IMG/VR virus record: IMGVR_UViG_3300035661_000010
Length of the DNA stretch: 64,000 bases
DNA from: a virus
Reading direction: 5' to 3' (one strand)
Both the position numbers and the translations under genes were made by a program. Shown piece after piece: positions 1 through 64,000 of this stretch; positions within the stretch are counted from its first letter, which is position 1, and the number at the start of each line of letters is the position of its first letter. The notes beneath the pieces were generated by a model. The model made no database searches, was not told the DNA's origin, and worked only from the letters and a program-made list of their open reading frames with translations.

Positions 1-814
1 CGTAAAGCGGTACGTTCGTCAGATCGTGGGCGAGGAGACGAGGAACTGGAACCTGTACTGGATGGCCCTTCGTCCAGGCGAGCACTCGTACCGAGACATG
101 GTCGGAGCGATCGCCAGCTCGAGGAAGAAGTGGGAACACAAGAACGTCTGCCGTCCGTTCAAGGAGCAGCTGAAGGCGTTCTGGGACCTCAACGAGAGCA
201 ACTACGACTTCAAGCCCGGCGAGGAGCTGATCGAAGAAACGCGCGCCGCTCTGAAGCGTGACGACATGCCATTGATCTTCAAGCTCTTCGCGGCCATCGA
301 ATGCAAGGAAGAAGACGAGACGACCTTGGCTTTCGAACATGTCCTGTGTGAAGAGGTTGAGCATCGGTTCGAAGACATGAAGAATCTCAAGTTCTTCATG
401 GAGAAGTACCCGGGGTGGACGGGGCGCGACAATTGGGAGAATCGTCTCACCATGATCGAGATGCTCACCGGCGCATGGGACAAGACCATGAACGAGTTCA
501 TCCACGATCCAGAAGGGGCCTACGAGTACGATGACGGTGCGCTTCTGAAGAAGTTCCCAGACTACGTTTACGACAAGCATCTGATTCAGGGGCAACGTCG
601 CCTGGAGAAGTACTTCGACAAAATTGGTCCGATGAAACCTATGCCAGACAAGCTCGACATGCGCTGGTCAGGTCAATTTATGGGCGTCTCTTGGAGGTAT
701 GCTGCGTACGTCCAGTTCGGCGACAACTACGTCAACGCCAGGTGGGAGGACGTGAAGTGGTCGAAGGAGTTCTGGGAGTACACGCTGTCCATGCAGAAGG
801 CTTGTGAGGGGTAA
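1..814 (+). CDS. hypothetical protein, 5' truncated by the window edge
   Basis: The frame is open from the window start, upstream of the GTG at 26, to TAA at 814. No family recognised. It is the first gene of the modification cluster. Confidence 0.75.
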   Translation, partial: VKRYVRQIVGEETRNWNLYWMALRPGEHSYRDMVGAIASSRKKWEHKNVCRPFKEQLKAFWDLNESNYDFKPGEELIEETRAALKRDDMPLIFKLFAAIECKEEDETTLAFEHVLCEEVEHRFEDMKNLKFFMEKYPGWTGRDNWENRLTMIEMLTGAWDKTMNEFIHDPEGAYEYDDGALLKKFPDYVYDKHLIQGQRRLEKYFDKIGPMKPMPDKLDMRWSGQFMGVSWRYAAYVQFGDNYVNARWEDVKWSKEFWEYTLSMQKACEG

Positions 815-817
815 AGA

Positions 818-1561
818 ATGGAACGCGTTCACGGTCTTGTCATGGTGCAGCAGCCCCAGGTCTACCCGAAGTTGCACCGAATTCATCGGTGGCTTCGAGT
901 AGAGCGATACGTCTGCATGGACGACGCGCAAGTTGATCGTCCTGGTGGTATGGCTCGCTTCAGCTTCGTGCACAACAACGAGCCGCATCGAATCTCGATT
1001 CCGATTACGGGCGGCAAGCGGGTCGCATGCAACCAGGCTAAGGTTTATCTGGACATCGGCCACATGCGAACGATCAAGGAGCACGTTCGAGTCACCCTCG
1101 GCAAGATGAAGTACGGTCAGGAGGTGAGCGAGTTCGTTGCCAAAACGCTAGACATGGCTCCACACTCGCTGTCGTTCGCCGAATGGACGGAAGCATGCAT
1201 GACGTATCTGACGATCTTGCTGTGCGAGCTGCCTGGATTCCAGGGGCCAGCCCGGTTCCTGGAGTCGAGGATTCCGTCCGTAAAGACGTCCGGTCCATCG
1301 AATCGGATCCTGAGCGTCGTGAAGCTTGTTGGGGGTACCGCGTACTACACAGGCAGTCGCGGCTCGCCCAGCCGTGACTACCTTGACGAGGTGACCTTCG
1401 CCGCTGAGGGGATCAAGATCCTGGAGCAGCAGTTTTACACGAACGACTTTCCAGTTGGTCTTGGCGACCGGACGTTTCTGGAGACCTGGGCAAGGTATGG
1501 TCTGACAGGAATGCTGGACATCCTGAATCGCGGAACGCTCGACAACAAGGAAGTCACCTGA
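818..1561 (+). CDS. WbqC-like protein (putative glycine/aminoacyl transfer onto an amino sugar)
   Basis: N-terminal QPQVYP...YVCMDDAQ...ISIPI and C-terminal RILSVVKLVGGTAYYTG...DYLDEVTFAAEGIKI...MLDILNRG follow the WbqC family pattern, in divergent form. Confidence 0.7.
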   Translation: MERVHGLVMVQQPQVYPKLHRIHRWLRVERYVCMDDAQVDRPGGMARFSFVHNNEPHRISIPITGGKRVACNQAKVYLDIGHMRTIKEHVRVTLGKMKYGQEVSEFVAKTLDMAPHSLSFAEWTEACMTYLTILLCELPGFQGPARFLESRIPSVKTSGPSNRILSVVKLVGGTAYYTGSRGSPSRDYLDEVTFAAEGIKILEQQFYTNDFPVGLGDRTFLETWARYGLTGMLDILNRGTLDNKEVT

Positions 1562-3141
1562 TGCAACGACGCGTTCTCCTTGTGCCGCAGCTCGGACTTT
1601 CTCGCGCTCGGAGCGATTCTTCCTATCAGTTCATGATGGATCTGATTCGCTCATCGAGAGAGATGGATCGGAAGTTCTTCTTCTACATGATCCTGCCAGA
1701 GTGGGCCCAGGACCCGTGGCCTGATGAGCCGAACCAGTTCACGATCACGGTGCCGATGAACAAGGACTTCTGGATGAACGAGATGATCGGCGTTCCGGCT
1801 GAGCCTCTCGCAGAAGCCTTTTGTCGTCGTGGCGGCAAGTACATCGTCGACATGCTCTACACGGAGATGGTTCGACCAAGCTGGTACATGGGGCAGGTGA
1901 TCAGTGACTATCGGTCGCGTCACAGTTTGCCAGTGTTCATCACTGATCCGATCACCATCGGCGGCTGGGTAAATCGAACATGGGAGCACCGGGTGGCGAA
2001 CGCATACTCGTACCTGCACGGGTACCCGCTTGCCACGTCGACGTTCGAGGAGAATGGCTACCGAGAGCTGGTCACTGACTTCTTCAGGCCCGCGTACATC
2101 GACAAGTTCAACCAGCGCATCCACCGGGTGCCGGTCGCGATCGACATCGCCTCGTACCAGAAGGTTAGAGACGAGGAACAAGGCAACAAGCACGAGAAGG
2201 TCTCGCTCTTCTGCGGCATGCGATTCAACGAAGACAAAGGCATCAAGTTCATCATGGATGTCTTCCGTACGCTCTACGCCAGCGGCCGTGACATCTACGT
2301 GTGCTCGACGACGGGGACCGATCAGATCAAGGGCACTCAGCAGATCCCGGACAAGGACATGTCGATGCTCAAGACGATGAAGTTCGGATGCCCTCGCGAC
2401 GAGTACGTTCAAGAAGCTGCCAGGTGCCACGTCTTCTTGTCCGCGTCGAAAGTCGAGTCGTTCGCGATGCATATCGTTGAGCAACTCACGCTCGGCCTCA
2501 TCGGAGTCCTGCCAAATGCTCAGTGGGTATGGGACTGGATCCCGAAGGAGTATCCGTTCGTCTACGAGCCTGGCGATCGCGTCGAGGCGTACACGATGAT
2601 CTCATGGGTCATGGATAACTACGAGCGGGCCTACGAGATGGCCCGACCGTTCATGGACTATGTCGCGAAGGCTTACGACTCGAAAGAATCCTCTAAAGCG
2701 ATCTTTGATGCGTTCAACCAGAGGATCGACGAGCGATTCGTTGACTACACGAAGAAGCCCCTGCGCTTCTCGAAAGGTGGCAAGTTCCGGTACCCGTTCC
2801 GCCTTGAGGTCTGTGACGCAGCAGATTCACTGGGCGAGAGCTTCTCGATGCCGCAGCTGCTCCAGGTGCTCAAGGCGCGGATGAAGGGCACAGACGTCGG
2901 CGTCTTCACCAAGCTCGGAGGACCGAGACTGGGCGTGCCTACGCTCTACGACATTCGGATGATGTTGGAGTCGTACGGTTGGACGGATGCGTGCGACGGA
3001 CCCAAGGTCAGGTTCGTGCGCGGGGACAACGTCATCGTTCCGAGCCACGCCTACGCAGATCAGATCGCTGCTGCCAAAGCAGGAAAGATTGCCCACGCCG
3101 CTGAAGCTGCTGCCGACGAAGAGGAGGATCTCGATGTATAA
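1561..3141 (+). CDS. GT-B fold glycosyltransferase (GT4/group 1-like) with C-terminal extension
   Basis: Contains CGMRFNEDKG (GRxxxxKG-like) and HVFLSASKVESFAMHIVEQLTLG (EX7E motif). Confidence 0.85.
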   Translation: MQRRVLLVPQLGLSRARSDSSYQFMMDLIRSSREMDRKFFFYMILPEWAQDPWPDEPNQFTITVPMNKDFWMNEMIGVPAEPLAEAFCRRGGKYIVDMLYTEMVRPSWYMGQVISDYRSRHSLPVFITDPITIGGWVNRTWEHRVANAYSYLHGYPLATSTFEENGYRELVTDFFRPAYIDKFNQRIHRVPVAIDIASYQKVRDEEQGNKHEKVSLFCGMRFNEDKGIKFIMDVFRTLYASGRDIYVCSTTGTDQIKGTQQIPDKDMSMLKTMKFGCPRDEYVQEAARCHVFLSASKVESFAMHIVEQLTLGLIGVLPNAQWVWDWIPKEYPFVYEPGDRVEAYTMISWVMDNYERAYEMARPFMDYVAKAYDSKESSKAIFDAFNQRIDERFVDYTKKPLRFSKGGKFRYPFRLEVCDAADSLGESFSMPQLLQVLKARMKGTDVGVFTKLGGPRLGVPTLYDIRMMLESYGWTDACDGPKVRFVRGDNVIVPSHAYADQIAAAKAGKIAHAAEAAADEEEDLDV

Positions 3142-3403
3142 GCTCGGGGAGAGAAAGCTGACCAGTACGCAGTACGAGACGTTGAAAGCGATTGATCAGT
3201 ACATCAAGACGATGGGGCATGCGCCCACGCATCATGAGCTCGCCGAGGTCATGAGGCTTCCGAATGCGCGGGCCGTAGCGAATCGTATCGACGCGCTCGT
3301 CAACAAGGGTTACCTGGATCAGACGAAGTTTCAGCCACGAGGGATTCGACCCTCGAAGAAGGCAACGTCCGAGTATCCAGAGCTGGGAAGAATTGCATCA
3401 TGA
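3134..3403 (+). CDS. LexA-type winged-HTH DNA-binding protein with no peptidase domain
   Basis: LTSTQYETLKAIDQYIKTMGHAPTHHELAEVMRL...IDALVNKGYL...PRGIR matches the LexA N-terminal domain. ATG at 3134 follows a GGAGG RBS. Confidence 0.8.
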   Translation: MYKLGERKLTSTQYETLKAIDQYIKTMGHAPTHHELAEVMRLPNARAVANRIDALVNKGYLDQTKFQPRGIRPSKKATSEYPELGRIAS

Positions 3404-4503
3404 GACCGAGTCGCAGTGACATCGAGCAGATCTTCGAAGGACGTCGCACCGTTCTGTACGCGCACGACCTCCGAGAGAGCCTGCTCATGGACAACGTGTC
3501 CCCATTGAGCTGCGACTTCACGCTTTCGGATGCTTGCCAGCACAAGTGCCACTTCTGCGTCGACGATCGCAACGAGGTTTCTGGCCCGATCATGTCCGAG
3601 GAGGACGCCTTTCGGATCTTGACGCAGCTTCGCAAGCTTGGCGTGATGAGCGTGAACTTCGAAGGCGGAGGCGAGCCAACCATCGCTCCCGCTTTCGTGG
3701 CGGCCATGCGCCATGCTCACGGCAGCGGGATGCACGTCGGGCTCATCACGAACGGCGGCATGCTTCACAAAGAGGAGATTGCAAACACGCTCCTCGACTG
3801 CGCACGCTACGTGCGCATCAGTCTCGATGCGGTGTCCCCGGAGACTCACGAGACGAGTCACGGCGTGAAGGGGCAGTTCAACAAGATCGTCGAGTCCATC
3901 AAGGAGCTCGTTCGACGTCGAGACGCGAAGACCTCGTCGCGGTCACCGTACGAAAAGCTTCCGGTGATCGGACTTGGCTACCTCATCGACGAGAACACGT
4001 TCCAGGGCATGCACCACGCCTTGGCACTTGGGGAGCATACGGGTGTCGACTACGTGTCGTATCGACCCATGCACAGCGACAAGAAGTATGGTGGGTACTA
4101 CCTTCGAGACGACATGAACTTCGCGCACTCGCAGGCGTTGAAGAGGGTCTCCGAAGTGGAGGGTGGTTCGCGAGTCTACGCAGCGATCGACTGGCCCACC
4201 TCGAAGTATGTGCCCACCAAGAAGTGTTTTGCTCACCGAGGCAAGATCACGGTAGGAGCGACGGGCGACGTCTACACGTGCTGTAACAAGCGGTACAACC
4301 AGGACTACAGCTTCGGTCAGCTCAGGCCTGACGTGCCGCTCGAGCGCCTATGGAGCGGGCCGAAGCGCAAGGACGTCATCAAGCGCCTGGAGAACGCCCT
4401 TCAGGACATGAGCCAACACTGCTCCTCTTGCAACAGCGACGATCTGAATCGAACGTATGTGGAGATGAAGCGTCCGAACCTGCATCACCGCTTCATGGGT
4501 TGA
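3400..4503 (+). CDS. radical SAM enzyme with SPASM/twitch domain
   Basis: Has CQHKCHFC (CxxxCxxC), GGGEP, ITNG and RISLD motifs, plus C-terminal C...GDVYTCC...CSSC. Confidence 0.9.
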   Translation: MRPSRSDIEQIFEGRRTVLYAHDLRESLLMDNVSPLSCDFTLSDACQHKCHFCVDDRNEVSGPIMSEEDAFRILTQLRKLGVMSVNFEGGGEPTIAPAFVAAMRHAHGSGMHVGLITNGGMLHKEEIANTLLDCARYVRISLDAVSPETHETSHGVKGQFNKIVESIKELVRRRDAKTSSRSPYEKLPVIGLGYLIDENTFQGMHHALALGEHTGVDYVSYRPMHSDKKYGGYYLRDDMNFAHSQALKRVSEVEGGSRVYAAIDWPTSKYVPTKKCFAHRGKITVGATGDVYTCCNKRYNQDYSFGQLRPDVPLERLWSGPKRKDVIKRLENALQDMSQHCSSCNSDDLNRTYVEMKRPNLHHRFMG

Positions 4504-4621
4504 AGATGGAGAAGCAGACGTCGTTGAACCTGGACTCGCAAGAGTCGATCGACATCATGACTCGCGAGGAGTTTGGGTACGCGAGAGCAGCGCTGCATAC
4601 CCAACGGAGCTTCCGCTCTCA

Positions 4622-5095
4622 ATGAACGGAGCGGTCTTCTCGGAGTCCGAGCACTATCGGTACCGATTGTGGCGTGTCTGGTCGAAGACGAAGGGTCGAG
4701 TCCTGTTCGTCATGCTCAATCCGAGCACGGCAGACTTCAAGAAGAACGACCCTACGGTTCGAAAGTGCATCATGTACGCCCAAAAGTGGGGCTATGGATC
4801 GGCCGAGGTCGTGAACATCTTCGCCTGGAGGTCTACGGACCCGAAGGCTCTCTACGACGCCAAGGACCCGGTCGGACCTGAAAACGATCGTCACATCCTC
4901 CAGGCCGCGGGCAACGCGCAGAAGATCATCTGTGCCTGGGGTGCTCACGGCGCCCTCAAAGGCCGAGGTCACAACGTGCTGCGCATGCTTCGTGATGACG
5001 GGTACCAGGTACAGGCTCTCCATCGAACGAAGGATGGACAGCCCGGACATCCCTTGTATCTCGCTGGAAGTGCGGTACCTGTCGACTTTCTATGA
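4622..5095 (+). CDS. DUF1643 family protein
   Basis: Motifs YRYRLWRVW, FVMLNPSTAD, DPTVRKC, VVNIFAWRSTDP, ICAWG and PGHPLY. Confidence 0.85.
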   Translation: MNGAVFSESEHYRYRLWRVWSKTKGRVLFVMLNPSTADFKKNDPTVRKCIMYAQKWGYGSAEVVNIFAWRSTDPKALYDAKDPVGPENDRHILQAAGNAQKIICAWGAHGALKGRGHNVLRMLRDDGYQVQALHRTKDGQPGHPLYLAGSAVPVDFL

Positions 5096-5376
5096 AAGCT
5101 GACCAGGTCGTCTGTCCACGCTGTCTCGCGAACCACGGCCACAAAGCACTCGGATGCGCTACGCCACACACGCATGCCCACATGATCTGTGGGACGTGCA
5201 ACTGGTCGTGGACGACCTACGACGTCTCATACCTGAAGCTGGAGAACGTGTTCGAGAGGTTCAGGAACGGACTCGATCCGGAGCCTGTCTTCGAGAAAAA
5301 CGACGGAACGAAAGACGAGTCGAAGTGGTGGGTGAACGACGACGGTTCGCATAGAGCGAACCCCGACGTGAGGTAA
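5092..5376 (+). CDS. small Zn-ribbon hypothetical protein
   Basis: CPRC...CGTC; coupled by an ATGA overlap. Confidence 0.55.
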   Translation: MKADQVVCPRCLANHGHKALGCATPHTHAHMICGTCNWSWTTYDVSYLKLENVFERFRNGLDPEPVFEKNDGTKDESKWWVNDDGSHRANPDVR

Positions 5377-5388
5377 GGACGAAGAGCC

Positions 5389-5841
5389 ATGGCAAGATGG
5401 AACGTTGGCGAGAAAAACGGCCAATGGAAGGGTGGTCGAACCGTAACCAAGGACGGGTACGTCTTGATCATGGTCGGAAAAGACCATCACCTCGCAGACG
5501 TTCGTGGATACGCGTACGAACATCGCCTCGTTGCGGAGAGAAAGCTTGGAAGAAGACTTCGTCGCGATGAAGAGGTTCATCACGACGATGAAAATAAGTC
5601 GAACAACAGTCCTGGCAACCTAGTCGTGACACGCGGCACCAAGAGACGACTTCGACATTTTGTTCATCATCGCACCAAGCCTTCTGTGCTGAAGAGACCA
5701 GAACAAAGAAATCGCACTGTGCTCTGCGCTTGCGGTTGCAAGACGGAGATGAAGAGGTTCGACAAGTACGGTCGACCAAGACGATTCATGCCAAGTCACA
5801 ACATGAGAGTGAGGGCACGATGGGCCAAAAAACGTCCATAG
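5389..5841 (+). CDS. HNH homing endonuclease
   Basis: WKGGR...GYAYEHRLVAERKLGRRL...EVHHDDENKSNNSPGNL; C-terminal CACGC. Confidence 0.85.
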   Translation: MARWNVGEKNGQWKGGRTVTKDGYVLIMVGKDHHLADVRGYAYEHRLVAERKLGRRLRRDEEVHHDDENKSNNSPGNLVVTRGTKRRLRHFVHHRTKPSVLKRPEQRNRTVLCACGCKTEMKRFDKYGRPRRFMPSHNMRVRARWAKKRP

Positions 5842-6632
5842 AGTGGTGCGACCATACGTTCAACCCGTGGGCTGGATGTGCGAAGATCAGTCCAGCTTGT
5901 AAGTCATGTTATGCGGAAAACATCTCGCATAGGTTCGGCTGGAATGTATGGGGCACCGAGTCCCCTCGAAGGTTCTTCGGCGATAAGCACTGGAACGAAC
6001 CGGTGAAGTGGGACCGCGCCGTCAAGGATCCCAACAAAAGACCCAAGGTCTTCTGCGCGTCGATGGCTGATGTATTCGAGCTGCGGAGCGATCTTGATGT
6101 CCACCGCGATCGCCTGTGGAAGCTGATCGAAGCTACGCCTGGCCTCGTTTGGCTGCTGCTCACGAAGCGTCCAGAGAACGTGAAGAAGATCTATGGAGAG
6201 ACGCTACGAGCCAACATGTGGCTCGGTACGACGGTCGAGAACCAGAAGTACACGTCACGCATCGAGAGCCTGTTGAGAATCAACGCTCCGGTGAGGTTTC
6301 TGTCATGTGAGCCGATGCTGGGCCCGATCGACTTCAACACGTGCGGCATTTGGCATCCGGGAATGCATGACATGTACCTGGAGGGCGTTCACTGGGTCAT
6401 AGCAGGAGGAGAGTCTGGGCCAGGAGCTCGTCAGCCAAGCCTCGACTGGTATCGAACGATCCGCGATCAGTGTGGGTACGCCAAAGTGCCGTTCTTCTTC
6501 AAGCAGCACGGTAACTGGGCGCCTGGAGCGAACGGGCTTGTGCGGCTCCGGAGTAAGAAAGACGGAGGCCGCCTACTGGATGGCGTCGAACACAACGGCG
6601 TCCCCCTCGACCAGAACGGGAATCCGCGATGA
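5820..6632 (+). CDS. DUF5131 (phage Gp37/Gp68) family protein
   Basis: TSIEWCDHTFNPWAGCAKISPACKSCYAE, VFCASMADVF, LLTKRPEN, FLSCEPMLG, WVIAGGESG and VPFFFKQ. Start reassigned to ATG 5820. Confidence 0.9.
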   Translation: MGQKTSIEWCDHTFNPWAGCAKISPACKSCYAENISHRFGWNVWGTESPRRFFGDKHWNEPVKWDRAVKDPNKRPKVFCASMADVFELRSDLDVHRDRLWKLIEATPGLVWLLLTKRPENVKKIYGETLRANMWLGTTVENQKYTSRIESLLRINAPVRFLSCEPMLGPIDFNTCGIWHPGMHDMYLEGVHWVIAGGESGPGARQPSLDWYRTIRDQCGYAKVPFFFKQHGNWAPGANGLVRLRSKKDGGRLLDGVEHNGVPLDQNGNPR

Positions 6633-7072
6633 ACCGCAACGGCATGGAGGAGTGGGAGGTCAACGTTCAGCAACGTCCGGCCCGCGAGAACCACCACCTT
6701 GTCTGTCCTGAGTGCGGCGCGAAGCTCGTTCTTCGTTCTCGTAGGGACGGGAAGTGGTTCTACGGATGCGAGATGTGGATGGACACGAAGTGCGACGGCG
6801 GGATCGGGGCGCATCCAGACGGCACACCGCTCGGGATCCCGGCGAACAAGGAGACGAAGAAGGCGAGGGTCGAGGCCCATCGATCCTTCGATCGCCTTTG
6901 CACCGAAGGGAAGATGTCGAAAGGCAAAGCCTACAAGTGGATGAAGAAGACGTTGCAGCTCGCGAACGGCATGAGCCACATCGCGATGATGACGAAGAGT
7001 CAGTGCGAGGCACTGGTGGCGGCAGTAGACACGAAGCTCGGGAAGAAGGAACAGCATGTCGACGACAGATGA
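6629..7072 (+). CDS. zinc-finger protein (DUF3268/ssl1498-like)
   Basis: CPECG...FYGC...CDGGIGAHPDGTPLGIPA...RVEAHRSFDRL...HIAMM. Confidence 0.7.
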   Translation: MNRNGMEEWEVNVQQRPARENHHLVCPECGAKLVLRSRRDGKWFYGCEMWMDTKCDGGIGAHPDGTPLGIPANKETKKARVEAHRSFDRLCTEGKMSKGKAYKWMKKTLQLANGMSHIAMMTKSQCEALVAAVDTKLGKKEQHVDDR

Positions 7073-8696
7073 AAAGGTGTACACGCTCCTCTGCCCATTC
7101 GGAGGGATTGGCGCAGGAGCCTTGGGATTCCTTCGTGCTCGGTTGAAGATGCTCGGAGTCGAGGCTCGGTGGAAGGTCATCGGCAACATCGACAACGACA
7201 AGCTTGCCTGTGAAGACTTCGAGTACCTGACGAAGTCGAAGGCCGTCTGCGCCGACATCCAGGCGATGACGGCCAAGGAGCTGATCGCTCACTTCGGTCC
7301 GGAGCCACCGGACGCTGTCTTCAGCAGCCCGCCGTGCAAGGGCTTCAGTGGTCTGCTCTCGGAGAAGCGGTCGAAGACGGACAAGTACCAGAAGATGAAC
7401 CGGCTCATCCTCGACTGGATGGAGCTGATGTTCAAGGCATGGCCAGAAGGCCCTCGGCTCGTACTCATCGAGAACGTGCCCAGGATCCAGTCACGCGGCG
7501 CTCCGCTTCTCCGCCAGATCAAGGAGATACTGAACGCGCACGGTTACGTCTGCCACGGCAGCACTCATGATTGTGGTGAGCTCGGTGGTCTCGGCCAGCA
7601 TCGTCAACGCTTCCTGCTCGTTGCTCGAAAGTATAAAAAGGTCCCTGCGATTCTGTTTCAACCGATCAAGAAGCGGGTGAAGGCGTGCGGCGAAGTCCTG
7701 GAGAAGCTGCCCATGCCGAATGATCCGGCTGGCGGCCCCATGCACGTTCTTCCAAAGGTCTCGTGGTTGAACTGGGTCCGGTTGTCCCTCATCCCAGCTG
7801 GTGGAGACTGGAGGGATCTCCCGGGCGTGCTCGAGGAAGGACAGGAGCGCCGATCCAAGTTCAAGCGTAAGGCCGTTGAGAGCTGGTACGCACCAACGGG
7901 GACGATTGGCGGACCGGGCTCGAATGGTGTCGAGAATGTCGCGGATCCGCGCGTCACGTCCATCTCGAACAGCCAGAACACTCACCAGAACAAGTACGCC
8001 ATCATCGAGTGGGACAAGGCAAGCAAGACTGTCATCGGAGCGGCGAGGCCAGGCTCAGGAGCCCTGAACGTGGCTGACCCTCGCATCCCCAAGGACATCA
8101 AGCTCAACATCGTGATGCCACCTGCGGTCTGCTACGACCATGGCTATGGGGTCCTGGACTTCTGGAATCAGCCATCCTCCACCATCGCCGCGGGGTCAGC
8201 TGTAGGTCAGGGCGCGTATTCGGTAGCTGATCCTCGCCTGATCCCGAAGGCAGAGCCGTACAAAGGAACGTACGGAGTGCTCGACTGGAAGGAGGTGGCG
8301 AAGACCGTCACCGGCAACGCTCGTCTCGATACGGGCACGTTCGCCGTGGCGGATCCGCGAGACAACCGTCCGCACTGGATTATCAACAAGCTCACGGACA
8401 AGCCACCGTTCGTCCCAGTCATCGTAGCCGAGGACGGAACGTGGCACCGACCGCTAACCACCCTGGAGCTTGCCGCCCTTCAGTCGATCCCGACAGAAGT
8501 GGACGGGAAGCCCTTGAAGCTCGCCGGGAACAGCATCTCTGGCTGGCGCGAGCGAATCGGGAACGCCGTTCCGGTGGACACGGCTGAAGCCATTGGCGTA
8601 AGGATGCTCACGGTCCTTCTGGAGAGCGATACGAACGCATTCATGCTGTCTTCTGGTGGAGCGGTATGGGTGGAGCCAGCACGGCTCGACTCGTAA
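7056..8696 (+). CDS. C5 DNA cytosine methyltransferase
   Basis: Motif I PFGGIG, motif IV SPPCKGFS, motif VI IENVP, motif VIII QHRQR, motif IX RPLTTLELAALQS and motif X IGNAVP. Confidence 0.92.
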   Translation: MSTTDEKVYTLLCPFGGIGAGALGFLRARLKMLGVEARWKVIGNIDNDKLACEDFEYLTKSKAVCADIQAMTAKELIAHFGPEPPDAVFSSPPCKGFSGLLSEKRSKTDKYQKMNRLILDWMELMFKAWPEGPRLVLIENVPRIQSRGAPLLRQIKEILNAHGYVCHGSTHDCGELGGLGQHRQRFLLVARKYKKVPAILFQPIKKRVKACGEVLEKLPMPNDPAGGPMHVLPKVSWLNWVRLSLIPAGGDWRDLPGVLEEGQERRSKFKRKAVESWYAPTGTIGGPGSNGVENVADPRVTSISNSQNTHQNKYAIIEWDKASKTVIGAARPGSGALNVADPRIPKDIKLNIVMPPAVCYDHGYGVLDFWNQPSSTIAAGSAVGQGAYSVADPRLIPKAEPYKGTYGVLDWKEVAKTVTGNARLDTGTFAVADPRDNRPHWIINKLTDKPPFVPVIVAEDGTWHRPLTTLELAALQSIPTEVDGKPLKLAGNSISGWRERIGNAVPVDTAEAIGVRMLTVLLESDTNAFMLSSGGAVWVEPARLDS

Positions 8697-8765
8697 CCTA
8701 CGTTCGTTGCATGCAAGCGTCACCGCGTTGTAGAGTTTCCTTCGTACCTACCGAAGGAACGATCG

Positions 8766-9563
8766 ATGTACAGCTCGAATGGCGTTGCACTATCAAAGTC
8801 GTGCACCGCACCCATGGTCGACAGCAGTGACCTGCTCGGGGATCAAGAGGCGCTTCGCAAGCGCTACGCAGAGGACGGCTACCTGAAGTTCTCGGGTCTG
8901 CTCCCAAAGAAGCGGGTACTCGGTATCCGGAAGCTGTACTTCGACCTGTTCAACTTCAAGTCGGATGGGTGTCCTTCACATGGAACGCCAGGCCATCCAG
9001 CTTTTTCGTTTGTTCGGTCGGAGGTCTTCGATTCGTTCGCCAAGCCAGAGGAGATGTTTCAGATCTCTGAGGCGCTCTTGCAGATAGATTCAGTGGTTCC
9101 GCTCAAGCGGAGACCGCTCCGTCACTTCAAGAAAGGACACGCTGCCTCGCGGGCGCATGCGGATCTGAGCTACGTCGATCAGGGCACCAAGGACGTCGTC
9201 ACGTTCTGGGTGCCGATCGGGGACTGTCTCGCAGATACGGGGTCTCTCACGTACCTCGAAGGATCGCACAAGATCGGCATCGACAAGCTGCGTCAGACGA
9301 TGAGCGATCGCACCGACAGTCCGAATGACAAGCGGCGCCTCAGCCACGATCTGCAAGCACTTGCGGAACGAACGGGAAGGAAATGGCTGGTCAGCGACTT
9401 CGAGGCTGGAGACGTGGTCTGCCACTCTCCGTACATCATCCATGCTTCGCTCGACTGTCGCACCGATGAACCGCGGCTATCCACGGACCTTCGCTTCGTG
9501 CGGCTCGGAGACGAGATCGACCCGCGCTGGTTGAAAGACTGGCGAGCAGACGACGGTTACTAG
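8766..9563 (+). CDS. phytanoyl-CoA dioxygenase (PhyH)-family 2OG-Fe(II) dioxygenase
   Basis: YAEDGYL, HxD (HADLSY), TFWVPIGD...GSLTYLEGSH, AGDVVCH...IIHAS and RLSTDLRF. Confidence 0.88.
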   Translation: MYSSNGVALSKSCTAPMVDSSDLLGDQEALRKRYAEDGYLKFSGLLPKKRVLGIRKLYFDLFNFKSDGCPSHGTPGHPAFSFVRSEVFDSFAKPEEMFQISEALLQIDSVVPLKRRPLRHFKKGHAASRAHADLSYVDQGTKDVVTFWVPIGDCLADTGSLTYLEGSHKIGIDKLRQTMSDRTDSPNDKRRLSHDLQALAERTGRKWLVSDFEAGDVVCHSPYIIHASLDCRTDEPRLSTDLRFVRLGDEIDPRWLKDWRADDGY

Positions 9564-9638
9564 CTATAGATCGCTCGTTTTCGAACAGAGACGGTTGTAT
9601 GAATCGGTCATGGACAAGAGTCCGGACAGGTTCTTCTG

Positions 9639-10424
9639 ATGAGAGTTCTGGTAGTCGCTCCGCATGCGGATGACGAAGTGCTCGGAGCTGGTGGGTACAT
9701 GGCGAAGCTCGCCAACGCTGGTCACGAGGTCTTCGTCTTGATCATGTGCGATCGTTCAGAGGGGCATTCGTACGATCCGCAGTTGATCGGATTCCTTCGC
9801 GATTGCGCCCTGAAAGCAAACGCGATTCTTGGAACGAAAGCGGTGTTCTTCGCTCACCTTCGCGAGGAACGACTTGACACGTCACTTTCGGACGTCATCG
9901 TTCCGATTGAGAAGCACATTGCCATGATCCGTCCATCACTTGTGATGCTGCCGCATCGAGGCGACGTGAACCAAGATCATCGAGCGGTCTTCGAGGCTGG
10001 GCTTGTGGCCACGCGCACGCTCGGTAACTGGGAAGACAAGTACACCGAGAACGAGCTCCGCGGCGCCGCTTCTCCGTACAAGCAGAAGGAGAAGACGGCT
10101 CGACGTTACAACGTGCAGAAGGTCCTCTGTTACGAGGTCCCCTCAACGACAGAGCAAGCTCCGCCAGGGTGGGGGTTCAATCCGAATGTCTTCGTCGACA
10201 TCACCGACACTCTGGAACAAAAGGTAAGAGCTCTCGCTTGCTACACCAGCGAGACGGATGCCTTTCCGTTTCCTCGATCTCTCGAAGGTATGCGAGTGGT
10301 CGCTAGGTTCAGAGGTATGGCTGCCTCCTTCGAAGCCGCCGAGGCGTTCGAGTTGAAAAGGGAGATCGTGTTCACTACCAACGGAAGCAGTACGACGAAG
10401 AGTAAGGTGAAGAGGAAGCGATGA
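9639..10424 (+). CDS. PIG-L/LmbE family N-acetyl-sugar deacetylase
   Basis: VVAPHADDEVLGAGG, HRGDVNQDH, YEVPS, FVDITDTLEQKVRALACYTSE and AEAF. Confidence 0.92.
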   Translation: MRVLVVAPHADDEVLGAGGYMAKLANAGHEVFVLIMCDRSEGHSYDPQLIGFLRDCALKANAILGTKAVFFAHLREERLDTSLSDVIVPIEKHIAMIRPSLVMLPHRGDVNQDHRAVFEAGLVATRTLGNWEDKYTENELRGAASPYKQKEKTARRYNVQKVLCYEVPSTTEQAPPGWGFNPNVFVDITDTLEQKVRALACYTSETDAFPFPRSLEGMRVVARFRGMAASFEAAEAFELKREIVFTTNGSSTTKSKVKRKR

Positions 10425-10951
10425 GTGAAAAGATCGGAGAGTTCAGGATCTCGAACCTCGTTCCTGAGGACTACGCATCGATCATCTCTGTCGAGATATC
10501 GGCCTTCAGTGGAGACAAGGTGATGGGCGTCGAAAACATCGCGGACCTGTACGTGTACGACGGACTCAGGTTCTCGCTCAAAGCCACTGTGGACGACAGT
10601 GACATGGTTGGCTACATGCTCGTGCACGTGATGGCGGAGAACGAGAGTCGTCGCATGCTCTACCTGGCTGACTTCGCCGTCAGACCAGAGTTTCAACGCA
10701 TGAACGTCGGATGGCAGATGATGCGGTCGTTCATGTGCGCGATGAAAGAAGAGAGGGTTGTTACGCTCTTCGACATGGAGCTTGTCGAAGGCTCACACAA
10801 GATGATGGAGAAGCGTCGCGACGACATATCGAAGCTCGGGTGGGAGAAGCTGAGCGAGCACAAGCTCTCCGACTATCACGGCGATCAAGACCATGCCTGG
10901 TACCACCTGTACGCGCTCTGCCCGAAAGACACCGATGCTGGTTCAAGATGA
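10421..10951 (+). CDS. GNAT family N-acetyltransferase
   Basis: MVGYML...LYLADFAVRPEFQRMNVGWQMM (acetyl-CoA-binding motif A). Confidence 0.8.
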   Translation: MSEKIGEFRISNLVPEDYASIISVEISAFSGDKVMGVENIADLYVYDGLRFSLKATVDDSDMVGYMLVHVMAENESRRMLYLADFAVRPEFQRMNVGWQMMRSFMCAMKEERVVTLFDMELVEGSHKMMEKRRDDISKLGWEKLSEHKLSDYHGDQDHAWYHLYALCPKDTDAGSR

Positions 10952-11810
10952 ACACTTGGTGGACTCGCTCTTCCTCGATCTGAAAGAGAAGAACGCGCAG
11001 CACGTAGCGGACACCCTCTGGTATCGAAAGGCCATCACTGGTCGCGCCAAGCCGTTTGTGTTCATTGGTCGACAGAGTCATGTGTTCGCGTGGCAGCTCG
11101 AAAGCGGAGCCTCTGAAGTGTGGGGCGGCGAGACGTTCGTGGAGCAAGATGCGCTTCCGATGAACGAGGTCGACGCTTGTCAGTTCGTCGAGGAAATGCC
11201 GAAACCTTTTTGGTCGTTCACGTCTGGCGCCCATGAGATCTTGAAGCCAAAGCTCCAGGACGAGTACTCGTCGATGCGGATCGATCTTTGTCCATATCGA
11301 TCGATGGAAGAGTACGAGGCCACGGTCTGGTCGAGCAAGCGTCGCCGAAACCTGACTCAAGAACTTCGCCAGTACGACAGGTTCAGTAGATCGCTGTCGA
11401 CACTATTTGATGCGCGGGATCTGTCATGGTTGCTGGACCTGAATGCGACTGTGTCCATCAAGATGGGCGAGGTTCCGTACTACGAGAGTGGCAACAGGCT
11501 CGGAGGCTTGTGCAAGCTTCTCGGAACTGCGTCTGCGCTGGGATTCTATCGGTGCCTCAAGATCTACGATGGCGAGCGCCTCGCGGCGGCGGAAGTGTTT
11601 GTCGAGCATGCGCCGACCAGATCGATCCTGTCATTCATGGGGCACGCGCTTCCTGAATACTCAGGACTCGGAAAAGTCCTGTACAAAGAAGTGATCGCCA
11701 GAGCCATCAGCGTTGGAATCGAAACGGTCGACGTTGGAAATTACAAGAGCGACATCAAACTTCTGTTCAAGTATCGACCGCTGCCAACGTACGACGTGGA
11801 GATTGTGTGA
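10935..11810 (+). CDS. GNAT-fold protein (FemABX/BcsL-like acyl or aminoacyl transferase)
   Basis: IDL...SMEEYEATVWSSKRRRNL, YDGERLAAA and YSGLGKVLYKEVIARAISVGIETVDVG...K, the typical GNAT_6/Fem-like C-terminus. Confidence 0.7.
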   Translation: MLVQDEHLVDSLFLDLKEKNAQHVADTLWYRKAITGRAKPFVFIGRQSHVFAWQLESGASEVWGGETFVEQDALPMNEVDACQFVEEMPKPFWSFTSGAHEILKPKLQDEYSSMRIDLCPYRSMEEYEATVWSSKRRRNLTQELRQYDRFSRSLSTLFDARDLSWLLDLNATVSIKMGEVPYYESGNRLGGLCKLLGTASALGFYRCLKIYDGERLAAAEVFVEHAPTRSILSFMGHALPEYSGLGKVLYKEVIARAISVGIETVDVGNYKSDIKLLFKYRPLPTYDVEIV

Positions 11811-13189
11811 TGAAAAAGGTCTTTGTTACAGGAACATGGGGCCGACCGAACGGACTCGAAGCCAACATCTATCGTTCAACCAACGGAGACGCACTCGTTC
11901 GTCGATACCCGGACTTCGATGAGTACGACGTTTGGAAGAATGCACATACCACCGCGGATCACGATCCGTTTGGTGACGGCGAGAAGAGAGACTGGGCCAA
12001 GTACTACGGTCACATTGACTCGATGATCAAGAGCGGCAAATGGGACGCGATCATCTGCTGTTTCCTCGACGATGCCATCACTGGAGGGATGTCCAAGTAC
12101 GCGGAGAAGATTCCAACGCTGTGCGTGAACAGAGAAGCGGCCAGGCTCGAGGACGACCGATGGTTTGCTCGATCGGTTACGTCGAAGTACGGCGTGGCCG
12201 CTTCTGCAATGGAGCTCGTCCGGACAAAGCAGGAGGCGCTTGCCTTCCTGAGTAACGACTGCCCGTGGGAGGGATGCGTTGTGAAACTGCTCGACTCCAC
12301 GACACATGAGGTCGTTGCGGAGATCTACGATACGAAGAAGGAAGCCATCTCGGCCATCGAGTCGCGGCCAGACGCTTGGTTTCCGAGCGTCATCGAAGAG
12401 AAGCTGTCTGGTCACGAAGTCGCGTTCTCGGTGCTCGTCAGCCACGAAACAGACCAGATCATCCCGATGGTCACCGATTTCGAGTACACGCGGTTGGCCA
12501 CCGGAGACCTGGGTCGAGAGACGAGCGAGATGGGCTCGCACGACATCGCTGGAGTCTCTGACAGGGTGCTCCAGGAAATCTTTTGGCCAATGATGCCTTG
12601 GTTCAAGGAGGTCGGCTACACGGGCTGGCTCGATGCGAGCTGCATGTACAATCCGAAGACAGACACGCTAACGGTTTTCGAGTTCATGACCAGACTTGGA
12701 AGTAGCCAGTTCGAGCTGGCGATGACACTGCTCGGCACGGACTTCTCGGAAATCGTCCAGAGGATGCACCGAAAGGCCCTTCGTCCAGACGATGTCCGGT
12801 GGCGGTACAAGCACGGTGTAGGCGTTGTGGTCTGCGACAGCTACGCGATGACCGGAGAAAGTGACCGCCGACACATTGTTTCCGGTCCGGTGAAGGAACT
12901 GATCTACGGTCGCGTCTTCGCCGACTACGGCTTCCAGACGCTGTCGAGAATGAACTGTGTCTTCGACAAGCAGGAACGCATGGTGACGAGAGGCGATCGC
13001 GTCTACAACGCCATTGGAGCTGGTGACACGTTTCCCATCGCGAAGAAGCATGCCTACAGCGTTGCTCGGTTCTGCAAGTTCACGGGCGCGTACTACAGGA
13101 CAGACATCGGCTATCGCTGGGAAGACGATGAGGCGAAGGGCGCGCTGGGTGAGAGCGGGGTCCTTCCGAGAGGCTGGTACCGAGAATGA
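11807..13189 (+). CDS. divergent PurD-like (GAR synthetase fold) ATP-grasp amide ligase
   Basis: AARLEDDR, IEEKLSGHE, EYTRLATGDLGRETSEMG (compare PurD DHKR...GDxGPNTGGMG), EFMTRLG (compare EFNxRFG) and C-terminal TRGDRV...AY...YYRTDIG. Confidence 0.8.
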   Translation: MMKKVFVTGTWGRPNGLEANIYRSTNGDALVRRYPDFDEYDVWKNAHTTADHDPFGDGEKRDWAKYYGHIDSMIKSGKWDAIICCFLDDAITGGMSKYAEKIPTLCVNREAARLEDDRWFARSVTSKYGVAASAMELVRTKQEALAFLSNDCPWEGCVVKLLDSTTHEVVAEIYDTKKEAISAIESRPDAWFPSVIEEKLSGHEVAFSVLVSHETDQIIPMVTDFEYTRLATGDLGRETSEMGSHDIAGVSDRVLQEIFWPMMPWFKEVGYTGWLDASCMYNPKTDTLTVFEFMTRLGSSQFELAMTLLGTDFSEIVQRMHRKALRPDDVRWRYKHGVGVVVCDSYAMTGESDRRHIVSGPVKELIYGRVFADYGFQTLSRMNCVFDKQERMVTRGDRVYNAIGAGDTFPIAKKHAYSVARFCKFTGAYYRTDIGYRWEDDEAKGALGESGVLPRGWYRE

Positions 13190-13764
13190 AGGTCAAGATT
13201 TCGTTATGGAATCCGCTCGAAGACGTGATCGAAACGTTCATGTTTTTGCTTGGATTGTCGGGCTCCATCGTCTTCATGCGTCACAGGTGGCTGGCGCTTG
13301 CTGCCGCGCTGATTGGTGCCCTTGGAGCCGCGAGACTCCTGACCCAGGCCATCGGGCGTTCGCGTCTGCGCAACAGCATGCGTTACGTCACAGTCCACGG
13401 GCTCATGATCGTTGGGAACCGGGTACCCTCTCCAGAGTACGTGGAGCAGGTGATTTCGGAGACGTTCGAGTGGCTCACCGAAAACGCACGGTTCGAGGAG
13501 AAAGACTTCGAGAGACTGCTTCATGGGTGTGTTCTCGAAGTCATCGACGCACCGTTGCCGGAGTGGTGCGACCTCACATGCCCGTGGGCATTGCTTCCAT
13601 GGGACTCAGGCAAGTGGATGCGTTGCGGAATGAACGATGGGCGCAAGCTACCGGCTCTGCCGCATGTTTTGTTACATCGCGCGATGTACGTGAAGTATGG
13701 GATGATCGAGTCAGTTGATGTGCATGAAGCGGCCGATGACGTCGGCTTCGATAGGACGGGCTGA
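13186..13764 (+). CDS. hypothetical membrane protein
   Basis: Two N-terminal hydrophobic segments; ATGA-coupled. Confidence 0.55.
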   Translation: MKVKISLWNPLEDVIETFMFLLGLSGSIVFMRHRWLALAAALIGALGAARLLTQAIGRSRLRNSMRYVTVHGLMIVGNRVPSPEYVEQVISETFEWLTENARFEEKDFERLLHGCVLEVIDAPLPEWCDLTCPWALLPWDSGKWMRCGMNDGRKLPALPHVLLHRAMYVKYGMIESVDVHEAADDVGFDRTG

Positions 13765-13766
13765 AC

Positions 13767-14795
13767 ATGGCGAATGAAAAGAAAAAGACGCAGCCCGTAT
13801 CTACGGACCCGCCGGCGCCTGCTACCGAAACGTTGCCGTCAGCTCCCATGCCGCCCACTCCAGCGTTCGACATGGCGATGCCCCCAATTCCGTCACTGGC
13901 CGGGGCAAGTCTTCCGGCCTTTGCGATGACTCGCATAGAGACGGTCAAGACTGAGGTTCACAACGCTGAGCCTGTGACCGAGAGCAAGTCGCTCAAGGTG
14001 TGGGACGTTCCGGTCGACCTCATCGATCCAAACGTAGACAACCCGAACGAGATGGACGAGGAGACCTTCAACGTTCTCGCAGAAGAGATCGACGAGCAGC
14101 ACGAAGGTTCACCTGGCTTCATCGAACCGATTCACCTGGTCCGCTTGAACAACGGTCGATTCCAGCTCGTTGGCGGAGAGCACCGATGGCGAGCAGTGAA
14201 GGCTCTCGGTAGGAAGACGATTCCAGCCTTGATCTTCGAGGGAGGCAATTGGGACAAGGAGGAGTTCCGGGAGTTCATGCTCTTCCGCTTGAACCACCTC
14301 CGCGGCAGTTTGAACACCGACAAGTTCCTGAAGCTGTACCAGAAGCATGCCGAGAAATATGGCAACGAGCAGCTTCAAAGGCTCTACGCCTTCACCGACA
14401 AGGACTACTGGGCAAGCCTCACGGGAGGCACGAAGCAGGCGCTCAAGGACATGGGCATGTCGCAGGAGATGCTCAACGACTTCGACGAGAAGAGCAAAGA
14501 GGTAAAGACGGTCGACGACCTCGCCTCCATCCTGAATGGCTTGTTCTCGAAATACGGGAACGACCTTCGGTACAACTTCATGGTCTTCGTTTTCGGCGGC
14601 AAAGAGCATCTCATGATCCGAATGGACAAGGAGATGACTGCCCAGATGGAGAAAGTGAAGAGGTTCTGTCGAGACAATCAGATCGACGTGAACCTGCTCT
14701 TCAAGCCAGTGGTGAGTCGCATCAAGGACTTCGCAGAAGATCCAGAGACGCTGGCCAGGCTGAAGTCGACCGGTGAAGTCGACGGCTTCAAGTGA
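13767..14795 (+). CDS. ParB/Srx N-terminal domain protein
   Basis: VPVDLIDPNVDNPNEM...GFIEPI...FQLVGGEHRWRAVKALG...IPA; N-terminus is Pro-rich. Confidence 0.88.
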   Translation: MANEKKKTQPVSTDPPAPATETLPSAPMPPTPAFDMAMPPIPSLAGASLPAFAMTRIETVKTEVHNAEPVTESKSLKVWDVPVDLIDPNVDNPNEMDEETFNVLAEEIDEQHEGSPGFIEPIHLVRLNNGRFQLVGGEHRWRAVKALGRKTIPALIFEGGNWDKEEFREFMLFRLNHLRGSLNTDKFLKLYQKHAEKYGNEQLQRLYAFTDKDYWASLTGGTKQALKDMGMSQEMLNDFDEKSKEVKTVDDLASILNGLFSKYGNDLRYNFMVFVFGGKEHLMIRMDKEMTAQMEKVKRFCRDNQIDVNLLFKPVVSRIKDFAEDPETLARLKSTGEVDGFK

Positions 14796-14913
14796 CGTAA
14801 TCTCGCAAACATAGACTCGTTGACACGCGGCAGATTTGCATGCGGACGCGAACGTGTGTCATGGTGCCGGGCCTCGCATCCGGCTGGGCAGTACGACAAC
14901 AAGGAGAGAGACG

Positions 14914-15636
14914 ATGAACTTGGTGATGTCAATCGTTGTGTGGCTTGTGAGTGCGATGATCGGCTGGGTTCCATTGACCGATCACCGCGGCAACGGAGAT
15001 ACGCAGGCTCAGACGGAGCAGAGGTATGAGGACATCGCGCTCGACGCGTTGAAGGTTGCCTTCGACGAGAACGAGAAGCCGATCTTCTCTGGAGAGTTTG
15101 GTCGTACCAGGACGGCGCTCCTCATGCTTGCCATCTCGCGATGGGAGTCGAACTACGCCAAGAGGATTGACAGCGGTGACTGTCGCAAGGGTGAATGCGA
15201 CAACGGCATGGCAATGTGCATCATGCAGGTACACGCCGAAGGCGGCGGGCTCGTGCTCGAAGGCGACACGTACAAGTTTGCCAACAGCAAGAGCAAGGTT
15301 TGGAGGGACGAGCACTCCGATCAGATCATCGACTTGAAGGCGCTCAAGGATCGAAAGAACTGCTTCAGGGCGGCGCTGCACAAGATTCGCGAATCCTTCA
15401 TGGCGTGTTCGTGGATGTCGGTCGAAGACCGGCTCGGGATCTACACGGGCGAAGGATGCAAGAAAGACGCTGAAGGGCACCCGAAGCCAAACATGCTGAG
15501 CAGAACCAGGGTGAAGACGTACCTCTGGGCCATGAATCGAACGGTGGCGATCCCTGTCAACGATGCAATGATCGCCCCCATGTTTAGGTCGGTCGACGGA
15601 CTGTCAGTGGTGGATACGGCTACCGTGGATCGTTGA
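14914..15636 (+). CDS. secreted lysozyme/lytic-transglycosylase-like protein
   Basis: N-terminal hydrophobic signal and LAISRWES (catalytic E-S) ...CIMQV (GLMQ-like). AGGAG RBS precedes ATG 14914. Confidence 0.5.
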   Translation: MNLVMSIVVWLVSAMIGWVPLTDHRGNGDTQAQTEQRYEDIALDALKVAFDENEKPIFSGEFGRTRTALLMLAISRWESNYAKRIDSGDCRKGECDNGMAMCIMQVHAEGGGLVLEGDTYKFANSKSKVWRDEHSDQIIDLKALKDRKNCFRAALHKIRESFMACSWMSVEDRLGIYTGEGCKKDAEGHPKPNMLSRTRVKTYLWAMNRTVAIPVNDAMIAPMFRSVDGLSVVDTATVDR

Positions 15637-16147
15637 GGACGATGTTGTAGCGACGACTGTCTTCGTTGACCATCTCGTCGTAGTGATGCCTCATGTCCGC
15701 GGGCGTGAGCTCGTGCAGCAGCTCGTATATGGTGGCGACGTGTGCTTCGACTTCGTCGCTGCCATCGTTCATCGTCTGGAGAATTCGGCTCGTATGAGCA
15801 CACGTCCCCATGATGATGATCCGACCATCGGTCAGAGGAAAGAATGGGTAGATCTTGCAGTCGGTTGCCCACTGAACCTTGCCCCCAGCTGAAGGGTGGA
15901 TGCCGCAGCCATGGCTTGAGAGAAACGAGCAGTTTCCGTTGCTGTAGATGGTGAGTCGAACGGTTCCGTCGACGATAGACCCGATATCGGCCATCGTCTG
16001 ATGTAGCGGCTGGTCCTCGATGCTCACTAGAATCTGATCGTCGTCCTTTCCGTGACAGCAGTACGTGCATCCGTCGCTGGCGCAGTCTGTGAAGTAGGCG
16101 ATGGAAGCTGAGAGTCGAGCCCATTTCGATTCTTTGGTTTCGTTCAT
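15620..16147 (-). CDS. YkgJ-like (CxxCxxCC) Cys-cluster protein
   Basis: CASDGCTYCC, CSFL...CGIH and CKIYPF; one of very few minus-strand genes. Confidence 0.7.
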   Translation of the reverse strand: MNETKESKWARLSASIAYFTDCASDGCTYCCHGKDDDQILVSIEDQPLHQTMADIGSIVDGTVRLTIYSNGNCSFLSSHGCGIHPSAGGKVQWATDCKIYPFFPLTDGRIIIMGTCAHTSRILQTMNDGSDEVEAHVATIYELLHELTPADMRHHYDEMVNEDSRRYNIVLNDPR

Positions 16148-16195
16148 GTCAGAGATAGGATGCATCAGGGGCAAGAAAGCCTCAATGGAGGATGC

Positions 16196-17101
16196 ATGGA
16201 TCTTTCGCTCTACAAGGCAGGAGCTCGCCCTGACTCTACGGAACAGCACGACGCGGCTCCGGATTACGAGTCCAAGTACAAAGCCGGGGTCACCAGGATT
16301 TCGTCGCTGTACGTGAACATGGCATCGGACCTTCGCCAGTTCAGTCCCAGGACCAGGCATGACCAGGGCGGCGCAGGTACGTGTGTCACGAACTCCGGGA
16401 CGCGTGGGCTAGAGATCAAGCGCGTCATGAAGTTCTTCGCTGCTGCCAAGGCGCGAGGGCTGTCCGATGCAGATGCTCTGAAAGAGGCGTTTTCCAACCA
16501 CGTAGCTCTCTCTCGGGCTGCCTTGTACTATGAGGCACGCGAGCTGATGGAGCCGATGGAGATCGACAAGGACTCGGGCACTAGAAACTCGCTCGCCGCC
16601 GCCGCCCTGTCGACGTGGGGCGTCCCGCCAGAGGTTCCGATTGTCGGCCGGCCTGCATCTGAGTGCTGGGGGTACTCGGACCAGCTGGCGTACCTCTGTA
16701 CGCCCCCGAGCTGGATGGCGATGAGGAGCGCTGCCGCGCACAAGATCAACGGCTGGGCGAAGCTGAAGTCGACAGGGTCAGATCTCGTCGAAGACGTCAT
16801 CGCGAACCTGGCTGTCGGCAACCCAGTGTGGTGGGCGAAACCGGTCGGAGCGAATTACCTCCAGTACAAGAAAGGCGACGTCATCAGGCCTGTCAACGGA
16901 ACGGTGGCTGGCAACCATGCCACCCTGCTCGTCGGCTGGGATCCGCTCAAGAACGGGGGCGTCTTCTGGGACGAGAACTCGTGGGCGAACTCGTGGGGTG
17001 ATGATGGCTTTGCAATGGTCTCGCCGGACGTCATCGAACAAGAAGGTTTCGACCTGATCGTGCTCGAGGGTGGATGGGAAACATGGCTAGAAACGGTATG
17101 A
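16196..17101 (+). CDS. papain-like C1 family cysteine peptidase
   Basis: DQGGAGTC (catalytic Q/C), NHATLLVGW (H) and ENSWANSWGDDG (N). Confidence 0.9.
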   Translation: MDLSLYKAGARPDSTEQHDAAPDYESKYKAGVTRISSLYVNMASDLRQFSPRTRHDQGGAGTCVTNSGTRGLEIKRVMKFFAAAKARGLSDADALKEAFSNHVALSRAALYYEARELMEPMEIDKDSGTRNSLAAAALSTWGVPPEVPIVGRPASECWGYSDQLAYLCTPPSWMAMRSAAAHKINGWAKLKSTGSDLVEDVIANLAVGNPVWWAKPVGANYLQYKKGDVIRPVNGTVAGNHATLLVGWDPLKNGGVFWDENSWANSWGDDGFAMVSPDVIEQEGFDLIVLEGGWETWLETV

Positions 17102-17546
17102 CCGCTGCACATCGCTTGATTCCAGGCCTCACCAACTGGAAGCGAATGCATCGACGATGCTCTCCGAAGAATAAAGAAAGCGACGTTATTACTTCGACCG
17201 AGGCATTGTGGTTTGCAGTCGATGGAAGACGTTCGATGGGTTCCTGGAAGACATGGGTCAACGACCAACGAAAGATCACACGATCGAGCGTATGAACAAT
17301 GACGGTCCGTACACCAAGTCCAACTGTTGCTGGGCCACCAGGAAGACGCAGGCAAGAAATAGAAGTAGCACTCGACTACTGACGCTCAACGGAAAGACTC
17401 AGTGCTACGCAGCATGGGCAGAGGAAATGGGATTGAGTCAAAATACAATCTACAATCGTCTGAGAATCGGATGGTCTGTTGATGAAGCGCTCACGATGAG
17501 GCCTTCACCATTTGGTAGAGGCATACGGAATCAGGAGGTGGCATGA
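17083..17546 (+). pseudogene. HNH-type endonuclease split by a -1 frameshift near 17175-17180
   Basis: The N-terminal part (WKRMHRRC) and the C-terminal part (YFDRGIVVCSRW...FLEDMG...TIERMNNDGPYTKSNCCWAT) are in different frames, and the second frame has TAA at 17172-17174. Confidence 0.7.
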
Positions 17547-17914
17547 GTACGTTCAAGAAAGCGTCCCAGGTCTTCGTTTGCTTTGTGGCCTCGCTGATCG
17601 TGATCGCGTGTGGAGGTTCGAACCAGATCCCTACGCATCACGCAGCCACGGACACCGCGAGCTGCGATTCGGCCTGCAAGCACTTGCGGGGCGAAGATGG
17701 ATCTGGGTTGAATTGCCCGGAGGGTCAGCCGCTCCAGCCGGACAAGGAGCATCCGAAGGGACAGACCTGCACTGAGTTCTGTGAGTACACGCAGAGCCAG
17801 GGACATGCCCTACACCCGTCGTGCGTCGTGAACGTGAAGTCGTGCGAAGAAATCGAGCCACTCTGTCAGCGAAAGAGCTCACTGAATGGTGCCGAACCAA
17901 GCCCTTTTCACTAG
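17543..17914 (+). CDS. Cys-rich putative lipoprotein
   Basis: Signal peptide ending in IVIA-C (lipobox-like), many cysteines, strong GGAGG RBS. Confidence 0.65.
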   Translation: MSTFKKASQVFVCFVASLIVIACGGSNQIPTHHAATDTASCDSACKHLRGEDGSGLNCPEGQPLQPDKEHPKGQTCTEFCEYTQSQGHALHPSCVVNVKSCEEIEPLCQRKSSLNGAEPSPFH

Positions 17915-18129
17915 TCCCACGGCCCCCTCTAGATAGAATCAAACTCTCCCCCTCCCACCCAATCGGGGGGGGCGGTCTACGTTCGTTTCGGACAGATACC
18001 CGTGGTTTTCGATACGGAACACACTGGGCCGCACCAACGCATGCGGCTGATGTCCGCGACACTTTGATGGACGACGATGTCCGGCTCGCCCAACAGACGC
18101 GACTCGGTCACCGCCTTTGGAGGACTCCC

Positions 18130-18570
18130 ATGAGTATGGACAGACGGCTTTGCGCTCTACTGCACGAATGGATCTCGATGCTGAAGCCCAACGGCGTCTA
18201 CGAAGACTGGATGATATGTGACCTGGAGAAGGTCGGCATCCTGTACGACGAGAAGGCCAAGATGATCGGCAACGTGAACATGGGCATGCATCCGATCCGT
18301 GTCTTCACGCTTGATGAGTGGTGTGAGCGTTTCAAGAAAGAGGCCGACGCCAAGAGCGAGCTCTCTGGAACGCTGCCAGAGAGCTGGAAGGGAATGCTTG
18401 GTGTCGAGATTGCAGAAGACATCTGCAAGATGCTCAACATGCCGCCCATCTGGATGAACTTCACGGGCCAGGAGCACAGGTTCAACGCCTGCTTGGACAT
18501 GCTGAAGCACGTAGCCAACATGGAGCAAGGTCATGGACAGAAAAAGACACCTCAAGGCCCTGCGGGCTGA
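18130..18570 (+). CDS. hypothetical protein
   Basis: GGAGG RBS before ATG 18130; normal codon usage. Confidence 0.6.
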   Translation: MSMDRRLCALLHEWISMLKPNGVYEDWMICDLEKVGILYDEKAKMIGNVNMGMHPIRVFTLDEWCERFKKEADAKSELSGTLPESWKGMLGVEIAEDICKMLNMPPIWMNFTGQEHRFNACLDMLKHVANMEQGHGQKKTPQGPAG

Positions 18571-18585
18571 TCTCGATACCGCAAC

Positions 18586-18810
18586 GTGTACAGAGCTATC
18601 GACGCGACCATCTCGTCGATGATCGACATTGCGCGCTACGACAAAGGCTGGACCACCCCATTCACGGTCGGATGCGACGCCTGCTGCTATGACTTTGCTC
18701 TCGTCACTCAGTACGAGATCATTCCGATCATCGACTCGCTCCGAAGGCTGCCAGCATCATCAAAGGAGAAGATGCGAGCCTCGCTTGAGGCTCGGGTCTC
18801 CAAGATGTAG
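18586..18810 (+). pseudogene. truncated YkgJ-like fragment
   Basis: GCDACC followed by VTQYE-like helix, then an early stop with no C-terminal cysteine motifs. Confidence 0.35.
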
Positions 18811-19036
18811 TTCATGGGAATCGACATCCGATTCTGGCTTCGTACACATCAGCCACAAAAGGACAGACGGCTGTCGCGCTCATGCTCTTGCCAGCGATGC
18901 TTCTGGCGGCATGGAGACTTGTGGAGGGAAAGAACGAGAGCTACGCACAATGGTTCAACGCGCTCGCACTAGAGGCAGAAGAGGTGGATCAGGTCTGAGA
19001 AATCGATACGATGAATTTGTAGACAAGGAGTTTGTC

Positions 19037-19378
19037 ATGGGACAAGTAGGCACACAGACGACGATCAAGCGACGCAGAGCCACGAAGACGGAGCCGGAGG
19101 CAACGGCGCTGCCGGCCGTAGTAGAGGACAAGGGAATCTCGAAGAGAGAGAAGAAGCAGCTCTTCGAAGCGTACGAAGACGCCTCTGGTGAGAAGGTGGA
19201 CGCCCAGGATGCCTTCAAGAAGGCCGAGGAGAAGGTCAGCCAGATCGTGAGGGAGATCCACGACAAGTGTGGCAACGGGCCCTTCCACTGGAGCGGGAAG
19301 ATCGTCACGATCGCTTCCCGCAACGGGAAGTGGTTCTTTCGTAGCAAGAGCGACGAGGACATCGAGGTCATCGGCTGA
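19037..19378 (+). CDS. hypothetical protein
   Basis: AAGGAG RBS before ATG 19037. Confidence 0.65.
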   Translation: MGQVGTQTTIKRRRATKTEPEATALPAVVEDKGISKREKKQLFEAYEDASGEKVDAQDAFKKAEEKVSQIVREIHDKCGNGPFHWSGKIVTIASRNGKWFFRSKSDEDIEVIG

Positions 19379-19406
19379 AAGGTGTACCGGGTACCCAAAC
19401 CAGGAG

Positions 19407-19443
19407 GGCGGCAAGGAGAGGTCCTTGCCGCCATTTGCATTTC
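19407..19443 (+). terminator. hairpin, probable intrinsic terminator
   Basis: GGCGGCAAGGA-GAGG-TCCTTGCCGCC is a perfect 11-bp stem followed by ATTTGCATTT. Confidence 0.6.
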
Positions 19444-19454
19444 AAGGAGAAGGC

Positions 19455-20000
19455 ATGGACACTCAGCTACTGAAGAAGCTCACGAACAAGGCCGCTTTCC
19501 TCAAAGAGGGATCGATCCTTGGGTTCCCGTTCTCCGCAAGGCTCGCGGGAGCCATGTACAACTGCGCAACCAACGGTTTCTACGCGGTTGCTGTGCATGG
19601 ACCGGCAGAGTACCCGATGCGCAAGCTCGGCGATGCTGCCAGCTGGGACAAGTTCATCAACTTGTTCGAGGATGTGCTCCCGTTCAAGTCTGCATGGAGT
19701 GATTGCAATGAGTTCGAGGCCATCCGTTGGTGGGCAGGGACGCCAACGTGGGAGGTAGATGAGGATGGACACTCGAATGTGTTTGCTCCGGGCAGCCTTC
19801 TGGGCGTCCTCTTGAACAAGGAGCTTCTTTCGCAAGTGCTTGCGGTGGTGCCGTGCCCTAGAAGTCAGGTCAGGGTTCGGGTCACACAGACATGGTCCGA
19901 TCCGATTATGTTTGCCTGTAGGGAGTGGGCGTTTGTCCTCATGCCTCTCCAGCACCCAGGTGGCGACAAGGTCGATACGTTTTGCTCAAAGCGGAGGTAG
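19455..20000 (+). CDS. hypothetical protein
   Basis: AAGGAG RBS before ATG 19455. Confidence 0.6.
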   Translation: MDTQLLKKLTNKAAFLKEGSILGFPFSARLAGAMYNCATNGFYAVAVHGPAEYPMRKLGDAASWDKFINLFEDVLPFKSAWSDCNEFEAIRWWAGTPTWEVDEDGHSNVFAPGSLLGVLLNKELLSQVLAVVPCPRSQVRVRVTQTWSDPIMFACREWAFVLMPLQHPGGDKVDTFCSKRR

Positions 20001-20009
20001 ACTGAGGCC

Positions 20010-20711
20010 ATGAGCGAAACCGAACAGACAACAGACCAAGCAGCCGAGCCCACGCCGGAACCCAAGGTAGAGACTCTCGTTCCTACCGTGCGAACCACAC
20101 CCACGATGACGCAGTACGCTCATGCGCTTCTGAAGGTGTGGCCGGAAGCTTCGAAGGCCCAGGCGGCAATCCTGTGGGCACAGTTCGCCGTCGAAACCGG
20201 CGCGGGAGCATGCTGCTGGAACTGGAACCTTGGCAACGTGAAACATGTGAAGGGTGACGGCTTCGACTACATGGCGCTGAAGGGCGTCTGGGAGATCGTC
20301 AACGGCCAACGCGTCGAGATCCCTGCCACCGATCCGGGGGCGTGGTTTCGATCGTACCCGGATCTGGATACGGCGATGCACGGACACTTCGTCTTCCTCC
20401 AGAAGCACTACGCTCCTGCGTGGAAGTACGTGATTGGTACGCCCACCGAAGGTCCAAGTGTCGAGTCCTTCGTGCATGCGCTCAAGGTGAAGGGTTACTT
20501 CACAGCTCCGGAAGACGCGTATCGGAATGGCATGAAGGTGCATTTCGACAAGTTCATGGTCGCGTCCGGCTATGATGAGGCGCTTGCGGCCATCAGGGCT
20601 GAGCAGCCTGTAGACAAGACGCCGCAGCCGATCCCGCACATCTATGCTGGCGTCGATATCGAGCCGCTCAAGTACGACTGGACTGACGACGACAGGCCAG
20701 TCGTCGCGTGA
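20010..20711 (+). CDS. GH73-like glucosaminidase/muramidase (endolysin candidate)
   Basis: AQFAVETG (catalytic E), NLGNVK, FRSYPDL and GYFTA (YATD-like). Confidence 0.75.
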   Translation: MSETEQTTDQAAEPTPEPKVETLVPTVRTTPTMTQYAHALLKVWPEASKAQAAILWAQFAVETGAGACCWNWNLGNVKHVKGDGFDYMALKGVWEIVNGQRVEIPATDPGAWFRSYPDLDTAMHGHFVFLQKHYAPAWKYVIGTPTEGPSVESFVHALKVKGYFTAPEDAYRNGMKVHFDKFMVASGYDEALAAIRAEQPVDKTPQPIPHIYAGVDIEPLKYDWTDDDRPVVA

Positions 20712-21226
20712 TCGACTCCATCCCTCAGGACATCAACGATCAGATCGCCATCGCCACTGCGACCGAGAATCTCGTTCAGGTGCTCGGTCCGGAGAACGAA
20801 TGGTGGTTGGTCGCCCCGTTCTACGTTGCACCCGTAGGTATCGGTCAGGCAGAGACTCTCGCCGAGAGTCTTGGGTTCGAGCTCCCGACACCGAAGCTGG
20901 TGGACGCCATCTACGAAGCGTCCGATCTCAAGGTCGATGCCTCTAAGATGATCTTCACGCCAAAGGAAGGATCGGACTACTCGTTCAAGACGATGGCGTC
21001 GCAAGCCACCTTCGACATCACGTACATGAAGCTGACCAAGCAGATCCTCGGGAAGTCGTTCACGCTGCTTGGCGGCTCGCACAAGGACGTCGTGAAGAAA
21101 GACGGCGTCATCGGCATCTACGGATGGCAGCCTGCACGAGGTTCTACGATCCAGGGCTTCTACACGAAGCACGACCACGGCTGGATCGACTACAGTCAAG
21201 GCTTGCGGCTCGTTCGACGAGCCTGA
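20708..21226 (+). CDS. conserved hypothetical protein
   Basis: Conserved-looking motifs LPTPKLVDAIY, GSHKDVV, IYGW and HDHGWIDYSQGLRLV; coupled to the GH73-like gene. Confidence 0.6.
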   Translation: MIDSIPQDINDQIAIATATENLVQVLGPENEWWLVAPFYVAPVGIGQAETLAESLGFELPTPKLVDAIYEASDLKVDASKMIFTPKEGSDYSFKTMASQATFDITYMKLTKQILGKSFTLLGGSHKDVVKKDGVIGIYGWQPARGSTIQGFYTKHDHGWIDYSQGLRLVRRA

Positions 21227-21283
21227 TACGACACGTTCAGCAGTGGCAAGACACATGCAAGGCCGTAGACACTGGAGTGTCCA

Positions 21284-21739
21284 ATGACGATCCACAAGGT
21301 GAAGATGTGCGGCTGCGGCCACGAGGCGAGCTGGCACGCGGAGAACGGTACTGGTCCATGTACGTATGGGCACGATCACCCGTTCAAAGGCTGTACCTGT
21401 GAAGGTTTCGGTCGCCGCCGACACCCGGTACCTTCCGATGATCCGGCGCCGAAGGCGAAGGTTCCTTGGATGGAGAAGCGGCTGAAAGAGATCGGCAACC
21501 AGCTCGACGTCCTGGAGCGCGACTTCGCCCGCGGTATCAAGGCCGTGAGGACGAATGTCGACATGCTCTTCTCGAACTTCGATCCGGTAGCACGGATGAA
21601 GGAAGTCAGAGACACACTCAAGTATCAGCTGGATCGAGTGAACAAGTACGTCGCGTCGGCGGAGGCTGCGCAGAAAGAAGCTAGGAATGGTGGCAGTCAA
21701 AGAGTGCCACGAGTGCAAGAAGAATCGAAAGACGAGTGA
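21284..21739 (+). CDS. hypothetical protein (Cys/His N-terminus plus coiled coil)
   Basis: GGAG RBS; CGCGH...C...CTC. Confidence 0.55.
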   Translation: MTIHKVKMCGCGHEASWHAENGTGPCTYGHDHPFKGCTCEGFGRRRHPVPSDDPAPKAKVPWMEKRLKEIGNQLDVLERDFARGIKAVRTNVDMLFSNFDPVARMKEVRDTLKYQLDRVNKYVASAEAAQKEARNGGSQRVPRVQEESKDE

Positions 21740-21879
21740 GTTCGGCCCATGCAAGGCGAGCCGTGATGGCCTCGCATACTGGTGCAAGAAGTGTCGTTCT
21801 GACCACGAGGATGACCGCTCGTGCAACTTCTGAAAGTCGTCGATGACCGGCGATGAGTTTCGAGAGAGGATGAAAGAGG

Positions 21880-22782
21880 ATGCCGTATTCAGCCAAGATC
21901 ATTGCTGACTCCATTGGTCCCACTGGAGCTCGCCTGACGACGTGGGAATTAAGTTATCCAAGGTTTTGTCATAGTGAACTCATGACTCACCGTATGTTCT
22001 CGCGCAATGCTGCCAGTTCGCGTGCCATCCCGCTCGAGAAGATGCTCAGTCGAGTCTCGGAAGATCCGGCTATGCCCAAGTTCTGGGGAGAGAACCAGTC
22101 CGGCATGCAAGCCGCTCAAGAGTTGTCGACAGAGGACATCGAAGAGGCAAAGAGGATCTGGCTCGAAGCGCGCGACCTCATGGTCAAGTACGCCAGGAAG
22201 CTCGGATCGCCGAAGGACAAAGGTGGGCTGAATGTTCACAAGCAGATCGCCAACAGGCTCACTGAGCCGTGGATGCACATCACTGTGCTCGTGTCGGCCA
22301 CGAACTTCATGAACTGGTATGGGCTACGCGATCACGCGATGGCCCAGCCCGAGCTTGCCTGGGTGGCTCACGAGATGCTCCAGGTCATCAAGGCAGCAAA
22401 GCCGGTGAAGATGCCATTTGGTAGCTGGCACCTACCGCTCGTTCCAGACGAGAACAAGCTTCTGCGTGAAGGCTTCTCGGAAGACGACATCAAAATGATC
22501 TGTGCAGGGCGTTGTGCACGCGTCTCGTACCTGACGCATGATGGTCAGCGAGATCCGAAGGCCGACATCGAGCTCGCCACGAAACTGCTCTCGAATGGCC
22601 ACATGAGTCCGTTCGAGCACGCGGGGAGAGCACTCGAAGAGCTGACATGGTCCGGCAACTTCAGGGGCTTCGAGCAGCTCAGGAAGACGCTTCCTGGTGA
22701 GTCTCTGTTCGCGCACAACTCGAACATGGCGGAGCTGATGGAGATCGAGGGTTTGTCTGTGACTGATCGGCTGGCCGTATGA
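21880..22782 (+). CDS. thyX: FAD-dependent thymidylate synthase
   Basis: HSELMTHRMFSRNAASSRAIP (ThyX motif), HKQIANRLTEPW, AQPE, RCARVSY and HMSPFEH. Confidence 0.92.
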   Translation: MPYSAKIIADSIGPTGARLTTWELSYPRFCHSELMTHRMFSRNAASSRAIPLEKMLSRVSEDPAMPKFWGENQSGMQAAQELSTEDIEEAKRIWLEARDLMVKYARKLGSPKDKGGLNVHKQIANRLTEPWMHITVLVSATNFMNWYGLRDHAMAQPELAWVAHEMLQVIKAAKPVKMPFGSWHLPLVPDENKLLREGFSEDDIKMICAGRCARVSYLTHDGQRDPKADIELATKLLSNGHMSPFEHAGRALEELTWSGNFRGFEQLRKTLPGESLFAHNSNMAELMEIEGLSVTDRLAV

Positions 22783-23087
22783 ACTGGAAGCGTAAGGACA
22801 TGCCAACGATCATGAGCGGTATCGTCGTTCGATACCAGCTCGACGATGGATACTACTCGGGCGAGGTCTCGGTATCGCGCGAAGGTGTCGCTATCAGTGG
22901 CGTTTGGCCCACGATGTGCCTCGAGGCCGATCTGGAAGAAATGAAAGCCGTTATGGAGTTGGCTCGGCATCAGTATGCACACATCGTCAAATCGCAGAAG
23001 GCACGGCCCTTCGATGATGATCTTGTCATCCTGAGAACGAAGATCGGTTCGTTCGCCATTCGAAAGGTCGAAGCATCGTCCGTGTAA
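22779..23087 (+). CDS. hypothetical protein
   Basis: ATGA-coupled to thyX. Confidence 0.5.
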   Translation: MNWKRKDMPTIMSGIVVRYQLDDGYYSGEVSVSREGVAISGVWPTMCLEADLEEMKAVMELARHQYAHIVKSQKARPFDDDLVILRTKIGSFAIRKVEASSV

Positions 23088-23110
23088 AAGAGCCGTGGTA
23101 TGAATGACTC

Positions 23111-25033
23111 ATGTCCACGGATGCGCTGACGTTCTCGTCGTCCGAAATTACGCTCCACTGGCTGGAGCAGTACGTCTCCGATGGCCTCAACCGAAAACTC
23201 GGAGCCACATCGGCGCGCGGCGTCTACAGAGGCTTCGATCTCGTTCCGTCCGTGACGGACCTTCACGTCACAGTGAAAGCAGACCCGACGTTCCTGGACC
23301 ATGCAGCCCAGGTCATGCTCAACGGAGGCGAGCACGGTGTCGCTGTCAAAAAGAGCGGCGGCGACTTCGACATCGACCTCACGGCCTTCGCGAACAAGAC
23401 GGTCGTCCTGGCCTTGTACGTGAACTACACGGTGAGCGCGACCACCACAGGCGCGTTACGCATCTACCAGCTGTACCCAGTAGACCAGTTTACTGGAGCG
23501 ACAGAGAAGCCGATCCTCACGATCCTCGGGACGGTCCGCGTTCCGGGTGCCGGTACCATTGCGGACGAAGACATCACGCCAGGGCTGCGCATGGAGGCGT
23601 GGGCCGAAGCAGGTCGTGCCGCCACCATCCCGAGACAGCTCATTCGCAACGGCAGCTTCGAGCAGTCGGAGGTTGGGTCTCTGGGGCCATACTCGGCCTG
23701 GTACTGGGTCAAGAATCCGGCGGGCGCTTCGATCAGCTACTGGACTCCGATCAAGACAGACTCTGCCAACAGCGGTGAATCCCGAAGCATGGAGCTTCAG
23801 TGGGTGAACGCGACAGGAGCCGTTTCGTCATCGATCGGTCAGGCCGTCAATGCGCAGGTCGCGGTCGGTGACTACATGCGTGTTCGCCTCAAGGTAAAAG
23901 CCCTCCAGGTTCCGTCCGGAGGATCGCTCAAGATCGTTCTGAACTACCAGGACATCGACGGTGTCGATATGGGTGCGCCATCCGTCTATACGATTCCAAT
24001 GACCGCGGTCGATGCGATCTATCGACAGATCGATCAGAAGTTCAAGGTTCCGTCAGGGGCAGCCTTCCTCAGCCACTTCGAGATTGTTGCGGACAACATC
24101 GTCGCAGCTAGCGATGCGGCCGTCGTTCGTGTCGATGATGCAGAAGTGTGGGCAGACACGCGTACGCCCGCCAAGGTATTGAAGAAAGACGTCGCACAGA
24201 GCGTCATGGCCACGGCGCTCCAGCTTCTGCCAGATCCCGCCAACGGTGGAGCAGCAGCCGTTGCTGACCTCGCTCGAGCTTTGTCTCTCGCTTTGGATGC
24301 ATCGGGTGCAGAGGCGGTTGTGAACGCGGGACGTCGAGACGCCGGGACCGTGAACCATCCGATCTTGCAATGGCTCGGACGCATGAGACTCGGTTCTGGA
24401 AAGACCAGTCTTCTTGATCCGACGCTCACAACCACGCACGACGCCTCTGGCGGAGTCGCTCCAGTGTCACTGATCTGGGAGAGCGTCCCTACTTCCGGAA
24501 CGACCAAGACGCGCATCTACGTTTCGATGACTGGTGAGTTCATCGTTACCGTGAATGCTGCTGCAACCGTGAACGTCACGCTCACATGGGCAAAAGACAC
24601 CGCAGGCACCGCGGCCGTGAAACTGTCCGTGGGGTTCCTGAATGCCCAAGCCGATGTCATCGGCTACGTACGCCTCGCTGCAAACGACACGAACTGGACA
24701 GAGAGCGGCTGGGATGAGGTTGACAGCGTTGTCGGCATCACGCGCGCCATCGGCATTGCCGACACGATGGACAGTGCCGGTGGGCACGACAAGTTCGTCA
24801 CCTTCACCGCTGGATCGATCACGTATGCTCTCATCAATCCGGCTCTCTTCAAGGGTCGAAGCTTGATGATGGCGGACAACTCGTTCCTGCTGGCGTTGGG
24901 CGCAGGGATTACGCTGACGCGCTTCGGTACGGAGAAGATCGATGGCGTAGCAGCGGACTACGAGCTGAACATGCCAGGTGGTCGCTGGGTGCTGAAGTCA
25001 GATGGCGTTGACTGGCACTTGTTTTCTTGCTGA
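23111..25033 (+). CDS. virion structural protein (tail/fibre-associated) with a CBM-like beta domain
   Basis: 640 aa, Ala/Thr/Val-rich. Contains LIRNGSFE (start of a CBM4/9-like domain) and C-terminal EKIDG...LKSDGVDW, typical of fibre proteins. Confidence 0.6.
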   Translation: MSTDALTFSSSEITLHWLEQYVSDGLNRKLGATSARGVYRGFDLVPSVTDLHVTVKADPTFLDHAAQVMLNGGEHGVAVKKSGGDFDIDLTAFANKTVVLALYVNYTVSATTTGALRIYQLYPVDQFTGATEKPILTILGTVRVPGAGTIADEDITPGLRMEAWAEAGRAATIPRQLIRNGSFEQSEVGSLGPYSAWYWVKNPAGASISYWTPIKTDSANSGESRSMELQWVNATGAVSSSIGQAVNAQVAVGDYMRVRLKVKALQVPSGGSLKIVLNYQDIDGVDMGAPSVYTIPMTAVDAIYRQIDQKFKVPSGAAFLSHFEIVADNIVAASDAAVVRVDDAEVWADTRTPAKVLKKDVAQSVMATALQLLPDPANGGAAAVADLARALSLALDASGAEAVVNAGRRDAGTVNHPILQWLGRMRLGSGKTSLLDPTLTTTHDASGGVAPVSLIWESVPTSGTTKTRIYVSMTGEFIVTVNAAATVNVTLTWAKDTAGTAAVKLSVGFLNAQADVIGYVRLAANDTNWTESGWDEVDSVVGITRAIGIADTMDSAGGHDKFVTFTAGSITYALINPALFKGRSLMMADNSFLLALGAGITLTRFGTEKIDGVAADYELNMPGGRWVLKSDGVDWHLFSC

Positions 25034-25057
25034 ATGTGTAGACTGATGAGGTAGAAC

Positions 25058-25939
25058 ATGGCTCGACCGCAGCAGAAGAAGTTCACCACATCCGGCTCGT
25101 TCGCCGTCCCGCCGAATGTGTTCATGATGCACCTTCGCTTCTGGGGAGGCGGCGGCGGCGGCGGCGGCGGATGTGGAGGCCAGCAGGGGGCAACCACAAT
25201 AACGGCTTGCGGAGGCTCTGGTGGAGCCGGGTCTCAGGAAGTAGACCAGTTCGTTCCGGTCACCCCCGGCGACACGATTACCGTCACCCTTGGTGCGGGC
25301 GGAACGGCGGGCGTGGCGGGCGCGACCAACGGTGGAGCTGGCGGTCACGGAGGCGATGGTGGAGACACCACGATTCAGATCGGCGCCAACACGTACACCG
25401 CATCAGGTGCCGGTGGCGGACGCGGAACGCTCGGCATCTCGGCCACCCCGTACATCACGCTTGGTGGCTGTGCGGCCAAGAGCGCTACCGTCGAGTTTCC
25501 AACGTCCACTGGAACGTCAGGCATCCAGGACGGTGCCGGACTGACAAGACGAGCTCACGGCGACGGTGGCTGGTCTGGTTCTGGAGGGTCCACGATCTCC
25601 AGCGGCGCCGCCTCTGGAGCGAACAGCAAGAACGGAAACGCAGGAGGAGCACTGTCCATCGGAGGGGCCAACAACGGCGGCATCGGCGGCTGTGGATCTG
25701 GTGGCGGCGGAGCGGGTCCTGGCGGTCCAGGTGGAGCTGGCCAGAACGGTAGCAACGGTAGCAACGTTCCCCTCGCCTCGACCATCGGTATTGATGGCGT
25801 GTCACCCGCGCCCAACAGTGGAGCAGGTGCTTCAGGCGGCTCTGGTGGTGGCGGAAACCAGATCGGTGGATTTAACAGTAGCGGTGGAGCTGGTGCGGTC
25901 GGTGGGACAGGCTACGCAGAGATCACGTGGTGGCAATGA
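25058..25939 (+). CDS. glycine-rich tail-fibre-like protein
   Basis: FTTSGSFAVP...WGGGGGGG...VTPGDTITVTLGAGG...GYAEITW, the phage glycine-rich domain. Confidence 0.75.
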   Translation: MARPQQKKFTTSGSFAVPPNVFMMHLRFWGGGGGGGGGCGGQQGATTITACGGSGGAGSQEVDQFVPVTPGDTITVTLGAGGTAGVAGATNGGAGGHGGDGGDTTIQIGANTYTASGAGGGRGTLGISATPYITLGGCAAKSATVEFPTSTGTSGIQDGAGLTRRAHGDGGWSGSGGSTISSGAASGANSKNGNAGGALSIGGANNGGIGGCGSGGGGAGPGGPGGAGQNGSNGSNVPLASTIGIDGVSPAPNSGAGASGGSGGGGNQIGGFNSSGGAGAVGGTGYAEITWWQ

Positions 25940-26664
25940 TCATAGGGATCAGTGGAAAGGCCAGGTCTGGAAAAGACTCTGTTGCCGAAGCAGTCCGCAA
26001 CCAGGTTGGCGCCTTCAGTATGGCCATGTCCGATCCAGGAAAACGATTCCTGAGAGACTGCTTCGGCTTTACGCACGAGCAGCTCTGGGGTAACAAGAAA
26101 GAGGCTCAGGACCTCAGATTTCCGCTGAGCTCGAAGATGCTTGCGGTCGCGGAAGCAGAACACAAGGCTGCGATCTACAGAGGCGATCACGACCATGTCA
26201 TGGAGACGCATCTGACGCCGAGGAGGACGTTCCAGGTCATGCTGGAGGGTCTTCGCGAGCTGTACGATCCTGTCTGGATCGACCTCGTATTGTCTCAGGC
26301 CAAGCTGTTGCTTGAGAGTGAAGGTACCTGGTATTCGCCAGCGGACGGCATCTTCGGTTCTACCGTCGCACGTGATCCGATCCCGGCGGTGCTCATCACC
26401 GACGTTCGTAACACGAACGACATGAAGCGGCTACGTTCGCTGGGCCACAAGGTTGTTCGAGTTCGTCGCCGGGAACCAGGTCTCACTGGCGCAAGAAGCG
26501 TTCACATCAGTGAGACGATGCAGGACGACATGGACGACATGTTCTTCGATGCGGTGATCGATAACGATTCGAGCCTTGGTCACTTGAGAGATATAGCCAT
26601 CACGATGTATCGATCGTTTCTCGATGGAGAGCATCGATCGGTAGAAGGGCTCTGGCTGAGATAG
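25936..26664 (+). CDS. deoxynucleoside monophosphate kinase (T4 gp1-like)
   Basis: MIIGISGKARSGKDSVA (P-loop), TPRRTFQ, ITDVR, HISE and IDNDSSL. Confidence 0.85.
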   Translation: MIIGISGKARSGKDSVAEAVRNQVGAFSMAMSDPGKRFLRDCFGFTHEQLWGNKKEAQDLRFPLSSKMLAVAEAEHKAAIYRGDHDHVMETHLTPRRTFQVMLEGLRELYDPVWIDLVLSQAKLLLESEGTWYSPADGIFGSTVARDPIPAVLITDVRNTNDMKRLRSLGHKVVRVRRREPGLTGARSVHISETMQDDMDDMFFDAVIDNDSSLGHLRDIAITMYRSFLDGEHRSVEGLWLR

Positions 26665-26673
26665 GAGATCGAC

Positions 26674-27339
26674 ATGAGTGAGGGCACTGACGAGAGAATC
26701 GGACCGTGGATGGGGACGTGGAGCGGAGGTAGGTTCTATCCGCTCGATCCAAGACCAGAGGAGGTCTTCCTGCTCGACATTGCGCAGTCACTGTCGAAAC
26801 AGTGTCGTTACCTCGGACACAGTCTGAGGTTCTACTCGGTGGCGCAGCACTCGACGATCTGTGCCACTATCCTGCTCGGATCGCACGGGCCGCTAATGGC
26901 GATGCAGGGACTTCTGCATGACGCCGCGGAGGCGTACCTCGGAGATCTGATTAGCCCGCTCAAGATCGGGACCAGGATAGGGGAGATGTACCTGGAGCAC
27001 GAAGCCAAGCTGCACGACGTCATCATGACTCGATTCGGACTGTTCGCCGGCGACCTGCCAGATCCGGTGAAGGAAGCGGATCGACGGGTCCTTGCCACCG
27101 AGGCAAAGACTCTCGTCGCGTCCACCAAGGGATGGAACCTTGCTCAGCCGTACGCGTTCCTTGTTGCCCCGGTGGGCCCGGAGGAGGCGCTGATGCAGTT
27201 TTTGAAGACGGCCGACATGCTATGGAAGATGCTCCACAACGGCCAGTCGGTCTACCATGTGAGCAACCCCACCTTCTCCTCATCTCCGCCGCCCAAAGAG
27301 GTTACGGAAGCTCTCGGAGAGCCTACGCCAGCCTTCTAA
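26674..27339 (+). CDS. HD-domain 5'-deoxynucleotidase (YfbR/YfdR-like)
   Basis: DIAQSLSKQCRYLGH...YSVAQHS, LLHDAAEAYLGDLISPLK and KEADRRVLATE. Confidence 0.88.
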   Translation: MSEGTDERIGPWMGTWSGGRFYPLDPRPEEVFLLDIAQSLSKQCRYLGHSLRFYSVAQHSTICATILLGSHGPLMAMQGLLHDAAEAYLGDLISPLKIGTRIGEMYLEHEAKLHDVIMTRFGLFAGDLPDPVKEADRRVLATEAKTLVASTKGWNLAQPYAFLVAPVGPEEALMQFLKTADMLWKMLHNGQSVYHVSNPTFSSSPPPKEVTEALGEPTPAF

Positions 27340-27424
27340 GTGGGATCACAAGTCGTAACTTGTAAACTGCACTGGAACGTGGCTCCTTCGTAGTGTACGA
27401 AAGCAGTATGAGGGATCGTCAGCC

Positions 27425-27934
27425 GTGACCGTCTTTGTACGTGACAACGGACTGGAAGGCGCGGAGCACGAGATCGAGTTCGTCGATTGCGGCGGTCTCG
27501 ATGAGTACTACGCAGAGTTGTTTCTTCTACGAGACGGAGAGTCGCGAATCCTTGGACTCGTGCCTCGCCGTATGTGGAAGGAGCACAAGGTGCTGATCCC
27601 ATTCGAGCAGTGGCTCGGGCCTGACGATTTCTTCGTTCAGCAGAAGGATTCGAACTGCGCACATGTCAGCGCCATGAAGGCCGGCAAAGCGCAGCACTTC
27701 AGGCTGAACATGGAGATGTGGGGCACGGCCCCAGCCGAAGTCATGCTTCCGGTGTTCAAGACGTGGCGAGCAATGTACCGAAAAGGCTGCTCCACTGCGT
27801 TCGCTCGTGCGGCATACTTGGTGACCAGAGCCAAGGGCGAGCTCGAAACGTTCGTGAACGGCAAGACAAATCCGAGACAGTTGATTCTCGACGACGAAGA
27901 GGAGAAGGACGATGGAAGAGAGGGCACCGGATAA
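27425..27934 (+). CDS. hypothetical protein
   Basis: ORF with typical codon usage. Confidence 0.55.
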   Translation: MTVFVRDNGLEGAEHEIEFVDCGGLDEYYAELFLLRDGESRILGLVPRRMWKEHKVLIPFEQWLGPDDFFVQQKDSNCAHVSAMKAGKAQHFRLNMEMWGTAPAEVMLPVFKTWRAMYRKGCSTAFARAAYLVTRAKGELETFVNGKTNPRQLILDDEEEKDDGREGTG

Positions 27935-28944
27935 GAAGCGAGCCACCCCTATGTGCAGACGCTGCGCCAAGGGCGTGCACTGCCCTGTGGGCATCAAGCT
28001 CCAGAGAGAGCTCCAGCTCGCTCGAGATCTGCACGCTCTCGACGACAACAAGGGACGACGAAAGCGTCGCGTCAGGGCGTACAGGGCTTGGCAGAAGCAC
28101 GTGAGCGGAGAGAAGGTTCAGACGATGAACCTGGTCCTTCCGGAGACGGACTTTGTCGTCATCGACTTCGGATGCATCGGCATGGTCGGTGTCGCATGAG
28201 CAAGGTTGCGGGTCTGAACGCACATCGGCTCAAGAGCAATCCGGAGGAAGCCAAGTTCGCCATGTGGTGGGACAGGTGGAATAGGCACGGTAGCACGCTT
28301 GCTCACGCCCTCTACGTTGGCGATGGTGACGGATCTCACCCACCGGAGCCAAGCGAGCGCGACAAGATCGTTGCTGCCACCGTTATTCAGTGGCTCGGGT
28401 CTCCGACTGGGAAAGCGTTCCTGAACGACGTCGGCTACGAGAAGTAGAACGACAAGGAGGTTGGTCATGGATATCGTGAAGAGGGCGAAAGAGTCCCTCA
28501 AGGGACAGGCGCGCCGAGCGGTCACCAAGATGCGTCTGCGCAATCGCTTGCGGAGCCCAGAGCCTCTCGGGCTCGGCGACCTCCTGGAGCTTGTTTCAGC
28601 CAGCTTGGACGAAGCCTGGGACGAACGGGACCGCAAGCGAGAAGAGGGAAAGGAACGCTATCGCGCTCTCGGTTTCGCCTACGACGACGATGATGCGGCT
28701 GACTACTACGACGTGTTTCACCACGACGTGGGTGACAGATGAGCGAGCCAAATGACTACGACGACGAGCAGCTCTTTGAGAGCTACTGCCGCATGACGTG
28801 TTTGAGCGGAAGCGAGCGTGGGAGATGTCCGTGCAAAAATCCAAAGGAATGCAAGCTGCAAGAGCACCCAGACTACGCAGCTCATCGAGAGCAGGCGTCG
28901 ACGATGATGGGTCTGATGATACAGGCGGACCCGCATCGGAAAGA

Positions 28945-29628
28945 GTGAGGTACCGGGTACCGCCCAAGAGATGGAACCCTGACATCGTCATCAACCAGCT
29001 CGCGACGGTGTACGGCGTCACGATTCAGTGGAAGCCGTTCGGTGACATGCAGAAGAACATCCGCGGCCCGTACGTGCACGGGTGCGTTCCAGAAGAAGAA
29101 ACGGTCGTCTTCGCAACGAACCGTGGCCTTGAGGCAGGTGTAGAGGTATACCTGCACGAGCTTGTACACGTCATCACGCAGGCGCCGTACTCGACCATCG
29201 ATCAGCAGCCAGAGGAGCACATGCTCTTCCAGTTCGAGCGCGCGCTCGCAAAGGAGGTGCTTGATCGGTACGACTACGAGCGCGTCGTGAAGTGGCAAGA
29301 GTGGACCATGATGAGGGTCGTCGGAGACGGTGTGGCGCTCGGCAGCTACCCGTACTACTGGAGCACGAGGTGGTGGAAGGAAGGCTACCGACGATGTCGG
29401 CTGGTTGGTCTTCTGGACAACGACAATAGACCAACCTTCGAAAGGGCTGATTGGTGGAAACTGCCCATCGAGCTCGAAGCGGTGGGTCGATCAACATTCA
29501 GCAAAAGGGAGACAGACAGATGGACGGAACTGCACGCGTACGACAAAAAAGAAAGAAGGATTCGGCACACGGAATGGGAAAGGCTCAGATCCGCTCGTTA
29601 CCGACTCCTCGCGGGCCCTTCCCTTTGA
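28945..29628 (+). CDS. HExxH motif protein (zincin-like)
   Basis: YLHELVHV...E. The GTG start overlaps the upstream stop. Confidence 0.5.
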   Translation: MRYRVPPKRWNPDIVINQLATVYGVTIQWKPFGDMQKNIRGPYVHGCVPEEETVVFATNRGLEAGVEVYLHELVHVITQAPYSTIDQQPEEHMLFQFERALAKEVLDRYDYERVVKWQEWTMMRVVGDGVALGSYPYYWSTRWWKEGYRRCRLVGLLDNDNRPTFERADWWKLPIELEAVGRSTFSKRETDRWTELHAYDKKERRIRHTEWERLRSARYRLLAGPSL

Positions 29629-30326
29629 CTGTCATGTTCGACAAGACGGTGATGCGGCCAGGCTGCATCCTGATTCAGGCGGCTGCGGGCATGCTGATTG
29701 GTCCTTGGGATCTGAACTTGATCTCGCATGGAGAGGGCTGGCTCGTGAGTCATACGGTAGACATGAAGCCGTACACGATTCACACGAAAGAAGAGTTCGA
29801 TCAGGTAAGGATGCTCGTCATGGGCTTCCACATGGTCAAGGAGAACGAGCGTGTCGAGCGATCCGAAGAAAGAGCAGGACTTGATGCCCCTCGACTGCGA
29901 GGTCGAGCGCGAGAAGATGCTGAAACAGGCTGACGAAGATCCATTCGGTATCAACGAAGATGAAGGCGACGATGAGTAGGTTGCACACGGCAGGCGGGGC
30001 CTCTGTTGCATCGAAGAGCATTCCGGGCAAAGACAAATGAGAGACCCGCTGTTTGGACTCTGGGATGAGGTGCGCGAGCCGTTTCGCGTGATGCCGGAGC
30101 TCAGATGGAACAGCAGCAATGCGGAGCAGTACGTGCTCAAGGCGATCCGCAAACATGTGCGCACCGACTTCCTCGGTCAGCCGTACCAGCCGAACCAGAA
30201 GAAGAAGAAGCCTCGCGGGCCCAGGGCAAAGTCAAAGGATAGACACGCGCGAAATGTGTTCGAGCATCGAGTGCAGCTCATCCTGGCGTTCTGGAGATCC
30301 AGTCGTCGTGAGATCATGGAGAGAAC

Positions 30327-31058
30327 ATGAAGTGGAAGCTGATCGACGTACTGCCAACGGGCGAGGTCGCCGGACTTGGTAGCGGTCCAGACTTCGATAG
30401 AGTTGTCATGTCCAAGACGTATCCGAAGTCGACGTTCGGCCAGATGCTTCGTCAGGGCCGGCTCAACGAAGACATGACTCTCCGCACAGCCGCCATCGCG
30501 AGCGGAATGACGGTGGTCGAAATCAGCTCGCTTGAGCGCGGCCAGCAGACGCTGTCGAGCGAGCAGTGGGCACAGTTGTTCTCGCTCTTGTTCGATGGAA
30601 CGAACAGGCCTGTTACGCGGCGCCACCAAAGGCTGCTGAACGATGACCTCAAGATCAAACGCATCGTCCTTCGGGATCCGAGTGGCCTGATACAAGAGAG
30701 CGTGATGGAACTGCTTCGAAAACGTCTGCATGAAAGACTGCATGAAAGACTGCTCGATGCACTGGTCAGCCTAGATGATGTCAAGCTCGTATGTGATCAG
30801 GCCATCGACAGCATGCAGAGCCTCGTTCCTCCGACGCGGCACGACTACTCGATCGAAGGAGATAAGATCGTCATCTTGTTCTCGAACACGAATGACGAGG
30901 TCTACGACATCCTCGCGAAGACGTTCATGGAGTGTGCGATCAAGAAGTACGGGTCTGTGCCAACGGAAAGCTTGGCAGCCTTGTTCAAGACGCTCGAAGT
31001 GCATCGCCCACTCGCCAAGAAGGTGCTCATGGATCTCATGCTCGAGGACGAACGATGA
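30327..31058 (+). CDS. XRE-type HTH domain protein
   Basis: FGQMLRQGRL...MTLRTAAIASGMTVVEISSLERG. Confidence 0.7.
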   Translation: MKWKLIDVLPTGEVAGLGSGPDFDRVVMSKTYPKSTFGQMLRQGRLNEDMTLRTAAIASGMTVVEISSLERGQQTLSSEQWAQLFSLLFDGTNRPVTRRHQRLLNDDLKIKRIVLRDPSGLIQESVMELLRKRLHERLHERLLDALVSLDDVKLVCDQAIDSMQSLVPPTRHDYSIEGDKIVILFSNTNDEVYDILAKTFMECAIKKYGSVPTESLAALFKTLEVHRPLAKKVLMDLMLEDER

Positions 31059-31451
31059 GCGTTCATTTGTGTGATCGCCACATCACTCGCAAGGAGCAGC
31101 TCGGCTACCTGGAGTGGCACGACAAAGCAGCCCAGTCAGCCCGGAAAGGAGAGAAGCAGGTTCGCTGCACCCAGTGCAGTCTGTACTTCTTCCCATGGGA
31201 GATGAAGTCGACTCCGAAGAAGAAGCGTCGTACGAAGAAGAGATGCGTGTTGCCATTCTCGTCTTCTGTTTCGTTGCCGCCAGCTGCTCCAGCCAAGAAG
31301 CGCAGACAAGGCCAGATCACGGCGACTGTATCCCGCTCGGAGAAGCGCTCAAGTGCTCGCCAGACTTCGTCACGCTGAAGACATGCTACCGATGCTACGC
31401 ATTCGGAGACGCATCGAATGACGCGGGCATCTGCTGTCGATGCTGTAGCTG

Positions 31452-31490
31452 AAAAGAGAAACGGTCACCCTCTTGCGAAGGTGACCGATT
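31452..31490. terminator. bidirectional terminator candidate between convergent genes
   Basis: CGGTCACC...GGTGACCG stem (31462-31487), preceded by an A-rich tract that is a U-tract on the minus strand. Confidence 0.6.
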
Positions 31491-31598
31491 CAATGAGTGC
31501 CTCTGCCCATACCCGCAGTGTGCTCGTCTTGTAACGAGTCGACCAGTCAGAGGTTTCTTTGCAGAACGGACGGCATACCGCTCACTCTCCTCCTTGCC

Positions 31599-31964
31599 TC
31601 AGGTTGCCGGGGCAGTCGGAGGCGCGTCGGGGGCAGCGGGGGCAGCGGGGGCCGAAGCCGTGTTCGCGACGATTGCAGCAGCAAGCGGATCGGCCGAAGC
31701 CTTGAGCTGCGCCGCGAGAGCATCGACTGCTGCCTGGTTGCCAGAGTTCGCCGCGAGCTCCGCAGCGATGGTCTGGATGAGGTGGATCGCAGAGGCCTCT
31801 GCGTCGGTGTTCGCCTTGACTTGAGCCGTGAGAGCAGAAAGGTCGAGAGCCATCTTGAATTCTCCTTCGAGGACGACTGCAAGAGCGAACTCGATCTTCC
31901 GTTGCGAAGCCCGTACGTCGGCAAGCTCCGAGAGAACGAGGTCCAGTTTCTTGTTGGGGTCCAT
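31599..31964 (-). CDS. Ala-rich helical hypothetical protein (alternative start at 31853)
   Basis: MALDLSALTAQVKANTDAEASA...LAAAIVANT; a GGAG RBS precedes the internal Met. Confidence 0.6.
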   Translation of the reverse strand: MDPNKKLDLVLSELADVRASQRKIEFALAVVLEGEFKMALDLSALTAQVKANTDAEASAIHLIQTIAAELAANSGNQAAVDALAAQLKASADPLAAAIVANTASAPAAPAAPDAPPTAPAT

Positions 31965-32032
31965 GTTGTTGGAACTGAAGAAAACCACGCCAACGAGCCG
32001 GCGTCCAGAAACCGTGACACGAAGGAACGAAG

Positions 32033-32416
32033 ATGAACGAGAAGACAGAACTGGTGAGTGAAAAGGACAAAGAAGAAGCGCAATCGCTTGCGCAGAAGCT
32101 TGTCGACTGTGTCTCAACGGCCACGCAGCTCGATCACGAAAAGGGCGAGCCGTTGAACGTCGACGACTGGTGCCGGAACGCCGAGAAGCCAGCTCTCTGT
32201 CAGAGCTGCGGAGGCGAGTTGCTATGTGCACCGTGGTGCAAAGGACACAAGAGCGTGCACCAGTGTGCTCTGGAGCTGATCGTCGATCGACATGAGCTCG
32301 CGGATGAGCACAAGGGTCCAGGCACGATCAGAAACCACGACATCGCTCAACGCGTCGTCTCGCTCTATCGCATGGCATCAACGCTGAAGGAAGCGGCAAC
32401 GCTGAAGGAAGCATGA
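32033..32416 (+). CDS. hypothetical Cys-containing protein
   Basis: CQSCG...CAPWC; ends in an 18-bp duplication (TLKEA twice). Confidence 0.5.
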   Translation: MNEKTELVSEKDKEEAQSLAQKLVDCVSTATQLDHEKGEPLNVDDWCRNAEKPALCQSCGGELLCAPWCKGHKSVHQCALELIVDRHELADEHKGPGTIRNHDIAQRVVSLYRMASTLKEAATLKEA

Positions 32417-32697
32417 GCGCAATGATGCGCATCAAGGTCGACAAGAAAATGTTTCAGATGGTCAAGCCAGACACCTATGGCTACGCCACCGACGAGAACG
32501 GAAAAAGAAGACGAAAGAGGCTTGCCCTCTGTAGATGCGCCGTACCGTGTCAACGCACGTTCCGTTGCAATCACCCACTGCACACCGGGCGCCGACTCGT
32601 GCCCTACTGCAACGGCGCACCGCCAGAAGACTACTGCAACGAGTGTTGGCTGAAGCCTCAGGCAAAGAAGCGAAAACCTCCAGGAGAAAAGACATGA
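32413..32697 (+). CDS. hypothetical Cys-rich protein
   Basis: ATGA-coupled, multiple cysteines. Confidence 0.5.
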   Translation: MSAMMRIKVDKKMFQMVKPDTYGYATDENGKRRRKRLALCRCAVPCQRTFRCNHPLHTGRRLVPYCNGAPPEDYCNECWLKPQAKKRKPPGEKT

Positions 32698-32863
32698 GCG
32701 ACAGAACAAAAGAGCTGGAGGCACAGATCGACGACGCCAGAAGAACTGCCGCGGGCTGTTGCTGAAATAGAGCGCCTTCGAACGTACTCAGATGGTCTCG
32801 ACGTCATGCGCATGAAGGTCATGAGAGAGCAGCGGCGGCCGGTAACGGCAGAGAATCGCCTTA

Positions 32864-32913
32864 CAGCGCTTTACCAGCGCTTTACCAGCGCTTTACCAGC
32901 GCTTTACCAGCGC
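32864..32913. repeat. 11-bp tandem repeat (CAGCGCTTTAC) x4.5
   Basis: Exact copies start at 32864, 32875, 32886 and 32897, with a partial copy at 32908. Confidence 0.95.
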
Positions 32914-33123
32914 GAACGAGATTCTTCAGATGCTCCACGCACATGTCGCAGAGATGTACGTCCGCAAGCAATTGCGTAGATGATGTGCAAGTGTGGCCAC
33001 TGCACCCCCGAAAGAGGGCTACGGCCCGTTACTTTACCCTCTGCCCGTCAGCAAGAGGTTGGCACCTCCATCCCCATGAAGTAGATCGAGTACCCGGTTC
33101 ATCGACAGCAGTAGGAGACGACG

Positions 33124-33477
33124 ATGAGTGAAGAGAAGAAAGACAGCGTGTGGTTCATAGATTCGTACGCATGGTCGGTCGGAGCAGCCGCGCTCGTCAT
33201 TGGTCTGACGTTGGGCGCGTCGATCCAGGCTGGCATCCCGAGCTCGAAGGTGAAGGAGCTAGAGGCGAAGGTGAAGGCGGCCGACGAGCGCGCCATCGCG
33301 AGTGAACAGATTCAAGGCGTGCTCGATCTCCAGACACGTCAGATCGATCACGTCGAACGGCTCGTCCTGAAGATGCAGTATGACCAGGACAAGGACCTCA
33401 AGATGAGGGAGACGGGATGGACCTACCCGCTGCTATGCAAGACCGCTACTCCGCCAGCGGATGCGGGAGAACACTGA
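33124..33477 (+). CDS. hypothetical membrane-anchored coiled-coil protein
   Basis: AGGAG RBS; one transmembrane segment then a coiled coil. Confidence 0.6.
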   Translation: MSEEKKDSVWFIDSYAWSVGAAALVIGLTLGASIQAGIPSSKVKELEAKVKAADERAIASEQIQGVLDLQTRQIDHVERLVLKMQYDQDKDLKMRETGWTYPLLCKTATPPADAGEH

Positions 33478-33663
33478 TGGGAATCACGTTCACGTGCACC
33501 ATCTGCAAGAAGCAGCACCCAAGTCCAGGCATCGATCCTCAGAGTCGTGTGCCAAAGTTCCCGTCAGCGACGTTGACGACATCGCGCAACGACAAGAACG
33601 AATGGTACGCGCACTGCATCGTTCCGTGCGCGACCGCCGACCTCGTTGCTGTGCTGGAGGGAC

Positions 33664-33981
33664 ATGAATAGAGAGATCAGGGTCCAGGCTCCAGGAACCA
33701 AGGAGCCGGCGCATGTCGACGACTTCATCGAGGACTACAGGACGGATGCGTACGCATCGTTCGTCCTGAACTACTTCCGCATGAGCGCGACGCTGCGCAT
33801 TAAGATCGCCGCGTACATGAAGGGTCACCTTCTCTTCTGCACGCGCGAGGGCACACGCTATCGAGTGACGGGCGCTTCTCGTCTCGGTGACGTGTGGCTT
33901 GCAAAAGACTACGCTCGTGACGCAGGTTACGACCTGCGTGTCGACATTGGGACGTGCTCAGGCTGGGGACCAAAGCCATGA
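33664..33981 (+). CDS. hypothetical protein
   Basis: GGAGG RBS; conserved-looking YRVTGASRLGDVWL. Confidence 0.6.
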   Translation: MNREIRVQAPGTKEPAHVDDFIEDYRTDAYASFVLNYFRMSATLRIKIAAYMKGHLLFCTREGTRYRVTGASRLGDVWLAKDYARDAGYDLRVDIGTCSGWGPKP

Positions 33982-34014
33982 AACCCAAAGCCATGAAACC
34001 CAAAGCCATGAAGC
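33970..34014. repeat. 15-bp tandem repeat (CCAAAGCCATGAAAC) x3
   Basis: Three copies, the last with one mismatch, spanning a stop/start ATGA junction. Confidence 0.9.
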
Positions 34015-34202
34015 CCCGTTACGGCCGCAGCGTTGATGCCTGGGCTGCGGACGCGATTCTGTACATCATGCTCTTGTCGATCTTCATGCTCGTGGGCCTC
34101 ACGGCATGGTGGATAGCCCGATGGATCGTGAGTACGGGACCTTGAAGTAGAAGTCTGCTTCCGAACTTTGCTACACTGACGATCCACGTTCTTGGGAGAG
34201 GG

Positions 34203-34943
34203 ATGACAATGAGCCAACGAGTGACGTTGTACACGGGCGACTGGATGAAGAACGTGGTGAAAGCGAAGACGCCGGACCAGTTGGTCTCGGGTGACAAAGC
34301 CATCTTCTTGGTCGACGACTTCGTTGGAACGTCCAAGGGAGCCCGGCTCGGGTTCGAGGTCCTCCGGGTCATGGCAACGCTCAGCAGTCTGCACATCTGG
34401 GTGAAACCGTGGATCGACGAGACCATGTGCCTCAAGATCAGATTCGATGCCGTCACGGGCGAAGGCACGTGGATGCGTACCAAGATGATGGATAGTGCGA
34501 ACAAGTTCGAGCGTGCGCTCGATCAGCTCAACGGGCTCGTCGAGAAGCATCCGGATCCCAGGAACATGCAGCTCCACGTCAATGCAGACGCCATCGAGAA
34601 GCTGCTGGACGCCTCGTTCAACTGCGAAGACGAAGAGCCGCCCACCGATCCCAGCCCTTCGACACGTGCGAAAGAGGATTCGAGCGTCGAGCTGCCCGAC
34701 ATCGATCCCGTCGAGACAGAGGTGAAGAGCGACAAGCCGGTCGATATCCTGGACACAAGCGCCGACTTCGACACCTGGATGAAGAACCTCTGCGCTGCGC
34801 TCAACGTGCCGACGCACATGCTCGATGAGGTGCGCAAGTTCGAGTCAGAGGAACCCGGGACGGACGAGGTCCACGGGCCCGCCAAGACCAGCGGTCACGC
34901 TCAGATGCTGTACGATGAGTCGCTGAACAAGCTCGCGAGGTAG
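34203..34943 (+). CDS. hypothetical protein with acidic C-terminal region
   Basis: RBS present, with an extended -10-like TGCTACACT at 34169-34177. Confidence 0.65.
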   Translation: MTMSQRVTLYTGDWMKNVVKAKTPDQLVSGDKAIFLVDDFVGTSKGARLGFEVLRVMATLSSLHIWVKPWIDETMCLKIRFDAVTGEGTWMRTKMMDSANKFERALDQLNGLVEKHPDPRNMQLHVNADAIEKLLDASFNCEDEEPPTDPSPSTRAKEDSSVELPDIDPVETEVKSDKPVDILDTSADFDTWMKNLCAALNVPTHMLDEVRKFESEEPGTDEVHGPAKTSGHAQMLYDESLNKLAR

Positions 34944-34953
34944 ATGGCCTCGC

Positions 34954-35124
34954 GGATAGTAGAGGGGACAGACGGTCGATACCGGAGGTTGGCTTCCTCC
35001 GGCGAGGCACCTGGGATGGTGCGATGGCCCTCGGTGGCAAGGAGGCGGGCCTCGACATGGCCTGTCGCCCCGCTGAACGCTTCGTGGTTCGAATCCACAC
35101 GTCCGTCTGTCCCCTCTTCTGTCC
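34954..35124 (+). ncRNA. candidate structured non-coding RNA with a T-loop
   Basis: A 22-bp closing stem (15 bp perfect, 34961-34975 with 35103-35117) encloses hairpins at 34982-35002, 35007-35022 and 35053-35067, plus GTGG-TTCGAAT-CCAC at 35084-35098. Confidence 0.65.
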
Positions 35125-35208
35125 AGCATTGTCTAGGTGCGTCGCGTTACGGTGCGCCACCGGGTCATGTTGTTGCTCTCTGGTAGGACAAGAAGTAGCG
35201 TTGTCTCA

Positions 35209-35655
35209 ATGGACGGCGAAAACGAGCTAGCAAGCCAGGAAGAGAACCCGGTAGCGAACCCAGTAGCGAAGCAGCGCAAGGTCGCACGAGGCTACAAGCG
35301 CACGTTCAAGTTCAAGTACACGGACCTAGCCAAGCTCCTCGACATGACGCCGGCAGCGGCCAGGAAGGCGGCTCAGAGGGGACGATTCGACCCGAACAGC
35401 CTCCAGAGCATCTTCGAGTTCGCAGCGTCACGGGGCCTTGTGTCCGCACCTACTCCCCAGCCTGTGAACAACGCGGCAGAAGACGTCCGCAAGCACTTGC
35501 GGAACGCAGCCGAGACAATGCTCATGGCGATGAAAGAGGTTGCGGTCGCTATCGAGGCCACCATCGAGGCCGAAGGAAAGAAACCGCCCGTCGAGTCTCT
35601 CGCGCCTTCCATGCTCGCGAAACTGGTCAACAAGAAAACAGGAACGGATCCGTAG
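35209..35655 (+). CDS. putative HTH DNA-binding protein
   Basis: YTDLAKLLDMTPAAARKAAQRGRF resembles an HTH. Confidence 0.5.
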   Translation: MDGENELASQEENPVANPVAKQRKVARGYKRTFKFKYTDLAKLLDMTPAAARKAAQRGRFDPNSLQSIFEFAASRGLVSAPTPQPVNNAAEDVRKHLRNAAETMLMAMKEVAVAIEATIEAEGKKPPVESLAPSMLAKLVNKKTGTDP

Positions 35656-35997
35656 ATGGCCGAGTACAAGGGCAACATGATCGTGGAGAAGGGAACGTAC
35701 GTCGGAGCAACGTTGCGGCCCGCACAAAAGAACCTGCTCGGTCACATGCAGCAGCCGGGGAATGGTGGAGGTTGGCTCATCAGAGACAAGATACGGGCGT
35801 ACCCCGCAGCGCTCATGAGCCTCTTCGAGCGCGGTCTTATCGACGTAGAGTGGAAGGACGGGGCCATCGTCGCGGCCAAGATCACCGACAAAGGCAGGAC
35901 GCAGTTTCCGATGGAGGTACCTGCGCAGGTTCTGCCGAAGGACACTGGAAAGTTCATGATCGAGATGGCAGAAGAGGACCATGGGCAACGAGGTTGA
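35656..35997 (+). CDS. hypothetical protein (winged-helix-like)
   Basis: ALMSLFERGLID...KITDKGR. Confidence 0.5.
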   Translation: MAEYKGNMIVEKGTYVGATLRPAQKNLLGHMQQPGNGGGWLIRDKIRAYPAALMSLFERGLIDVEWKDGAIVAAKITDKGRTQFPMEVPAQVLPKDTGKFMIEMAEEDHGQRG

Positions 35998-36436
35998 TGT
36001 TGTCGTCCTTGTCCTCGTGGTCGTAGCTATCGTGTGGAGGGAAGTCTCGGACGACAATGGTAACGAGACAGACGCTGAGTAGACGAAGATCGGGCACGGT
36101 GCGTTTGTCCGCATAGACGGCGACACCGGGACAGGGTGAGGACATGAAAAGTGTGACGACGACAACCGCCTGCGTGACGCAGGTGTTCTTGAGCGCGAGG
36201 GGCATCAAGCTCGTGGTGGCAGCTTTGCTCGAGCGAACGCCGGAGATCGAACGGTTCGCTCGCGAGCAGAGCGCCAACGGCGACACGGTACATGTGACGA
36301 TCGGTAAGCCGGACTTCGCGCAAGCACTTGCGCTGCTGGAGGAGTCTATCGAGAAGACAGGTGCCCAGCACGAGATGGGGTCTGATCTCGTCAATCGCAT
36401 CGAAGCGTTTTTGGGCACCCACGAGACTGAAGACCT

Positions 36437-36739
36437 GTGATGGCAACGAAGAAGATAAGGAGCCGTTCGACGAAGGGCAGCGTTGATGCGCCTAGCGCTC
36501 CGACAGACAACAAGATCGCTCTCTTCCTGGAGAAGGAGTCGAAAGGCGCCCTCGCGAAGATGGCCGGCGCTCTGCACTACCGCTTCATCGGAGAAGCTAT
36601 CAGGCTTCTGATCCAGAAGGCGGTGTGCGGTAAGGTCGCCGAGAAGAAGTTCGCGAACGACCTGATACACGAGGCGTCCTCGAACGTAGGGGTCAAGGCC
36701 TCGGCGGAACGCCTCAAGGCAGTGCTCGGAGGCATCTGA
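36437..36739 (+). CDS. hypothetical protein
   Basis: Coupled ORF. Confidence 0.5.
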   Translation: MMATKKIRSRSTKGSVDAPSAPTDNKIALFLEKESKGALAKMAGALHYRFIGEAIRLLIQKAVCGKVAEKKFANDLIHEASSNVGVKASAERLKAVLGGI

Positions 36740-36740
36740 A

Positions 36741-37322
36741 GTGCGCATCGTAGAGAACGGCGAAGACGAGAGCGTGCAGCTCTTGGTGTCGCCGGAGGAG
36801 TACAGCCAGATCACGAAGTGGTCACTGGACCCGGTCCTCCACGCGGATCGCTCGAAGCCTATCGCAGAGTTCGAGCGACTCATCGGATCGCCTATGTACG
36901 AGAGAATCCGGGAGTATTCGAACGAGAGACGCCAGGTAAACATCGTCATCGAGAAGAAGCGCGACCCGGAGCTCGACGCTCGGCAGAGCATGTACAACGA
37001 GATGTTCCGCGTCAATGCAACGCTCTTGGTCAGTGCAGCACTGGCTCGTGGCGGCGTACGAGCCATCGTCTGGGCCCGTGCGACGCTTCAGGCACTAGAG
37101 CAAGACGACTTCGAGTGGGTCGTTCGGCAGATGAACCCGTACGAGATTGCTGGCCAAAGCATCTTGACGACGGAAGAGCGTCTGGAGCCGTTCCGCTGGC
37201 TCGTTGATTTCTACAAGACAGCGATGGGTGATCGTCCGTCACGGGTTCTCGACGCGAATCAGTTCGCGTACGAGTACAGCGTCTTCCGCCGACAGCTGAG
37301 CACGTTGCTGCATGGTGAATGA
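36741..37322 (+). CDS. hypothetical protein
   Basis: GGAGG RBS before the GTG start. Confidence 0.6.
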   Translation: MRIVENGEDESVQLLVSPEEYSQITKWSLDPVLHADRSKPIAEFERLIGSPMYERIREYSNERRQVNIVIEKKRDPELDARQSMYNEMFRVNATLLVSAALARGGVRAIVWARATLQALEQDDFEWVVRQMNPYEIAGQSILTTEERLEPFRWLVDFYKTAMGDRPSRVLDANQFAYEYSVFRRQLSTLLHGE

Positions 37323-37752
37323 CATGGGGCAAGCATGGAGCTGATGATGGATCATGAAACGTATGTGAAGATCCTCATGTTCGCGCCCTTCGCTATCGGA
37401 GCTGGCTTCGGGTTCTGTCTTGGCGCCATGGTCGAGAGGGTGAGGCAAGAGAAAGGTCGACGATGAGCTCGGGAGATGCCGACACCGTCCAGAAAGGACT
37501 CTGCTTCGTGTGCGGCGAGCTCTCGGAGAGCTGCATCTGCTCTGCGGGCGCATCGCGAAGAAAGGTGCTGTGCCCAAGCAGACCGGAACGTGTCCGGTAT
37601 GCAAGGAGCCGATCATGAGCAACCAGGAGCAGTACGAGATCTGGTCTGCTCGTGCCGCAGTGGAACGAGCTGCCGTCAGACATCCGCACGCACTGGATGC
37701 TGGTGGCGAAGATGTCCTTGTTGAAGTACAAGCCGGTCTGAAGGAGAAGAAG

Positions 37753-37986
37753 ATGGAACCGTCATTCGATTTTGGTGAAGCACTCAAGAAGCTGAAGGCA
37801 GGGCTCAAGGTCTCGCGCGCAGGGTGGAACGGCAAGGGCATGTGGCTCGCACTCCAGCAGCCAGATGCGAACAGCAAGATGTCGCTGCCGTACGTCTACA
37901 TGAAGACGGCGCAGGGAGATCTGGTGCCATGGCTCGCGTCGCAGACGGACATCCTCGCCAATGACTGGATAGCGGAGGCGATATGA
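37753..37986 (+). CDS. DUF2829 family protein (Tad2-like anti-Thoeris sponge candidate)
   Basis: FDFGEALKKLKAGLKVSRAGWNGKGMWL...PYVYMKTAQGDLVPWLASQTDILANDW. AAGGAG RBS precedes ATG 37753; an in-frame upstream extension is possible. Confidence 0.85.
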   Translation: MEPSFDFGEALKKLKAGLKVSRAGWNGKGMWLALQQPDANSKMSLPYVYMKTAQGDLVPWLASQTDILANDWIAEAI

Positions 37987-38149
37987 AAGTCGGGAGCGTG
38001 GTCGTAGAGCTGGGTAAGGAGACGAAGAAGACCGTGGAGTCGGTCAGGGAGACGAAGAGCGAGACGTTCGTCGGCGTCGTGTGGTTCGACACGCACAACT
38101 GCTTGCACCGCAAGACGGTGAACGCCAAGCACCTGTTCGAGGTCGCGTG

Positions 38150-38452
38150 ATGGCTCAGACATCCACGAACCGAGAGCACATCGGGATGCTAGAGCACGCA
38201 CTCGCTTGCGTGCTGAAGGAAGAGGTGCGTGAAAGCTTCGAGGACATGAAAGAGAAGCTCTTGGCCCGCCCCACGCACGACCTGAGCGAGAAGCAGCTCA
38301 AGTTCGTGAAGAATGTCCTCGATCAGCACGACGTTCCTCAGTACGAGAACCTGGTATCGCGCGGGCTCGTTCCTCGAGGCAAAGAAGTGGAGACGCCTCC
38401 CGCACTCCAGAACCTGCCGAAGAGGCCGCCCTCACGTAGGGTAGAGGAGTAG
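38150..38452 (+). CDS. hypothetical protein
   Basis: Coupled ORF containing LSEKQ...V. Confidence 0.55.
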   Translation: MAQTSTNREHIGMLEHALACVLKEEVRESFEDMKEKLLARPTHDLSEKQLKFVKNVLDQHDVPQYENLVSRGLVPRGKEVETPPALQNLPKRPPSRRVEE

Positions 38453-38811
38453 GCTGTAGATCATGTTCGCAGAAGACCCGCCGAAGCCACCTCCGAATCC
38501 GATCGTCATCGCCGTGGTTACCGCGGCCCTGACGACGGTCGCTACCAAGCTCGCAGAGTGGGCAGTCCACGAGCTAAAGAAGAAGTACGGCACCAAGGAG
38601 AAATACGAAGAGCACCATGATCGGTGATGACGAGATGCGAAAAGCATGTGTTCGACGAATCTGTCGACGCAGGTAGGCGTGTGGTGCAGAAAGTCGTCGC
38701 TGACTTCAACCGGCTGAGTCCCACCATCGAGACGGTCAAGAAGGGACGACTCACGCAGTACCTGCGTCATCGCCAAGCAAGGCTTCTGACTTCGATCAAC
38801 GTTCACGAGTG

Positions 38812-38843
38812 AAGGGTCCGCGGCTTCGGCTACGGGCCCTTTC
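38812..38843 (+). terminator. hairpin with a UUCG tetraloop, terminator candidate
   Basis: AAGGGTCCG-CGGC-TTCG-GCTA-CGGGCCCTT directly after a stop codon. Confidence 0.55.
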
Positions 38844-38969
38844 GCACGTTCATCACCCAACCCTCCATCCTGCTCTTTCCACTGCCACACGAAGACTTAC
38901 GGAGTGCTCCATGGGCCACCTCTGATAGATTCTTCTCTCCCCCTCCCACCTCCCAAGAGGCCAAAGACG

Positions 38970-40259
38970 ATGAGCAAGGAAACGAGACCTGAAGGCGGAG
39001 CCACGCATGTCATCGACGCTGTTCCCAAGAAGTCCATGCGCGAGTTCATTGTGAAGGAGCTCGAAGACGACCGTCTGCCCGAGCAGTACCAGTTGGGTAG
39101 CAAGTCGGCACACCGCATCGAGTCCTATGAGAACCCAGGCAGTCTCTCGAAGGAGGACCTGATCGCGTTTGCAGAGAACTTGCGACGCGTCACAGGGGAT
39201 GTCGTTCACGAAGACGGGAAGATCCTGGATGTCCTGTACAAGTGGGTCGACCAGTCTATCGAGAGCGCGGAGATCGCACGCGACTCCTTGAACTCCACGC
39301 TTCGTCTCGTGAAAGGATGGGAGGAGAACATCGAGGCCGAGAAGGATTGCAAGAAGAAGATTGCGATGCTCAACGAGTACAGAGACCTCCTGACGGGAGG
39401 TAGCAATGCAGCAGAGGCTCGCATCGCCATCGGACTTGCTACGTACATCTCGACTCCAGATGGACAGTCATCGGCGATCGGTCTCGCTCGGTGGGCGGCC
39501 AACGGCTTCCCGCAGATCACCATGGGTCACAAGTACGCAGCGGCGCTCCTGGTGACGAACGTGACGGAAGAGGCGGTCGACTCCGCGCGACCTCCCTGGG
39601 ACGGGTTCGTGATCGAAGTGCCACCAGGATTGTTGCCCATCTGGCACCCCGAGCACGACCGGCACTATGACGTGAAGCGCATCATTGTCTCCCAGCACGC
39701 GAACCATCACACGAACGGCGAGAAGGCATGGATGTACGTCGCGATGACGGAGACGACCATGAACATGTGGCGCTTCGGCGTCAGCTCGCGCGAGCTGCTC
39801 CCGCCCATCGTCGCTGATGACAGGATGGAGAACTACCCGGCACTGATGCCGATGAGCGGCTCTGACAAGAGGGTTTCCTCGCTCATCGGTCGGCTGGTCA
39901 TCAATGTCTGTCTCGCGATGAGTGATCCGAGCAACGTGACGGAAGTCGGTCCGAACCACAGGGCGTACCGCCAGTCGGCGAGCCAGCGCACCACGCCAGA
40001 ACCTCTCCTACGAACGTTCCAGGTCGGCAAGCCCATCAAGCTCGACTTCCGCGATCGCGTGAAGGAATACGTGCTGCATGGAGATCGGGCCAAGAGCAGC
40101 ATCAACGTGCAGAGCCTCGTGTGCGGCCACTTCAAGATGCAGCCACACGGGCCCAAGAACACGCTTCGGAAGTTGATCTGGAGGCAACCGTTCTGGAGAG
40201 GGCCAGAGGACGCGCCGATCCTCGTGCGCCCTCATGAGATCGAAAAGGAGGAGGCATGA
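38970..40259 (+). CDS. conserved phage hypothetical protein
   Basis: C-terminal VCGHFKMQPHG...RKLIWRQPFWRG resembles a motif I recall from uncharacterised phage proteins. Confidence 0.7.
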   Translation: MSKETRPEGGATHVIDAVPKKSMREFIVKELEDDRLPEQYQLGSKSAHRIESYENPGSLSKEDLIAFAENLRRVTGDVVHEDGKILDVLYKWVDQSIESAEIARDSLNSTLRLVKGWEENIEAEKDCKKKIAMLNEYRDLLTGGSNAAEARIAIGLATYISTPDGQSSAIGLARWAANGFPQITMGHKYAAALLVTNVTEEAVDSARPPWDGFVIEVPPGLLPIWHPEHDRHYDVKRIIVSQHANHHTNGEKAWMYVAMTETTMNMWRFGVSSRELLPPIVADDRMENYPALMPMSGSDKRVSSLIGRLVINVCLAMSDPSNVTEVGPNHRAYRQSASQRTTPEPLLRTFQVGKPIKLDFRDRVKEYVLHGDRAKSSINVQSLVCGHFKMQPHGPKNTLRKLIWRQPFWRGPEDAPILVRPHEIEKEEA

Positions 40260-40503
40260 TTCCCTGTCGGTTCGAGGATCGTGGCGGCAAGAAGTACGAG
40301 GTACCCATCGATTGGACGTGGTCGCTTTCTGACCCAGGAACACTGAAGGCAGCTCTGAAGTGGGTGATAGGAGTCGATCCACTGAAACTCGAGTTCATGA
40401 AGATCGAAGCCTTGTGTCCACAGTGCAAGGAACCGGTACCGATCGTAGGCATCACGCACGTTGGCTGCCTCTCGTGTGGATGGCAGCAGAATCCGGAGAG
40501 GCC

Positions 40504-40842
40504 ATGAGGACGGGAACCATGATGGCGCTGTTCGCGATTGCCATCGTCGCATTCCTGGCGCCACTGGTCATAGAAGACGTTCGTATGCATCGAGAGCTGG
40601 ACGATGCAGAAGCCAAGCTCGTGACGATGCGAGCCAAGGTCGCCGAGCAGAAGAAGATCCTCGATGAGCAGTCGGAAGCCGTTCGAGTCGAACAGGACAG
40701 GGTGCAGGCAGAACTAGATCGCACCAATGCAGAGAACGCGCTTTTCGAACGAAGCCTCGAAGAGGCTCATCTTCGTAAGCTTGCGTGGGATCTTGAGCGC
40801 GGGATGCGCGAATGGGAGAAGACGCGAGACGGAGGACGGTGA
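40504..40842 (+). CDS. membrane-anchored coiled-coil protein
   Basis: N-terminal transmembrane segment followed by heptad repeats. Confidence 0.55.
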   Translation: MRTGTMMALFAIAIVAFLAPLVIEDVRMHRELDDAEAKLVTMRAKVAEQKKILDEQSEAVRVEQDRVQAELDRTNAENALFERSLEEAHLRKLAWDLERGMREWEKTRDGGR

Positions 40843-41522
40843 TGAAGAAGAAGGACCCGACATTGAAAGACGACAGTCCGGTCACCGACAAGCGGCTCGA
40901 CCTGATCATCGAGAACCCCATCGCAGCAGGACTCTCTGGTCTGCTACTGGCTCGTGAGATGAAGCGAGAGCGCGCACTGCTCAAGGCAGCAAAGGGAGTG
41001 GTTGCAGCGGCCGACTGGTACATCACGCTCGGCACGGATGCCAAGAAGCGAGACCTCGTACTCGCTCTGGAGGAGTACCGAAAAGCAGAGACCGTACATG
41101 CTGAAGGAAACAGGAGAGGACGATGAGCGCTCGGCACTCGAGTACTGACTGGAACCCGCGATACGTTTCGTACGCAAATGCTTGCGGGCACACGCCAGAA
41201 GAGCAGCTCGAAGAGGACCGCAGACGTTGGCCAGGAGGCGTCAACGCTGGATTCATGATCTGGATCGATCAAGGTATGCTTGCGTTTCTTGAACTCCGAA
41301 AGGACGTGGATAGAGACGTGATGTCAGAAAAAGACCATGCAGACTTCAGCACGTTCTTGTCTCAGTGGAAGGTCTGCACATGTTCGTGAAGCGAAAGCCG
41401 ATCGACAACAGCGCCAGCTTTCCAGAGCAAGTGCTCGTTGTTGCTTTGATCCTTCCGCCATACGTACTGATGAAGGGTCTGGCTTGGTTGTGGACGACGT
41501 ACGAAGAGAAAAGGAGAGGGAC

Positions 41523-42794
41523 ATGACGAAGAAGAAGGGTGAAGAGACGTACGAGGAGTGGCTGAAGCGCGTTGCTTCGGGAAACGGATCGACGTGGGAT
41601 CTCAGTGTGGAGAAGACAAGGGACCTTGCCTCGAAGGTGCTCTCGCTTCAGGCCAAGGTCGCCGAGCTCGAAAAGCTCCAGAATGGCTTGGTCACGTACG
41701 GCAACAAGTCTCGTGATCGGCGATGGCAGCTCGAGGACCAGGTCATGATCCTCGCAAACACGCTCGGAGCTATGCTCGTGAAGCTCGGCGTCGTAGTGAA
41801 CGACGTATCGTTCAACGGTCCGCAGCTGGTTGACATGGCTCGCGGCTACATCGACTCGATGGACCAGATGCCTCGTGGTGCCGGAAACGATCATGGGATG
41901 ACGCTCGACGAGCTCGTTGGAGTAGCAGAGTGCGTCGAGCAAGCTGCACCGTTCGACATCAACGGTCAGCCTCCGCACCCGCTCACGAGCCCGCACTACG
42001 AGGACTTGATGAAGTGCCGCGCCGTGCTCGATGAGATCGGCAAGATCGTCATCAAGGCCGATGCGAATCGACACGCATCGCTTGTGGACAACGTGCGCAT
42101 GATCGCAGGGCAACGAGACGACCGCGGAGCTGAGACCGTGGCTCTCGGTGCGCAGATCGATCGCCTGACCACTGAGCTGGAGAAGGCGCGTTCCGGATGC
42201 GCTCACTCGCCAGACGTCGACAAGAACACAGCTCTGATCGAAGCGCAGAAGGTCATCAACGATGCGAACAACGCGCTCATGGGGTGGAACCAAGATCCGC
42301 ACCACCAGGCAACGGCCCACCATGACACGCTCGACAAGGAGTACATGCGCGTGTGCCGCATGGTGCAGAAGGCGCATGACATCCTGTCCGGATACGTCAT
42401 GCGACGATTCGAAGGTGGGTCACCGCCCTTGGTTGCGATGCAGAACGGCGATACGCCAAAGCTTCCGATTGACCTGCCTTGTGGACGCTGCGGTGATACG
42501 CGCATCGATCCGGAGAACGATGGGCCGTGTGGAGAGTGCCGTAGCTATCCGCCACACCAGCGACGTCTTCTCGATATGATCACCGGATGGGGGCAGTACA
42601 TAGAGAAGTGCCTGGAGAACCGACGCGACATCCTTGCTCGTGATGGAACGTACGATGCGGAGTCGGAAAAGCTCCGTGACCTGTACCAGCTCGCAGGAAG
42701 TAGCTCGAACATGGACCAGTCGAAGGTCACCGGGCTCGTCATGTTTCAGGTGCTCCAGCTCTTGCTCAACGGGATCGAGCAGAAGAAGGCGTAA
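41523..42794 (+). CDS. hypothetical coiled-coil protein with a Zn motif
   Basis: AGGAG RBS; CGRCG...CGEC. Confidence 0.65.
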   Translation: MTKKKGEETYEEWLKRVASGNGSTWDLSVEKTRDLASKVLSLQAKVAELEKLQNGLVTYGNKSRDRRWQLEDQVMILANTLGAMLVKLGVVVNDVSFNGPQLVDMARGYIDSMDQMPRGAGNDHGMTLDELVGVAECVEQAAPFDINGQPPHPLTSPHYEDLMKCRAVLDEIGKIVIKADANRHASLVDNVRMIAGQRDDRGAETVALGAQIDRLTTELEKARSGCAHSPDVDKNTALIEAQKVINDANNALMGWNQDPHHQATAHHDTLDKEYMRVCRMVQKAHDILSGYVMRRFEGGSPPLVAMQNGDTPKLPIDLPCGRCGDTRIDPENDGPCGECRSYPPHQRRLLDMITGWGQYIEKCLENRRDILARDGTYDAESEKLRDLYQLAGSSSNMDQSKVTGLVMFQVLQLLLNGIEQKKA

Positions 42795-43435
42795 CGAAGA
42801 TGGCGACGACGAAGAAGAACAGGAAGCCGAAGGCGAAACCTAGGACGAAGCCCGAGACGAAGCCTGAGGCCAAGTGGATCGATCCCAACGCCTGGGTCCT
42901 GATCAAGAAGGGCGACAAGTACCTGACCGGCTTCTCGGTAGAGGACCGGGTGGACTCCATGTCACCAGCGCCTCCGACCTGGGGCGGCGAAGAGGACGGT
43001 GTCGAATACAGGGCCGAGCAGGGTGTTCCGCTGGCCAAGTCTCTTGGTGCTGTGGCCGTGGAGGCGGAGTGAACATGGGCAACGCAAAGAAGATCGATGA
43101 CCACGTCCTCCATGGTGTGCGACAGGTGATGGTGAATTGGTGAAGCTATCGCTTCTGGAACCCGTGCTTAGCTGGTCGCCGAGCCAGACGAGCTACACGC
43201 ACCAGCTTTCGTTCAACTGCCCAACGTGCGGACCTCCGTACAAGATCCTGGTGAACGTGGTTCTCGGCAACGACCTGTCGAAACGACCCGACGCAGCATG
43301 GCTGCTTACGTTCGGAAACCCAACAGACTGGAACTCGGCGTCGGTGGTCCCATCGATCGTGAACCACAACCATGGACGGAAGAAGAAGTGCTCGTTCCAC
43401 GGGACGATCACAAGCGGAGAGGTCACGTTCGAGAC

Positions 43436-43933
43436 ATGAAGATCCTCAGCGTCAGGCAGCCGTGGACGTGGGCCCTGGTCTACGCGGGCAAGGACATCGA
43501 AAACCGTACCTGGTACGCGGACTACCGCGGTCCAGTAGCTCTGCACGCGGGCAAGACGATGACCAAAGACTCGGTGCGCCAAGCCATGTTCACGTTCAAC
43601 ATGGCCGAAGTGGGCCACTTCCACGTTTCGAAGTGCGAAAGGGGCGGCATCATCGGCTGGGCTCAGATCACGGGATGCCAGAAGAACGGAGCGCCTGGAT
43701 CTCGAAAAAGTGTGTGGGCGGTCGCTGGATGTTACGGTTTCCATATCGAGAGACCGAAGCCACTGCCGTTCATAGAAACGCTCGGCAGCCTCGGTCTCTG
43801 CGAGCTCTCGAAAGAGAGGTTCGGTGAGATGGTAAGGGAGGAGGAAGAGCGCCGATGTCGGAGCCCGTTGATGAGACCACCGTTCACGAGCATGGAGCTG
43901 GCTCAGATCCAGAATGTGATGGCGGCGTTCTAG
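43436..43933 (+). CDS. ASCH domain protein
   Basis: LSVRQPWTWALVYAGKDIENRTW...YRGPVALHAG and GGIIG. Confidence 0.88.
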   Translation: MKILSVRQPWTWALVYAGKDIENRTWYADYRGPVALHAGKTMTKDSVRQAMFTFNMAEVGHFHVSKCERGGIIGWAQITGCQKNGAPGSRKSVWAVAGCYGFHIERPKPLPFIETLGSLGLCELSKERFGEMVREEEERRCRSPLMRPPFTSMELAQIQNVMAAF

Positions 43934-44563
43934 GAGAACTGTACTCGTCGCCTGGAGACATCGGAGAGCACCTCGCTGATTTGTATCAGCCGCCCCCGAC
44001 AGCGGTCCGCAAGTACAACATCGGGTCGGTCGTCGAAACGCCATTCGGAGAGACGGTGTACGACCATCATGCTGCGCACTATCGCCGCGGGTGCGAGGGG
44101 TGCGACGTTCTCTGCGTGCGCGACCAGAACAGAATCGAGTCAGGGTCCACGAACCCATCTCCGCAAGCACTTGCGAAGCAGGGTGCGGAGCCAGATCCCA
44201 GGTGGAGCACGCGACGATCTCCCATGGTCACCATGGTGACGTTGGCAACGGTCGCTCTCGCTGTTGGCGCCCTCATCGGTGCGAAAAAGCTATGAGCGAA
44301 GACGACATCCCGACGTGCCCGAGCTTCCGTCCATGCGAGCACAAGGAATGGAGCGAGTACTGGTGTAAGAACTGCGGCATCCTGAGAAAGGCGTGGTTCT
44401 CGCCAGAGGCCGACGAGAAGTATCCGATCGGCTTCATGTCGCCGTTCCAGAACGAAAAGACATGCTACCTACGCATCAGCGAAGCGGAGGACATGGTCGA
44501 AGCTCTCCAGAAGGCGGTCGCAGAGGCGAAAGCAGCCGAAGAGCGCAAGAAACAGAGCCTCCC

Positions 44564-44890
44564 ATGACAGCGTCTGCCGTCCTGAGTCAGTCTATCGGAG
44601 TTGCCATCGCAGAGCAGCCGATCATCCGCACCGAAGGTCCTCCAGCGAGGTTCGGAGGAGCGAAGGTGGTCGGCTGCTTTCTTTTTGTGGCGCTACCAGG
44701 CGGCCGCTACGAGGTCTGGAACTCGGTCATCAGGGCGACCTTCTGGACGTACAGCTCCAGTTGGGACGAGCTGGAGAGGGAGTACCTTCGGCAGTCGGAG
44801 TCGTGGATGAAGAAGGCCGAGAACAAGAAGGTGCAGGGCTCGGCTTGGAGGAAGAACAACTTTGGTCCACCGAAGCAGGCTGCCGAGTAG
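44564..44890 (+). CDS. hypothetical protein
   Basis: ATGA-coupled ORF. Confidence 0.45.
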   Translation: MTASAVLSQSIGVAIAEQPIIRTEGPPARFGGAKVVGCFLFVALPGGRYEVWNSVIRATFWTYSSSWDELEREYLRQSESWMKKAENKKVQGSAWRKNNFGPPKQAAE

Positions 44891-44895
44891 CCGTT

Positions 44896-45321
44896 ATGAC
44901 CATCCTCGCCTCAGAAGACAGGGTCCAGGTCCTGTACCTCGAAGACGACAAAGACGCGCGCGAGCTCGTTGTCGAAGTGCTCGAGAAAGAGGGCTACGAC
45001 GTCTGGATCGCCAACGACGTCGGTGCTGCGCTCGGGCTCCTCGCTAATGAATGGAAGCCGGATCTGATCTTGATGGATCAGGGCATGCCGTACCTGGTCG
45101 AATTCGGCATACACATGGAGAGGATCGAACAAGAGGCCCGCCGCCGCATCCCGACCATCGTGCTCGAAGTGTTTCCGAACAAGGTGACGCGAGTCGAGTC
45201 AGATGGCCGCGTTCAGAAGCCGTTTCGGATGGCCATGTTGCTCATGGAGATCGAACGAGTCTTCAGAGACGCGAAAGCTGGCGCTGTCACGGTACGGCCG
45301 AGTACATTGAAATCAACCTGA
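44896..45321 (+). CDS. stand-alone response-regulator receiver (CheY-like) domain
   Basis: VLYLEDD, EGYDV, PDLILMDQGMP and VQKPF. Confidence 0.85.
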   Translation: MTILASEDRVQVLYLEDDKDARELVVEVLEKEGYDVWIANDVGAALGLLANEWKPDLILMDQGMPYLVEFGIHMERIEQEARRRIPTIVLEVFPNKVTRVESDGRVQKPFRMAMLLMEIERVFRDAKAGAVTVRPSTLKST

Positions 45322-45495
45322 GGCGAGTCATGAAGAAGTTCTTGTGAATATGCATCCAGCCTGATCCTGGTCATCGGTGCGCTCTTCGGGTGCCCGCCAC
45401 GACCCAGGTACGTTGACGGAGTCGGCTGGTGGCCACGCCAGGTAGACGAAGAGGAAGGTTGGGTGATCGACCTGATCCACGAGTAGTCGCAGCAT

Positions 45496-45569
45496 CCGTG
45501 CTTAGCTCAGTTGGAAGAGCAGCCGAACTTCAAGTCGGTCTGTCACGGGTTCGAGTCCCGTAGCGCGGT
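45496..45569 (+). tRNA. atypical tRNA with an 8-nt anticodon loop (ACUUCAAG, containing U-UCA)
   Basis: Acceptor CCGTGCT/AGCGCGG, D-arm GCTC-AGTTGGAA-GAGC, anticodon stem GCCGA/TCGGT, T-arm ACGGG-TTCGAGT-CCCGT; no encoded CCA. Confidence 0.85.
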
Positions 45570-45585
45570 CGAAGGAGAAAGCATC

Positions 45586-45843
45586 ATGTCGATAAAAGAG
45601 TTACGCGAGTCGGCGGAGAAGGTTCTTCAAGAGAGCCTGAAGACGGAGGCGCCTGGTCGTGGGCCCAAAGGCAGAGACAGCCACGATTACGAAGAAGTCG
45701 TCGACCAGTTTCGTGACGCCATCGTTCGTGTGGCGAACGAGGTCGCGAGGGACTATGGACAAGGTTCGTTTTCGAAGCAGAGTCTTCCTCACCTCACCGA
45801 GTTGTGTGAGTTCATCGCAACCAAGTGCGTCCAGGGTTCGTAG
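45586..45843 (+). CDS. small protein with shared N-terminal leader (internal head protein candidate)
   Basis: AAGGAG RBS; begins MSIKELRESAEKVLQES. Confidence 0.6.
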   Translation: MSIKELRESAEKVLQESLKTEAPGRGPKGRDSHDYEEVVDQFRDAIVRVANEVARDYGQGSFSKQSLPHLTELCEFIATKCVQGS

Positions 45844-45896
45844 AAAAGGTTCGCCTGCTCTACGCGGCAACGAAGTCGCAGAAGGCAGAAGGCATC

Positions 45897-46286
45897 ATGG
45901 AAAGAGCGTTCAAGATCGGTTGCAGGGTCATCTTCTTCGACAGCCACCGAAAGGCACACGAGGCGATCGTCACGAACTGGTTCCACGGAGGACCGGACGG
46001 ACAGACCGTCAAGGAGCTTCAGGACATCCACGACAAGCGGAACGCGGCGAACCCGCCCGAACGCCGCTGGCCGATGAACATGCCCTGCTGCAACGTCGTG
46101 TACGTTTCGAGCGACACGTCGGAGACCGACTCCTACGGCCGGCAGATGAAACGCCAGACCTCTTGTTCGTACGGTCGTCAGCAAGGTCCCACGGGTTTCC
46201 TGGGGATGTGCTGGGCCTGGCCGGATGAGGAAGAGGAAGCGAAGGCGCTCGCAGCCAAGTCGTTCGACGAGGCGGTGGCGCGCTAG
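45897..46286 (+). CDS. hypothetical protein
   Basis: IGCRVIFFDSHRKAHEAIVT...NVVYVS...YGRQ. Confidence 0.6.
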   Translation: MERAFKIGCRVIFFDSHRKAHEAIVTNWFHGGPDGQTVKELQDIHDKRNAANPPERRWPMNMPCCNVVYVSSDTSETDSYGRQMKRQTSCSYGRQQGPTGFLGMCWAWPDEEEEAKALAAKSFDEAVAR

Positions 46287-46375
46287 GTCTGACCAGAACC
46301 CAAGCGGAACCTTGAGTGGGACCGTACAGCTTGGTTTCGATGCCGCGTAGAGAAGACGAACCAGAGGAGTCAATC

Positions 46376-46801
46376 ATGTCGTTGAAAGAGCTTCGTGCGA
46401 TGAGCGAGTCTGTGATGGGTGAGAGCCGTCTCGAAGAGGCGTTCCGGTTCACAGCCAACGGCAAAGCGTACGAGGGCTTTGGGAAGGGCAAGCTCACCGC
46501 GCACATGGACGGACCTGTTGTTGGCGAGATTCAGATCGGAAAGGAGACCGTTCGTATTCGTTCTGATTGGCAGCCGGATTCACAGACGGTCGCCGAGTTG
46601 AAGAAAGCGAACCACGGAAAGGTGCCTCAAGAGATCGAGATCACGTTCCATGGACCGAACTTGCCGATGGACAGTCCCAAGAGCGTCAGGGAGCTGGAAG
46701 GGTTCTTGAAGGGAGAGTTCGATCTCTGGGGCGACATGAAGGCGATCAACATCGGCTCCGCCACCATCGAGCGCAACTTCACTGTGACGGTAAAGAAGTG
46801 A
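46376..46801 (+). CDS. protein with shared N-terminal leader (internal head protein candidate)
   Basis: GAGGAG RBS; begins MSLKELRAMSESVMGES. Confidence 0.6.
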   Translation: MSLKELRAMSESVMGESRLEEAFRFTANGKAYEGFGKGKLTAHMDGPVVGEIQIGKETVRIRSDWQPDSQTVAELKKANHGKVPQEIEITFHGPNLPMDSPKSVRELEGFLKGEFDLWGDMKAINIGSATIERNFTVTVKK

Positions 46802-47088
46802 CTCCCGACGAGCTCGCCAAGAAGATGGGACCGTGGGCGAACCAGCTTGTATGGCTACCCGGTGTACCTGGTGGGCTCGGCTCGCTGTGTGAGAGATAAG
46901 GAGCAAGTCATGGACACGAACAAGGTCAAGTACGGCATCATCATCTTCGGCGTGGCGCTCTTTGTCTTCTGTCTCAGCGCTCTCGTCTGGTCCCTGTTCC
47001 GAAAGCCGGTGACCGATGGCCCGATGCCGGAGCCGTGGCCCACCGCTCGAGAAGGCGTGACGGTGACCGAGTCCGATGGGGGTCGTCG

Positions 47089-47301
47089 ATGAGCCTCGCA
47101 GATCTGCGCCGACTCGAAGAGAGCGTGCTGGGTGAAGCCTCGATGAAGGTCGGAGACTGGACGTTTCCGTACAAGAGGCCTAGCGGAACGAAGGCTGCTC
47201 AGATCAAGAAGATCGAGAAGGACATCGCCTACCTGTCCGATGGCAGCTCGATGCACATCAGCTACGCGAAGCCCGTGAAGAAGGGCGACGTGGCTGACTG
47301 A
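47089..47301 (+). CDS. small protein with shared N-terminal leader (internal head protein candidate)
   Basis: Begins MSLADLRRLEESVLGEA; ATGA-coupled. Confidence 0.55.
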   Translation: MSLADLRRLEESVLGEASMKVGDWTFPYKRPSGTKAAQIKKIEKDIAYLSDGSSMHISYAKPVKKGDVAD

Positions 47302-47325
47302 CGTCAGTCGGTGTAGAACTAGAGA

Positions 47326-48123
47326 ATGTCAGTGGCCCCGGTTCTAGGCTCAATCGCGCGAGGTCAGTCACGACCTCGCAAGCATCCGATGATCCGGCAG
47401 TCGCAGAACATCACCATGCGCAAGGTGGAGGCGCTGCCGTGCTTTCTGGAGGTGCGCCGGCGCCTGCGACAGGGAGAGCCAGCGCTCACCCTGGCTCGCG
47501 AGCTTCAGAGCCGAGGCTTCATGACCGATGTCGCACTCGATGCGGTGCGCATAAGGCTCGGAACCTACCGTCGCCTGAAGCTCCAGAACGCGGCTATCAT
47601 CGCTCTGCATGCGCCGAAGTCGGTGCAGGAAAAGTTGAAGGGACTCGAAATGGCCTTGGACGAGCTGGTGGAGATGGAGGAGATGTTCAAGCTCCAGAAG
47701 GAGCGCATCAGGGCCTTCCGCGAGACGGAGAAGGCGATGCCCATCCCGATCAAGCAGATCGACGACAGCATGCGTGTCGCTCTGGAGATCGTCGGCGCCC
47801 ATGCAGAACTGCGCATGGAGCTCGGCGAACTCGATCGCGCACCGACGAAGGTGGATCTGAACGTCGACACCAAGACCATGATGTTGGTGGAGAACCGCTA
47901 CGGCAAAGAGTCGCTTCAGCGCGTGCTCGCCGATCCGAAGAAGCGTTCCAAGGTGGCTGGCATCGTCGAGAAGCTGCTCATGAACCCGCGTCTACAGTCG
48001 AGCGCCCTGTCTGCCCTCGAAGGCATCCACGCTCCCGCAGCGACGGTGGTGTCGGCGGACGATGACGATGTCGTCGATGCTCCGCAAGCGATTGCAGAAC
48101 CGCCAGCGCAGCCAGAGAAGTAA
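47326..48123 (+). CDS. hypothetical helical protein (small-terminase candidate)
   Basis: N-terminal HTH-like segment and a central coiled coil; the function is a guess. Confidence 0.5.
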   Translation: MSVAPVLGSIARGQSRPRKHPMIRQSQNITMRKVEALPCFLEVRRRLRQGEPALTLARELQSRGFMTDVALDAVRIRLGTYRRLKLQNAAIIALHAPKSVQEKLKGLEMALDELVEMEEMFKLQKERIRAFRETEKAMPIPIKQIDDSMRVALEIVGAHAELRMELGELDRAPTKVDLNVDTKTMMLVENRYGKESLQRVLADPKKRSKVAGIVEKLLMNPRLQSSALSALEGIHAPAATVVSADDDDVVDAPQAIAEPPAQPEK

Positions 48124-48181
48124 AGCTACCCGGTATCCGTAGATCACTTGTGACTGTGGCGAAATCGTCCATGCTCGACCC

Positions 48182-48448
48182 ATGGCTGACGACAAGACCA
48201 GGTTCAAGGGGACATCGCTGCCGAAGTCCATGCGGCGTGAGGCGAAAAAGGAGATGAGCCGGCTCGGTGAAGAGCTAGTGGTTCGAGCCGAGATGGCTCG
48301 CATCTGGGCCTCTCTCAACGTCATGGTCGAGCAAAATGTGAATGCAGGCGGCCTCAAGGCCGACAGACAGCTGTTGATGAAGAAGGCTCAGTCCACGTTT
48401 GTGGATGCAGGAGAGCGCCTCTTCGAGCTGCTACGAAAACAAAGCTGA
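48182..48448 (+). CDS. hypothetical protein
   Basis: ORF followed by a terminator. Confidence 0.55.
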   Translation: MADDKTRFKGTSLPKSMRREAKKEMSRLGEELVVRAEMARIWASLNVMVEQNVNAGGLKADRQLLMKKAQSTFVDAGERLFELLRKQS

Positions 48449-48456
48449 TGCACCAG

Positions 48457-48494
48457 ACCCCGCTCGTCCCTTGGGATGCGCGGGGTTTTCTTTT
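48457..48494 (+). terminator. intrinsic terminator
   Basis: ACCCCGC...GCGGGGT stem followed by TTTCTTTT. Confidence 0.8.
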
Positions 48495-48514
48495 GTGCCT
48501 GTTATGGTGCCAGT

Positions 48515-49258
48515 GTGAGCGACGACAAGATCATCAGCCTGACGAAGCGAATCCAGGACAAGAAACTGGAGAAAGCACCTCCGTCCGCTGTGCATACGGA
48601 CAAGGAGGTGGACGACGACAGGCTGCCAAAGGTGCTGACAGGATTTGGTCAGAAGATCGATCTCGTCGAGGAGCGAAAGAAGCGTCGCAAGGAGTCGAAG
48701 ACAGAGATCGTGGGCGAACCAGATGGACGCGTCCGAATCAGCGGTCGCTGCAAAGAGCCGCACTCGGACAACGAGTTTGAGTGGAGGTTCGACGAACAAC
48801 AGCTGCGCGACTTCATCAGCAGGCTGTACCATGCCTCTGAGGTCGCGAAGTACAAGAGGGCGCTCGTGGGTAGGGCCGAGTTTCGGCTGATCATCGCTGG
48901 CTCCAGAAACCTGTCGAGGAACGAGGTCGGCCACCACCTCGTCTCGGACATGCTCAGGGAGTCGGGCTTCGTTCCGACGATGATCCTGTGCGGCGAATGC
49001 AAGGGACCGGACCACTGGGGTGCGGAATGGGCCGCGCAGAGCCACCTCGAAGTGAAGCACTACCCGGTCGCGAAGGGACCGCGTCGCAACTACGTCTTCA
49101 GGAACGAAGCGATGGCCGTCTACGCACACGGACTGCTGGCCATCTGGGATGGTAAAAGCGCTGGAACCAAGGACATGATCGAGCGCGCGATCTCGAAGAA
49201 GCTCCGCACGTTCGTTTACAGAACAGATCTGAAGAAAGGGTACTGGGCACATGAGTGA
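48515..49258 (+). CDS. SLOG/YspA-like (DUF2493) domain protein with N-terminal extension
   Basis: LIIAGSRN, CGECKGPDHWGAEWA, RNEAMA and AIWDGKSAGTKDMIERA. Confidence 0.8.
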   Translation: MSDDKIISLTKRIQDKKLEKAPPSAVHTDKEVDDDRLPKVLTGFGQKIDLVEERKKRRKESKTEIVGEPDGRVRISGRCKEPHSDNEFEWRFDEQQLRDFISRLYHASEVAKYKRALVGRAEFRLIIAGSRNLSRNEVGHHLVSDMLRESGFVPTMILCGECKGPDHWGAEWAAQSHLEVKHYPVAKGPRRNYVFRNEAMAVYAHGLLAIWDGKSAGTKDMIERAISKKLRTFVYRTDLKKGYWAHE

Positions 49259-49622
49259 GAACAAGCCGTACATGTCACCTGAGTCGATGGCAGAGAAGAA
49301 GGCGGAAGAGGACAAGAAGCGCCAGCAGGTCGATGAGACCATCGGGCGCTGGACCATCGGCCTCGCCACTGCCATCCAGGCCAGCATAGATGACCTCAAG
49401 ATCCCACCGAGCAAGGGCGCGACGCTCATTGTTGCCACCACGCTCATGAGGATCGCGTGCCGACTCGTGAAGAAGAACGGGATCGAGACCGCCAAGTTCA
49501 TGGGCGCCTTCGAAGCCATCATGCAGAAGGAGTTTGCTCCTGCGGACGCGCAGCCAGAAGACGTGCCTCAGGTCACGCCACACGGAACGCCAGATGGCCG
49601 TCCCCTCATCGTTCTTGGGTGA
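49251..49622 (+). CDS. hypothetical protein
   Basis: Overlapping coupled ORF. Confidence 0.5.
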   Translation: MSENKPYMSPESMAEKKAEEDKKRQQVDETIGRWTIGLATAIQASIDDLKIPPSKGATLIVATTLMRIACRLVKKNGIETAKFMGAFEAIMQKEFAPADAQPEDVPQVTPHGTPDGRPLIVLG

Positions 49623-49625
49623 CAC

Positions 49626-50249
49626 ATGGAGCCAAAGAAGATGACTCCGCTCGCCTCGTTCCAGGTCGCTGCTCTCCTCAAGGACATGTTCTCTTCGGAC
49701 CCAGAGACGGGATTTGCCCTACTCGACATCCATGCGCCGACCTCCATGCTCCTCCCGAGCAAGGTGCCGATCGAAACGGCTGGGCTGTATCGCGGGAGGC
49801 CGATCATTGATCTCCTCAGTGTCCTCAACGGCTTCGCGTTGCGAGCGCGCGGCGACTCCGTGGCTATCCCACGGGTGGGCGAGAATCATCGTCCGGCCCC
49901 AACGTTCGACTTTCGTGTCCAAGGTGTTGGAGATTCGTGCAAGCCGATCTTCGAACCAGAAGCGATGGTCGGCTACTTGAACGAGATCGTGAGGTGCGAC
50001 TTTCACGCGCTCTACTACCTGTTCGCTCCGACGATCTCCTGCAATGAGGCGATGGCAGATCGTGGTGACCTACCGATCAGATCGCCGATATCACCCGGGA
50101 AGATGGGCGCCCACGCATCCGTCTCTTTACTCGACGTCTTGAATGCCGCATGTGGGTATGGGGCCGACGCAACGTGTCTCATCTCCTTCTCGCCCCATGA
50201 ACCGGGCTTTGTTGTCGTAAGTCGGGACATGACGGACACTGTGATGTGA
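49626..50249 (+). CDS. hypothetical protein with internal duplication
   Basis: IIDLLSVLNG and VSLLDVLNA recur in the two halves. Confidence 0.5.
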   Translation: MEPKKMTPLASFQVAALLKDMFSSDPETGFALLDIHAPTSMLLPSKVPIETAGLYRGRPIIDLLSVLNGFALRARGDSVAIPRVGENHRPAPTFDFRVQGVGDSCKPIFEPEAMVGYLNEIVRCDFHALYYLFAPTISCNEAMADRGDLPIRSPISPGKMGAHASVSLLDVLNAACGYGADATCLISFSPHEPGFVVVSRDMTDTVM

Positions 50250-50674
50250 GCTTTGATCGCAAGTTTCTCAACGGCATCCGGGATCGACTTGATCGCGTAA
50301 AGATGGATAAGACGTCGCTTCTTGCGAAGCTGTACGCGGACGACGTTGTCTGGCTCATCGGCCAACTAGAGCTCGCCCTTGCCAGGTGTGTCGATCTTCG
50401 AGGGGAAAACGAACGGCTCAAGAAGTCGCTCGACAACACAACCATGGACCTGAAGGCCGTCGCCGCCGGATATGAGCACGCATGCGAGCGCGCCGAGAAG
50501 TTGAAGAAGCAGATGGAGTCCGATGGCGTGCATCCAGATGAAGCCCGAAAGAGAGGACGCTTCTCGCTGACCGAAGAACAGATCGAGCATGCGGTGGACA
50601 AGACAAGGAACTCGATGCCACCCAAGCGGCGTCGCTCGACTCCGTGGATGCCGATTCCTTCGAGGAAGCGATGA
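50246..50674 (+). CDS. hypothetical coiled-coil protein
   Basis: GTGA-coupled ORF. Confidence 0.5.
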   Translation: MSFDRKFLNGIRDRLDRVKMDKTSLLAKLYADDVVWLIGQLELALARCVDLRGENERLKKSLDNTTMDLKAVAAGYEHACERAEKLKKQMESDGVHPDEARKRGRFSLTEEQIEHAVDKTRNSMPPKRRRSTPWMPIPSRKR

Positions 50675-51294
50675 GCGCGGTCAGCGGACGTCACTGTCGC
50701 CACTGCGGAAACATCTTCGTCGTTGCCAGTGGTTCGAAGAGAAGGTTCTGTTCAGACAGGTGCCAAGCACTCGCTGATGGTCGCTCGTGGAATGACCTTG
50801 CGAACACGGCCAGGGTCGATGGTGGCGACTACTGGAAGCTGCATCTGCCGGACCACCCGAATGCGAACAAGCAGGGCCACGTTTACGAGCACGTGTGGGT
50901 TGCGTCCATGAAGCTCGAAAGAGCGATCCTTGTAACCGAGGATGTGCACCACAAGAACGAAAACAAGCGAGATAACCGGCCTGAAAACCTGGAAGTGCTC
51001 ACGAAGAGTGGTCACCAGAGAGAGCACGCCGGCTGGTCTATGGTGGGTGGGCAGTGGAAGAAGCCATGCGGGCGATGCAAAGAATTGTTCCCAGCAACGC
51101 TTGATCACTTTTCTTCGCGAAATGCTGAAGGCACACTGTTGAGTAGCTACTGCAAGAAGTGCCAGACGGAACACAAGAGAGAGTATCGCGCGCAAGTGCT
51201 TGCGAAGGAGAACGACAATGAGAACGATTGCGATGACGACACATCCGGCAGCGCTGCTCGCAGCGATACTGCTTACGGAGACCCAGGAGGCTAG
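50671..51294 (+). CDS. HNH homing endonuclease with Zn motifs
   Basis: CRHCG...FCSDRC, HVYEHVWV...DVHHKNENKRDNRPENL...H and CGRC...YCKKC. Confidence 0.85.
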   Translation: MSAVSGRHCRHCGNIFVVASGSKRRFCSDRCQALADGRSWNDLANTARVDGGDYWKLHLPDHPNANKQGHVYEHVWVASMKLERAILVTEDVHHKNENKRDNRPENLEVLTKSGHQREHAGWSMVGGQWKKPCGRCKELFPATLDHFSSRNAEGTLLSSYCKKCQTEHKREYRAQVLAKENDNENDCDDDTSGSAARSDTAYGDPGG

Positions 51295-51817
51295 CCAGCC
51301 ACCGATTCAGGTCGATGCCGTCGACAAGGATGGAAACATCCTCGACCGTGTTGCGGACATAGCTGCACCAGGGGTGCTGGGGCTCACGGAGCCATCGGAC
51401 GAGTCGTCTGGTGAACCAGCCTCGAAAGAGATGTCGCGCGCTGAGCGTCGACGCATGGAGAAGGCAGCCGAGAGGGCGGCCATGCAGGGGCGACTCATCG
51501 TTCAGAGTAATGGTCCGAACAATCGTCAACGACGCGCTCAGGCAGCGCACGACCGCAAGATGAACGCCAAGAACAAGCAGTTCGCCGCCCGCATCAGGAA
51601 AGATGCTCCCGAGCTCAAGGCCAAGGTGCTCGACAACATCGACCGTCGCCTCAACGAGCTGGAGACGAAGACGGACGTGAACGGCATGGACCACGTCGAG
51701 ATCGAACAGCTCAAGACGGCGAAGAAGATCATGGAGGCGGACTCGGGCAACGAAGCGATGCGAGAAGCGCTCTTCGAAGCCGCAAAGGAAGCAATCGAGA
51801 AGGAGGTCTCTCAATGA
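51218..51817 (+). CDS. hypothetical protein
   Basis: AAGGAG RBS lies inside the upstream HNH gene. Confidence 0.55.
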   Translation: MRTIAMTTHPAALLAAILLTETQEASQPPIQVDAVDKDGNILDRVADIAAPGVLGLTEPSDESSGEPASKEMSRAERRRMEKAAERAAMQGRLIVQSNGPNNRQRRAQAAHDRKMNAKNKQFAARIRKDAPELKAKVLDNIDRRLNELETKTDVNGMDHVEIEQLKTAKKIMEADSGNEAMREALFEAAKEAIEKEVSQ

Positions 51818-52197
51818 GCGAGTTTCCCGCAGACGCCGGACACCGTGACTACCGAGATCTCGCGCAGCAGTTCTTGTTCGTCACCGGCGGGCCAAAGAAC
51901 GAGTGGACATCGGCAGATGTTGGGCGCGTGGCCGTGCAGCTCCAGGCCCTCGCTGAAGGAGGTGCGCTCGCCTTCCAAAAGTTGATGGACTCCGGTTGGT
52001 TCATCGGGCAGAAGATGACCGAGAACAAGTTGGACGCTATTCCAAAGATGGAGGAGGTCTGCGTCAGCGTCTCCACCGGGAGCCTGTACCAGCTACTCAC
52101 GGAGCGTCGGCTACTCGAGGCGCGCGTTCAGGAGCTTCTGGAAAGAAACACCGAGCTGCTCCTGGAGAACCAATCGCTCAAGGCCACTGCGCCGTGA
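51814..52197 (+). CDS. hypothetical protein
   Basis: GGAGG RBS, ATGA-coupled. Confidence 0.55.
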   Translation: MSEFPADAGHRDYRDLAQQFLFVTGGPKNEWTSADVGRVAVQLQALAEGGALAFQKLMDSGWFIGQKMTENKLDAIPKMEEVCVSVSTGSLYQLLTERRLLEARVQELLERNTELLLENQSLKATAP

Positions 52198-52625
52198 GCG
52201 CATTTGTCAGTGTCCGCAAGGTTCTGGCTGGAGCCATCATCCCCGAGTACAAGACCCCTGGAGCGGTGGGCATGGACCTGTGTGCGGCCGAGGAGAAGTT
52301 CGTCTTCGCGGGAGGTCAGCGCGCATTCAGGACTGGCCTCGCGTTCTCGATCCCCGAGGGCCTCGAAGGGAGCATTCGCTCGCGTTCGGGACTGGCTTTC
52401 AACGACGGCATCCACGTGGTCGAAGGCACGATCGACCAAGACTATCGTGGAGAGGTGCGAGTGTTGCTCTTCAACGCTGGTCGCTCACCGTTCTTTGTTC
52501 ACACGGGCGATCGTATCGCTCAGATCGTTTTCAACCTGGTTGCTCGGGTCTCTCTCAAAGAAGAAGAGGTGCTCGAGGAAACCAAGAGAGGAACCAATGG
52601 CTTTGGATCAACAGGGCGCCGGTAA
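52194..52625 (+). CDS. dut: trimeric dUTPase
   Basis: Motifs AVGMDL, RSGLA, GTIDQDYRGE, GDRIAQ and RGTNGFGSTG. Confidence 0.95.
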   Translation: MSAFVSVRKVLAGAIIPEYKTPGAVGMDLCAAEEKFVFAGGQRAFRTGLAFSIPEGLEGSIRSRSGLAFNDGIHVVEGTIDQDYRGEVRVLLFNAGRSPFFVHTGDRIAQIVFNLVARVSLKEEEVLEETKRGTNGFGSTGRR

Positions 52626-52880
52626 ACCGAAGCGTATAGCTCGCGCGTGGAAGTACTCCATCTGTGGGAACAAAGGGACGAAGCCGCATCTGCGTCGTCT
52701 CACCGACAACGGGAAGATGCTGGGCGGCATAGCGGACACGAAGTCGCTCTGCAACAAGCACGTGGCGTACGACCACTTGACCGAGATCAGCGAAGAAGCC
52801 TTGCGAAAAGTCTGTCCTCACTGCGTTCGTGCGTATCGGAAGTACACTGCTGGTACACCGCAGAACTGAGGGAGACGAAG

Positions 52881-53225
52881 ATGGCCAAGATCATGGCGCC
52901 GTTCGCGCGCGAGTACCTGAAAACGCATCCGACAGCAGGGAAGCTCGCGGAGGATGGAAGCGCACACGTTCCTGACATACAGGTCGCTATGTCTGGCTCT
53001 GGAGCAGTGCTGTCCTTCCACCCGTTTCGTGATGCCGTGATCGCATCGGCTACGTACCTGATGCTGGATGCGGATCGCACCGGGCTGCATCCGAACGCCA
53101 TCCAGAAGGAGGACGTGAAGAAGCTTCATGAGATCGCCCCTGGGACCACTGTCTATGTTCCGTTCGATGGGAAGTGGTTGTTGGGCCAGATCGTCACGAT
53201 GGCCGAACTCCGCGGCATGACATGA
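52881..53225 (+). CDS. hypothetical protein
   Basis: GGGAG RBS before ATG 52881. Confidence 0.55.
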   Translation: MAKIMAPFAREYLKTHPTAGKLAEDGSAHVPDIQVAMSGSGAVLSFHPFRDAVIASATYLMLDADRTGLHPNAIQKEDVKKLHEIAPGTTVYVPFDGKWLLGQIVTMAELRGMT

Positions 53226-53379
53226 AACCTTCCGTGCTTCGCTCAGGCAGGGTGAGTCTGCTACCGTGTTTCTGAGACACGGTTCGGACCCTGCCATGAA
53301 GACCTGGATGACGAAGATGCGCACGAATCCTGGCTCCATGTCTTCGCAAGTGATTGCGGTACGTGAGGAGAGCTAGACC

Positions 53380-54237
53380 ATGACCATTGCCGCCGCCGTC
53401 AAGTACACCCAGAACGCTGTTGTCGGCTCTGCTGGTGTCGCCTACATGGGCGTGACCGGACTCGCGGTTACCGTCGCGAATGGCGACGACACGGGGGTCG
53501 TGGCGTGGAAGTTCGAGGTGCTCGACGTTCCCATAGGGAGCTCTGTACCGACAGGTGTCGTGCAGAGCGGTATCACGGCGACATGGACGTTCACGCCTGA
53601 CGTCGCCGGAGGGTACCTGGTACGCATCACGGTGACCGATGCACTGGGCAACACGGTCATGAGCATCGCGCTCTGTTTCGGCGTACTGGAGGCCACGGGT
53701 CGCTTTGTGCCGCCGTTTGCGGCCATCGGCGCGTCGGTAAACTTCACGAGCCAGGCGCGTGGCTGGGCGAAGTACGTGAACCAGTACCTGAAGCAGATCG
53801 ACCTCATCGGCGGCACGACAGACGCGAACACGGCTGTCACCATGCAACCGAACACGGATTGGCAAGGCACGCCACGCGTCATCGGAGGCAAGGGCCTGAT
53901 CCAGACCACGAACAACACGCCCGCCGACAGTTCGCAACTCCACACGATCACGTCGGGCAAGACCTGTACGTTCTACGCGGACGTGGTTGCGACGCAGACG
54001 GCGGGCGCCGGCAATCCGGACTCGGCCGAGTTCCAGATCAAGTGCGTCATCAGAAACGACGGTGGTGTGCTGACGCAGGTCATGGCTCCAGCTCCTGTCG
54101 ACATGCACGCGAACACGACGGGCACCGCATGGTTCGCTGGGTTCGTACTCTCAGGGGCTGGTGTGAAGATCGAAGTCACAGGGGACACCGGCAAGAACGT
54201 CGATTGGACGTACACGTTCTCGGCGCAGGAGGGGTGA
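53380..54237 (+). CDS. virion structural protein with an Ig/PKD-like domain
   Basis: WKFEV...P.GS...TFTPDVAGGYLVRITVTD; Thr/Gly-rich. Confidence 0.6.
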   Translation: MTIAAAVKYTQNAVVGSAGVAYMGVTGLAVTVANGDDTGVVAWKFEVLDVPIGSSVPTGVVQSGITATWTFTPDVAGGYLVRITVTDALGNTVMSIALCFGVLEATGRFVPPFAAIGASVNFTSQARGWAKYVNQYLKQIDLIGGTTDANTAVTMQPNTDWQGTPRVIGGKGLIQTTNNTPADSSQLHTITSGKTCTFYADVVATQTAGAGNPDSAEFQIKCVIRNDGGVLTQVMAPAPVDMHANTTGTAWFAGFVLSGAGVKIEVTGDTGKNVDWTYTFSAQEG

Positions 54238-54238
54238 G

Positions 54239-54475
54239 ATGCCTGCTGTAGTCGGACTACCCACCATCGTCATCACGAACGCGCCAGGAACGTTTCCGCC
54301 CATCATCACGAAAGTCACGCCTAGTGATCTCTCAGCAGGCATCAGCGTTCTGGTGACGATCGAAGGTCATCTGCTCAGTGGAACGATTTCGGTAACGCTC
54401 GCTGGAGTCGCGGCGACATCGGTCAGCAACATCTCGGACAGCAAGATCACTTGCATGTCCGGTCTCTACCCCTAG
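54239..54475 (+). CDS. IPT/TIG Ig-like domain protein
   Basis: PIITKVTPS...G...VTIEG...VTLAGVAAT...SDSKITC. Confidence 0.7.
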   Translation: MPAVVGLPTIVITNAPGTFPPIITKVTPSDLSAGISVLVTIEGHLLSGTISVTLAGVAATSVSNISDSKITCMSGLYP

Positions 54476-54494
54476 TCAGTGAGAGAAGAACGTA

Positions 54495-55472
54495 ATGGCG
54501 AACGCATATTGTTTGAATCAGGTACCCGCGCTCTACGGCAACGCGTGGTTTCTGTTGTTCACCATGCTGACAAGTGCTGGCTGGACGGTGAAGGCGTCTG
54601 GGGACGGTCTCTCGGCCTACAGCTCTACGACGACCGTCTTCAGTGCAGGCAACACGGGCGCACCAGGAGCGAACGCGTTCGGACAGAACAAGGCGTGGAT
54701 CCGACTCCAGGATCCCGGCGTCGGCCGTGAGATCATCTTCCAGCGCGACGGAACAAGCGGTCTTCGTGCGAAGTATTCGCCCAGCGCGAAGTTCACAGGC
54801 GGCTCGGGCTCAGCAACCCAGACGCCGAGCGCCACCGATGAGCAGTATCTGCTTGGTGGCGGTACCGATGCTGTTCCGACGTTTCAGGTGACTCTTCCTT
54901 CTGCCGCGAACACCGGGACGGCCAAGTTCCAGGGCGCAGCGATGGGAACTGCACCCTATGGTTTCTGGTTCGCATGCACGGTCGTTGGATCGGGCAGCAC
55001 GAACATGGCCATCATGATGGACCCTGTCACTGGAGACCCGTCCGACAACGACCCGGTACAGTTCCACATGGCAAATGGGACCAACGCTGGATTCAGGGCA
55101 GCTACGCTTGGTGATTCGACCCAGGGTCCGATAAACGCGGGCGGTGCGTACAATCCCGCGTTCTACAACACGGGCAAGACGACGTGGCTCTCGTCGGCTG
55201 CACTGGGGTTCGTTGTTCCGCCAAGCGGTGTTCAAGTAGCTGGCAGTGGAGGGGCAGTGTCTCCGTTCGGAGGGTCCATCGTTGGACTGCCGATCTTCTG
55301 GTATCGCAACGGCGCGCTCGCCACGGCGCAAGGACAGAAGGGCGTGTCGTCGATGATGAGGTGGACCGGTGTCGCCAGGACGACGTTCGTCGATACCGCT
55401 GGAGCCAAAGCCTGGCTCTGCGTCGGTGACGTCTATCTGCCCTGGGATGGAACCACTGTTGCAACGAACTGA
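54495..55472 (+). CDS. putative virion structural protein
   Basis: Gly/Ala/Thr-rich with LTSAGWTV; located in the structural block. Confidence 0.55.
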   Translation: MANAYCLNQVPALYGNAWFLLFTMLTSAGWTVKASGDGLSAYSSTTTVFSAGNTGAPGANAFGQNKAWIRLQDPGVGREIIFQRDGTSGLRAKYSPSAKFTGGSGSATQTPSATDEQYLLGGGTDAVPTFQVTLPSAANTGTAKFQGAAMGTAPYGFWFACTVVGSGSTNMAIMMDPVTGDPSDNDPVQFHMANGTNAGFRAATLGDSTQGPINAGGAYNPAFYNTGKTTWLSSAALGFVVPPSGVQVAGSGGAVSPFGGSIVGLPIFWYRNGALATAQGQKGVSSMMRWTGVARTTFVDTAGAKAWLCVGDVYLPWDGTTVATN

Positions 55473-55474
55473 TC

Positions 55475-55771
55475 ATGGCAGACGTACCCATCATTGATCT
55501 GAATGCGACGTTCATCGCACGGGATGAGCTCAAAGACGTAGACGACCTGTCGTTGATCGACTCCGTGTATGCGCTCTTTGTGTCGGATGGGAACACGCTC
55601 ATCCCGTTCGATGAGGCACCGTTTCAGAACTTCCAGATCACAAGAACGAAGGTGAACTCGTTCCTCACGTGGACGTTCGCATTCAGGGCGAACCTGTACA
55701 GCCAGAACGCCAGCGTAACGACTGGGATCGGGGCAAACAACCCGAACACGTTCATCACGGTCTACTACTGA
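55475..55771 (+). CDS. hypothetical protein, probably structural
   Basis: ORF between the structural genes and the terminase. Confidence 0.5.
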   Translation: MADVPIIDLNATFIARDELKDVDDLSLIDSVYALFVSDGNTLIPFDEAPFQNFQITRTKVNSFLTWTFAFRANLYSQNASVTTGIGANNPNTFITVYY

Positions 55772-55781
55772 AAGGCATGTA

Positions 55782-57902
55782 GTGTCCGTCAAGACCCACC
55801 TCGGTCGTCATCGATCAGAGCGCTCCAAAGAGGAGGAGATGAAGATCCTGCTCGAGGAGCTCGACAACCTCGACGACGATGAGCGTGAGGCCGTTCACGT
55901 CATGCTCTCAGAGACGCTGAAGAATCGACCCTTCGAGTCGGTGAAGACGCATCGTCTGCCGGATGGAACGGTGCTCGAAGACCGAGGCAAGCCGCTCTTC
56001 GATCTGATCCAAGAGACGGAGTACCTGAAGCAGGTCGTTGATGTCGACACCTGGATTAAGGACTCGTATTTCATGGGTCAGTGCGCGTTCAAGTGGCCGA
56101 GGTGGCAGGAGGACTTGAGGGAGCTTTTTGGACCGAGCGGCTACCACGAGGCGATCCTCACGGGCGCCATCGGCATCGGCAAGAGCACATTCGTCGAGAT
56201 GGCGCTCCTGCGCATGATCTACGAGTACTCCTGCCTTCGGAATCCGCAGCGCACCTACGGCTTGATGCCGGGCGATAAGATCTATATCGTCGTCTTGAAC
56301 GTGAATACGGACCTCGCCCAGAAGGTCGTCTTCGAAGGGCTAGTCAACAAGCTCGAACAGAGTCCGTACTTCCAGAAAGAGTACGAGTTCGAGGCGACGC
56401 AGAAGGTCATTCGATTCCCGAATGGGCTCAGAATCATTCCGCGAGCGAGCACCGATACCAGCGCACTCGGCCTCAACGTCATTGGAGGCGTTCTCTCGGA
56501 GGTGAACTTCAACGATGGAGGTCACTTCGATTCGAAGCGTCAGGCGTCCGCAACCACGGCTTCGCGTTCGCGCCATGGCATCGAGATGGACATCGGCAAG
56601 GTGTACTCGGAGCTGATCACGCGCTTGAAGTCACGATTCGGTCGCGTCGGAAAGTTACCAGGCCTGTTCCTCCTGGACAGCTCGAAGAAGGACCAGTCCG
56701 ACTTCACCGAGACGCACATGATCGAGGTGAAGGACGATCCGTTCGTCTTCGTGCGCGACTACGCCATGTGGGATGTACAGCCAGCCGACCGCTTCTCGAA
56801 GAAGAAGTTTCGCGTCTTCGTGGGTGACGAGAAGGTGAGCTCACGCATTCTGGGTCCGGACGAGGATGTTCATCCGATTCCTGGAAGCGCGCAGCAGATC
56901 ATCGAGGTCCCGGATAACTGGCGCCTCCAGTTCGAACGCAACCTGGATGCTGCCATTCGCAACGTGGCCGGTATCGCAACGATCTCCATCGATCGCCTCT
57001 TCAGCACCATGCAGAACATCCGCGATTCGATGGACCGTGCAAAGAAGCTGATGCCGTCTCCATTCGCGGCCGATACCGTCGTGTTCGAGAACGATGTGGC
57101 TGTGGACTGGACAAAGATCTCGCACATCGTCGATGGCGCATGGGCCCTGAAATATGATCCGAGGGCCGAGCACGCAGTCCACTTCGACATCGCGTTCCGA
57201 CGCGATCGGTTTGGTATGGCTTTCGGCTACCTGGCCGGCGTGAAGATGGTCGAACGAGTCATCGGCGGAGAGATCGTCCTTGAGCGAGCGCCGATCATCG
57301 TCATTCGGGCCGTCCTCGGCATCGAGGCGCCTCGCGACGGAGAAGTGAAGATCGGCATCGGTAGAGCCGTGCTCTGGTCAGCCATGAAGCACGGGCTCCG
57401 AGTGCGCTGGGGATCGTGTGATCAGTATCAGTCTGTCGAAACGCTCCAGAAAATGGAGGCAAAGGGCATCGACACTGATCAGATCAGTGTCGAGGGCGAA
57501 GAGGCGTACTTGATGCTTCGCGACGCGTTCATGGAGGACAGGCTCTTGTGCGTCGACAACTCGGTCTTGTACGACGAGTTGAAGCACCTCGTGCACGACA
57601 AGGCAAGAGGCAAGGTCGATCACCCACCTGGCAAGTCCAAGGACATCGCAGACGGCATCTGCGGCGTCGTCTACAGGCTGACCAAGATGTTCTTGGCCGA
57701 CGAAGCAAGACCGCTCATCGGAGATCCGACCATCGGTGTCAGCGAGCTGTACCAGGCAGAGGACGAGGACGAGGAGACATGGGTTCTGGATGGGACGGCG
57801 CGCCCACTGGAGCATGGAGAGCAGAAGGGCCGCCTTGTTGGAGGGTCTGCGGGGGCCACCGACGTGAATCCGAAGCGTCGCAAGAACTTCATATTGAGGT
57901 GA
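55782..57902 (+). CDS. terL: terminase large subunit
   Basis: Walker A GAIGIGKS, Walker B-like GGVLSE, LDSS coupling motif, nuclease HFDIA...D, CDQYQS and KVDHPPGKSKDIADG. Confidence 0.9.
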   Translation: MSVKTHLGRHRSERSKEEEMKILLEELDNLDDDEREAVHVMLSETLKNRPFESVKTHRLPDGTVLEDRGKPLFDLIQETEYLKQVVDVDTWIKDSYFMGQCAFKWPRWQEDLRELFGPSGYHEAILTGAIGIGKSTFVEMALLRMIYEYSCLRNPQRTYGLMPGDKIYIVVLNVNTDLAQKVVFEGLVNKLEQSPYFQKEYEFEATQKVIRFPNGLRIIPRASTDTSALGLNVIGGVLSEVNFNDGGHFDSKRQASATTASRSRHGIEMDIGKVYSELITRLKSRFGRVGKLPGLFLLDSSKKDQSDFTETHMIEVKDDPFVFVRDYAMWDVQPADRFSKKKFRVFVGDEKVSSRILGPDEDVHPIPGSAQQIIEVPDNWRLQFERNLDAAIRNVAGIATISIDRLFSTMQNIRDSMDRAKKLMPSPFAADTVVFENDVAVDWTKISHIVDGAWALKYDPRAEHAVHFDIAFRRDRFGMAFGYLAGVKMVERVIGGEIVLERAPIIVIRAVLGIEAPRDGEVKIGIGRAVLWSAMKHGLRVRWGSCDQYQSVETLQKMEAKGIDTDQISVEGEEAYLMLRDAFMEDRLLCVDNSVLYDELKHLVHDKARGKVDHPPGKSKDIADGICGVVYRLTKMFLADEARPLIGDPTIGVSELYQAEDEDEETWVLDGTARPLEHGEQKGRLVGGSAGATDVNPKRRKNFILR

Positions 57903-57950
57903 TCGATGCTCCTGGTCCCCTCATGCTTCTGTGGTGGTGAGCTTGGCTCG

Positions 57951-58352
57951 ATGGAGAAGAAAGCATCGCAGGCTTTCACGCGTATTCAGTTTCGAAGCCT
58001 TGGCTACACGGACAAGGACGCGCTCGCGCAAGCGATTGCGATAGATGACCGAAGAATCAGGCTCGTTTGTGAAAAGTGTGAGCAGAAGTACATCGTTGCC
58101 GGCGACAAGAAGACCTTCGTTGCCTGCTTGTGCGATGAGCCAATGACGTTCTTGGCAGAGAACAAGAACGTCCGATCCTGGCAGTGGCTCGAACAGAGGT
58201 GGTATTGCAAGGAATGTGACTACACGGCGACGATAGGTCGGCTTCTTGAGCGCGGCTCGATATTCGTGTGGCATGAAAAGGGTGGCGCGTTGCGGCGAAG
58301 AGCCATCTCGGCCCGATCGATCAAAGAAAGAGATGTAAGGAGGACGCGATGA
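57951..58352 (+). CDS. Zn-finger hypothetical protein
   Basis: CEKC, CLC and CKEC. Confidence 0.5.
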   Translation: MEKKASQAFTRIQFRSLGYTDKDALAQAIAIDDRRIRLVCEKCEQKYIVAGDKKTFVACLCDEPMTFLAENKNVRSWQWLEQRWYCKECDYTATIGRLLERGSIFVWHEKGGALRRRAISARSIKERDVRRTR

Positions 58353-59077
58353 ACCATCAGAGAATCCATTCGGCCAAAGCACTCGGTGCGTATCTGGAGT
58401 CCGTTCTCGACGGTCCGCTACCCGGTACCAAGGAAGACGACATCGAGCGAGCTGCCGGCGGTCCTGGTCAGAACCAGAAGAACACGACCGATGAAGAGAT
58501 GGGCATGGGCGAGGGCGACCTCGACGAGCCGCAGGACGAGACAGACGACAACGAACTGAAGCCGAAACAGGAGTCGACCATGAGTGGTGTGCGCGAGCTG
58601 ACAGGCATGTTCGAGAGCGTGATGGGCGAGGCGGGAAAGAAGGGGTACAAGCAGGTCGAAATCGCAGACCTCAAGAAGCTCGTGCCGGAGGCAAAGCTCC
58701 TCAAGTGCAAGACCTCTCGCGAGGCGTATGAGATGCTGATCAATGCAGAGAAGAAGCTGGTCGACGACTGGTCGAAGCAGTATGCCGAGGTCGGCGAGGC
58801 AGACCACACGAAGATGATGGACTACGTGGACAATCTGTTCGCGAAGAACAACAAGGACAGCGGTGACAAGTACTGGGAGGGCCTGCGCAGCGGCAACCTG
58901 CTCAGAAGCTTCAGCATGAGCGATCGCGTTGGCGTCGACATGGCCATCAAGAAGCTTCGCATCTTCGCAGACGATCCGGTTGAAGCGCCAGAGTGGAAGG
59001 CGTTTCTGAAGTACGCGGAAGAAGAGGGCGTGTCCAAGCAAGCGATCTCGAAGCTGGTGGCCTGGGAGAAGTCGTAA
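58349..59077 (+). CDS. acidic protein with an internal start (58580) carrying the shared leader; internal head protein candidate
   Basis: Internal AGGAG RBS precedes MSGVRELTGMFESVMGEA. Confidence 0.6.
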   Translation: MNHQRIHSAKALGAYLESVLDGPLPGTKEDDIERAAGGPGQNQKNTTDEEMGMGEGDLDEPQDETDDNELKPKQESTMSGVRELTGMFESVMGEAGKKGYKQVEIADLKKLVPEAKLLKCKTSREAYEMLINAEKKLVDDWSKQYAEVGEADHTKMMDYVDNLFAKNNKDSGDKYWEGLRSGNLLRSFSMSDRVGVDMAIKKLRIFADDPVEAPEWKAFLKYAEEEGVSKQAISKLVAWEKS

Positions 59078-59121
59078 CCAGGCTTGAAGTAACCGCTTCC
59101 GAAGTAAGGTAGGCTCCAGAA

Positions 59122-59577
59122 ATGGCCATCGGTCGACCTCCCGTTCATGGACGGAGCAAAACTCCGGAACATATTGCATAGGTTGCGATGAAGCAGCGCT
59201 GTTACAACGTCAACCATGCTGACTATGCCAGGTATGTCGGTCGCGGAATCAGGGTCCATGCACGCTGGCTCGAAAGTTTCGAGGCGTTCCTCGAAGACAT
59301 GGTGGCGAGACCAAGTCGAAGGCACTACTTGGATCGAAAGAAGAATGACGAGAACTACTCTCCAGAGAATTGTCGATGGGCGACGTCCATCGAACAGAAC
59401 AACAACACCAGACTCAATCGTTCGCTGACGTTCAATGGTGTGATGCGCACTCTTGCTGAATGGGCTCGGGAGTTGGGCATTCCGTGGAACACGATTCGAA
59501 ATCGCGTGCGAAGAAATTGGAGCACCGAGCGCGTGCTTACAACTCCGAAGGGTAGGTACTCGTGGCAGAACGGCTGA
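59122..59577 (+). pseudogene. HNH-type endonuclease with an in-frame TAG at 59179-59181
   Basis: MAIGRPPVHGRSKTPEHIA*VAMKQRC has a stop where this family has Trp. The downstream part (GRGIRV...LDRKKNDENYSPENCRWAT) is intact. Confidence 0.7.
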
Positions 59578-61448
59578 GTCAGAAGGCGCTGGGATGGATT
59601 CGAAAGTCGTTCCAGCGCGAGCAGGAGGTCCGCCGCGAACTGGGCCCGCGGCGCCCTTACTTCGATCCATCAGGGCGCGACTTCAACCTGATGTCGATGT
59701 ACGGGTACGACGTCGTCGGCGACTACCTGAAGCTCGACCACGATCTGTTCACGCGCTTCTACGACTACGAGGAGATGGACGACTACCCGGACCTCGCCGC
59801 CGCCCTCGACATCTACGCGGACGACTCCACGTGCATGGACGCGGAGAAGAAGAAGTCCATCTGGATCGAAGGCGATGACGCTGACGTTGTCGATGGCCTC
59901 AACTCGATGCTGGGGCGCACCCGAGCAGAAGAGCAGGTCTGGGAGCAGGCCCGGAGTCTCTGCAAGTACGGGAACAACTACGAGGAGATGCTCGTCAACG
60001 ATCAGGGCGTGCAGGCGCTTGCGTTCATGCCGCCGGCCACCGTTCGTCGTATTGATGGGATCAAGGGCGAGAACCTTGGATTCGTGCAGTCGTTCTCGGG
60101 AGACTTTACGGTCGATCCGACTCAGTTCGGCGATCTGCTGAACTCCCCAGACATGCAATCAGGTGGTGAGTCCGCGATCGCGCTCGAGGGCTGGCGTATC
60201 TCGCACATGCGCATCAGGAGCAAGTACCGAGCTGCGATGTATGGACACTCGGTCCTAGATCCGGCCAGATGGATCTGGAAGCGACTCATGCTGCTCGAGG
60301 ACGCGGTTCTGATCTACAAGCTGACTCGCTCCCCAAGCCGATACGCGTTCTACATCGACACCGGACGCCTTCAGGGAGACGAAGCGCTCGCGTACACAAA
60401 TCGCGTGGCGCAGATGTACAAGAAGAAGAAGTTCGTGAACCCGAAGACGGGGCAGCTCGATCTTCAGTTCAACCCACTTGGCTACGACGAGGACTTCTTC
60501 CTGCCAGTCGGAACGGACGGCCGCGGTTCGAAGATCGAAGTGTTGTCGGGTCCGACATTCCAGTCGATGGAAGACGTCGAGTACTTCTTGAAGAAGCTCT
60601 TCGCAGCGATCAAGATCCCGCGTGCGTACCTCGGATTCAGCGAGGACATCGCAGCGAAGGCGACCCTGTCTCAGCAGGACGTTCGTTTTGCGCGCACCGT
60701 TCTTCGCATCCAGAGGGAGATCAGAAACGGTTGGAGGAAGATCGCGGAAGTCGATCTGGCTGCACGCAACATCGATCCGCAGCACGCGAAGTTCGACGTC
60801 ATGATGAGCGTTCCGAGCTCGCTCTTTGAGATGGGCCAGATGGAGGTCCGCAACTCGCGAGCTGCACTCGCATCGGCCATGGAGCGAAACGTCTCCCAGT
60901 ACTGGATCCTCCAGAACGTCTACGGGATGAGCGACGACGAGATCAAGGTCATCATCAAGCAGCGCCGTCAGGAGAAGCTCGAAGATGCGAAATGGGACGC
61001 CGAAGTCCAGCGCGCCATGCAGCTCGGCATGGAAGGTCAGCCAATCCTTGCGGTAAGCAAAGAGGGTGAGCCTGTTCCGAACATCCCGCTGCCGTCTGCG
61101 CAGGCGGACATGGCCTCCGCGGATTCGAGAGAAACCCAGATCGGTGGCGGCTCTGCACCGAAGCAGCTGATGCCGCATGGGTTCGCTTCGGAGTCGCGTC
61201 GTCAGCGCACGGTGACGATCCATCCGCTTGCCCGATCCAACCTGAGCATGCTTCCCCGCCGTGGCAACGGTGTGATCACAGAGCGCGAGCTGATGTCGGG
61301 TCGGCCCGGGGATGAGCGCGACGCGCGAGCCGAGCTGGAGCGCGTCATGAGTCGGAATCCGACCCTCGTGGCATCGATCGAAGAGTCACGAAAACTGCTG
61401 AAAGAGCTGGCCGCAAGCCAGCGCTACCAGCGACACGACCGCAGGTAG
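59562..61448 (+). CDS. portal protein (T4 gp20-like)
   Basis: YEEMDDYPDLAAALDIYADD, YGHSVLDPAR, LLEDAVLIYKLTRSPSRYAFYIDTG, EDFFLP, DVEYFLKKLFAAIKIP and DVRFARTV. Confidence 0.93.
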   Translation: MAERLSQKALGWIRKSFQREQEVRRELGPRRPYFDPSGRDFNLMSMYGYDVVGDYLKLDHDLFTRFYDYEEMDDYPDLAAALDIYADDSTCMDAEKKKSIWIEGDDADVVDGLNSMLGRTRAEEQVWEQARSLCKYGNNYEEMLVNDQGVQALAFMPPATVRRIDGIKGENLGFVQSFSGDFTVDPTQFGDLLNSPDMQSGGESAIALEGWRISHMRIRSKYRAAMYGHSVLDPARWIWKRLMLLEDAVLIYKLTRSPSRYAFYIDTGRLQGDEALAYTNRVAQMYKKKKFVNPKTGQLDLQFNPLGYDEDFFLPVGTDGRGSKIEVLSGPTFQSMEDVEYFLKKLFAAIKIPRAYLGFSEDIAAKATLSQQDVRFARTVLRIQREIRNGWRKIAEVDLAARNIDPQHAKFDVMMSVPSSLFEMGQMEVRNSRAALASAMERNVSQYWILQNVYGMSDDEIKVIIKQRRQEKLEDAKWDAEVQRAMQLGMEGQPILAVSKEGEPVPNIPLPSAQADMASADSRETQIGGGSAPKQLMPHGFASESRRQRTVTIHPLARSNLSMLPRRGNGVITERELMSGRPGDERDARAELERVMSRNPTLVASIEESRKLLKELAASQRYQRHDRR

Positions 61449-61608
61449 CCGTTCGCTCAAGGTAGTGTGGTTCAGAAGCCGTACTGTGCATCCGTCGTGT
61501 GCACGCGGTTTCTGTAAGATCGCGTCTTCTTGACTATCGAGCCAGGTTACGAATACTCGTTTCTGACGATGCTTGGTCACAACCGACTAAGCCACATCGG
61601 AGGATTCG

Positions 61609-63174
61609 ATGAACGCTAACGGTCGGAACATGACCTCTCTCGCTGAAGACTTCCGCCAGCTCGGCATGGACCCGACAGGCAAACCGCTCAACCAGCTCCG
61701 TGAGGATGTTCAGACCTCTGGTCACGGGACGAGCTACCCGTCCCCCGGCCAGGTCATCAAGCCCGGCGTCCGCAACCCGGACGATTCGAAGGGCGAGACG
61801 GACCCGAATCACGCCGAGGCATTCGCGACCCTGGAGCGCCGTCTCCGTCGTTCGACCCTTCGTCGCGAGGGTGCGGATGCGGACATGGAGCTGAAGCCGG
61901 AGGATGATGCGGATGGCGATCCGGAGAACGAGGGGGACGAGGAGATGCCCAAGGCAGAGTCTCGCCGCCGCGCTCGCCGCGTGCGTGCCGAGGGAGCATT
62001 CCCGGGCGCCGCACCGCCGTTCGAGGATGACATGGATCAGGAAGAGGGCGACGAAGAAGAGCCCGAGGATGAGGACGACGATGAGATGGAGGGTGATGAG
62101 CCCGAAGTCGAGGGCCGTCATGCCGAAGGCGACGAAGAGGAGCCTAAGGACGAAGACGACGAAGAGGAGCCCAAGGGCGAAGACGACATGCCGCCCGAGA
62201 AGGTGGACGTCGGCGAAGTCCGCATCGTGATGCCGAAGGGCAAGAAGATCGCCGAGTGCCGTCGCGCAGCGTACCGCGGTGCGAAGTCGATCTCGGAGAG
62301 CCTGAAGCGTGATCGCCTGGTCCAGGCATCCCGCCGGCGCATCGGCAAGATCGTCGAGTCGGTCTTCGGCGTCAGCCGCAAGAACACGAAAGACGCGCGC
62401 CTTGCCGAGATCCGCGCCCTCACGGAGGCGATCAAGGCACCGACCACCCGCTTCGACGACTTCGTCGATCGGTTCAACGCGATGGCCAACCTCGACGAAG
62501 CCCTCGTTGTGAAGTTCGCCGAGCTCCACGGTGAGCTGGAGATGCCGCGCCGCTGGCCGGTGTCCTTCAAGACGCTTGCCGAGGCGAGCCTGTCTCGTGC
62601 CGCTGACTCTGCGCACACGCTACGCGAGATGAGCCGCATCCGTTCGAAGCGCCTCACCCGCGCCGAGTCGAACCTGCTCGAGGAGCGCCTCGTCAAGTTC
62701 GGCAAGGAGCAGCGTGTCGCCTTCGGGGCGCTTACCGCTTCGCTTGCCAGCGCTCGCATGCTGGAGAGCGTCGATGATCTTCCTGGCGTCGAGCATGAAG
62801 ACGATGACGAGGACCAGGAGGAGTCGGCCGATGCCGCCGGCAAGAACATCGGCACCATGGGCGACGTTCCCGAGGATGACGATGAAATCCATGCCGAGAG
62901 CGCCTCCGATGACGGCAAGCCGTACGCAGAGATGGACGGCGACGAGATCCAGAAGGAGATGACCGCGCTCTCCAAGAAGATGGAGGCGGCCAAGGCTCGC
63001 ATGAAGGAGTGCGGTCCCGGCATGAAGGAAGACGGTCGCATGCCGACCGACGACCATCTCCATGACGAGGCGAGCCGTCGTAACCGATACGAGGACACCG
63101 AGGAGCCGATCAATCCGGAGCTGCCGTATGGCGAGAGCCGCCTGCGCCCTCGCACGACCCCTCGGCGTCGCTGA
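61609..63174 (+). CDS. acidic prohead core/scaffolding-like protein
   Basis: Lies between the portal and the protease. Has D/E-rich tracts and many hydrophobic-x-E-(S/A) sites. Confidence 0.6.
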   Translation: MNANGRNMTSLAEDFRQLGMDPTGKPLNQLREDVQTSGHGTSYPSPGQVIKPGVRNPDDSKGETDPNHAEAFATLERRLRRSTLRREGADADMELKPEDDADGDPENEGDEEMPKAESRRRARRVRAEGAFPGAAPPFEDDMDQEEGDEEEPEDEDDDEMEGDEPEVEGRHAEGDEEEPKDEDDEEEPKGEDDMPPEKVDVGEVRIVMPKGKKIAECRRAAYRGAKSISESLKRDRLVQASRRRIGKIVESVFGVSRKNTKDARLAEIRALTEAIKAPTTRFDDFVDRFNAMANLDEALVVKFAELHGELEMPRRWPVSFKTLAEASLSRAADSAHTLREMSRIRSKRLTRAESNLLEERLVKFGKEQRVAFGALTASLASARMLESVDDLPGVEHEDDDEDQEESADAAGKNIGTMGDVPEDDDEIHAESASDDGKPYAEMDGDEIQKEMTALSKKMEAAKARMKECGPGMKEDGRMPTDDHLHDEASRRNRYEDTEEPINPELPYGESRLRPRTTPRRR

Positions 63175-63301
63175 AACGCGAGGCGTTCGAAGACCCGGCA
63201 CTTGATCGGATCGAACGCAGCGCAGCTCGGAGGGCCCGAAACTCCCCTCCGAGCCCGATGGGGCGACTCAAGAAAAAGCGGCCTGTTCCACCTACTCCGA
63301 A

Positions 63302-64000
63302 ATGACCATGACCAAGAACATCACCGAGAATCGTCGTGATCGTCAGGGAGCACTCCTGATGGATGCGTTCGAGTTCCGTCAGATCGGCCCTCTCACCGAG
63401 AGCACCGATTCGGCAGGGCAGCGGAAGGTTACTGGCAAGGGCACCTTCGGAATGGTGGACGTTCCCACCGCCAACGGACGCCTCTATCGGCGGACGTTGA
63501 TGGATCGGGAGATCAACCGGCTTCGAGAACAGATCTCGGCTCGCAAGGTATACGGCGAGCTCGATCATCCCGCAGACGGAAAGACCCTCATGCAGAGGGT
63601 CAGCCACCTGATCACGTCTCTGGAGATTCGTCCGGACGGCGTCATCTACGGCGAGATGGAAGTCATCCCGGGTACGCAGCAGGGCCAGAACCTGCTTGCC
63701 ATCCTGGAGGCGAAGGGTGCAGTGGGCGTGTCGTCGCGAGGCTTTGGCACAACGACCAAGGATGCGAACGGCAACGACGTCGTCAACGACGACTACACGC
63801 TCATGACGTTCGATGCGGTCGGTGATCCGGCAGCGGCGAGCGCCTATCCAGAGTTCAAAGGTGTTGGTGGCGCGTCGTCATACGGCGAGAGCAAGGAGTT
63901 CGATCAGATGGACATGCAGGAGCTGAAGCAGAAGCACCCCGCTCTCTACGAGAGCATCAAGAAGGAGGCGATCTCCGCTTCTGCCACCGCGATCGCGGAG
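63302..64000 (+). CDS. prohead core protease (T4 gp21-like) with C-terminal extension, 3' truncated by the window edge
   Basis: Translated by hand (not in the ORF track): TANGRLY, YGELDHP, RVSHLIT, GVSSRGFG, YTLMTFDAVGDPA...AYP. The frame is open to the window end. Confidence 0.93.
   Translation, partial: MTMTKNITENRRDRQGALLMDAFEFRQIGPLTESTDSAGQRKVTGKGTFGMVDVPTANGRLYRRTLMDREINRLREQISARKVYGELDHPADGKTLMQRVSHLITSLEIRPDGVIYGEMEVIPGTQQGQNLLAILEAKGAVGVSSRGFGTTTKDANGNDVVNDDYTLMTFDAVGDPAAASAYPEFKGVGGASSYGESKEFDQMDMQELKQKHPALYESIKKEAISASATAIAE

Follow-up and report, generated by a model that had tools for sequence, protein, structure and literature searches.

In an established phage system, a C5-methylase, a TET dioxygenase and a glycosyltransferase together produce 5-GlcNAc-oxymethylcytosine (PMC8256090). 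Phage GT-B enzymes resembling BshA and MshA glycosylate DNA (bioRxiv 10.1101/2023.12.21.572611). ParB proteins without a DNA-binding domain activate phage thymine dioxygenases, whose commonest neighbours are glycosyltransferase, ParB and terminase genes (PMC13229309). The gene block described here was also compared with bacillithiol synthesis (BshA/B/C), through its BshA-like glycosyltransferase fold, BshB1-like PIG-L de-N-acetylase and BshC-like WbqC fold, and with mycothiol synthesis, through the match of the glycosyltransferase to the MshA fold and the presence of a PIG-L, an amide ligase and a GNAT. With a probability of roughly 0.6, the block is a composite of a conserved amino-sugar cassette following bacillithiol/mycothiol logic and of a methylase insertion. 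A previous interpretation from the letters alone (the sequence-only reading) had proposed a DNA hypermodification pathway opening with methylation and oxidation of the base. Its sugar pathway was kept, as a conserved one; the methylate/oxidise opening steps and the DNA-oxidising dioxygenase found no support.

The window (the whole stretch of 64,000 nucleotides analysed) comes from an uncultured large phage. Every gene previously listed was found by Pfam on the + strand, in one co-oriented block where many starts and stops share 1-17 bases (Table 1). The list was right, but the block begins further upstream and also contains the LexA-type HTH, DUF1643, HNH, DUF5131 and DUF3268 genes. The conserved cassette comprises 14 genes over about 19 kb; it starts some 5 kb before the window and ends at position 14795. 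The upstream part, seen in contig L007 of the same phage, carries DegT, a second ParB (ParB1) and a second WbqC; the gene of the 386-aa protein is complete at 8837-9997 of this contig. Seven contigs (L001-L004 and L007-L009) were 100% identical to the window and were thus considered as one phage found in several samples, not as independent conservation.

Table 1. Genes of the block, with their positions in the window
Feature	Coordinates	Strand	Match or remark
MgsA_C/SWIM-like lead, C-terminal 270 aa of a 386-aa protein	2-814	+	Conserved cassette member
WbqC-like protein 2	818-1561	+	PF08889, E 1.9e-10
GT4-type retaining GT-B glycosyltransferase	1561-3141	+	AlphaFold2 fold; core cassette gene
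LexA-type HTH protein, 89 aa	3134-3403	+	PF01726
Radical SAM/SPASM enzyme	3400-4503	+	PF04055 5.7e-17, PF13186 1.2e-8
DUF1643	4622-5095	+	Pfam; putative insertion, first part
Hypothetical protein, 94 aa	5092-5376	+	Putative insertion, first part
HNH endonuclease	5389-5841	+	Pfam; putative insertion, first part
DUF5131	5820-6632	+	Pfam; putative insertion, first part
DUF3268 zinc ribbon	6629-7072	+	Pfam; putative insertion, first part
C5 cytosine DNA methyltransferase	7056-8696	+	PF00145 1e-18; putative insertion, second part
PhyH-family Fe(II)/2OG dioxygenase	8766-9563	+	PF05721 3e-14
PIG-L/LmbE-family de-N-acetylase (BshB1-like)	9639-10424	+	PF02585 6.8e-20; core cassette gene
Small GNAT acetyltransferase	10421-10951	+	PF00583 8.6e-6
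Fem-like (Acetyltransf_6) GNAT-fold transferase	10935-11810	+	PF13480 8e-6
PurD-like ATP-grasp ligase	11807-13189	+	GARS_A 2.3e-12, GARS_C 1.2e-8
192-aa protein	13186-13764	+	One or two weakly hydrophobic N-terminal helices
ParB2, ParB N-domain protein	13767-14795	+	PF02195 7.7e-11, phrog_26387 1.3e-49

Conserved synteny was found in a diverged relative (L098/L103), in which 14 genes with 24-68% protein identity to those of the window phage lie in nearly the same order: a 339-aa protein (paired with the 308-aa protein of the window phage by position alone), DegT, ParB1, WbqC, a 405-aa protein, glycosyltransferase, WbqC, radical SAM, PhyH, PIG-L, Fem, PurD-like, a 193-aa protein and ParB2. Identities were 51% for the glycosyltransferase, 33% for WbqC, 48% for the radical SAM enzyme, 42.5% for PhyH, 68% for PIG-L, 29% for Fem, 32% for the PurD-like ligase, 24% for the 193-aa protein and 52% for ParB2. 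The homologue of the 386-aa protein is upstream of the glycosyltransferase (28% identity). The synteny did not extend to the C5-methylase, DUF1643, 94-aa, HNH, DUF5131, DUF3268 and GNAT genes, none of which was found by BLAST among the proteins of this relative. Since the genes of 4622-8696 are missing there and the radical SAM gene abuts PhyH, this segment is, as judged by gene content, an insertion between the two, an ordinary phage DNA methylase island and not the first step of the pathway. In 80 IMG/VR loci, searched up to 10 kb from ParB2, the genes of 4622-7072 gave no match except one to HNH. The methylase was absent from L103, from the 80 IMG/VR loci and from three cultured cassette phages.

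The order methylate, oxidise, glycosylate does have elements in its favour. The methylase contains all the catalytic motifs (FGG, SPPC93, ENV139 and GNAV502), with four VADPR repeats in the target-recognition region, and its best PDB matches were to DNMT1, with no match to CmoX. It ends 70 bp before PhyH, whose HxD...H triad is intact (H131xD133, with His226, as read by eye, the probable second His). The methylase would make 5mC, PhyH would convert it to 5hmC and the glycosyltransferase would add a HexNAc, subsequently deacetylated, amino-acylated and capped; the 5-GlcNAc-oxymethylcytosine system is a precedent. This route is nevertheless considered highly improbable: the methylase-PhyH adjacency is not kept in the diverged relative, none of the three cultured phages that share the core cassette carries a C5-methylase, and the dioxygenase is not of the TET/JBP type. 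Its nearest PDB entries (PtlH, SnoN, PhyH and leucine hydroxylase) are small-molecule hydroxylases. Its relatives with 40-48% identity are chromosomal bacterial genes of sugar or lipid clusters, adjoining YdjC or CE4 deacetylase, SDR, DegT and glycosyltransferase genes and not DNA enzymes. The dioxygenase is thus no longer regarded as a DNA oxidase and is predicted to act on a sugar or acyl moiety. The radical SAM/SPASM enzyme contains a CX3CX2C motif (residues 46-53) and, towards the C-terminus, five Cys; its PDB matches are generic, yet include the sugar-acting DesII and BlsE. We infer that it is a conserved tailoring enzyme.

The glycosyltransferase matched Glycos_transf_1 at only E 6e-4 in Pfam. 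Its AlphaFold2 model (pLDDT 86.6) has a clear GT4 GT-B fold with a C-terminal extension of about 150 aa, and was matched by Foldseek to BshA, MshA, HepE and PglA (E 1e-14 to 1e-11). E307 is invariant in a 44-sequence family alignment (A5), and E299/E307, invariant in a 4-sequence alignment (A4), are read here as the probable GT4 EX7E motif. The model of WbqC-like protein 2 (pLDDT 80.7) resembles BshC in fold only: VIA gave Z 10.9 to BshC 4wbd over 218 aligned aa, followed by class I LysRS (Z 9.4), and the top Foldseek match was BshC (probability 0.97, E 9.6e-3), with no match at E 0.001 or better. The protein is predicted to be a HUP-class (BshC/class I aaRS-like) ATP-dependent ligase. We know of no in vitro reconstitution of the activity of BshC itself. 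Since the WbqC model resembles BshC, the logic of the cassette fits bacillithiol or mycothiol synthesis, and the mycothiol analogy previously drawn was strengthened.

PIG-L contains an AHADD motif and its best NCBIfam match was BshB1 (1.8e-13, below the cut-off). It is 68-78% identical in L103, L100 and L006, and homologues were found in phages DLP5, VH2_2019 and DanielleIgnace and in 18 IMG/VR loci. The coupling of PIG-L, Fem-like and PurD-like genes was confirmed, as they are adjacent in the window and in L103 and remain together on fragments L006, L097 and L100. The Fem-like protein, a weak Pfam match (PF13480, 26.5 bits for a cut-off of 22), belongs to a very rare family (1.84 billion proteins yielded only 15 representatives at E<=1e-3); in L006, L097, L100 and L103 its gene always adjoins PIG-L and/or the PurD-like gene. 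The PurD-like protein was rejected as a purine enzyme, having no GARS_N domain and a TIGR00877 score of 113 bits (1.2e-32) for a cut-off of 288. It has only two close relatives (50% and 34% identity), all others being true PurD (24-30%); L006 carries two paralogues. Homologues of the small GNAT were found neither in L103 and L006 nor in the IMG/VR loci, and it appears specific to this phage.

Each chemical step of the pathway is deduced from family membership. Most likely, an acceptor receives an amino sugar from the cassette enzymes; this sugar then loses its acetyl group and is coupled to amino acids. DegT would supply an aminated nucleotide sugar and the glycosyltransferase, whose fold is modelled, would transfer a HexNAc-type sugar onto a hydroxyl of the acceptor. 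The N-acetyl group would then be removed by PIG-L, as suggested by its family and motif, and the freed amine would receive amino acids from up to three kinds of amide-forming enzymes (the WbqC pair, the PurD-like and the Fem-like proteins). Because of the gene neighbourhoods of their homologues, PhyH and the radical SAM/SPASM enzyme are predicted to tailor the sugar or the acyl group. In this phage only, the GNAT may cap an amine.

The product could be a small soluble molecule, either a thiol-like compound of low molecular weight or one resembling aminoglycosides, as for BshA/B/C and MshA-D. The BshA/MshA-like GT4, BshB1-like PIG-L, BshC-like WbqC, amide ligase and GNAT all fit this. Aminoglycoside pathways use GT4, LmbE deacetylase, DegT, radical SAM and PhyH-type dioxygenase enzymes. 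We consider it improbable, as cysteine specificity is unsupported and as ParB and MgsA_C-like genes, along with packaging genes in relatives, accompany the cassette. The core is common to phages of Actinobacteria, Vibrio and Stenotrophomonas, hosts that to our knowledge have no single thiol system in common.

Host envelope components (glycolipid, lipid-linked glycan, LPS or teichoic acid) were considered as the acceptor, as PhyH homologues also adjoin MMPL, MlaC/MlaA, LPG_synthase_TM and GT2 genes, WbqC is defined in Pfam as a family of O-antigen clusters, and small hydrophobic proteins occur both in this cassette and in that of DLP5. GlcN-lipid (GPI-type) synthesis likewise begins with a GT4 enzyme followed by PIG-L. 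Cationic aminoacyl-amino-sugars would then alter the surface charge and, for example, exclude superinfecting phages. LPS modification was suggested by the authors of the DLP3 study (PMC7326821). An envelope acceptor is unlikely, however: genes for a flippase, a polyprenyl-phosphate transferase or a Gtr-type protein are missing, and the cassette, with its two ParB proteins and MgsA_C-like protein, lies among DNA-metabolism and packaging genes. The hydrophobic segments of the 192-aa protein are marginal (Kyte-Doolittle peaks 1.63 and 1.74), without conservation in L006 or L100. This protein had no Pfam or PHROG match; the gene is where it had been placed, but 'membrane protein' is a weak label for it.

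ParB2 contains a GEHRWRA motif, no HTH was detected in it and its closest PDB entry is Noc. By sequence, it is the orthologue of the ParB following the glycosyltransferase in other phages (35% identity in DanielleIgnace, 31% in DLP5, 25% in VH2_2019 and 52% in L098). These three cultured phages carry orthologues of the glycosyltransferase, adjoining ParB2, and of PIG-L; DLP5 also has DegT and VH2_2019 an annotated WbqC-like gene. DLP3 is counted with DLP5 among the phages with the core cassette. ParB2 has 340 relatives in IMG/VR. Of the IMG/VR loci, 59 matched ParB2 well; the glycosyltransferase family was present in 42 of them, mostly immediately upstream, and smaller subsets also contained PIG-L, DegT, sugar 4,6-dehydratase or WbqC. 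A terminase was present in 47 of the 59, and ParB2-family genes also occur without any glycosyltransferase. ParB2 is thus tied closer to the terminase than to the glycosyltransferase, and its presence may reflect packaging and not modification.

In most relatives, the cassette is immediately upstream of ParB2, a protein of about 221 aa, TerL and portal, a position compatible with glycosylation of capsid or tail proteins with the tailored amino sugar. Freeman et al. reportedly described in 2023 virion glycosylation by phage-encoded glycosyltransferases in mycobacteriophages. Virion proteins are a doubtful acceptor, since about 45 kb separate the portal gene of this phage from the cassette, which does not adjoin the terminase either, a structural gene is never consistently within it, and its DNA-associated proteins would be left unexplained.

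Phage DNA, modified after replication in a ParB-linked manner and not through 5mC/5hmC, is tentatively proposed as the acceptor, at clearly less than even odds. The small hydrophobic proteins and the lipid-type clusters of the PhyH homologues argue against it. Neither the 64-kb window, which leaves out at least 95 kb of the phage, nor eight cassette-bearing genomes gave a ThyA-type or TET/JBP enzyme, PF12851 being used without a positive control, so that none of the known ways of obtaining a hydroxylated base is available. The DNA acceptor is favoured by the two ParB proteins, the MgsA_C-like protein and the HTH protein inside the cassette, and by the precedents cited above of DNA-glycosylating GT-B enzymes and of ParB proteins activating thymine dioxygenases. 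The ORF at 2-814 had no Pfam match; its nearest Atlas cluster is viral (MgsA_C 43%, SWIM 21%, score 0.91), with a related representative matching MgsA_C at E 3e-6, and homologues of the 386-aa protein were found in 5 IMG/VR loci. BLAST of the HTH protein against those of L098, L100 and L097 found no match. Among the phages with the core cassette, DLP3 DNA resists 15 of 15 restriction enzymes and DLP5 DNA is cut by only 4 of 36 (PMC7326821, PMC5834331).

All the genes that the sequence-only reading had assigned to the block were recovered on the + strand, with overlapping stops and starts. It had missed a LexA-type HTH gene, DUF1643, an HNH endonuclease, DUF5131 and DUF3268. The block is truncated by the edge of the window, and the genes upstream encode a 308-aa protein, a DegT aminotransferase, an HTH-bearing ParB, a first WbqC paralogue and a 386-aa protein. 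The HNH gene was considered as a strain-specific insertion; this was rejected, as the sister contigs match the window at 100% identity and gene calling had simply skipped it there. From its genes, the window comes from a tailed phage that is uncultured (T4-type portal, prohead protease, ThyX, dNMP kinase, Tad2-like gene). The longest contig carrying genes of this phage was 159 kb, so its genome is at least 159 kb. Its DNA was found in four microbial-mat or sediment metagenome DNA datasets, all possibly source samples; no RNA dataset was among those containing it. Contigs from five samples matched the window at 100% identity and are therefore not independent evidence. No match to the window was obtained by megablast against the phage collection, nor by single-protein scans of IMG/VR with the PurD-like and PhyH proteins.

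Coordinates of the cassette genes and of other features (kb offsets are relative to ParB2)
Feature	Sequence	Coordinates	Strand	Remark
Tail of the 386-aa protein	window	2-814		ORF cut by the window edge
WbqC (modelled)	window	818-1561	+	
Glycosyltransferase (GT)	window	1561-3141	+	
LexA-type HTH	window	3134-3403		
rSAM/SPASM	window	3400-4503	+	
Insertion into the cassette	window	4622-8696		
C5-methylase	window	7056-8696	+	
Variable region of the methylase	window	7870-8365		four VADPR-ending repeats (residues 295, 339, 390, 431)
PhyH	window	8766-9563	+	
PIG-L	window	9639-10424	+	
GNAT	window	10421-10951	+	
Fem-like	window	10935-11810	+	
PurD-like	window	11807-13189	+	
ParB2	window	13767-14795	+	
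240-aa protein	window	14914-15636		strong N-terminal hydrophobic helix
Papain-family cysteine peptidase	window	16160-17101		PF00112, E 3e-8
Tad2-like (Thoeris anti-defence 2)	window	within 14836-38452		PF11195, E 1.9e-25
T4-type dNMP kinase	window	within 14836-38452		PF21448
YfbR-like 5'-deoxynucleotidase	window	within 14836-38452		
Response-regulator receiver domain protein	window	within 38904-64000		PF00072, E 1e-9
Second HNH endonuclease	window	within 38904-64000		HNH_3
T4-type portal	window	59562-61448		
PhyH homologues	bacterial loci L010, L011, L013	~8001-8864		
PhyH homologue	bacterial locus L012	~8001-8891		
Third PurD-like protein	contig L005 (227 kb)	10001-11551		34% identity, 516 aa
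~221-aa protein, then ~650-aa protein	IMG/VR ParB2 loci L017-L096	~+0.9 to +3.5 kb		

The ParB alignment yielded 340 IMG/VR relatives. Eighty loci were analysed, and the 59 with a good ParB2 match form the base of the counts. A member of the GT family (~480-530 aa) was present at 42 of the 59, mostly directly upstream and on the same strand. A terminase-like gene of ~650 aa lay ~1.5 kb downstream of ParB2 (47/59), with a ~221-aa protein between the two (41/59). The 308-aa protein was found at 23 of these loci, PIG-L and DegT at 15 each and a sugar 4,6-dehydratase at 12. WbqC-like genes occurred in few of the 80 loci (six by profile search), and C5-methylase, PhyH, GNAT, Fem-like, PurD-like and rSAM genes were absent from all 80. 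From this layout and these counts, the cassette of the window is a strongly enlarged form of a variable sugar cassette, whose usual place is between the 308-aa protein and ParB2.

ParB2 also occurs at loci that have no GT and so is not cassette-specific. It stays with the cassette in the window and in a diverged relative (contig L098), though no terminase follows: it is succeeded by the 240-aa hydrophobic protein and, shortly after, the papain-like peptidase in the window, and by unrelated genes in L098. At the IMG/VR loci, the ~221-aa protein is a coiled-coil or HTH protein and the ~650-aa protein has no Pfam match. The latter is assigned by position as the large terminase, its DLP5 counterpart being annotated TerL. 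ParB2 may belong to the packaging module of a large and diverse siphophage lineage, which also encodes RecA, RuvC and a PD-(D/E)XK nuclease upstream.

In genomic terms, the cassette is closest to the ParB-linked GT/PIG-L cassettes found in DLP5-type phages, which are uncharacterised. The cultured phages grouped by this cassette are DLP5/DLP3, Vibrio VH2_2019/PG28/V-YDF132 and DanielleIgnace. Orthologues of GT, PIG-L and the ParB_N-only protein ParB2 were detected in cultured phages with E values of 1e-8 to 1e-43, and were reciprocal with DanielleIgnace, DLP5 and VH2_2019. The gene order is GT, ParB-like and methyltransferase with PIG-L nearby in Arthrobacter phage DanielleIgnace; PIG-L, WcaG, WecE, methyltransferase, GT, ParBc and TerL in Stenotrophomonas DLP5; and BshB1-like, methyltransferase, WbqC-like, GT and a ParB annotated 'noc' in Vibrio VH2_2019. 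DegT is also present in DLP5, and VH2_2019 has an annotated WbqC-like gene and a homologue of the upstream 308-aa protein. DLP5-type cassettes span ~6-7 kb directly before ParB2, the ~221-aa protein and TerL, whereas the cassette of the window spans ~19 kb, does not adjoin a terminase and has in addition rSAM, PhyH, Fem-like, PurD-like and GNAT genes, a second WbqC and a second ParB. No paper assigning a function to the DLP5-type cassettes was found in a literature search. The cultured phages DLP3, DLP5, VH2_2019 and DanielleIgnace allow direct tests of the core cassette.

The expanded form was found in a second phage. An exhaustive profile search of 1.84 billion proteins with the Fem-like protein returned 15 representatives, through which a 71-kb contig from a diverged phage (L098/L103) was identified. 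Its genes encode, in order, a 339-aa protein, DegT, a ParB with HTH, WbqC, a 405-aa protein, GT (51% identity), two small ORFs, WbqC (33%), a 286-aa protein, rSAM/SPASM (48%), PhyH (42.5%), a 94-aa ORF, PIG-L (68%), five ORFs without assignment, Fem-like (29%), PurD-like (32%), a 193-aa protein (24%) and ParB2 (52%). Fourteen genes are common to both phages, in nearly the same order. Counterparts of DUF1643, the 94-aa ORF of the window, HNH, DUF5131, DUF3268, the C5-methylase and GNAT are missing from this contig, in which rSAM directly precedes PhyH. Because the genes lying between rSAM and PhyH in the window are absent where rSAM abuts PhyH, this stretch is an insertion into the cassette. 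Conserved synteny, which had been proposed as a check of the whole pathway, held for the sugar-tailoring genes and failed for the C5-methylase and GNAT. The PIG-L/Fem-like/PurD-like sub-module is kept on three short contigs (L006, L097, L100), and L006 carries a second PurD-like paralogue. New are the enlarged cassette of 14 genes, which includes rSAM, PhyH, Fem-like and PurD-like members, its conservation in a second phage and evidence for the methylase being an insertion. The conserved pathway is in this way separated from an inserted methylase island. The VADPR repeats of the methylase bring to mind the target-recognition domains arranged in tandem in multispecific phage methylases.

The sequence-only reading had the C5-methylase and the dioxygenase produce a 5-hydroxymethylcytosine, which the GT would then glycosylate. 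Published phage clusters combine a C5-methyltransferase or a thymine dioxygenase (5mYOX/TET-JBP) with a GT, with or without ParB (Burke 2021, PMC8256090; Pyle 2023, bioRxiv 10.1101/2023.12.21.572611; O'Toole 2026, PMC13229309). Two features that define the methylase/5mYOX/GT clusters are missing from the cassette. No match to PF12851 (TET/JBP) was found among ~90 window ORFs scanned, in which PhyH is the sole dioxygenase. The C5-methylase was absent from L098/L103, from the 80 IMG/VR ParB2 loci and from the three cultured cassette phages, so its coupling with an oxygenase and GT is not kept across relatives. The proposed route is therefore unsupported.

The 5-carboxymethylcytosine-glycine pathway of CmoA/CmoX/CmoY (PMC12783734) was also considered. 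It shares with the cassette a C5-methyltransferase homologue with an SPPC motif, which is present in the C5-methylase, an ATP-dependent ligase possibly adding glycine and a ParB nearby. CmoX enzymes are marked by this motif plus a carboxylate-binding Arg, and by a CmoA encoded in the same genome. The pathway differs in that its ligase is AsnB-like and AMP-forming, whereas the cassette ligase is a PurD-type ATP-grasp, and in that the methylase is not conserved alongside the ligase. Among PDB chains, the methylase matched DNMT1 only and had no detectable similarity to any CmoX chain. No member of the CmoA family was found among the window ORFs, which represent an incomplete genome. With the DNMT1-only match and no CmoA among these ORFs, this candidate finds no support.

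The dioxygenase belongs to the PhyH family (PF05721) and its HxD...H triad is intact. Its nearest solved relatives (PtlH, SnoN, PhyH and a leucine hydroxylase) are small-molecule hydroxylases. More than 100 bacterial homologues were found, ~75 of them at 40-48% identity. The three bacterial neighbourhoods analysed showed two arrangements. In the first, the homologue adjoins genes for an SDR epimerase/dehydratase, a YdjC or CE4 deacetylase, DegT, GT2 and MMPL/Mla/LPG_synthase_TM proteins. This arrangement, we assume, resembles the hopanoid hpn clusters. In the second, it adjoins a CE4 deacetylase, DegT and an MGDG-synthase-like GT. The homologues of L010-L013 lie in conserved clusters of two kinds, one with SDR, YdjC deacetylase, PhyH, MMPL, MlaC, GT2, LPG_synthase_TM, DegT and MlaA, the other with SDR, CE4 deacetylase, PhyH, DegT and the MGDG-synthase-like GT. 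From their gene content, these clusters look like uncharacterised amino-glycolipid (hopanoid-like) pathways. In either case, the family would act on a sugar conjugate alongside a deacetylase, an aminotransferase and a GT, exactly the company that PhyH has in the phage cassette. No link between PhyH and DNA oxidation was found in the family, the solved relatives or the homologue neighbourhoods. These lipid-type contexts, together with small hydrophobic proteins encoded inside the cassette, count against DNA as the acceptor of the sugar. An envelope lipid or glycan is considered a rather unlikely acceptor.

The GT was modelled with confidence (pLDDT 86.6, 44-sequence alignment) and has a GT4 GT-B fold. 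Its best structural matches were BshA, MshA, HepE, PglA and a mycobacterial mannosyltransferase, BshA and MshA standing among many equally good GT4 matches. E307 is invariant across the family, and E299/E307 are read as the GT4 EX7E motif. A profile search of the ~150-aa C-terminal extension against the PDB gave nothing significant. When 44 members of the family were scanned with Pfam, the sole matches were to Glycos_transf_1-type families and GT4-conflict. The isoelectric points of the family (5.4 to 9.1) were uninformative. A predicted GT-ParB2 complex, run without controls, scored 0.00, below the mark, which counts neither for nor against an interaction. According to the model, the fold would fit the published DNA GTs resembling BshA and MshA, and would equally fit lipid, protein or small-molecule acceptors. 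A virion protein as acceptor is judged no likelier than an envelope component, and a soluble metabolite improbable.

PIG-L matched PF02585 above the cut-off (6.8e-20) and contains the AHADD metal/catalytic motif. Its best NCBIfam match was BshB1, but at 50.8 bits the score stays well under the equivalog cut-off (182.5). The WbqC model (pLDDT 80.7) was nearest to BshC (Z 10.9, 218 aa aligned, rmsd 4.0); the next matches were class I lysyl-tRNA synthetase and further class I aaRS or nucleotidyltransferase domains; its sequence had no match among PDB chains. The model points to WbqC proteins as putative ATP-dependent ligases with amino sugars as substrates. From the GT and WbqC folds, the core cassette probably has the BshA/BshB/BshC enzyme series, at the level of fold.

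Only GARS_A and GARS_C (no GARS_N) were detected in the PurD-like protein, which scored 113 bits with TIGR00877 (cut-off 288) and is 24-30% identical to real PurD. No other purine-synthesis family was found among the window ORFs scanned. Its identification as PurD (GAR synthetase) fails on domain architecture, equivalog cut-off and gene context. A third PurD-like protein is encoded on L005, a very large phage-like contig, beside a JmjC/cupin protein, an MT-A70 methyltransferase fragment, Ku and NUDIX, a context unlike that of the cassette. FemABX transferases have a FemAB-type GNAT fold and use aminoacyl-tRNA as donor. The Fem-like protein matched PF13480 just above the cut-off (8e-6) and had no match in the PDB. 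Its family is extremely rare, and a word-based homologue search returned only the protein itself.

By analogy, bacillithiol/mycothiol synthesis would be the closest functional counterpart of the cassette. In BshA/B/C and MshA/B/C/D, enzyme types occur in the same order: GlcNAc is transferred by a retaining GT4 and its amine is released by a PIG-L/LmbE enzyme, after which an ATP-dependent ligase couples an amino acid to it and a GNAT caps the product. The cassette differs in that all its scores are far under the equivalog cut-offs, in its additional DegT, rSAM, PhyH, PurD-like and Fem-like enzymes, and in being phage-encoded with ParB genes on both sides; cysteine as the added amino acid lacks support. 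Family membership, catalytic motifs and conserved co-occurrence were observed directly. On this basis, a HexNAc-type sugar, possibly further aminated via DegT, would be transferred by the GT to a hydroxyl of the acceptor and then de-N-acetylated by PIG-L. The WbqC, PurD-like and Fem-like enzymes would N-acylate it with amino acids, PhyH and rSAM would tailor the conjugate, and GNAT would cap it in the window phage only. The product could plausibly be a diamino sugar with di- or peptidyl-acylation, since two amines may be available and as many as four of the enzymes may form amides.

The cassette is a variant of the gene clusters with which phages modify sugars, and there is a genuine possibility that it involves new DNA chemistry. 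Phage DNA is put forward tentatively as the acceptor. Two ParB proteins, an MgsA_C-like protein and an HTH protein are encoded inside the cassette, which sits among recombination and packaging genes. DNA of DLP3 was uncut by 15 of 15 restriction enzymes and that of DLP5 was cut by only 4 of 36 (PMC7326821, PMC5834331), a resistance that speaks for DNA. So does the precedent of phage GT-B enzymes resembling BshA/MshA that glycosylate DNA (Pyle et al., bioRxiv 10.1101/2023.12.21.572611). HexNAc on DNA is established chemistry (Burke 2021; Pyle 2023; O'Toole 2026). Phage thymine dioxygenases are activated by ParB proteins without a DNA-binding domain, and their commonest neighbours are GT, ParB and terminase (O'Toole et al., PMC13229309), which also favours DNA. 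With the post-replicative DNA glycosylation clusters of phages, the cassette shares a GT-B enzyme similar to BshA and MshA, ParB proteins in which no DNA-binding domain is recognisable, the terminase neighbourhood of its relatives and accessory sugar-tailoring genes. It differs from them in its PhyH-type dioxygenase and in a methylase not conserved with it. Against DNA, searches of the window and of eight genomes with the cassette (six complete or estimated 100% complete) gave neither a ThyA-type nor a 5mYOX/TET-JBP enzyme, PF12851 being used without a positive control, and ParB2 is tied more closely to the terminase than to the GT. Deacetylation or amino-acylation of a DNA-borne sugar is not mentioned in Burke 2021, Pyle 2023 or O'Toole 2026.

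The most far-reaching reading, with a probability of about 0.3, is that a new class of DNA hypermodification is made by the cassette. It would be a cationic hexosamine, de-N-acetylated and amino-acylated, added after replication with the assistance of ParB-type proteins to an acceptor made by neither ThyA-type nor TET/JBP enzymes. If true, this would mean that glycosylation sites in DNA can be created or used by a route not yet known, and would account for the refractory DNA of DLP3 and DLP5. No sugar-based DNA modification known would be as elaborate as such an amino sugar bearing amino acids, which would also be the first without dependence on a hydroxymethylpyrimidine from a known enzyme. 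Both points matter for the evasion of restriction and defence and for enzymatic DNA labelling. With another molecule as acceptor, it would still follow that large phages carry complete bacillithiol-like amino-sugar pathways, and a function of the WbqC family as BshC-like ligases would be suggested.

Downstream of the cassette, the window also encodes the Tad2-like protein, the T4-type dNMP kinase and the YfbR-like nucleotidase. The response-regulator protein and the second HNH endonuclease are found among late-region genes. The dNMP kinase and the nucleotidase together could hint at an unusual nucleotide pool.

Follow-up and report, generated by a model that had tools for sequence, protein, structure and literature searches.

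In bacillithiol synthesis (BshA/B/C) and mycothiol synthesis (MshA/B/C/D), a GT4 glycosyltransferase is followed by a deacetylase of the LmbE/PIG-L type and then by an ATP-dependent amino-acid ligase, which acts on the freed glucosamine amine. In the bacillithiol pathway the putative cysteine ligase is BshC, whose activity in vitro is, to our knowledge, not established. We know of no ATP-grasp enzyme in either of the two pathways.

The GAR synthetase (PurD) family is, as far as we know, regarded as having a single function. In the case of another enzyme of purine biosynthesis, phages have reportedly turned the fold to the making of non-canonical DNA, that is, PurZ of phage S-2L and its relatives, a PurA homologue said to make 2-aminoadenine.

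We know of no phage DNA hypermodification cassette described with an ATP-grasp ligase, PurD-like or other, and of no report of aminoacylated sugars on DNA. The described cassettes combine a C5-MT or a 5mYOX/TET-JBP enzyme with ParB and a glycosyltransferase (Burke 2021; bioRxiv 2023.12.21.572611; O'Toole 2026, PMC13229309). ParB proteins activate phage thymine dioxygenases on dsDNA (PMC13229309).

The locus described here is found in a window of 64,000 nt (the whole stretch of DNA analyzed) from a T4-like, metagenomic phage. With the two thiol pathways its module shares the order of the enzyme types, the GT4 assignment being putative, and, in the case of mycothiol, the presence of a GNAT, but it adds a ParB and a SWIM/RarA-C-like protein. 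With the hypermodification cassettes of phages it has in common a glycosyltransferase, a partner resembling ParB and a set of tailoring enzymes that varies. Our reading, to which we assign a probability of about one half, is that the PurD-like enzyme of this module is a phage-specific, neofunctionalized ATP-grasp amide ligase in a pathway which tailors an amino sugar in the manner of bacillithiol synthesis and whose probable target is phage DNA. What the analysis shows directly is the fold, which residues are kept and which are exchanged, the place of the enzyme in the tree and the conservation of its gene neighborhood; its catalytic activity, both substrates, the order of the steps and the DNA target are inferred.

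The PurD-Like Gene and Its Neighborhood

The genes of the module in the window are the following:

2..814, plus strand, C-terminal part of a SWIM/RarA(MgsA)-C-like protein of 386 aa, with the gene start upstream of the window (own HMM, 1.3e-99)
818..1561, plus strand, second of the two WbqC-like proteins that this phage encodes (Pfam WbqC, 1.9e-10)
1561..3141, plus strand, putative GT-B (GT4-type) glycosyltransferase (Glycos_transf_1, 6e-4, below the cut-off; NCBIfam GT4 EpsE, 1e-6)
9639..10424, plus strand, PIG-L/LmbE-type de-N-acetylase with a basic C-terminal tail (Pfam PIG-L, 6.8e-20)
10421..10951, plus strand, small GNAT acetyltransferase (Pfam Acetyltransf_1, 8.6e-6)
10893..11810, plus strand, FemAB-like GNAT-fold protein, Acetyltransf_6 (Pfam PF13480, 8e-6; gene-caller start at 10935)
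11807..13189, plus strand, PurD-like ATP-grasp ligase of the "M clade," P0001 (Pfam, model, PDB matches, residues and tree)
13186..13764, plus strand, 192-aa protein with two N-terminal hydrophobic helices (no Pfam or PHROG match)
13767..14795, plus strand, protein with a ParB N-terminal domain (Pfam ParB_N, 7.7e-11; phrog_26387, 1.3e-49)

An earlier note, made from the sequence, had placed the PurD-like gene in a translationally coupled run with an amino-sugar deacetylase, and the overlaps of the genes agree with this. In detail, the PIG-L and GNAT genes overlap by ATGA, the Fem-like and PurD-like genes by TGATG (11808-11812), and the PurD-like gene is joined to the gene of the 192-aa protein by another ATGA (13186-13189), with the ParB gene starting 2 nt further on. 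A second ParB gene is located upstream. The same note had also claimed that the window has no other pur genes, and none was detected with Pfam among about 50 of its ORFs, including every plus-strand ORF of ≥340 aa.

The PIG-L protein shows the metal-binding motifs of such deacetylases (APHADDE and NQDH), and its best NCBIfam match is BshB1 (1.8e-13, under the equivalog cut-off). Its tail is the only basic element among the enzymes of the module. Homologues of the glycosyltransferase gave weak GT4-conflict matches. For the Fem-like protein, a profile search against the PDB sequences returned nothing significant. The 192-aa protein is homologous only to its counterpart in locus L009 (25% identity); L001 and L002 have unrelated proteins at this place, and L007/L008 have a ParB there.

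The PurD-like ORF (11807-13189) translates into 460 aa, and its likely start is the ATG at 11810, which gives 459 aa (P0002) and is the one chosen by gene callers (eight independent contigs). An identical protein is encoded on contigs of at least four samples and, since the family is also strongly conserved, the ORF is a real gene rather than a chance reading frame.

Fold of the PurD-Like Protein

Pfam recognizes GARS_A (2.3e-12) and GARS_C (1.2e-8) in the PurD-like protein, with no match to GARS_N. The AlphaFold model (pLDDT 94.8) nevertheless shows the full-length N-B-A-C fold of PurD, and the superposition covers residues 3-441, the N domain included. The best 15 Foldseek matches in the PDB are all GAR synthetases (TM 0.71-0.84), with biotin carboxylases ranking far below them, and the ESM-Atlas neighbors are all PurD (TM 0.82-0.89 over residues 3-441). 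Thus, the GAR-synthetase architecture which had been read from the sequence is borne out by the comparison of the model with true PurD.

Compared with PurD (PDB 1gso, 2yw2, 3mjf, and 5vev), the protein has the same four-domain ATP-grasp fold over its full length and conserves the ATP-binding Lys/Glu, the Mg-binding Glu, the catalytic Arg and the C-terminal YRTDIG motif. On the contrary, the identity is about 21-27%, the N domain carries an insertion, a tail is added at the C-terminus, and the family is found only in phages, outside any purine context.

With a pI of 5.5 and a net charge of -12, the protein is acidic, and its charge gives no hint that it binds DNA directly. The enzyme may rather act on a soluble precursor.

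Active-Site Residues

The three altered motifs reported from the sequence, that is, GTWGRPN (residues 9-15), ETSEMG (238-243) and EFMTRLGSSQ (292-301), are all present and are kept in the five closest relatives, while their counterpart residues are invariant in 80 out of 80 canonical PurDs. In total, ten positions invariant across the canonical set are changed. These include D226E, K228T, N238E, G241E, G278S, N294M, D299S, P300S and E301Q (each invariant in 80/80), with G11W also among the signature changes against the 80 sequences. Furthermore, Y/F276 is replaced by Asp, and the B loop, which grips ATP in canonical PurD (DGLAAGKG), is degenerate. The canonical signatures GGREH, D-H-K, NTGGMG and EFNxRFGDPE are thus all replaced in the protein, as is the B loop DGLAAGKG.

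On the other hand, a core of residues is retained in the M clade: R13, E115, K160, E197/E198, E204, E292, R296, R431 and D433. The ATP-binding Lys (K160), the hinge Glu-Glu pair (E197/E198), the ribose-binding Glu (E204) and the catalytic Arg (R296) are found in all members with sequence at those columns. Roles of the retained core in the binding of ATP, Mg and the acyl phosphate have been described (PMC8880213 and PMC2978367).

One of the two acidic residues that bind glycine in PurD, a Glu, has become Gln301, and the proposed general base, an Asp, has become Ser299 in the M clade (roles according to PMC2978367). Because of these two replacements, glycine is doubtful as the acid substrate. 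The Mg-binding E-x-N pair is incomplete; E292 is kept, and the Asn is Met in all six M-clade members and Thr in all 11 of the T clade described below. The Asp gained at 276 could stand in for the lost Mg ligand. New residues have become invariant in the M clade (T223, E226, T228, E241, H245, W274, M294, T295, R333 and H336), which argues for selection on a remodeled active site.

The losses also concern the residues which grip the ATP phosphates and Mg, namely the glycine-rich B loop, Lys228, Asn238 and the Asn of E-x-N. Therefore, an ATP-dependent acyl-phosphate chemistry is not guaranteed, and the protein might be a catalytically dead or altered scaffold that recognizes a substrate or holds the Fem-like partner and forms no ATP-dependent bond. 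The constant overlap with the Fem-like gene would fit such a role, as would the tandem PurD-like paralogues of L002 and L014, of which one L014 copy is clearly degenerate. We consider a scaffold improbable, given the invariance of K160, E197/E198, E204, E292 and R296, the possible compensation at 276, and the strict conservation of the cleft residues in an M clade whose overall identity is as low as 33-51%.

Phylogeny and Distribution

The PurD-like protein scores 113.3 bits with the purD equivalog model TIGR00877, against a cut-off of 288. In the unrooted IQ-TREE phylogeny, the split between the canonical PurDs and the T plus M clades has a support of 100/100, and so has the M clade itself. 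A quick tree of 56 rows agrees with this placement outside the canonical clade.

A true phage-borne GAR synthetase, that is, an ordinary auxiliary purine gene, would explain the PurD fold and the fact that, once its own clade is set aside, canonical PurDs match the sequence best (about 25-28% identity). This explanation is most improbable. The score below the purD cut-off, the ten replaced invariant positions, the degenerate B loop and the position outside the canonical clade, instead of nested in it, lead to the conclusion that the protein is not a GAR synthetase; the absence of pur genes among the scanned ORFs of the window and the conserved sugar-tailoring context also speak against it. The proposal that the gene was repurposed away from purine synthesis is thus upheld, all the more as phages are the context at every M- or T-clade locus examined.

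The T clade (P0126-P0133 and others, with the motifs EFTxRFGDPT and T[AG]EMG) is the sister lineage of the M clade. Both share D226E, G241E, Y276D and the loss of the Asn in E-x-N, and T-clade genes also occur within the module of PIG-L, SWIM/RarA-C, WbqC, GT and ParB genes (L011, L012 and L017). The T clade differs in that Lys228 is kept, the general-base Asp often so and the B loop in some members, and in that the ligase gene adjoins those of the SWIM/RarA-C-like and WbqC proteins instead of the Fem-like one. Some of its members are placed in head-morphogenesis modules. For instance, the T-clade genes of L018 and L019 lie between portal and capsid genes, away from any sugar genes, which indicates that the wider clan is not tied to a single pathway.

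The gene is a rare, deeply diverged PurD copy which forms a small family. A tblastn search of 50,697 phage records with P0001 and P0128 revealed no M-clade or clear T-clade gene in cultured phages; the matches had ~23-29% identity, the annotated ones being ordinary purD and most of the matches lying on unannotated fragments or bacterial contigs. Scans with the M-clade alignment returned nothing from IMG/VR or from the JGI metagenomes, and the T-clade alignment gave four loci in IMG/VR. No PurD-like viral protein was found by a fold search of BFVD, only generic ATP-grasp matches (TM ≤0.45), and PHROGs holds no family for the PurD-like ligase, the Fem-like protein or the 192-aa protein. The literature searched on PurD, ATP-grasp, PIG-L and WbqC proteins in phage DNA modification describes neither the enzyme nor the module.

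The Module in Other Phages

The module of PIG-L deacetylase, WbqC-like protein, GT4-type glycosyltransferase, SWIM/RarA-C-like protein and ParB recurs in very divergent phages. In all five long loci of the module type, the PurD-like gene is accompanied by PIG-L, WbqC, GT and ParB genes, with the ligases themselves only 24-34% identical to one another. PIG-L accompanies the PurD-like gene in the window, L002, L009, L011, L012 and L017. A ParB gene lies at most a few genes away from it in seven lineages (the window, L009, L011, L012, L017, L007/8 and L014). The Fem-like gene is directly upstream of the M-clade ligase in the three out of three loci with upstream sequence (the window, L009 and L002), and a GNAT is also part of the T-clade module of L012. 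Homologues of the GT are found in L009, L011, L012, L017 and in the cultured phages DLP3 and V-YDF132. The gene of the SWIM/RarA-C-like protein is complete in L015; its relatives show weak MgsA_C matches, and its Atlas family is 92% viral.

Two cultured phages, DLP3 of Stenotrophomonas and V-YDF132 of Vibrio, carry versions of the module without a PurD-like gene. In V-YDF132 it consists of PIG-L, two WbqC, GT and ParB genes, and in DLP3 the PIG-L, GT and ParB genes adjoin the terminase. These versions make the PurD-like ligase an accessory of the module, and the core pathway does not tell which step it carries out. The gene marks an elaborate variant of a widespread, uncharacterized phage module of ParB, GT4, PIG-L and BshC-like WbqC.

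The Proposed Amino-Acid-to-Amino-Sugar Step

In the pathway that we propose, the GT4 glycosyltransferase would attach an N-acetylhexosamine and the PIG-L enzyme would take off its acetyl group. One or more amide-linked residues would be built by the WbqC/BshC-like, PurD-like and Fem-like ligases, and the product would be capped by the GNAT. The amine attacked by the PurD-like enzyme would be either the unmasked sugar amine or that of a residue already on the sugar. As an accessory tailoring ligase, the enzyme may, instead of acylating the amine unmasked by PIG-L, add a second residue to the first one or act on some other amine.

The earlier note had gone further and proposed an amino-acid:amino-sugar ligase. 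In its most specific form, the PurD-like enzyme would load an amino acid, probably glycine, onto the 2-amino group exposed by PIG-L, as a functional equivalent of MshC and BshC. The part on the deacetylase stands, as PIG-L is co-inherited with the ligase in every long locus of the module type. Moreover, the natural acceptor of PurD is an amine borne on a sugar, and the acid-lined pocket, which would suit the ammonium group of an amino acid, is kept and even enlarged (E226, E238 and E241). The part on the PurD-like protein as the acylating enzyme is less secure. M-clade proteins have other residues in place of the glycine-binding Glu and the general-base Asp, the module of V-YDF132 has no PurD-like gene, and a WbqC-like protein is present in every module. 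Loading of the exposed amine by the PurD-like enzyme is therefore a tentative reading.

The model of the WbqC-like protein encoded at 818..1561 (pLDDT 81.8) has BshC as its best PDB match (4wbd; Z 13.3, 225 residues, rmsd 3.8), followed by a class I LysRS (Z 11.2). This likeness to bacillithiol synthesis is one of fold only, and it adds to that of the PIG-L protein to BshB1. Since the model resembles a ligase of the BshC/class I aaRS kind, the WbqC-like protein competes for the same step as the closer analogue of BshC, and is at least as good a candidate for it as the PurD-like enzyme. The link between WbqC and BshC also offers a testable function for the WbqC family of O-antigen clusters.

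If the PurD-like enzyme is the neofunctionalized ligase that we favor, it would be the first of the PurD family with a role outside purine synthesis, and this phage lineage, with its PurD fold and rewritten substrate pocket, would represent the first functional offshoot of the GAR synthetases. Following PurZ, phages would then have recruited a fold of the purine pathway for a second time; PurZ is said to act still on nucleotides with a PurA-like chemistry, whereas in the PurD-like enzyme the class of substrate has apparently changed.

Probable Carrier of the Decorated Amino Sugar

The final carrier of the decorated sugar would most likely be the phage's own DNA, with ParB as the DNA-side partner, and from the comparison of gene contexts phage DNA is the probable target. 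In Arthrobacter phages, a PIG-L homologue comes after Tet_JBP and TAGT; for instance, phage Prairie has ParB, Tet_JBP, TAGT and the PIG-L homologue in a row. The window differs from the described cassettes in this respect, as no TET/JBP oxygenase, TAGT or other recognized DNA-glycosyltransferase family was detected among its scanned ORFs.

The same ligase could instead serve a product that is not borne on DNA, either a soluble bacillithiol-like aminoacyl-glucosaminide or a glycoconjugate of the virion or host envelope. The GT4, PIG-L and BshC-like enzymes mirror the three steps of bacillithiol synthesis, DegT, WbqC and GT4 are typical enzymes of surface glycans, and the ligase is acidic. The two-helix membrane-type protein translationally coupled downstream fits an envelope product as well as it fits DNA. 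Nevertheless, such a product is unlikely. ParB and the SWIM/RarA-C-like protein are constant partners of the module, which in cultured phages abuts the terminase, the PIG-L homologues of actinophages follow Tet_JBP and TAGT genes, the DNA of phage DLP3 resists 15 restriction enzymes, and no flippase, polymerase or lipid-carrier genes were seen.

With DNA as the carrier, the chemistry of hypermodification would be extended to aminoacylated amino sugars, which would matter for how phages escape restriction and CRISPR, for artefacts in sequencing and for tools to label DNA enzymatically. A more detailed and rather speculative form of this reading is that the PurD-like, WbqC/BshC-like and Fem-like enzymes together equip a hexosamine carried by a DNA pyrimidine, once it is de-N-acetylated, with an aminoacyl residue or a short peptidyl chain. 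This would amount to a "glycopeptide" hypermodification of DNA, a chemical class which is not known to have been described.

We also count in favor of a DNA link that the window codes for a C5 DNA methylase, a 5'-deoxynucleotidase, a T4-type dNMP kinase and a Thy1-like protein; the gene after that of the methylase is one for a PhyH-type dioxygenase.

Gene Organization of the Phage

The window belongs to a metagenomic tailed phage, with nearly all genes on the + strand and a prohead protease among its products; its sequence also occurs on contigs from several samples, the longest of 159 kb. The ORF of the PurD-like ligase encodes 460 aa (P0001). Gene callers place its start at ATG 11810, within a TGATG shared with the stop codon of the gene upstream; at the other end, the stop codon of the ligase and the start codon of the following gene share an ATGA. 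The translational coupling with a PIG-L deacetylase described in the earlier note extends over a single run, whose genes overlap or are separated by 2-nt gaps. Located 5′ of the window in the same phage are genes for an SSB, a DegT aminotransferase, another ParB, another WbqC, and a SWIM/RarA-C-like protein.

Features of the window
818-1561, WbqC-like protein with a HUP/Rossmann-fold model (also at 8016-8756 of L015, which includes DNA upstream of the window)
7056-9563, C5 cytosine methylase (546 aa) and, after 70 nt, a PhyH-family 2OG dioxygenase
9639-14795, run of PIG-L, GNAT, Fem-like, PurD-like, 192-aa protein, and ParB
11807-13189, + strand, PurD-like ligase
21880-22782, Thy1 (ThyX)-like protein with two matched stretches, unusual in its length of 300 aa
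25927-26664 and 26674-27339, T4-type dNMP kinase and YfbR-like 5′-deoxynucleotidase, close to the Thy1-like gene
59562-61448, T4-type portal

The cluster also holds DUF1643 and DUF5131 (phage Gp37/Gp68) genes, at 4622-5095 and 5730-6632; phage DLP3 likewise has a DUF1643 gene, gp128 (PMC7326821). A tRNA-like gene at 45496-45570 was reported by ARAGORN as tRNA-???, with "tc" at position 35 and an anticodon loop that is not assignable.

Fold and Phylogeny of the PurD-Like Ligase

P0001 comes from a real gene that represents a phage-specific side branch of the PurD family; it is not a GAR synthetase. Its PurD architecture is evident from the Pfam domains GARS_A and GARS_C, from a very confident AlphaFold model (pLDDT 94.8) whose 15 top PDB matches are GAR synthetases only (TM 0.71-0.84, with biotin carboxylases far lower), and from ESM-Atlas neighbors, which are exclusively PurD and span residues 3-441. 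With the purD equivalog model, for which the cut-off is 288 bits, it scored 113. As the earlier note had stated, other pur genes are absent among the about 50 ORFs of the window that were scanned.

In the careful IQ-TREE phylogeny, P0001 falls outside canonical PurD. The split between canonical PurD and the two phage clades received 100/100 support, as did the monophyly of the clade of P0001 and its closest relatives (M clade), and a quick tree of 56 rows was in agreement. The M clade is extremely rare, with only about six sequences in two very large protein collections (identities to P0001: P0003 50%, P0122 45%, P0123 and P0124 34%; P0125 is also a member). The second divergent group (T clade; P0126-P0133 and others) bridges it to canonical PurD.

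Another M-clade homologue, P0004 (10001-11551 of L001, a 227-kb phage contig), can be aligned only up to the ETSEMG motif, beyond which its sequence is of low complexity and loses register with the other members; it is probably a frameshifted or decaying copy. JmjC-like and MT-A70-like genes lie in its vicinity, and the HMMs built in this work matched no sugar-module genes on L001.

A Remodelled Active Site

The three motif changes reported before (GTWGRPN for GxGGREH, ETSEMG for NTGGMG, and EFMTRLGSSQ for EFNxRFGDPE) are exact and conserved in the family. In a position-by-position comparison with 80 canonical PurDs, P0001 retained E115, K160, E197/E198, E204, E292, R296, R13, R431, and D433, residues which serve in ATP and Mg binding and acyl phosphate stabilization (PMC8880213, PMC2978367). 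The replacements hit positions invariant in canonical PurD. These are the pair holding the amino group of glycine (Asp226 to Glu and Glu301 to Gln), the residue proposed to act as general base on the amine of PRA (Asp299 to Ser), phosphate-contacting positions (Lys228 to Thr and Asn238 to Glu), the Asn in the Mg-binding E-x-N motif (Asn294 to Met), Gly241 (to Glu), and the glycine-rich B loop. An Asp has been gained at 276, as in the T clade. The new residues are invariant in the M clade despite overall identities of only 33-51%, which argues for a functional, remodelled site rather than decay. Most likely, the protein is a predicted ATP-grasp amide ligase joining an amino-acid-type acid to the amine of an amino-sugar intermediate.

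Gene Neighborhood across Loci

All recoverable PurD-like loci are phage-like. According to HMMs built from the sequences gathered here, the gene is accompanied by PIG-L, a WbqC-like gene, a GT-B glycosyltransferase of ~500 aa, and ParB in all five long module-type loci (the window, L009, L011, L012, and L017), and by a SWIM/RarA-C-like gene in four of them. A Fem-like GNAT gene abuts the ligase in each of the three M-clade loci having upstream sequence, and in L007 and L008 ParB directly follows the ligase. Within this conserved, ParB-linked module of phages, the ligase most likely contributes an accessory tailoring reaction.

Multiple PurD-like copies
L002, 1186-2583 and 3196-4398, tandem M-clade paralogues with a 200-aa gene between
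L014, 1-411, 408-1697, and 1843-3120, three T-type copies, one degenerate in motifs, followed by ParB

T-clade-like homologues of two IMG/VR phages (L018, 10001-11290; L019, 9875-11191) lie between the portal (Mu-F domain) and major capsid genes, and neither sugar-tailoring genes nor ParB occur in their vicinity. This gene context points to at least one further, head-module-associated role in the wider phage PurD-like clan.

A Putative Bacillithiol- or Mycothiol-Like Module

The PIG-L protein has its metal-binding motifs, and its top curated match is BshB1, the bacillithiol deacetylase. Its C-terminal tail (10380-10424) is rich in Lys/Arg (TKSKVKRKR); no other segment of the module's enzymes is clearly basic.

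Members of the Pfam family WbqC, to which no function has been assigned, occur in O-antigen clusters. Among 48,161 PDB representatives, the top match of the WbqC-like model (pLDDT 81.8) was BshC (Z 13.3 over 225 residues), the enzyme presumed to ligate cysteine in bacillithiol synthesis; class I lysyl-tRNA synthetase came next, and then other class I synthetases. This similarity suggests that WbqC proteins are amino-acid-activating ligases. WbqC-GNAT fusions occur in phages (Atlas).

The enzyme types match the order of bacillithiol and mycothiol synthesis, and the fold of the WbqC-like protein agrees with the analogy: the putative GT4-type transferase would attach GlcNAc, PIG-L would remove the acetyl group and free the amine, an amino acid would be ligated to it, and the GNAT would acetylate the product. 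Judged by its model, the WbqC-like protein is a good candidate for the ligation. The amino-acid:amino-sugar ligase proposed earlier for the PurD-like protein is plausible, with WbqC as a strong competitor. Since such a candidate is already in the module, the PurD-like enzyme may attach one more residue or use a different amine. What the window contributes is the PurD-like ligase itself and the link between the WbqC and BshC folds.

DNA as a Possible Target

The product of the module probably ends up on phage DNA, for which the support is indirect and consistent. For phage thymine dioxygenases, activation by ParB-like proteins on double-stranded DNA has been shown (PMC13229309), and the neighbors most often seen beside these dioxygenases are ParB and glycosyltransferases (PMC13229309; bioRxiv 2023.12.21.572611). 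Homologues of the window's PIG-L are found in cultured phages. In Arthrobacter phage Prairie, the homologue follows ParB, a Tet_JBP oxygenase, and a TAGT glycosyltransferase, and two other phages carry the core immediately upstream of the large terminase.

Core modules in cultured phages
Vibrio phage V-YDF132 (L022), 56790-62785, PIG-L, WbqC, SWIM/RarA-C-like, methyltransferase, second WbqC, GT, and ParB
Stenotrophomonas phage DLP3 (L021), 64670-71229, PIG-L, sugar enzymes, GT, and ParB

DLP3 DNA was resistant to each of the 15 restriction enzymes tried (PMC7326821), and both phages are ready systems for identifying the product.

A soluble, bacillithiol-like product would, however, equally suit the same enzyme set. 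Against a DNA target stand the acidic nature of the ligase, the membrane-type protein coupled downstream of it, and the lack of detectable TET/JBP or known DNA-glycosyltransferase families in the window, where the dioxygenase is of the PhyH class. In L009, where PhyH and radical SAM genes are both present, none of the called genes of the region considered is recorded as belonging to a methylase family; the substrate of the dioxygenase may therefore be the sugar or amino acid instead of 5mC. Modification of DNA remains the probable outcome, and besides the C5 methylase the window encodes the Thy1-like protein, dNMP kinase, and 5′-deoxynucleotidase, a set which fits the provision of a non-canonical pyrimidine nucleotide before replication.

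What the first reader, a model, noticed from the sequence alone, without database searches (positions are those of the whole stretch)
34954..35124. Unannotated ~170-nt multibranch RNA with a long closing stem and a tRNA-type T-loop
Seen: GGATAGTAGAGGGGACAGACGG pairs with CCGTCTGTCCCCTCTTCTGTCC (15 bp perfect) and encloses at least three GC-rich hairpins plus GTGG-TTCGAAT-CCAC, a canonical T-loop on the + strand. It is not a cloverleaf and fills an intergenic gap. Established: bacterial Y RNAs (YrlA) combine a long terminal helix with a tRNA-like module. Inference: this is a Y-like RNA, a tRNA-mimic decoy against host anticodon nucleases, or a new ncRNA class. A miniature inverted-repeat element is an alternative. 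No Ro60/TROVE gene is seen in this window.
Basis: partly seen in the sequence, partly recalled or inferred. Interest (0 to 1): 0.8.

Follow-up and report, generated by a model that had tools for sequence, protein, structure and literature searches.

The report
Clamped tRNA-like RNA in phage
An uncultured T4-like phage carries a very stably folded 171-base non-coding RNA laid out like an overgrown tRNA; its end stem and T arm copy a bacterial histidine tRNA, it cannot decode, it has no relatives in any database searched, and its job is unknown.

Summary
Positions 34954-35124 hold the strongest inverted repeat and the most stable 170-nt fold in the 64-kb window. The fold is better on the + strand, where it uses six G-U pairs, and it carries a canonical T arm.

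- A 7-bp acceptor stem (34972-78 / 35100-06) abuts the T arm.
- Three non-tRNA arms sit at the D, anticodon and variable positions.
- A leader/trailer clamp lengthens the acceptor helix to about 23 bp.

The 24-nt T-arm/3' acceptor segment differs at two positions from tRNA-His of Brucella, Ochrobactrum and Phyllobacterium. It shares that tRNA's odd U5·U68 mismatch. The inner arms show no tRNA-His similarity.

It is not a tRNA, tmRNA, YrlA/Y RNA or any other Rfam family, not a repeated element, and the overlapping 80-aa ORF is not coding-like. The closest known analogue is phage T4 species 1 RNA (rnaC), but a model built from rnaC gives only a weak hit.

I found no homologue, so covariation could not be tested.

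My best reading is a stable, tRNA-scaffolded small RNA cut out by tRNA and double-strand RNA nucleases. Its target is unknown.

This scan also flagged the same stretch in an overlapping window.

The parts
34954..35124 (+). Whole element: clamped, expanded tRNA-like RNA (171 nt)
   Evidence: MFE -102.4 kcal/mol, z -6.5. Most stable of 4256 windows. Same fold inside a 381-nt context.
34954..34971 (+). 5' leader strand of the clamp helix; its last base G34971 is position -1 and pairs with C35107 (position 73)
   Evidence: Helices 34954-59/35119-24 and 34961-75/35103-17; inverted repeat I1.
34972..34978 (+). Acceptor 5' strand, ACGGUCG (positions 1-7)
   Evidence: Pairs with 35100-35106 with one U5·U68 mismatch. 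6 of 7 bases match GCGGUCG of Brucella/Ochrobactrum/Phyllobacterium tRNA-His.
34979..34981 (+). Linker AUA (place of tRNA positions 8-9)
   Evidence: Unpaired in the MFE and centroid folds.
34982..35002 (+). H1: arm at the D-arm position; 7-bp perfect stem, 7-nt loop UUGGCUU (contains GG)
   Evidence: No significant sequence similarity to the tRNA-His D arm.
35007..35022 (+). H2: arm at the anticodon-arm position; 5-bp stem, 6-nt loop UGGGAU; no 7-nt anticodon loop is possible
   Evidence: the sequence read directly.
35023..35083 (+). H3: 61-nt composite arm at the variable-arm position; apical 8-bp stem with loop UCGACAU; four G-U pairs
35084..35098 (+). T arm, GUGG-UUCGAAU-CCAC, with the G53-C61 closing pair. 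The fifth T-stem pair, C35083·A35099, is a mismatch.
   Evidence: 15 of 17 T-arm bases match the host-type tRNA-His.
35100..35106 (+). Acceptor 3' strand, CGUCCGU (positions 66-72); 7 of 7 bases match the host-type tRNA-His
35107..35124 (+). 3' trailer strand of the clamp helix (C73 first). No CCA is encoded and no U-run follows.
   Evidence: No terminator-like site on the + strand.
34935..34953 (+). Flanking 7-bp hairpin that holds the stop codon (34941-43) of the upstream gene and abuts the element

Best explanation
This is the gene of a non-decoding, tRNA-scaffolded small RNA.

Shown:
- The + strand folds into a five-way junction with the arm order of a class II tRNA.
- A 7-bp acceptor stem stacks on a canonical T arm.
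- The arms in the D, anticodon and variable positions are not tRNA arms.
- A 16-bp leader/trailer extension lengthens the acceptor helix to about 23 bp.
- The acceptor/T module closely matches the tRNA-His of Brucella, Ochrobactrum and Phyllobacterium. That tRNA is of the type without G-1, with U72 (PMC3064791 describes the type). The match includes the unusual U5·U68 mismatch.

Inferred:
- The module was taken from, or copies, a host-type tRNA-His.
- The RNA is made as part of the rightward multi-gene transcript.
- It is cut out by RNase III on the long helix, by RNase P/RNase Z measuring 12 bp from the T-loop elbow, or by both.
- It accumulates as a stable RNA, as phage T4 species 1 RNA (rnaC) does.
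- The tRNA frame gives processing and nuclease resistance. The RNA acts in trans by binding a factor that recognises tRNA. A decoy for a host tRNA-directed enzyme is the most plausible kind of target.

The target is unknown.
For: - Fold statistics and strand asymmetry.
- The T-loop 11-mer occurs exactly once in the window, inside the element and adjacent to the closing helix.
- A scan of 185,579 species' genomes for the T-arm and 3' acceptor pattern gave 26 hits. Twenty-four of them are tRNA-His(GUG) genes of Brucella, Ochrobactrum, Phyllobacterium and allied Hyphomicrobiales.
- In five such genomes the only place within 3 mismatches of the 24-mer is the tRNA-His gene, at 2 mismatches.
- Those tRNAs read GCGGUCG on the 5' strand and so have the same U5·U68 mismatch. 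The 5' strand was not part of the search pattern.
- Phage tRNAs in IMG/VR with the same 3' strand have a normal A5-U68 pair.
- T4 rnaC has the same plan: a 7-bp acceptor with U·U mismatches, non-tRNA arms, and a UUCGAAU T arm at the 3' side. It has no Rfam family.
- The model built from rnaC has its only hit in the 64-kb window on this element.
- The element is not coding and is single-copy.
Against: - There is no homologue, so there is no covariation test. Searches that found nothing:
  - blastn against the cultured-phage collection;
  - IMG/VR pattern scans;
  - a JGI metagenome pattern scan;
  - the single-sequence model in 10 related IMG/VR phages;
  - blastn against 401 Hyphomicrobiales genomes;
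  - the single-sequence model in 5 of those genomes.
- There are no expression data.
- No promoter or terminator of standard type was found.
- The rnaC model hit is weak: 11.6 bits, E 0.48 over the window. It also aligns a different 5' partner, 35031-38.
- The inner arms show no tRNA-His similarity (p 0.15-0.97), so only about 31 nt carry the tRNA-His signal.
- Position 73 is C and position -1 is G, unlike the tRNA-His type it otherwise matches.
- Phage tRNAs of several identities also use the 3' strand CGUCCGU.
- Nothing tests the decoy role.
Confidence: 0.5

Rival explanations
1. It is a cis-acting processing or stability element of the multi-gene mRNA. On this reading it is a tRNA-like punctuation mark, like the t-elements of plant mitochondrial mRNAs (own knowledge), and/or an RNase III site. 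It would separate the upstream gene's message from the downstream one or protect a 3' end, and it would have no function of its own in trans.
For: - It begins 11 nt after the stop codon of gene 34203-34943 and directly follows a hairpin that holds that stop codon.
- No promoter of its own was detected.
- All neighbouring genes are on the same strand.
- A helix of about 23 bp is the size of an RNase III substrate (own knowledge).
Against: A processing site needs neither three further well-formed arms nor a complete T arm plus acceptor. The element is unique among 33 crude gaps of the window, so it is not a general punctuation device of this phage.
Confidence: 0.2
2. It is a Y RNA-like tether: the long helix binds a Ro60/Rsr protein and the tRNA-like part recruits a partner. 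In layout it is closer to Deinococcus Yrn1 than to YrlA.
For: - According to PMC4201824, Yrn1 has the long helix in the acceptor position, a T arm, and an 'anticodon' arm of 5 bp with a 6-nt loop. H2 here has exactly that form.
- GGUCGAUA at the top of the helix loosely resembles GGUCCGA / GNCGAA.
Against: - No Rfam Y RNA, YrlA or other hit at E<=10.
- The motif GNCGAAN0-1G is not met.
- The arm order is opposite to YrlA's.
- No TROVE domain in any ORF of 400 aa or more in the window, and no similarity to solved Ro60 structures for the two nearby large ORFs.
- The scan's notes on the rest of the genome mention no Ro60 (unchecked).
Confidence: 0.07
3. It is a decaying tRNA-His pseudogene with chance or selfish hairpin insertions and no present function.
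For: - Only the acceptor and T arm retain tRNA similarity.
- The T stem has a C·A mismatch.
- There is no anticodon.
- No relatives were found.
Against: - Decay does not produce a 15-bp perfect clamp, a 7-bp perfect H1 and an 8-bp apical H3 stem.
- The fold is the most stable in the window, and the MFE structure makes up 37% of the ensemble.
- Large lytic phages usually purge dead DNA (own knowledge).
Confidence: 0.12
4. It is a DNA-level element: a miniature inverted-repeat transposable element, a replication origin, or a recombination/attachment site overlapping a tRNA 3' end.
For: 25-nt inverted arms. Both strands fold better than shuffles. The 3' part resembles the 3' end of a tRNA gene, as attP sites do.
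Against: - It is single-copy in the window.
- It is absent from 401 Hyphomicrobiales genomes.
- There is no target-site duplication at the flanks.
- Six G-U pairs and the T loop work only on the + strand.
- The 5' acceptor strand is also tRNA-His-like, which an attP core does not need.
- No integrase was seen nearby.
Confidence: 0.05
5. The 80-aa ORF 34944-35186 (its ATG directly follows the upstream stop codon) is a real gene and the structure is incidental.
For: The ORF is open, and TAG|ATG junctions are typical of coupled phage genes.
Against: - Codon score -0.19 per codon; real-gene windows have a 5th percentile of +0.20 and a median of +0.52.
- GC1/2/3 is 0.62/0.66/0.60 against 0.59/0.44/0.72 for genes.
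- No Pfam or PHROG family.
- No homologue, and the ORF is not even present as a called protein in 5.8 billion sequences.
Confidence: 0.02

Closest known systems
Phage T4 species 1 RNA (rnaC), a stable small RNA of the T4 tRNA region of unknown function (PMC3014915)
   Same: - Size: 139 nt, against a core of about 135 nt here.
- A 7-bp acceptor-like stem interrupted by U·U mismatches.
- A T arm with the identical loop UUCGAAU placed last, directly before the 3' acceptor strand.
- Non-tRNA arms in between.
- Not in Rfam.
- Host phage is T4-like.

   Different: - rnaC is a four-way junction with an A-rich linker and a conserved hairpin loop GCGUCAAC. This element is a five-way junction without those motifs.
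- rnaC lies in a tRNA cluster and has no long clamp.
- The rnaC model hits this element only weakly (11.6 bits, E 0.48).
tRNA-His of alphaproteobacteria without G-1 (Brucella/Ochrobactrum/Phyllobacterium type; class described in PMC3064791)
   Same: - Acceptor stem identical at 13 of 14 positions, including U72 and the U5·U68 mismatch.
- T arm identical at 15 of 17 positions.
- It is the only place within 3 mismatches in each of five such genomes.

   Different: - No GUG anticodon and no 7-nt anticodon loop.
- C73 and a paired G-1 instead of A73 and no G-1.
- The D, anticodon and variable regions are unrelated.
- 135 nt instead of 77.
- No CCA is encoded.
Bacterial Y RNAs: YrlA and Deinococcus Yrn1 (PMC4201824)
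   Same: - A long terminal helix plus a tRNA-like module with a T arm.
- Like this element, Yrn1 has the helix in the acceptor position and a 5-bp/6-nt-loop 'anticodon' arm.
- The paper proposes the tRNA-like module as protection from nucleases, or as a binding surface.
   Different: - No Rfam match.
- Arm order is opposite to YrlA's.
- The Ro-binding motif is absent.
- No Ro60 gene within 4 kb or anywhere in the window.

tmRNA
   Same: An acceptor stem plus T arm joined to a large non-tRNA insert; some phages encode tmRNA (own knowledge).
   Different: - ARAGORN finds no tmRNA even at a relaxed threshold, and Rfam gives no hit.
- No G3·U70 pair.
- No plausible tag reading frame.
- Far too small, with no pseudoknots predicted.

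Membership tests
tRNA (Rfam RF00005; ARAGORN) | Scores as a cloverleaf with the covariance model or ARAGORN | tested here: not met
   No RF00005 hit even at E<=10 in 34800-35300. ARAGORN at default settings finds nothing here. Only at an 80% threshold does it give a poor 'tRNA-Ala(ggc)' at 35023-35108, which conflicts with the stable fold.
tRNA (Rfam RF00005; ARAGORN) | 7-bp acceptor stem directly stacked on a T arm with loop UUCGAAU and a G53-C61 pair | tested here: met
   34972-78/35100-06 with one U·U mismatch; T arm 35084-98. The fifth T-stem pair is C·A.
tRNA (Rfam RF00005; ARAGORN) | 5-bp anticodon stem with a 7-nt loop (U33, purine 37) | tested here: not met
   H2 gives a 6-nt loop, or an 8-nt loop if the top pair opens. 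No register gives 7 nt.
tmRNA | Detected by ARAGORN or Rfam; G3·U70; tag reading frame ending in a stop codon | tested here: not met
   Positions 3:70 are G-C. The only in-element stop (UGA 35073-75) closes a frame ending ...GLSPR.
YrlA / bacterial Y RNA | Match to the Rfam Y RNA-type models | tested here: not met
   Nothing but two junk hits at E>5.
YrlA / bacterial Y RNA | Arm order: helix, (V), T, acceptor-like stem-loop, D, helix | tested here: not met
   The T arm is the last arm, directly before the 3' strand of the helix. The definition is from PMC4201824.
YrlA / bacterial Y RNA | GNCGAAN0-1G motif near the 5' end | tested here: not met
   The closest string is GUCGAUAC (34975-82), which fails at the sixth and last positions.
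YrlA / bacterial Y RNA | Encoded within about 4 kb of a Ro60/TROVE gene on the same strand | tested here: not met
   No TROVE hit in any ORF of 400 aa or more in the window. The 451-aa and 485-aa ORFs downstream have no solved-structure relatives. The other 95 kb of the genome could not be read.
T4 rnaC (species 1 RNA) | Significant hit with a covariance model of the family | tested here: inconclusive
   Model R2, built from 7 Tevenvirinae sequences, has its only hit in the window at 35031-35107, + strand. The score is 11.6 bits, E 0.48 (0.005 within 701 nt), driven mostly by the T arm and 3' strand.
T4 rnaC (species 1 RNA) | Conserved hairpin loop GCGUCAAC, A-rich linker, position inside a tRNA cluster | tested here: not met
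   The motifs are absent. The nearest tRNA gene is 10.4 kb away.
Alphaproteobacterial tRNA-His without G-1 (as the source of the acceptor/T module) | Acceptor and T-arm sequence, U72, U5·U68 | tested here: met
Alphaproteobacterial tRNA-His without G-1 (as the source of the acceptor/T module) | A73, no G-1, GUG anticodon, 9-nt D loop with U20a (PMC3064791) | tested here: not met
   C73 pairs with G-1. There is no GUG anticodon loop. The H1 loop is 7 nt.
Miniature inverted-repeat element | Several copies; target-site duplication | tested here: not met
   Single copy, none in 401 Hyphomicrobiales genomes. The flanks ...CCTCGC and AGCATT... share no repeat.

The most novel reading that the evidence does not exclude
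The phage has turned the acceptor/T half of its host's tRNA-His into a clamped scaffold that displays three new arms. The resulting stable RNA would be a new class of phage tRNA mimic that traps a host factor which reads the tRNA elbow and acceptor helix, such as a tRNA-cleaving defence nuclease, a processing enzyme or a synthetase. T4 rnaC, unexplained for 50 years, would be another example of the same strategy.
Probability: 0.18. Interest if true: 0.8.

Novelty: new variant of a known kind. Interest (0 to 1): 0.45.

Why it matters
Phages are known to carry tRNA-like stable RNAs. T4 RNA C and D have had no known function for decades, and YrlA occurs in mycobacteriophages.

This element is an unusually clear case. 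A host-type acceptor/T module can be recognised at the sequence level. It is joined to arms that cannot decode and locked by a long helix.

If it is expressed, it gives a defined RNA with which to ask what such mimics bind. The tRNA-His match also points to a Hyphomicrobiales host for an otherwise hostless 159-kb phage.

The value is limited at present because the element is an orphan and nothing about its expression or partners is known.

Tried and rejected
Searches for homologues, all empty or only chance hits:
- blastn against 50,697 phage records at E 1e-5 and at E 10.
- IMG/VR exact and loop-based patterns.
- JGI metagenome loop pattern, which returned only ordinary tRNAs.
- IMG/VR pattern for the T loop plus 3' acceptor. 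This gave 15 loci: 12 ordinary tRNAs with A5-U68, two copies of one uncalled unit, and one locus cut at its end. None resembled this element.
- Single-sequence model R1 in 10 IMG/VR relatives and in 5 Brucella/Phyllobacterium-type genomes. The weak hits there include the tRNA-His gene itself.
- blastn against 401 Hyphomicrobiales genomes, which gave only short GC-rich chance matches and the tRNA-His 3' end.

Synteny route:
- The upstream protein is an orphan.
- Portal and PurD-like proteins have no close relative in IMG/VR.
- The portal's nearest relatives (62% and 58% identity) are in Logan assemblies.

Other points:
- My first family scan of the downstream gene used coordinates 2 nt off (35211). 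It was redone at 35209 and gave only weak HTH hints.
- No intergenic motif is shared with other gaps.
- I considered that H1 is homologous to the tRNA-His D arm or H2 to its anticodon arm. I rejected this as not significant.
- tmRNA, riboswitch, retron ncRNA (no reverse transcriptase nearby), attP and MITE were considered and rejected, as set out under the rivals and membership tests.

Full report
**Context.** The window is part of an uncultured phage with 58% GC. Almost all genes lie on the + strand, and there is a T4-type portal (Pfam Portal_T4, E 8e-66). The portal's nearest database relatives are only 62% and 58% identical; most others are near 45%. The element lies among small genes without family assignment. 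It sits between a 246-aa orphan gene (34203-34943; only itself among 5.8 billion proteins) and a gene that starts at ATG 35209 or GTG 35137 and has only weak helix-turn-helix hints.

- The arms 34954-34978 and 35100-35124 are the strongest inverted repeat of the window and occur nowhere else in it.
- The + strand folds to -102.4 kcal/mol (z = -6.5), and the MFE equals the centroid and makes up 37% of the ensemble. The - strand reaches only -87.9. The + strand fold uses six G-U pairs.
- After correction for GC content, this is the most stable of 4256 170-nt windows on both strands.
- The same fold appears within a 381-nt context. There a further 7-bp hairpin (34935-34953), holding the upstream stop codon, abuts the element.
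- The T-loop 11-mer GGTTCGAATCC occurs exactly once in 64 kb, here.

**It is not a protein gene.** ORF80 (34944-35186) starts directly after the upstream stop codon, but it scores -0.19 per codon. Windows of real genes have a 5th percentile of +0.20. Its GC by codon position is 0.62/0.66/0.60 against 0.59/0.44/0.72 for genes, and no other frame does better. It has no Pfam or PHROG family. It has no homologue and is not even recorded as a called protein.

**Anatomy.**
- The helix next to the T arm can be read as a 7-bp acceptor stem: A1-U72, C2-G71, G3-C70, G4-C69, U5·U68, C6-G67, G7-C66.
- It abuts a T stem of four Watson-Crick pairs plus a C·A, with loop UUCGAAU closed by G53-C61.
- Between the acceptor and the T arm lie AUA; H1 (7 bp, loop UUGGCUU); CGAG; H2 (5 bp, loop UGGGAU); and H3 (61 nt, apical loop UCGACAU).
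- The arms are not tRNA arms, however, and H2 cannot form a 7-nt loop.
- Beyond position 1 the helix runs on for 16 more pairs, beginning with G-1:C73. No CCA is encoded, and no U-run or standard promoter or terminator is nearby.

**Known families are excluded.**
- Rfam gives nothing at gathering thresholds or at E<=10.
- ARAGORN finds no tRNA or tmRNA at default settings. Only at a relaxed threshold does it give a poor alternative cloverleaf at 35023-35108.
- For YrlA, the defining features in PMC4201824 are arm order T, acceptor-like, D; the motif GNCGAAN0-1G; and a neighbouring Ro60 gene. None is met, and no TROVE domain is in any large ORF of the window.
- One resemblance is worth recording. 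The same paper describes Deinococcus Yrn1 with the long helix in the acceptor position, a T arm, and a 5-bp/6-nt-loop 'anticodon' arm, which is the form of H2. I keep the Y-like reading as a minor rival.

**Origin of the acceptor/T module.**
- A scan of one genome for each of 185,579 species with the T loop, the 3' T stem and the 3' acceptor strand gave 26 hits. Twenty-four are the tRNA-His(GUG) gene of Brucella, Ochrobactrum, Phyllobacterium and allied Hyphomicrobiales. The other two are chance matches without a hairpin.
- In five such genomes the tRNA-His gene is the only place within three mismatches of the 24-mer, at two mismatches (positions 65 and 73).
- The 5' acceptor strand of these tRNAs is GCGGUCG; the element has ACGGUCG. 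Both therefore share the rare U5·U68 mismatch, which the search pattern did not ask for.
- The IMG/VR phage tRNAs with the same 3' strand have A5-U68 and belong to other tRNA identities.
- These bacteria have the tRNA-His type without G-1, with G1·U72 and A73 (PMC3064791). The element keeps U72 but has C73 paired to G-1, and it lacks the GUG anticodon that this type of HisRS requires. Histidine charging by such an enzyme is therefore unlikely (inference).
- The inner arms show no significant similarity to the tRNA-His D or anticodon arms, so only about 31 nt carry the signal.
- I rate a tRNA-His origin or mimicry of the module at roughly 70%.
- It also hints at a Hyphomicrobiales host. That fits the GC content and the Agrobacterium and Rhodobacter phage hits of a glycosyltransferase, but it remains only a hint.

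**Closest known analogue.**
- T4 species 1 RNA (rnaC, 139 nt) folds into the same kind of object. It has a 7-bp acceptor-like stem with U·U mismatches, non-tRNA arms, and a UUCGAAU T arm placed last.
- Seven Tevenvirinae homologues give a structure in which 22 of 44 pairs show compensatory change. The family is not in Rfam, and its function is unknown (PMC3014915).
- A model built from that alignment has its only hit in the whole window on this element. The hit is weak (11.6 bits, E 0.48; 0.005 within 701 nt) and uses another 5' partner.
- I therefore call rnaC an analogue and leave homology open.

**No relatives were found.** blastn against cultured phages, IMG/VR patterns, a JGI metagenome pattern, the single-sequence model in ten IMG/VR relatives and searches of Hyphomicrobiales genomes all failed. 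This is the main weakness of every functional claim here.

**Mechanism.**
- Shown: a single-copy, non-coding, + strand, very stable five-way junction with a host-type tRNA-His acceptor/T module and a long clamp.
- Inferred: it is transcribed with its neighbours and excised. Excision would be by RNase III on the ~23-bp helix, by RNase P/Z measuring 12 bp from the T-loop elbow, or by both. It would then be kept stable by the tRNA frame, as proposed for the tRNA-like module of Y RNAs in PMC4201824 and as seen for T4 rnaC. It would act through binding of a tRNA-recognising factor.
- Rivals: a purely cis-acting processing element (0.2), a decayed tRNA-His (0.12), a Y-like tether (0.07), a DNA-level element (0.05) and ORF80 (0.02).

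**Verdict.** This is a real and unusual tRNA-like RNA candidate, a new variant of the known kind "phage tRNA-like stable RNA". It is an orphan of untested expression and unknown function.

Noticed in passing
window 45496-45569 (+): tRNA gene (Rfam 49.2 bits) with an 8-nt anticodon loop, ACUUCAAG, on a 5-bp stem. ARAGORN reports 'tRNA-???' with anticodon (tc). The scan has already followed this up elsewhere as a possible four-base-codon tRNA.
   Followed up: partly
window 34935-34953 (+): A 7-bp hairpin with loop AGAUG holds the stop codon of gene 34203-34943 and directly abuts the element.
   Followed up: no
L099:1501-1687 (minus strand of the locus; IMG/VR relative G001, 199.6 kb): A 187-nt stretch with two T-loop-like motifs and an acceptor-like stem with a U·U mismatch. 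ARAGORN does not call it a tRNA, but the rnaC model picks it up (12.8 bits). It may be an analogous tRNA-like RNA in a phage of the same broad clade.
   Followed up: no
L106:6254-6274 and L108:203-223 (IMG/VR): An identical unit of about 90 nt in two contigs. It has a GCGGACG...CGTCCGT acceptor and a canonical T arm, but ARAGORN calls no tRNA.
   Followed up: no
L146:1501-1599 (Brucella pseudogrignonensis chromosome 2): The host-type tRNA-His gene has leader and trailer sequences that pair and extend the acceptor helix. The single-sequence model of the phage element picks it up at 17.2 bits.
   Followed up: no
L090:1909-2047 (-) and alignment A3: T4 rnaC and six Tevenvirinae homologues share a structure in which 22 of 44 pairs have compensatory changes, including the acceptor stem (A3-U70 in T4; U4-A69 and C5-G68 in Yersinia phage TG1). 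The family has no Rfam entry.
   Followed up: partly
L097 and L100 (IMG/VR relatives G003, G005): Relatives with about 45% portal identity carry clusters of 17-19 tRNA genes within 3 kb, whereas this 64-kb window has a single tRNA gene.
   Followed up: no
window 35134-35160 (+): In the 381-nt fold, a 9-bp hairpin lies just 3' of the element and is followed by a U-rich stretch (GUUGUUGCUCUCU). It could be a weak terminator, or it could lie inside the downstream gene if that gene starts at GTG 35137. Coordinates are approximate.
   Followed up: no
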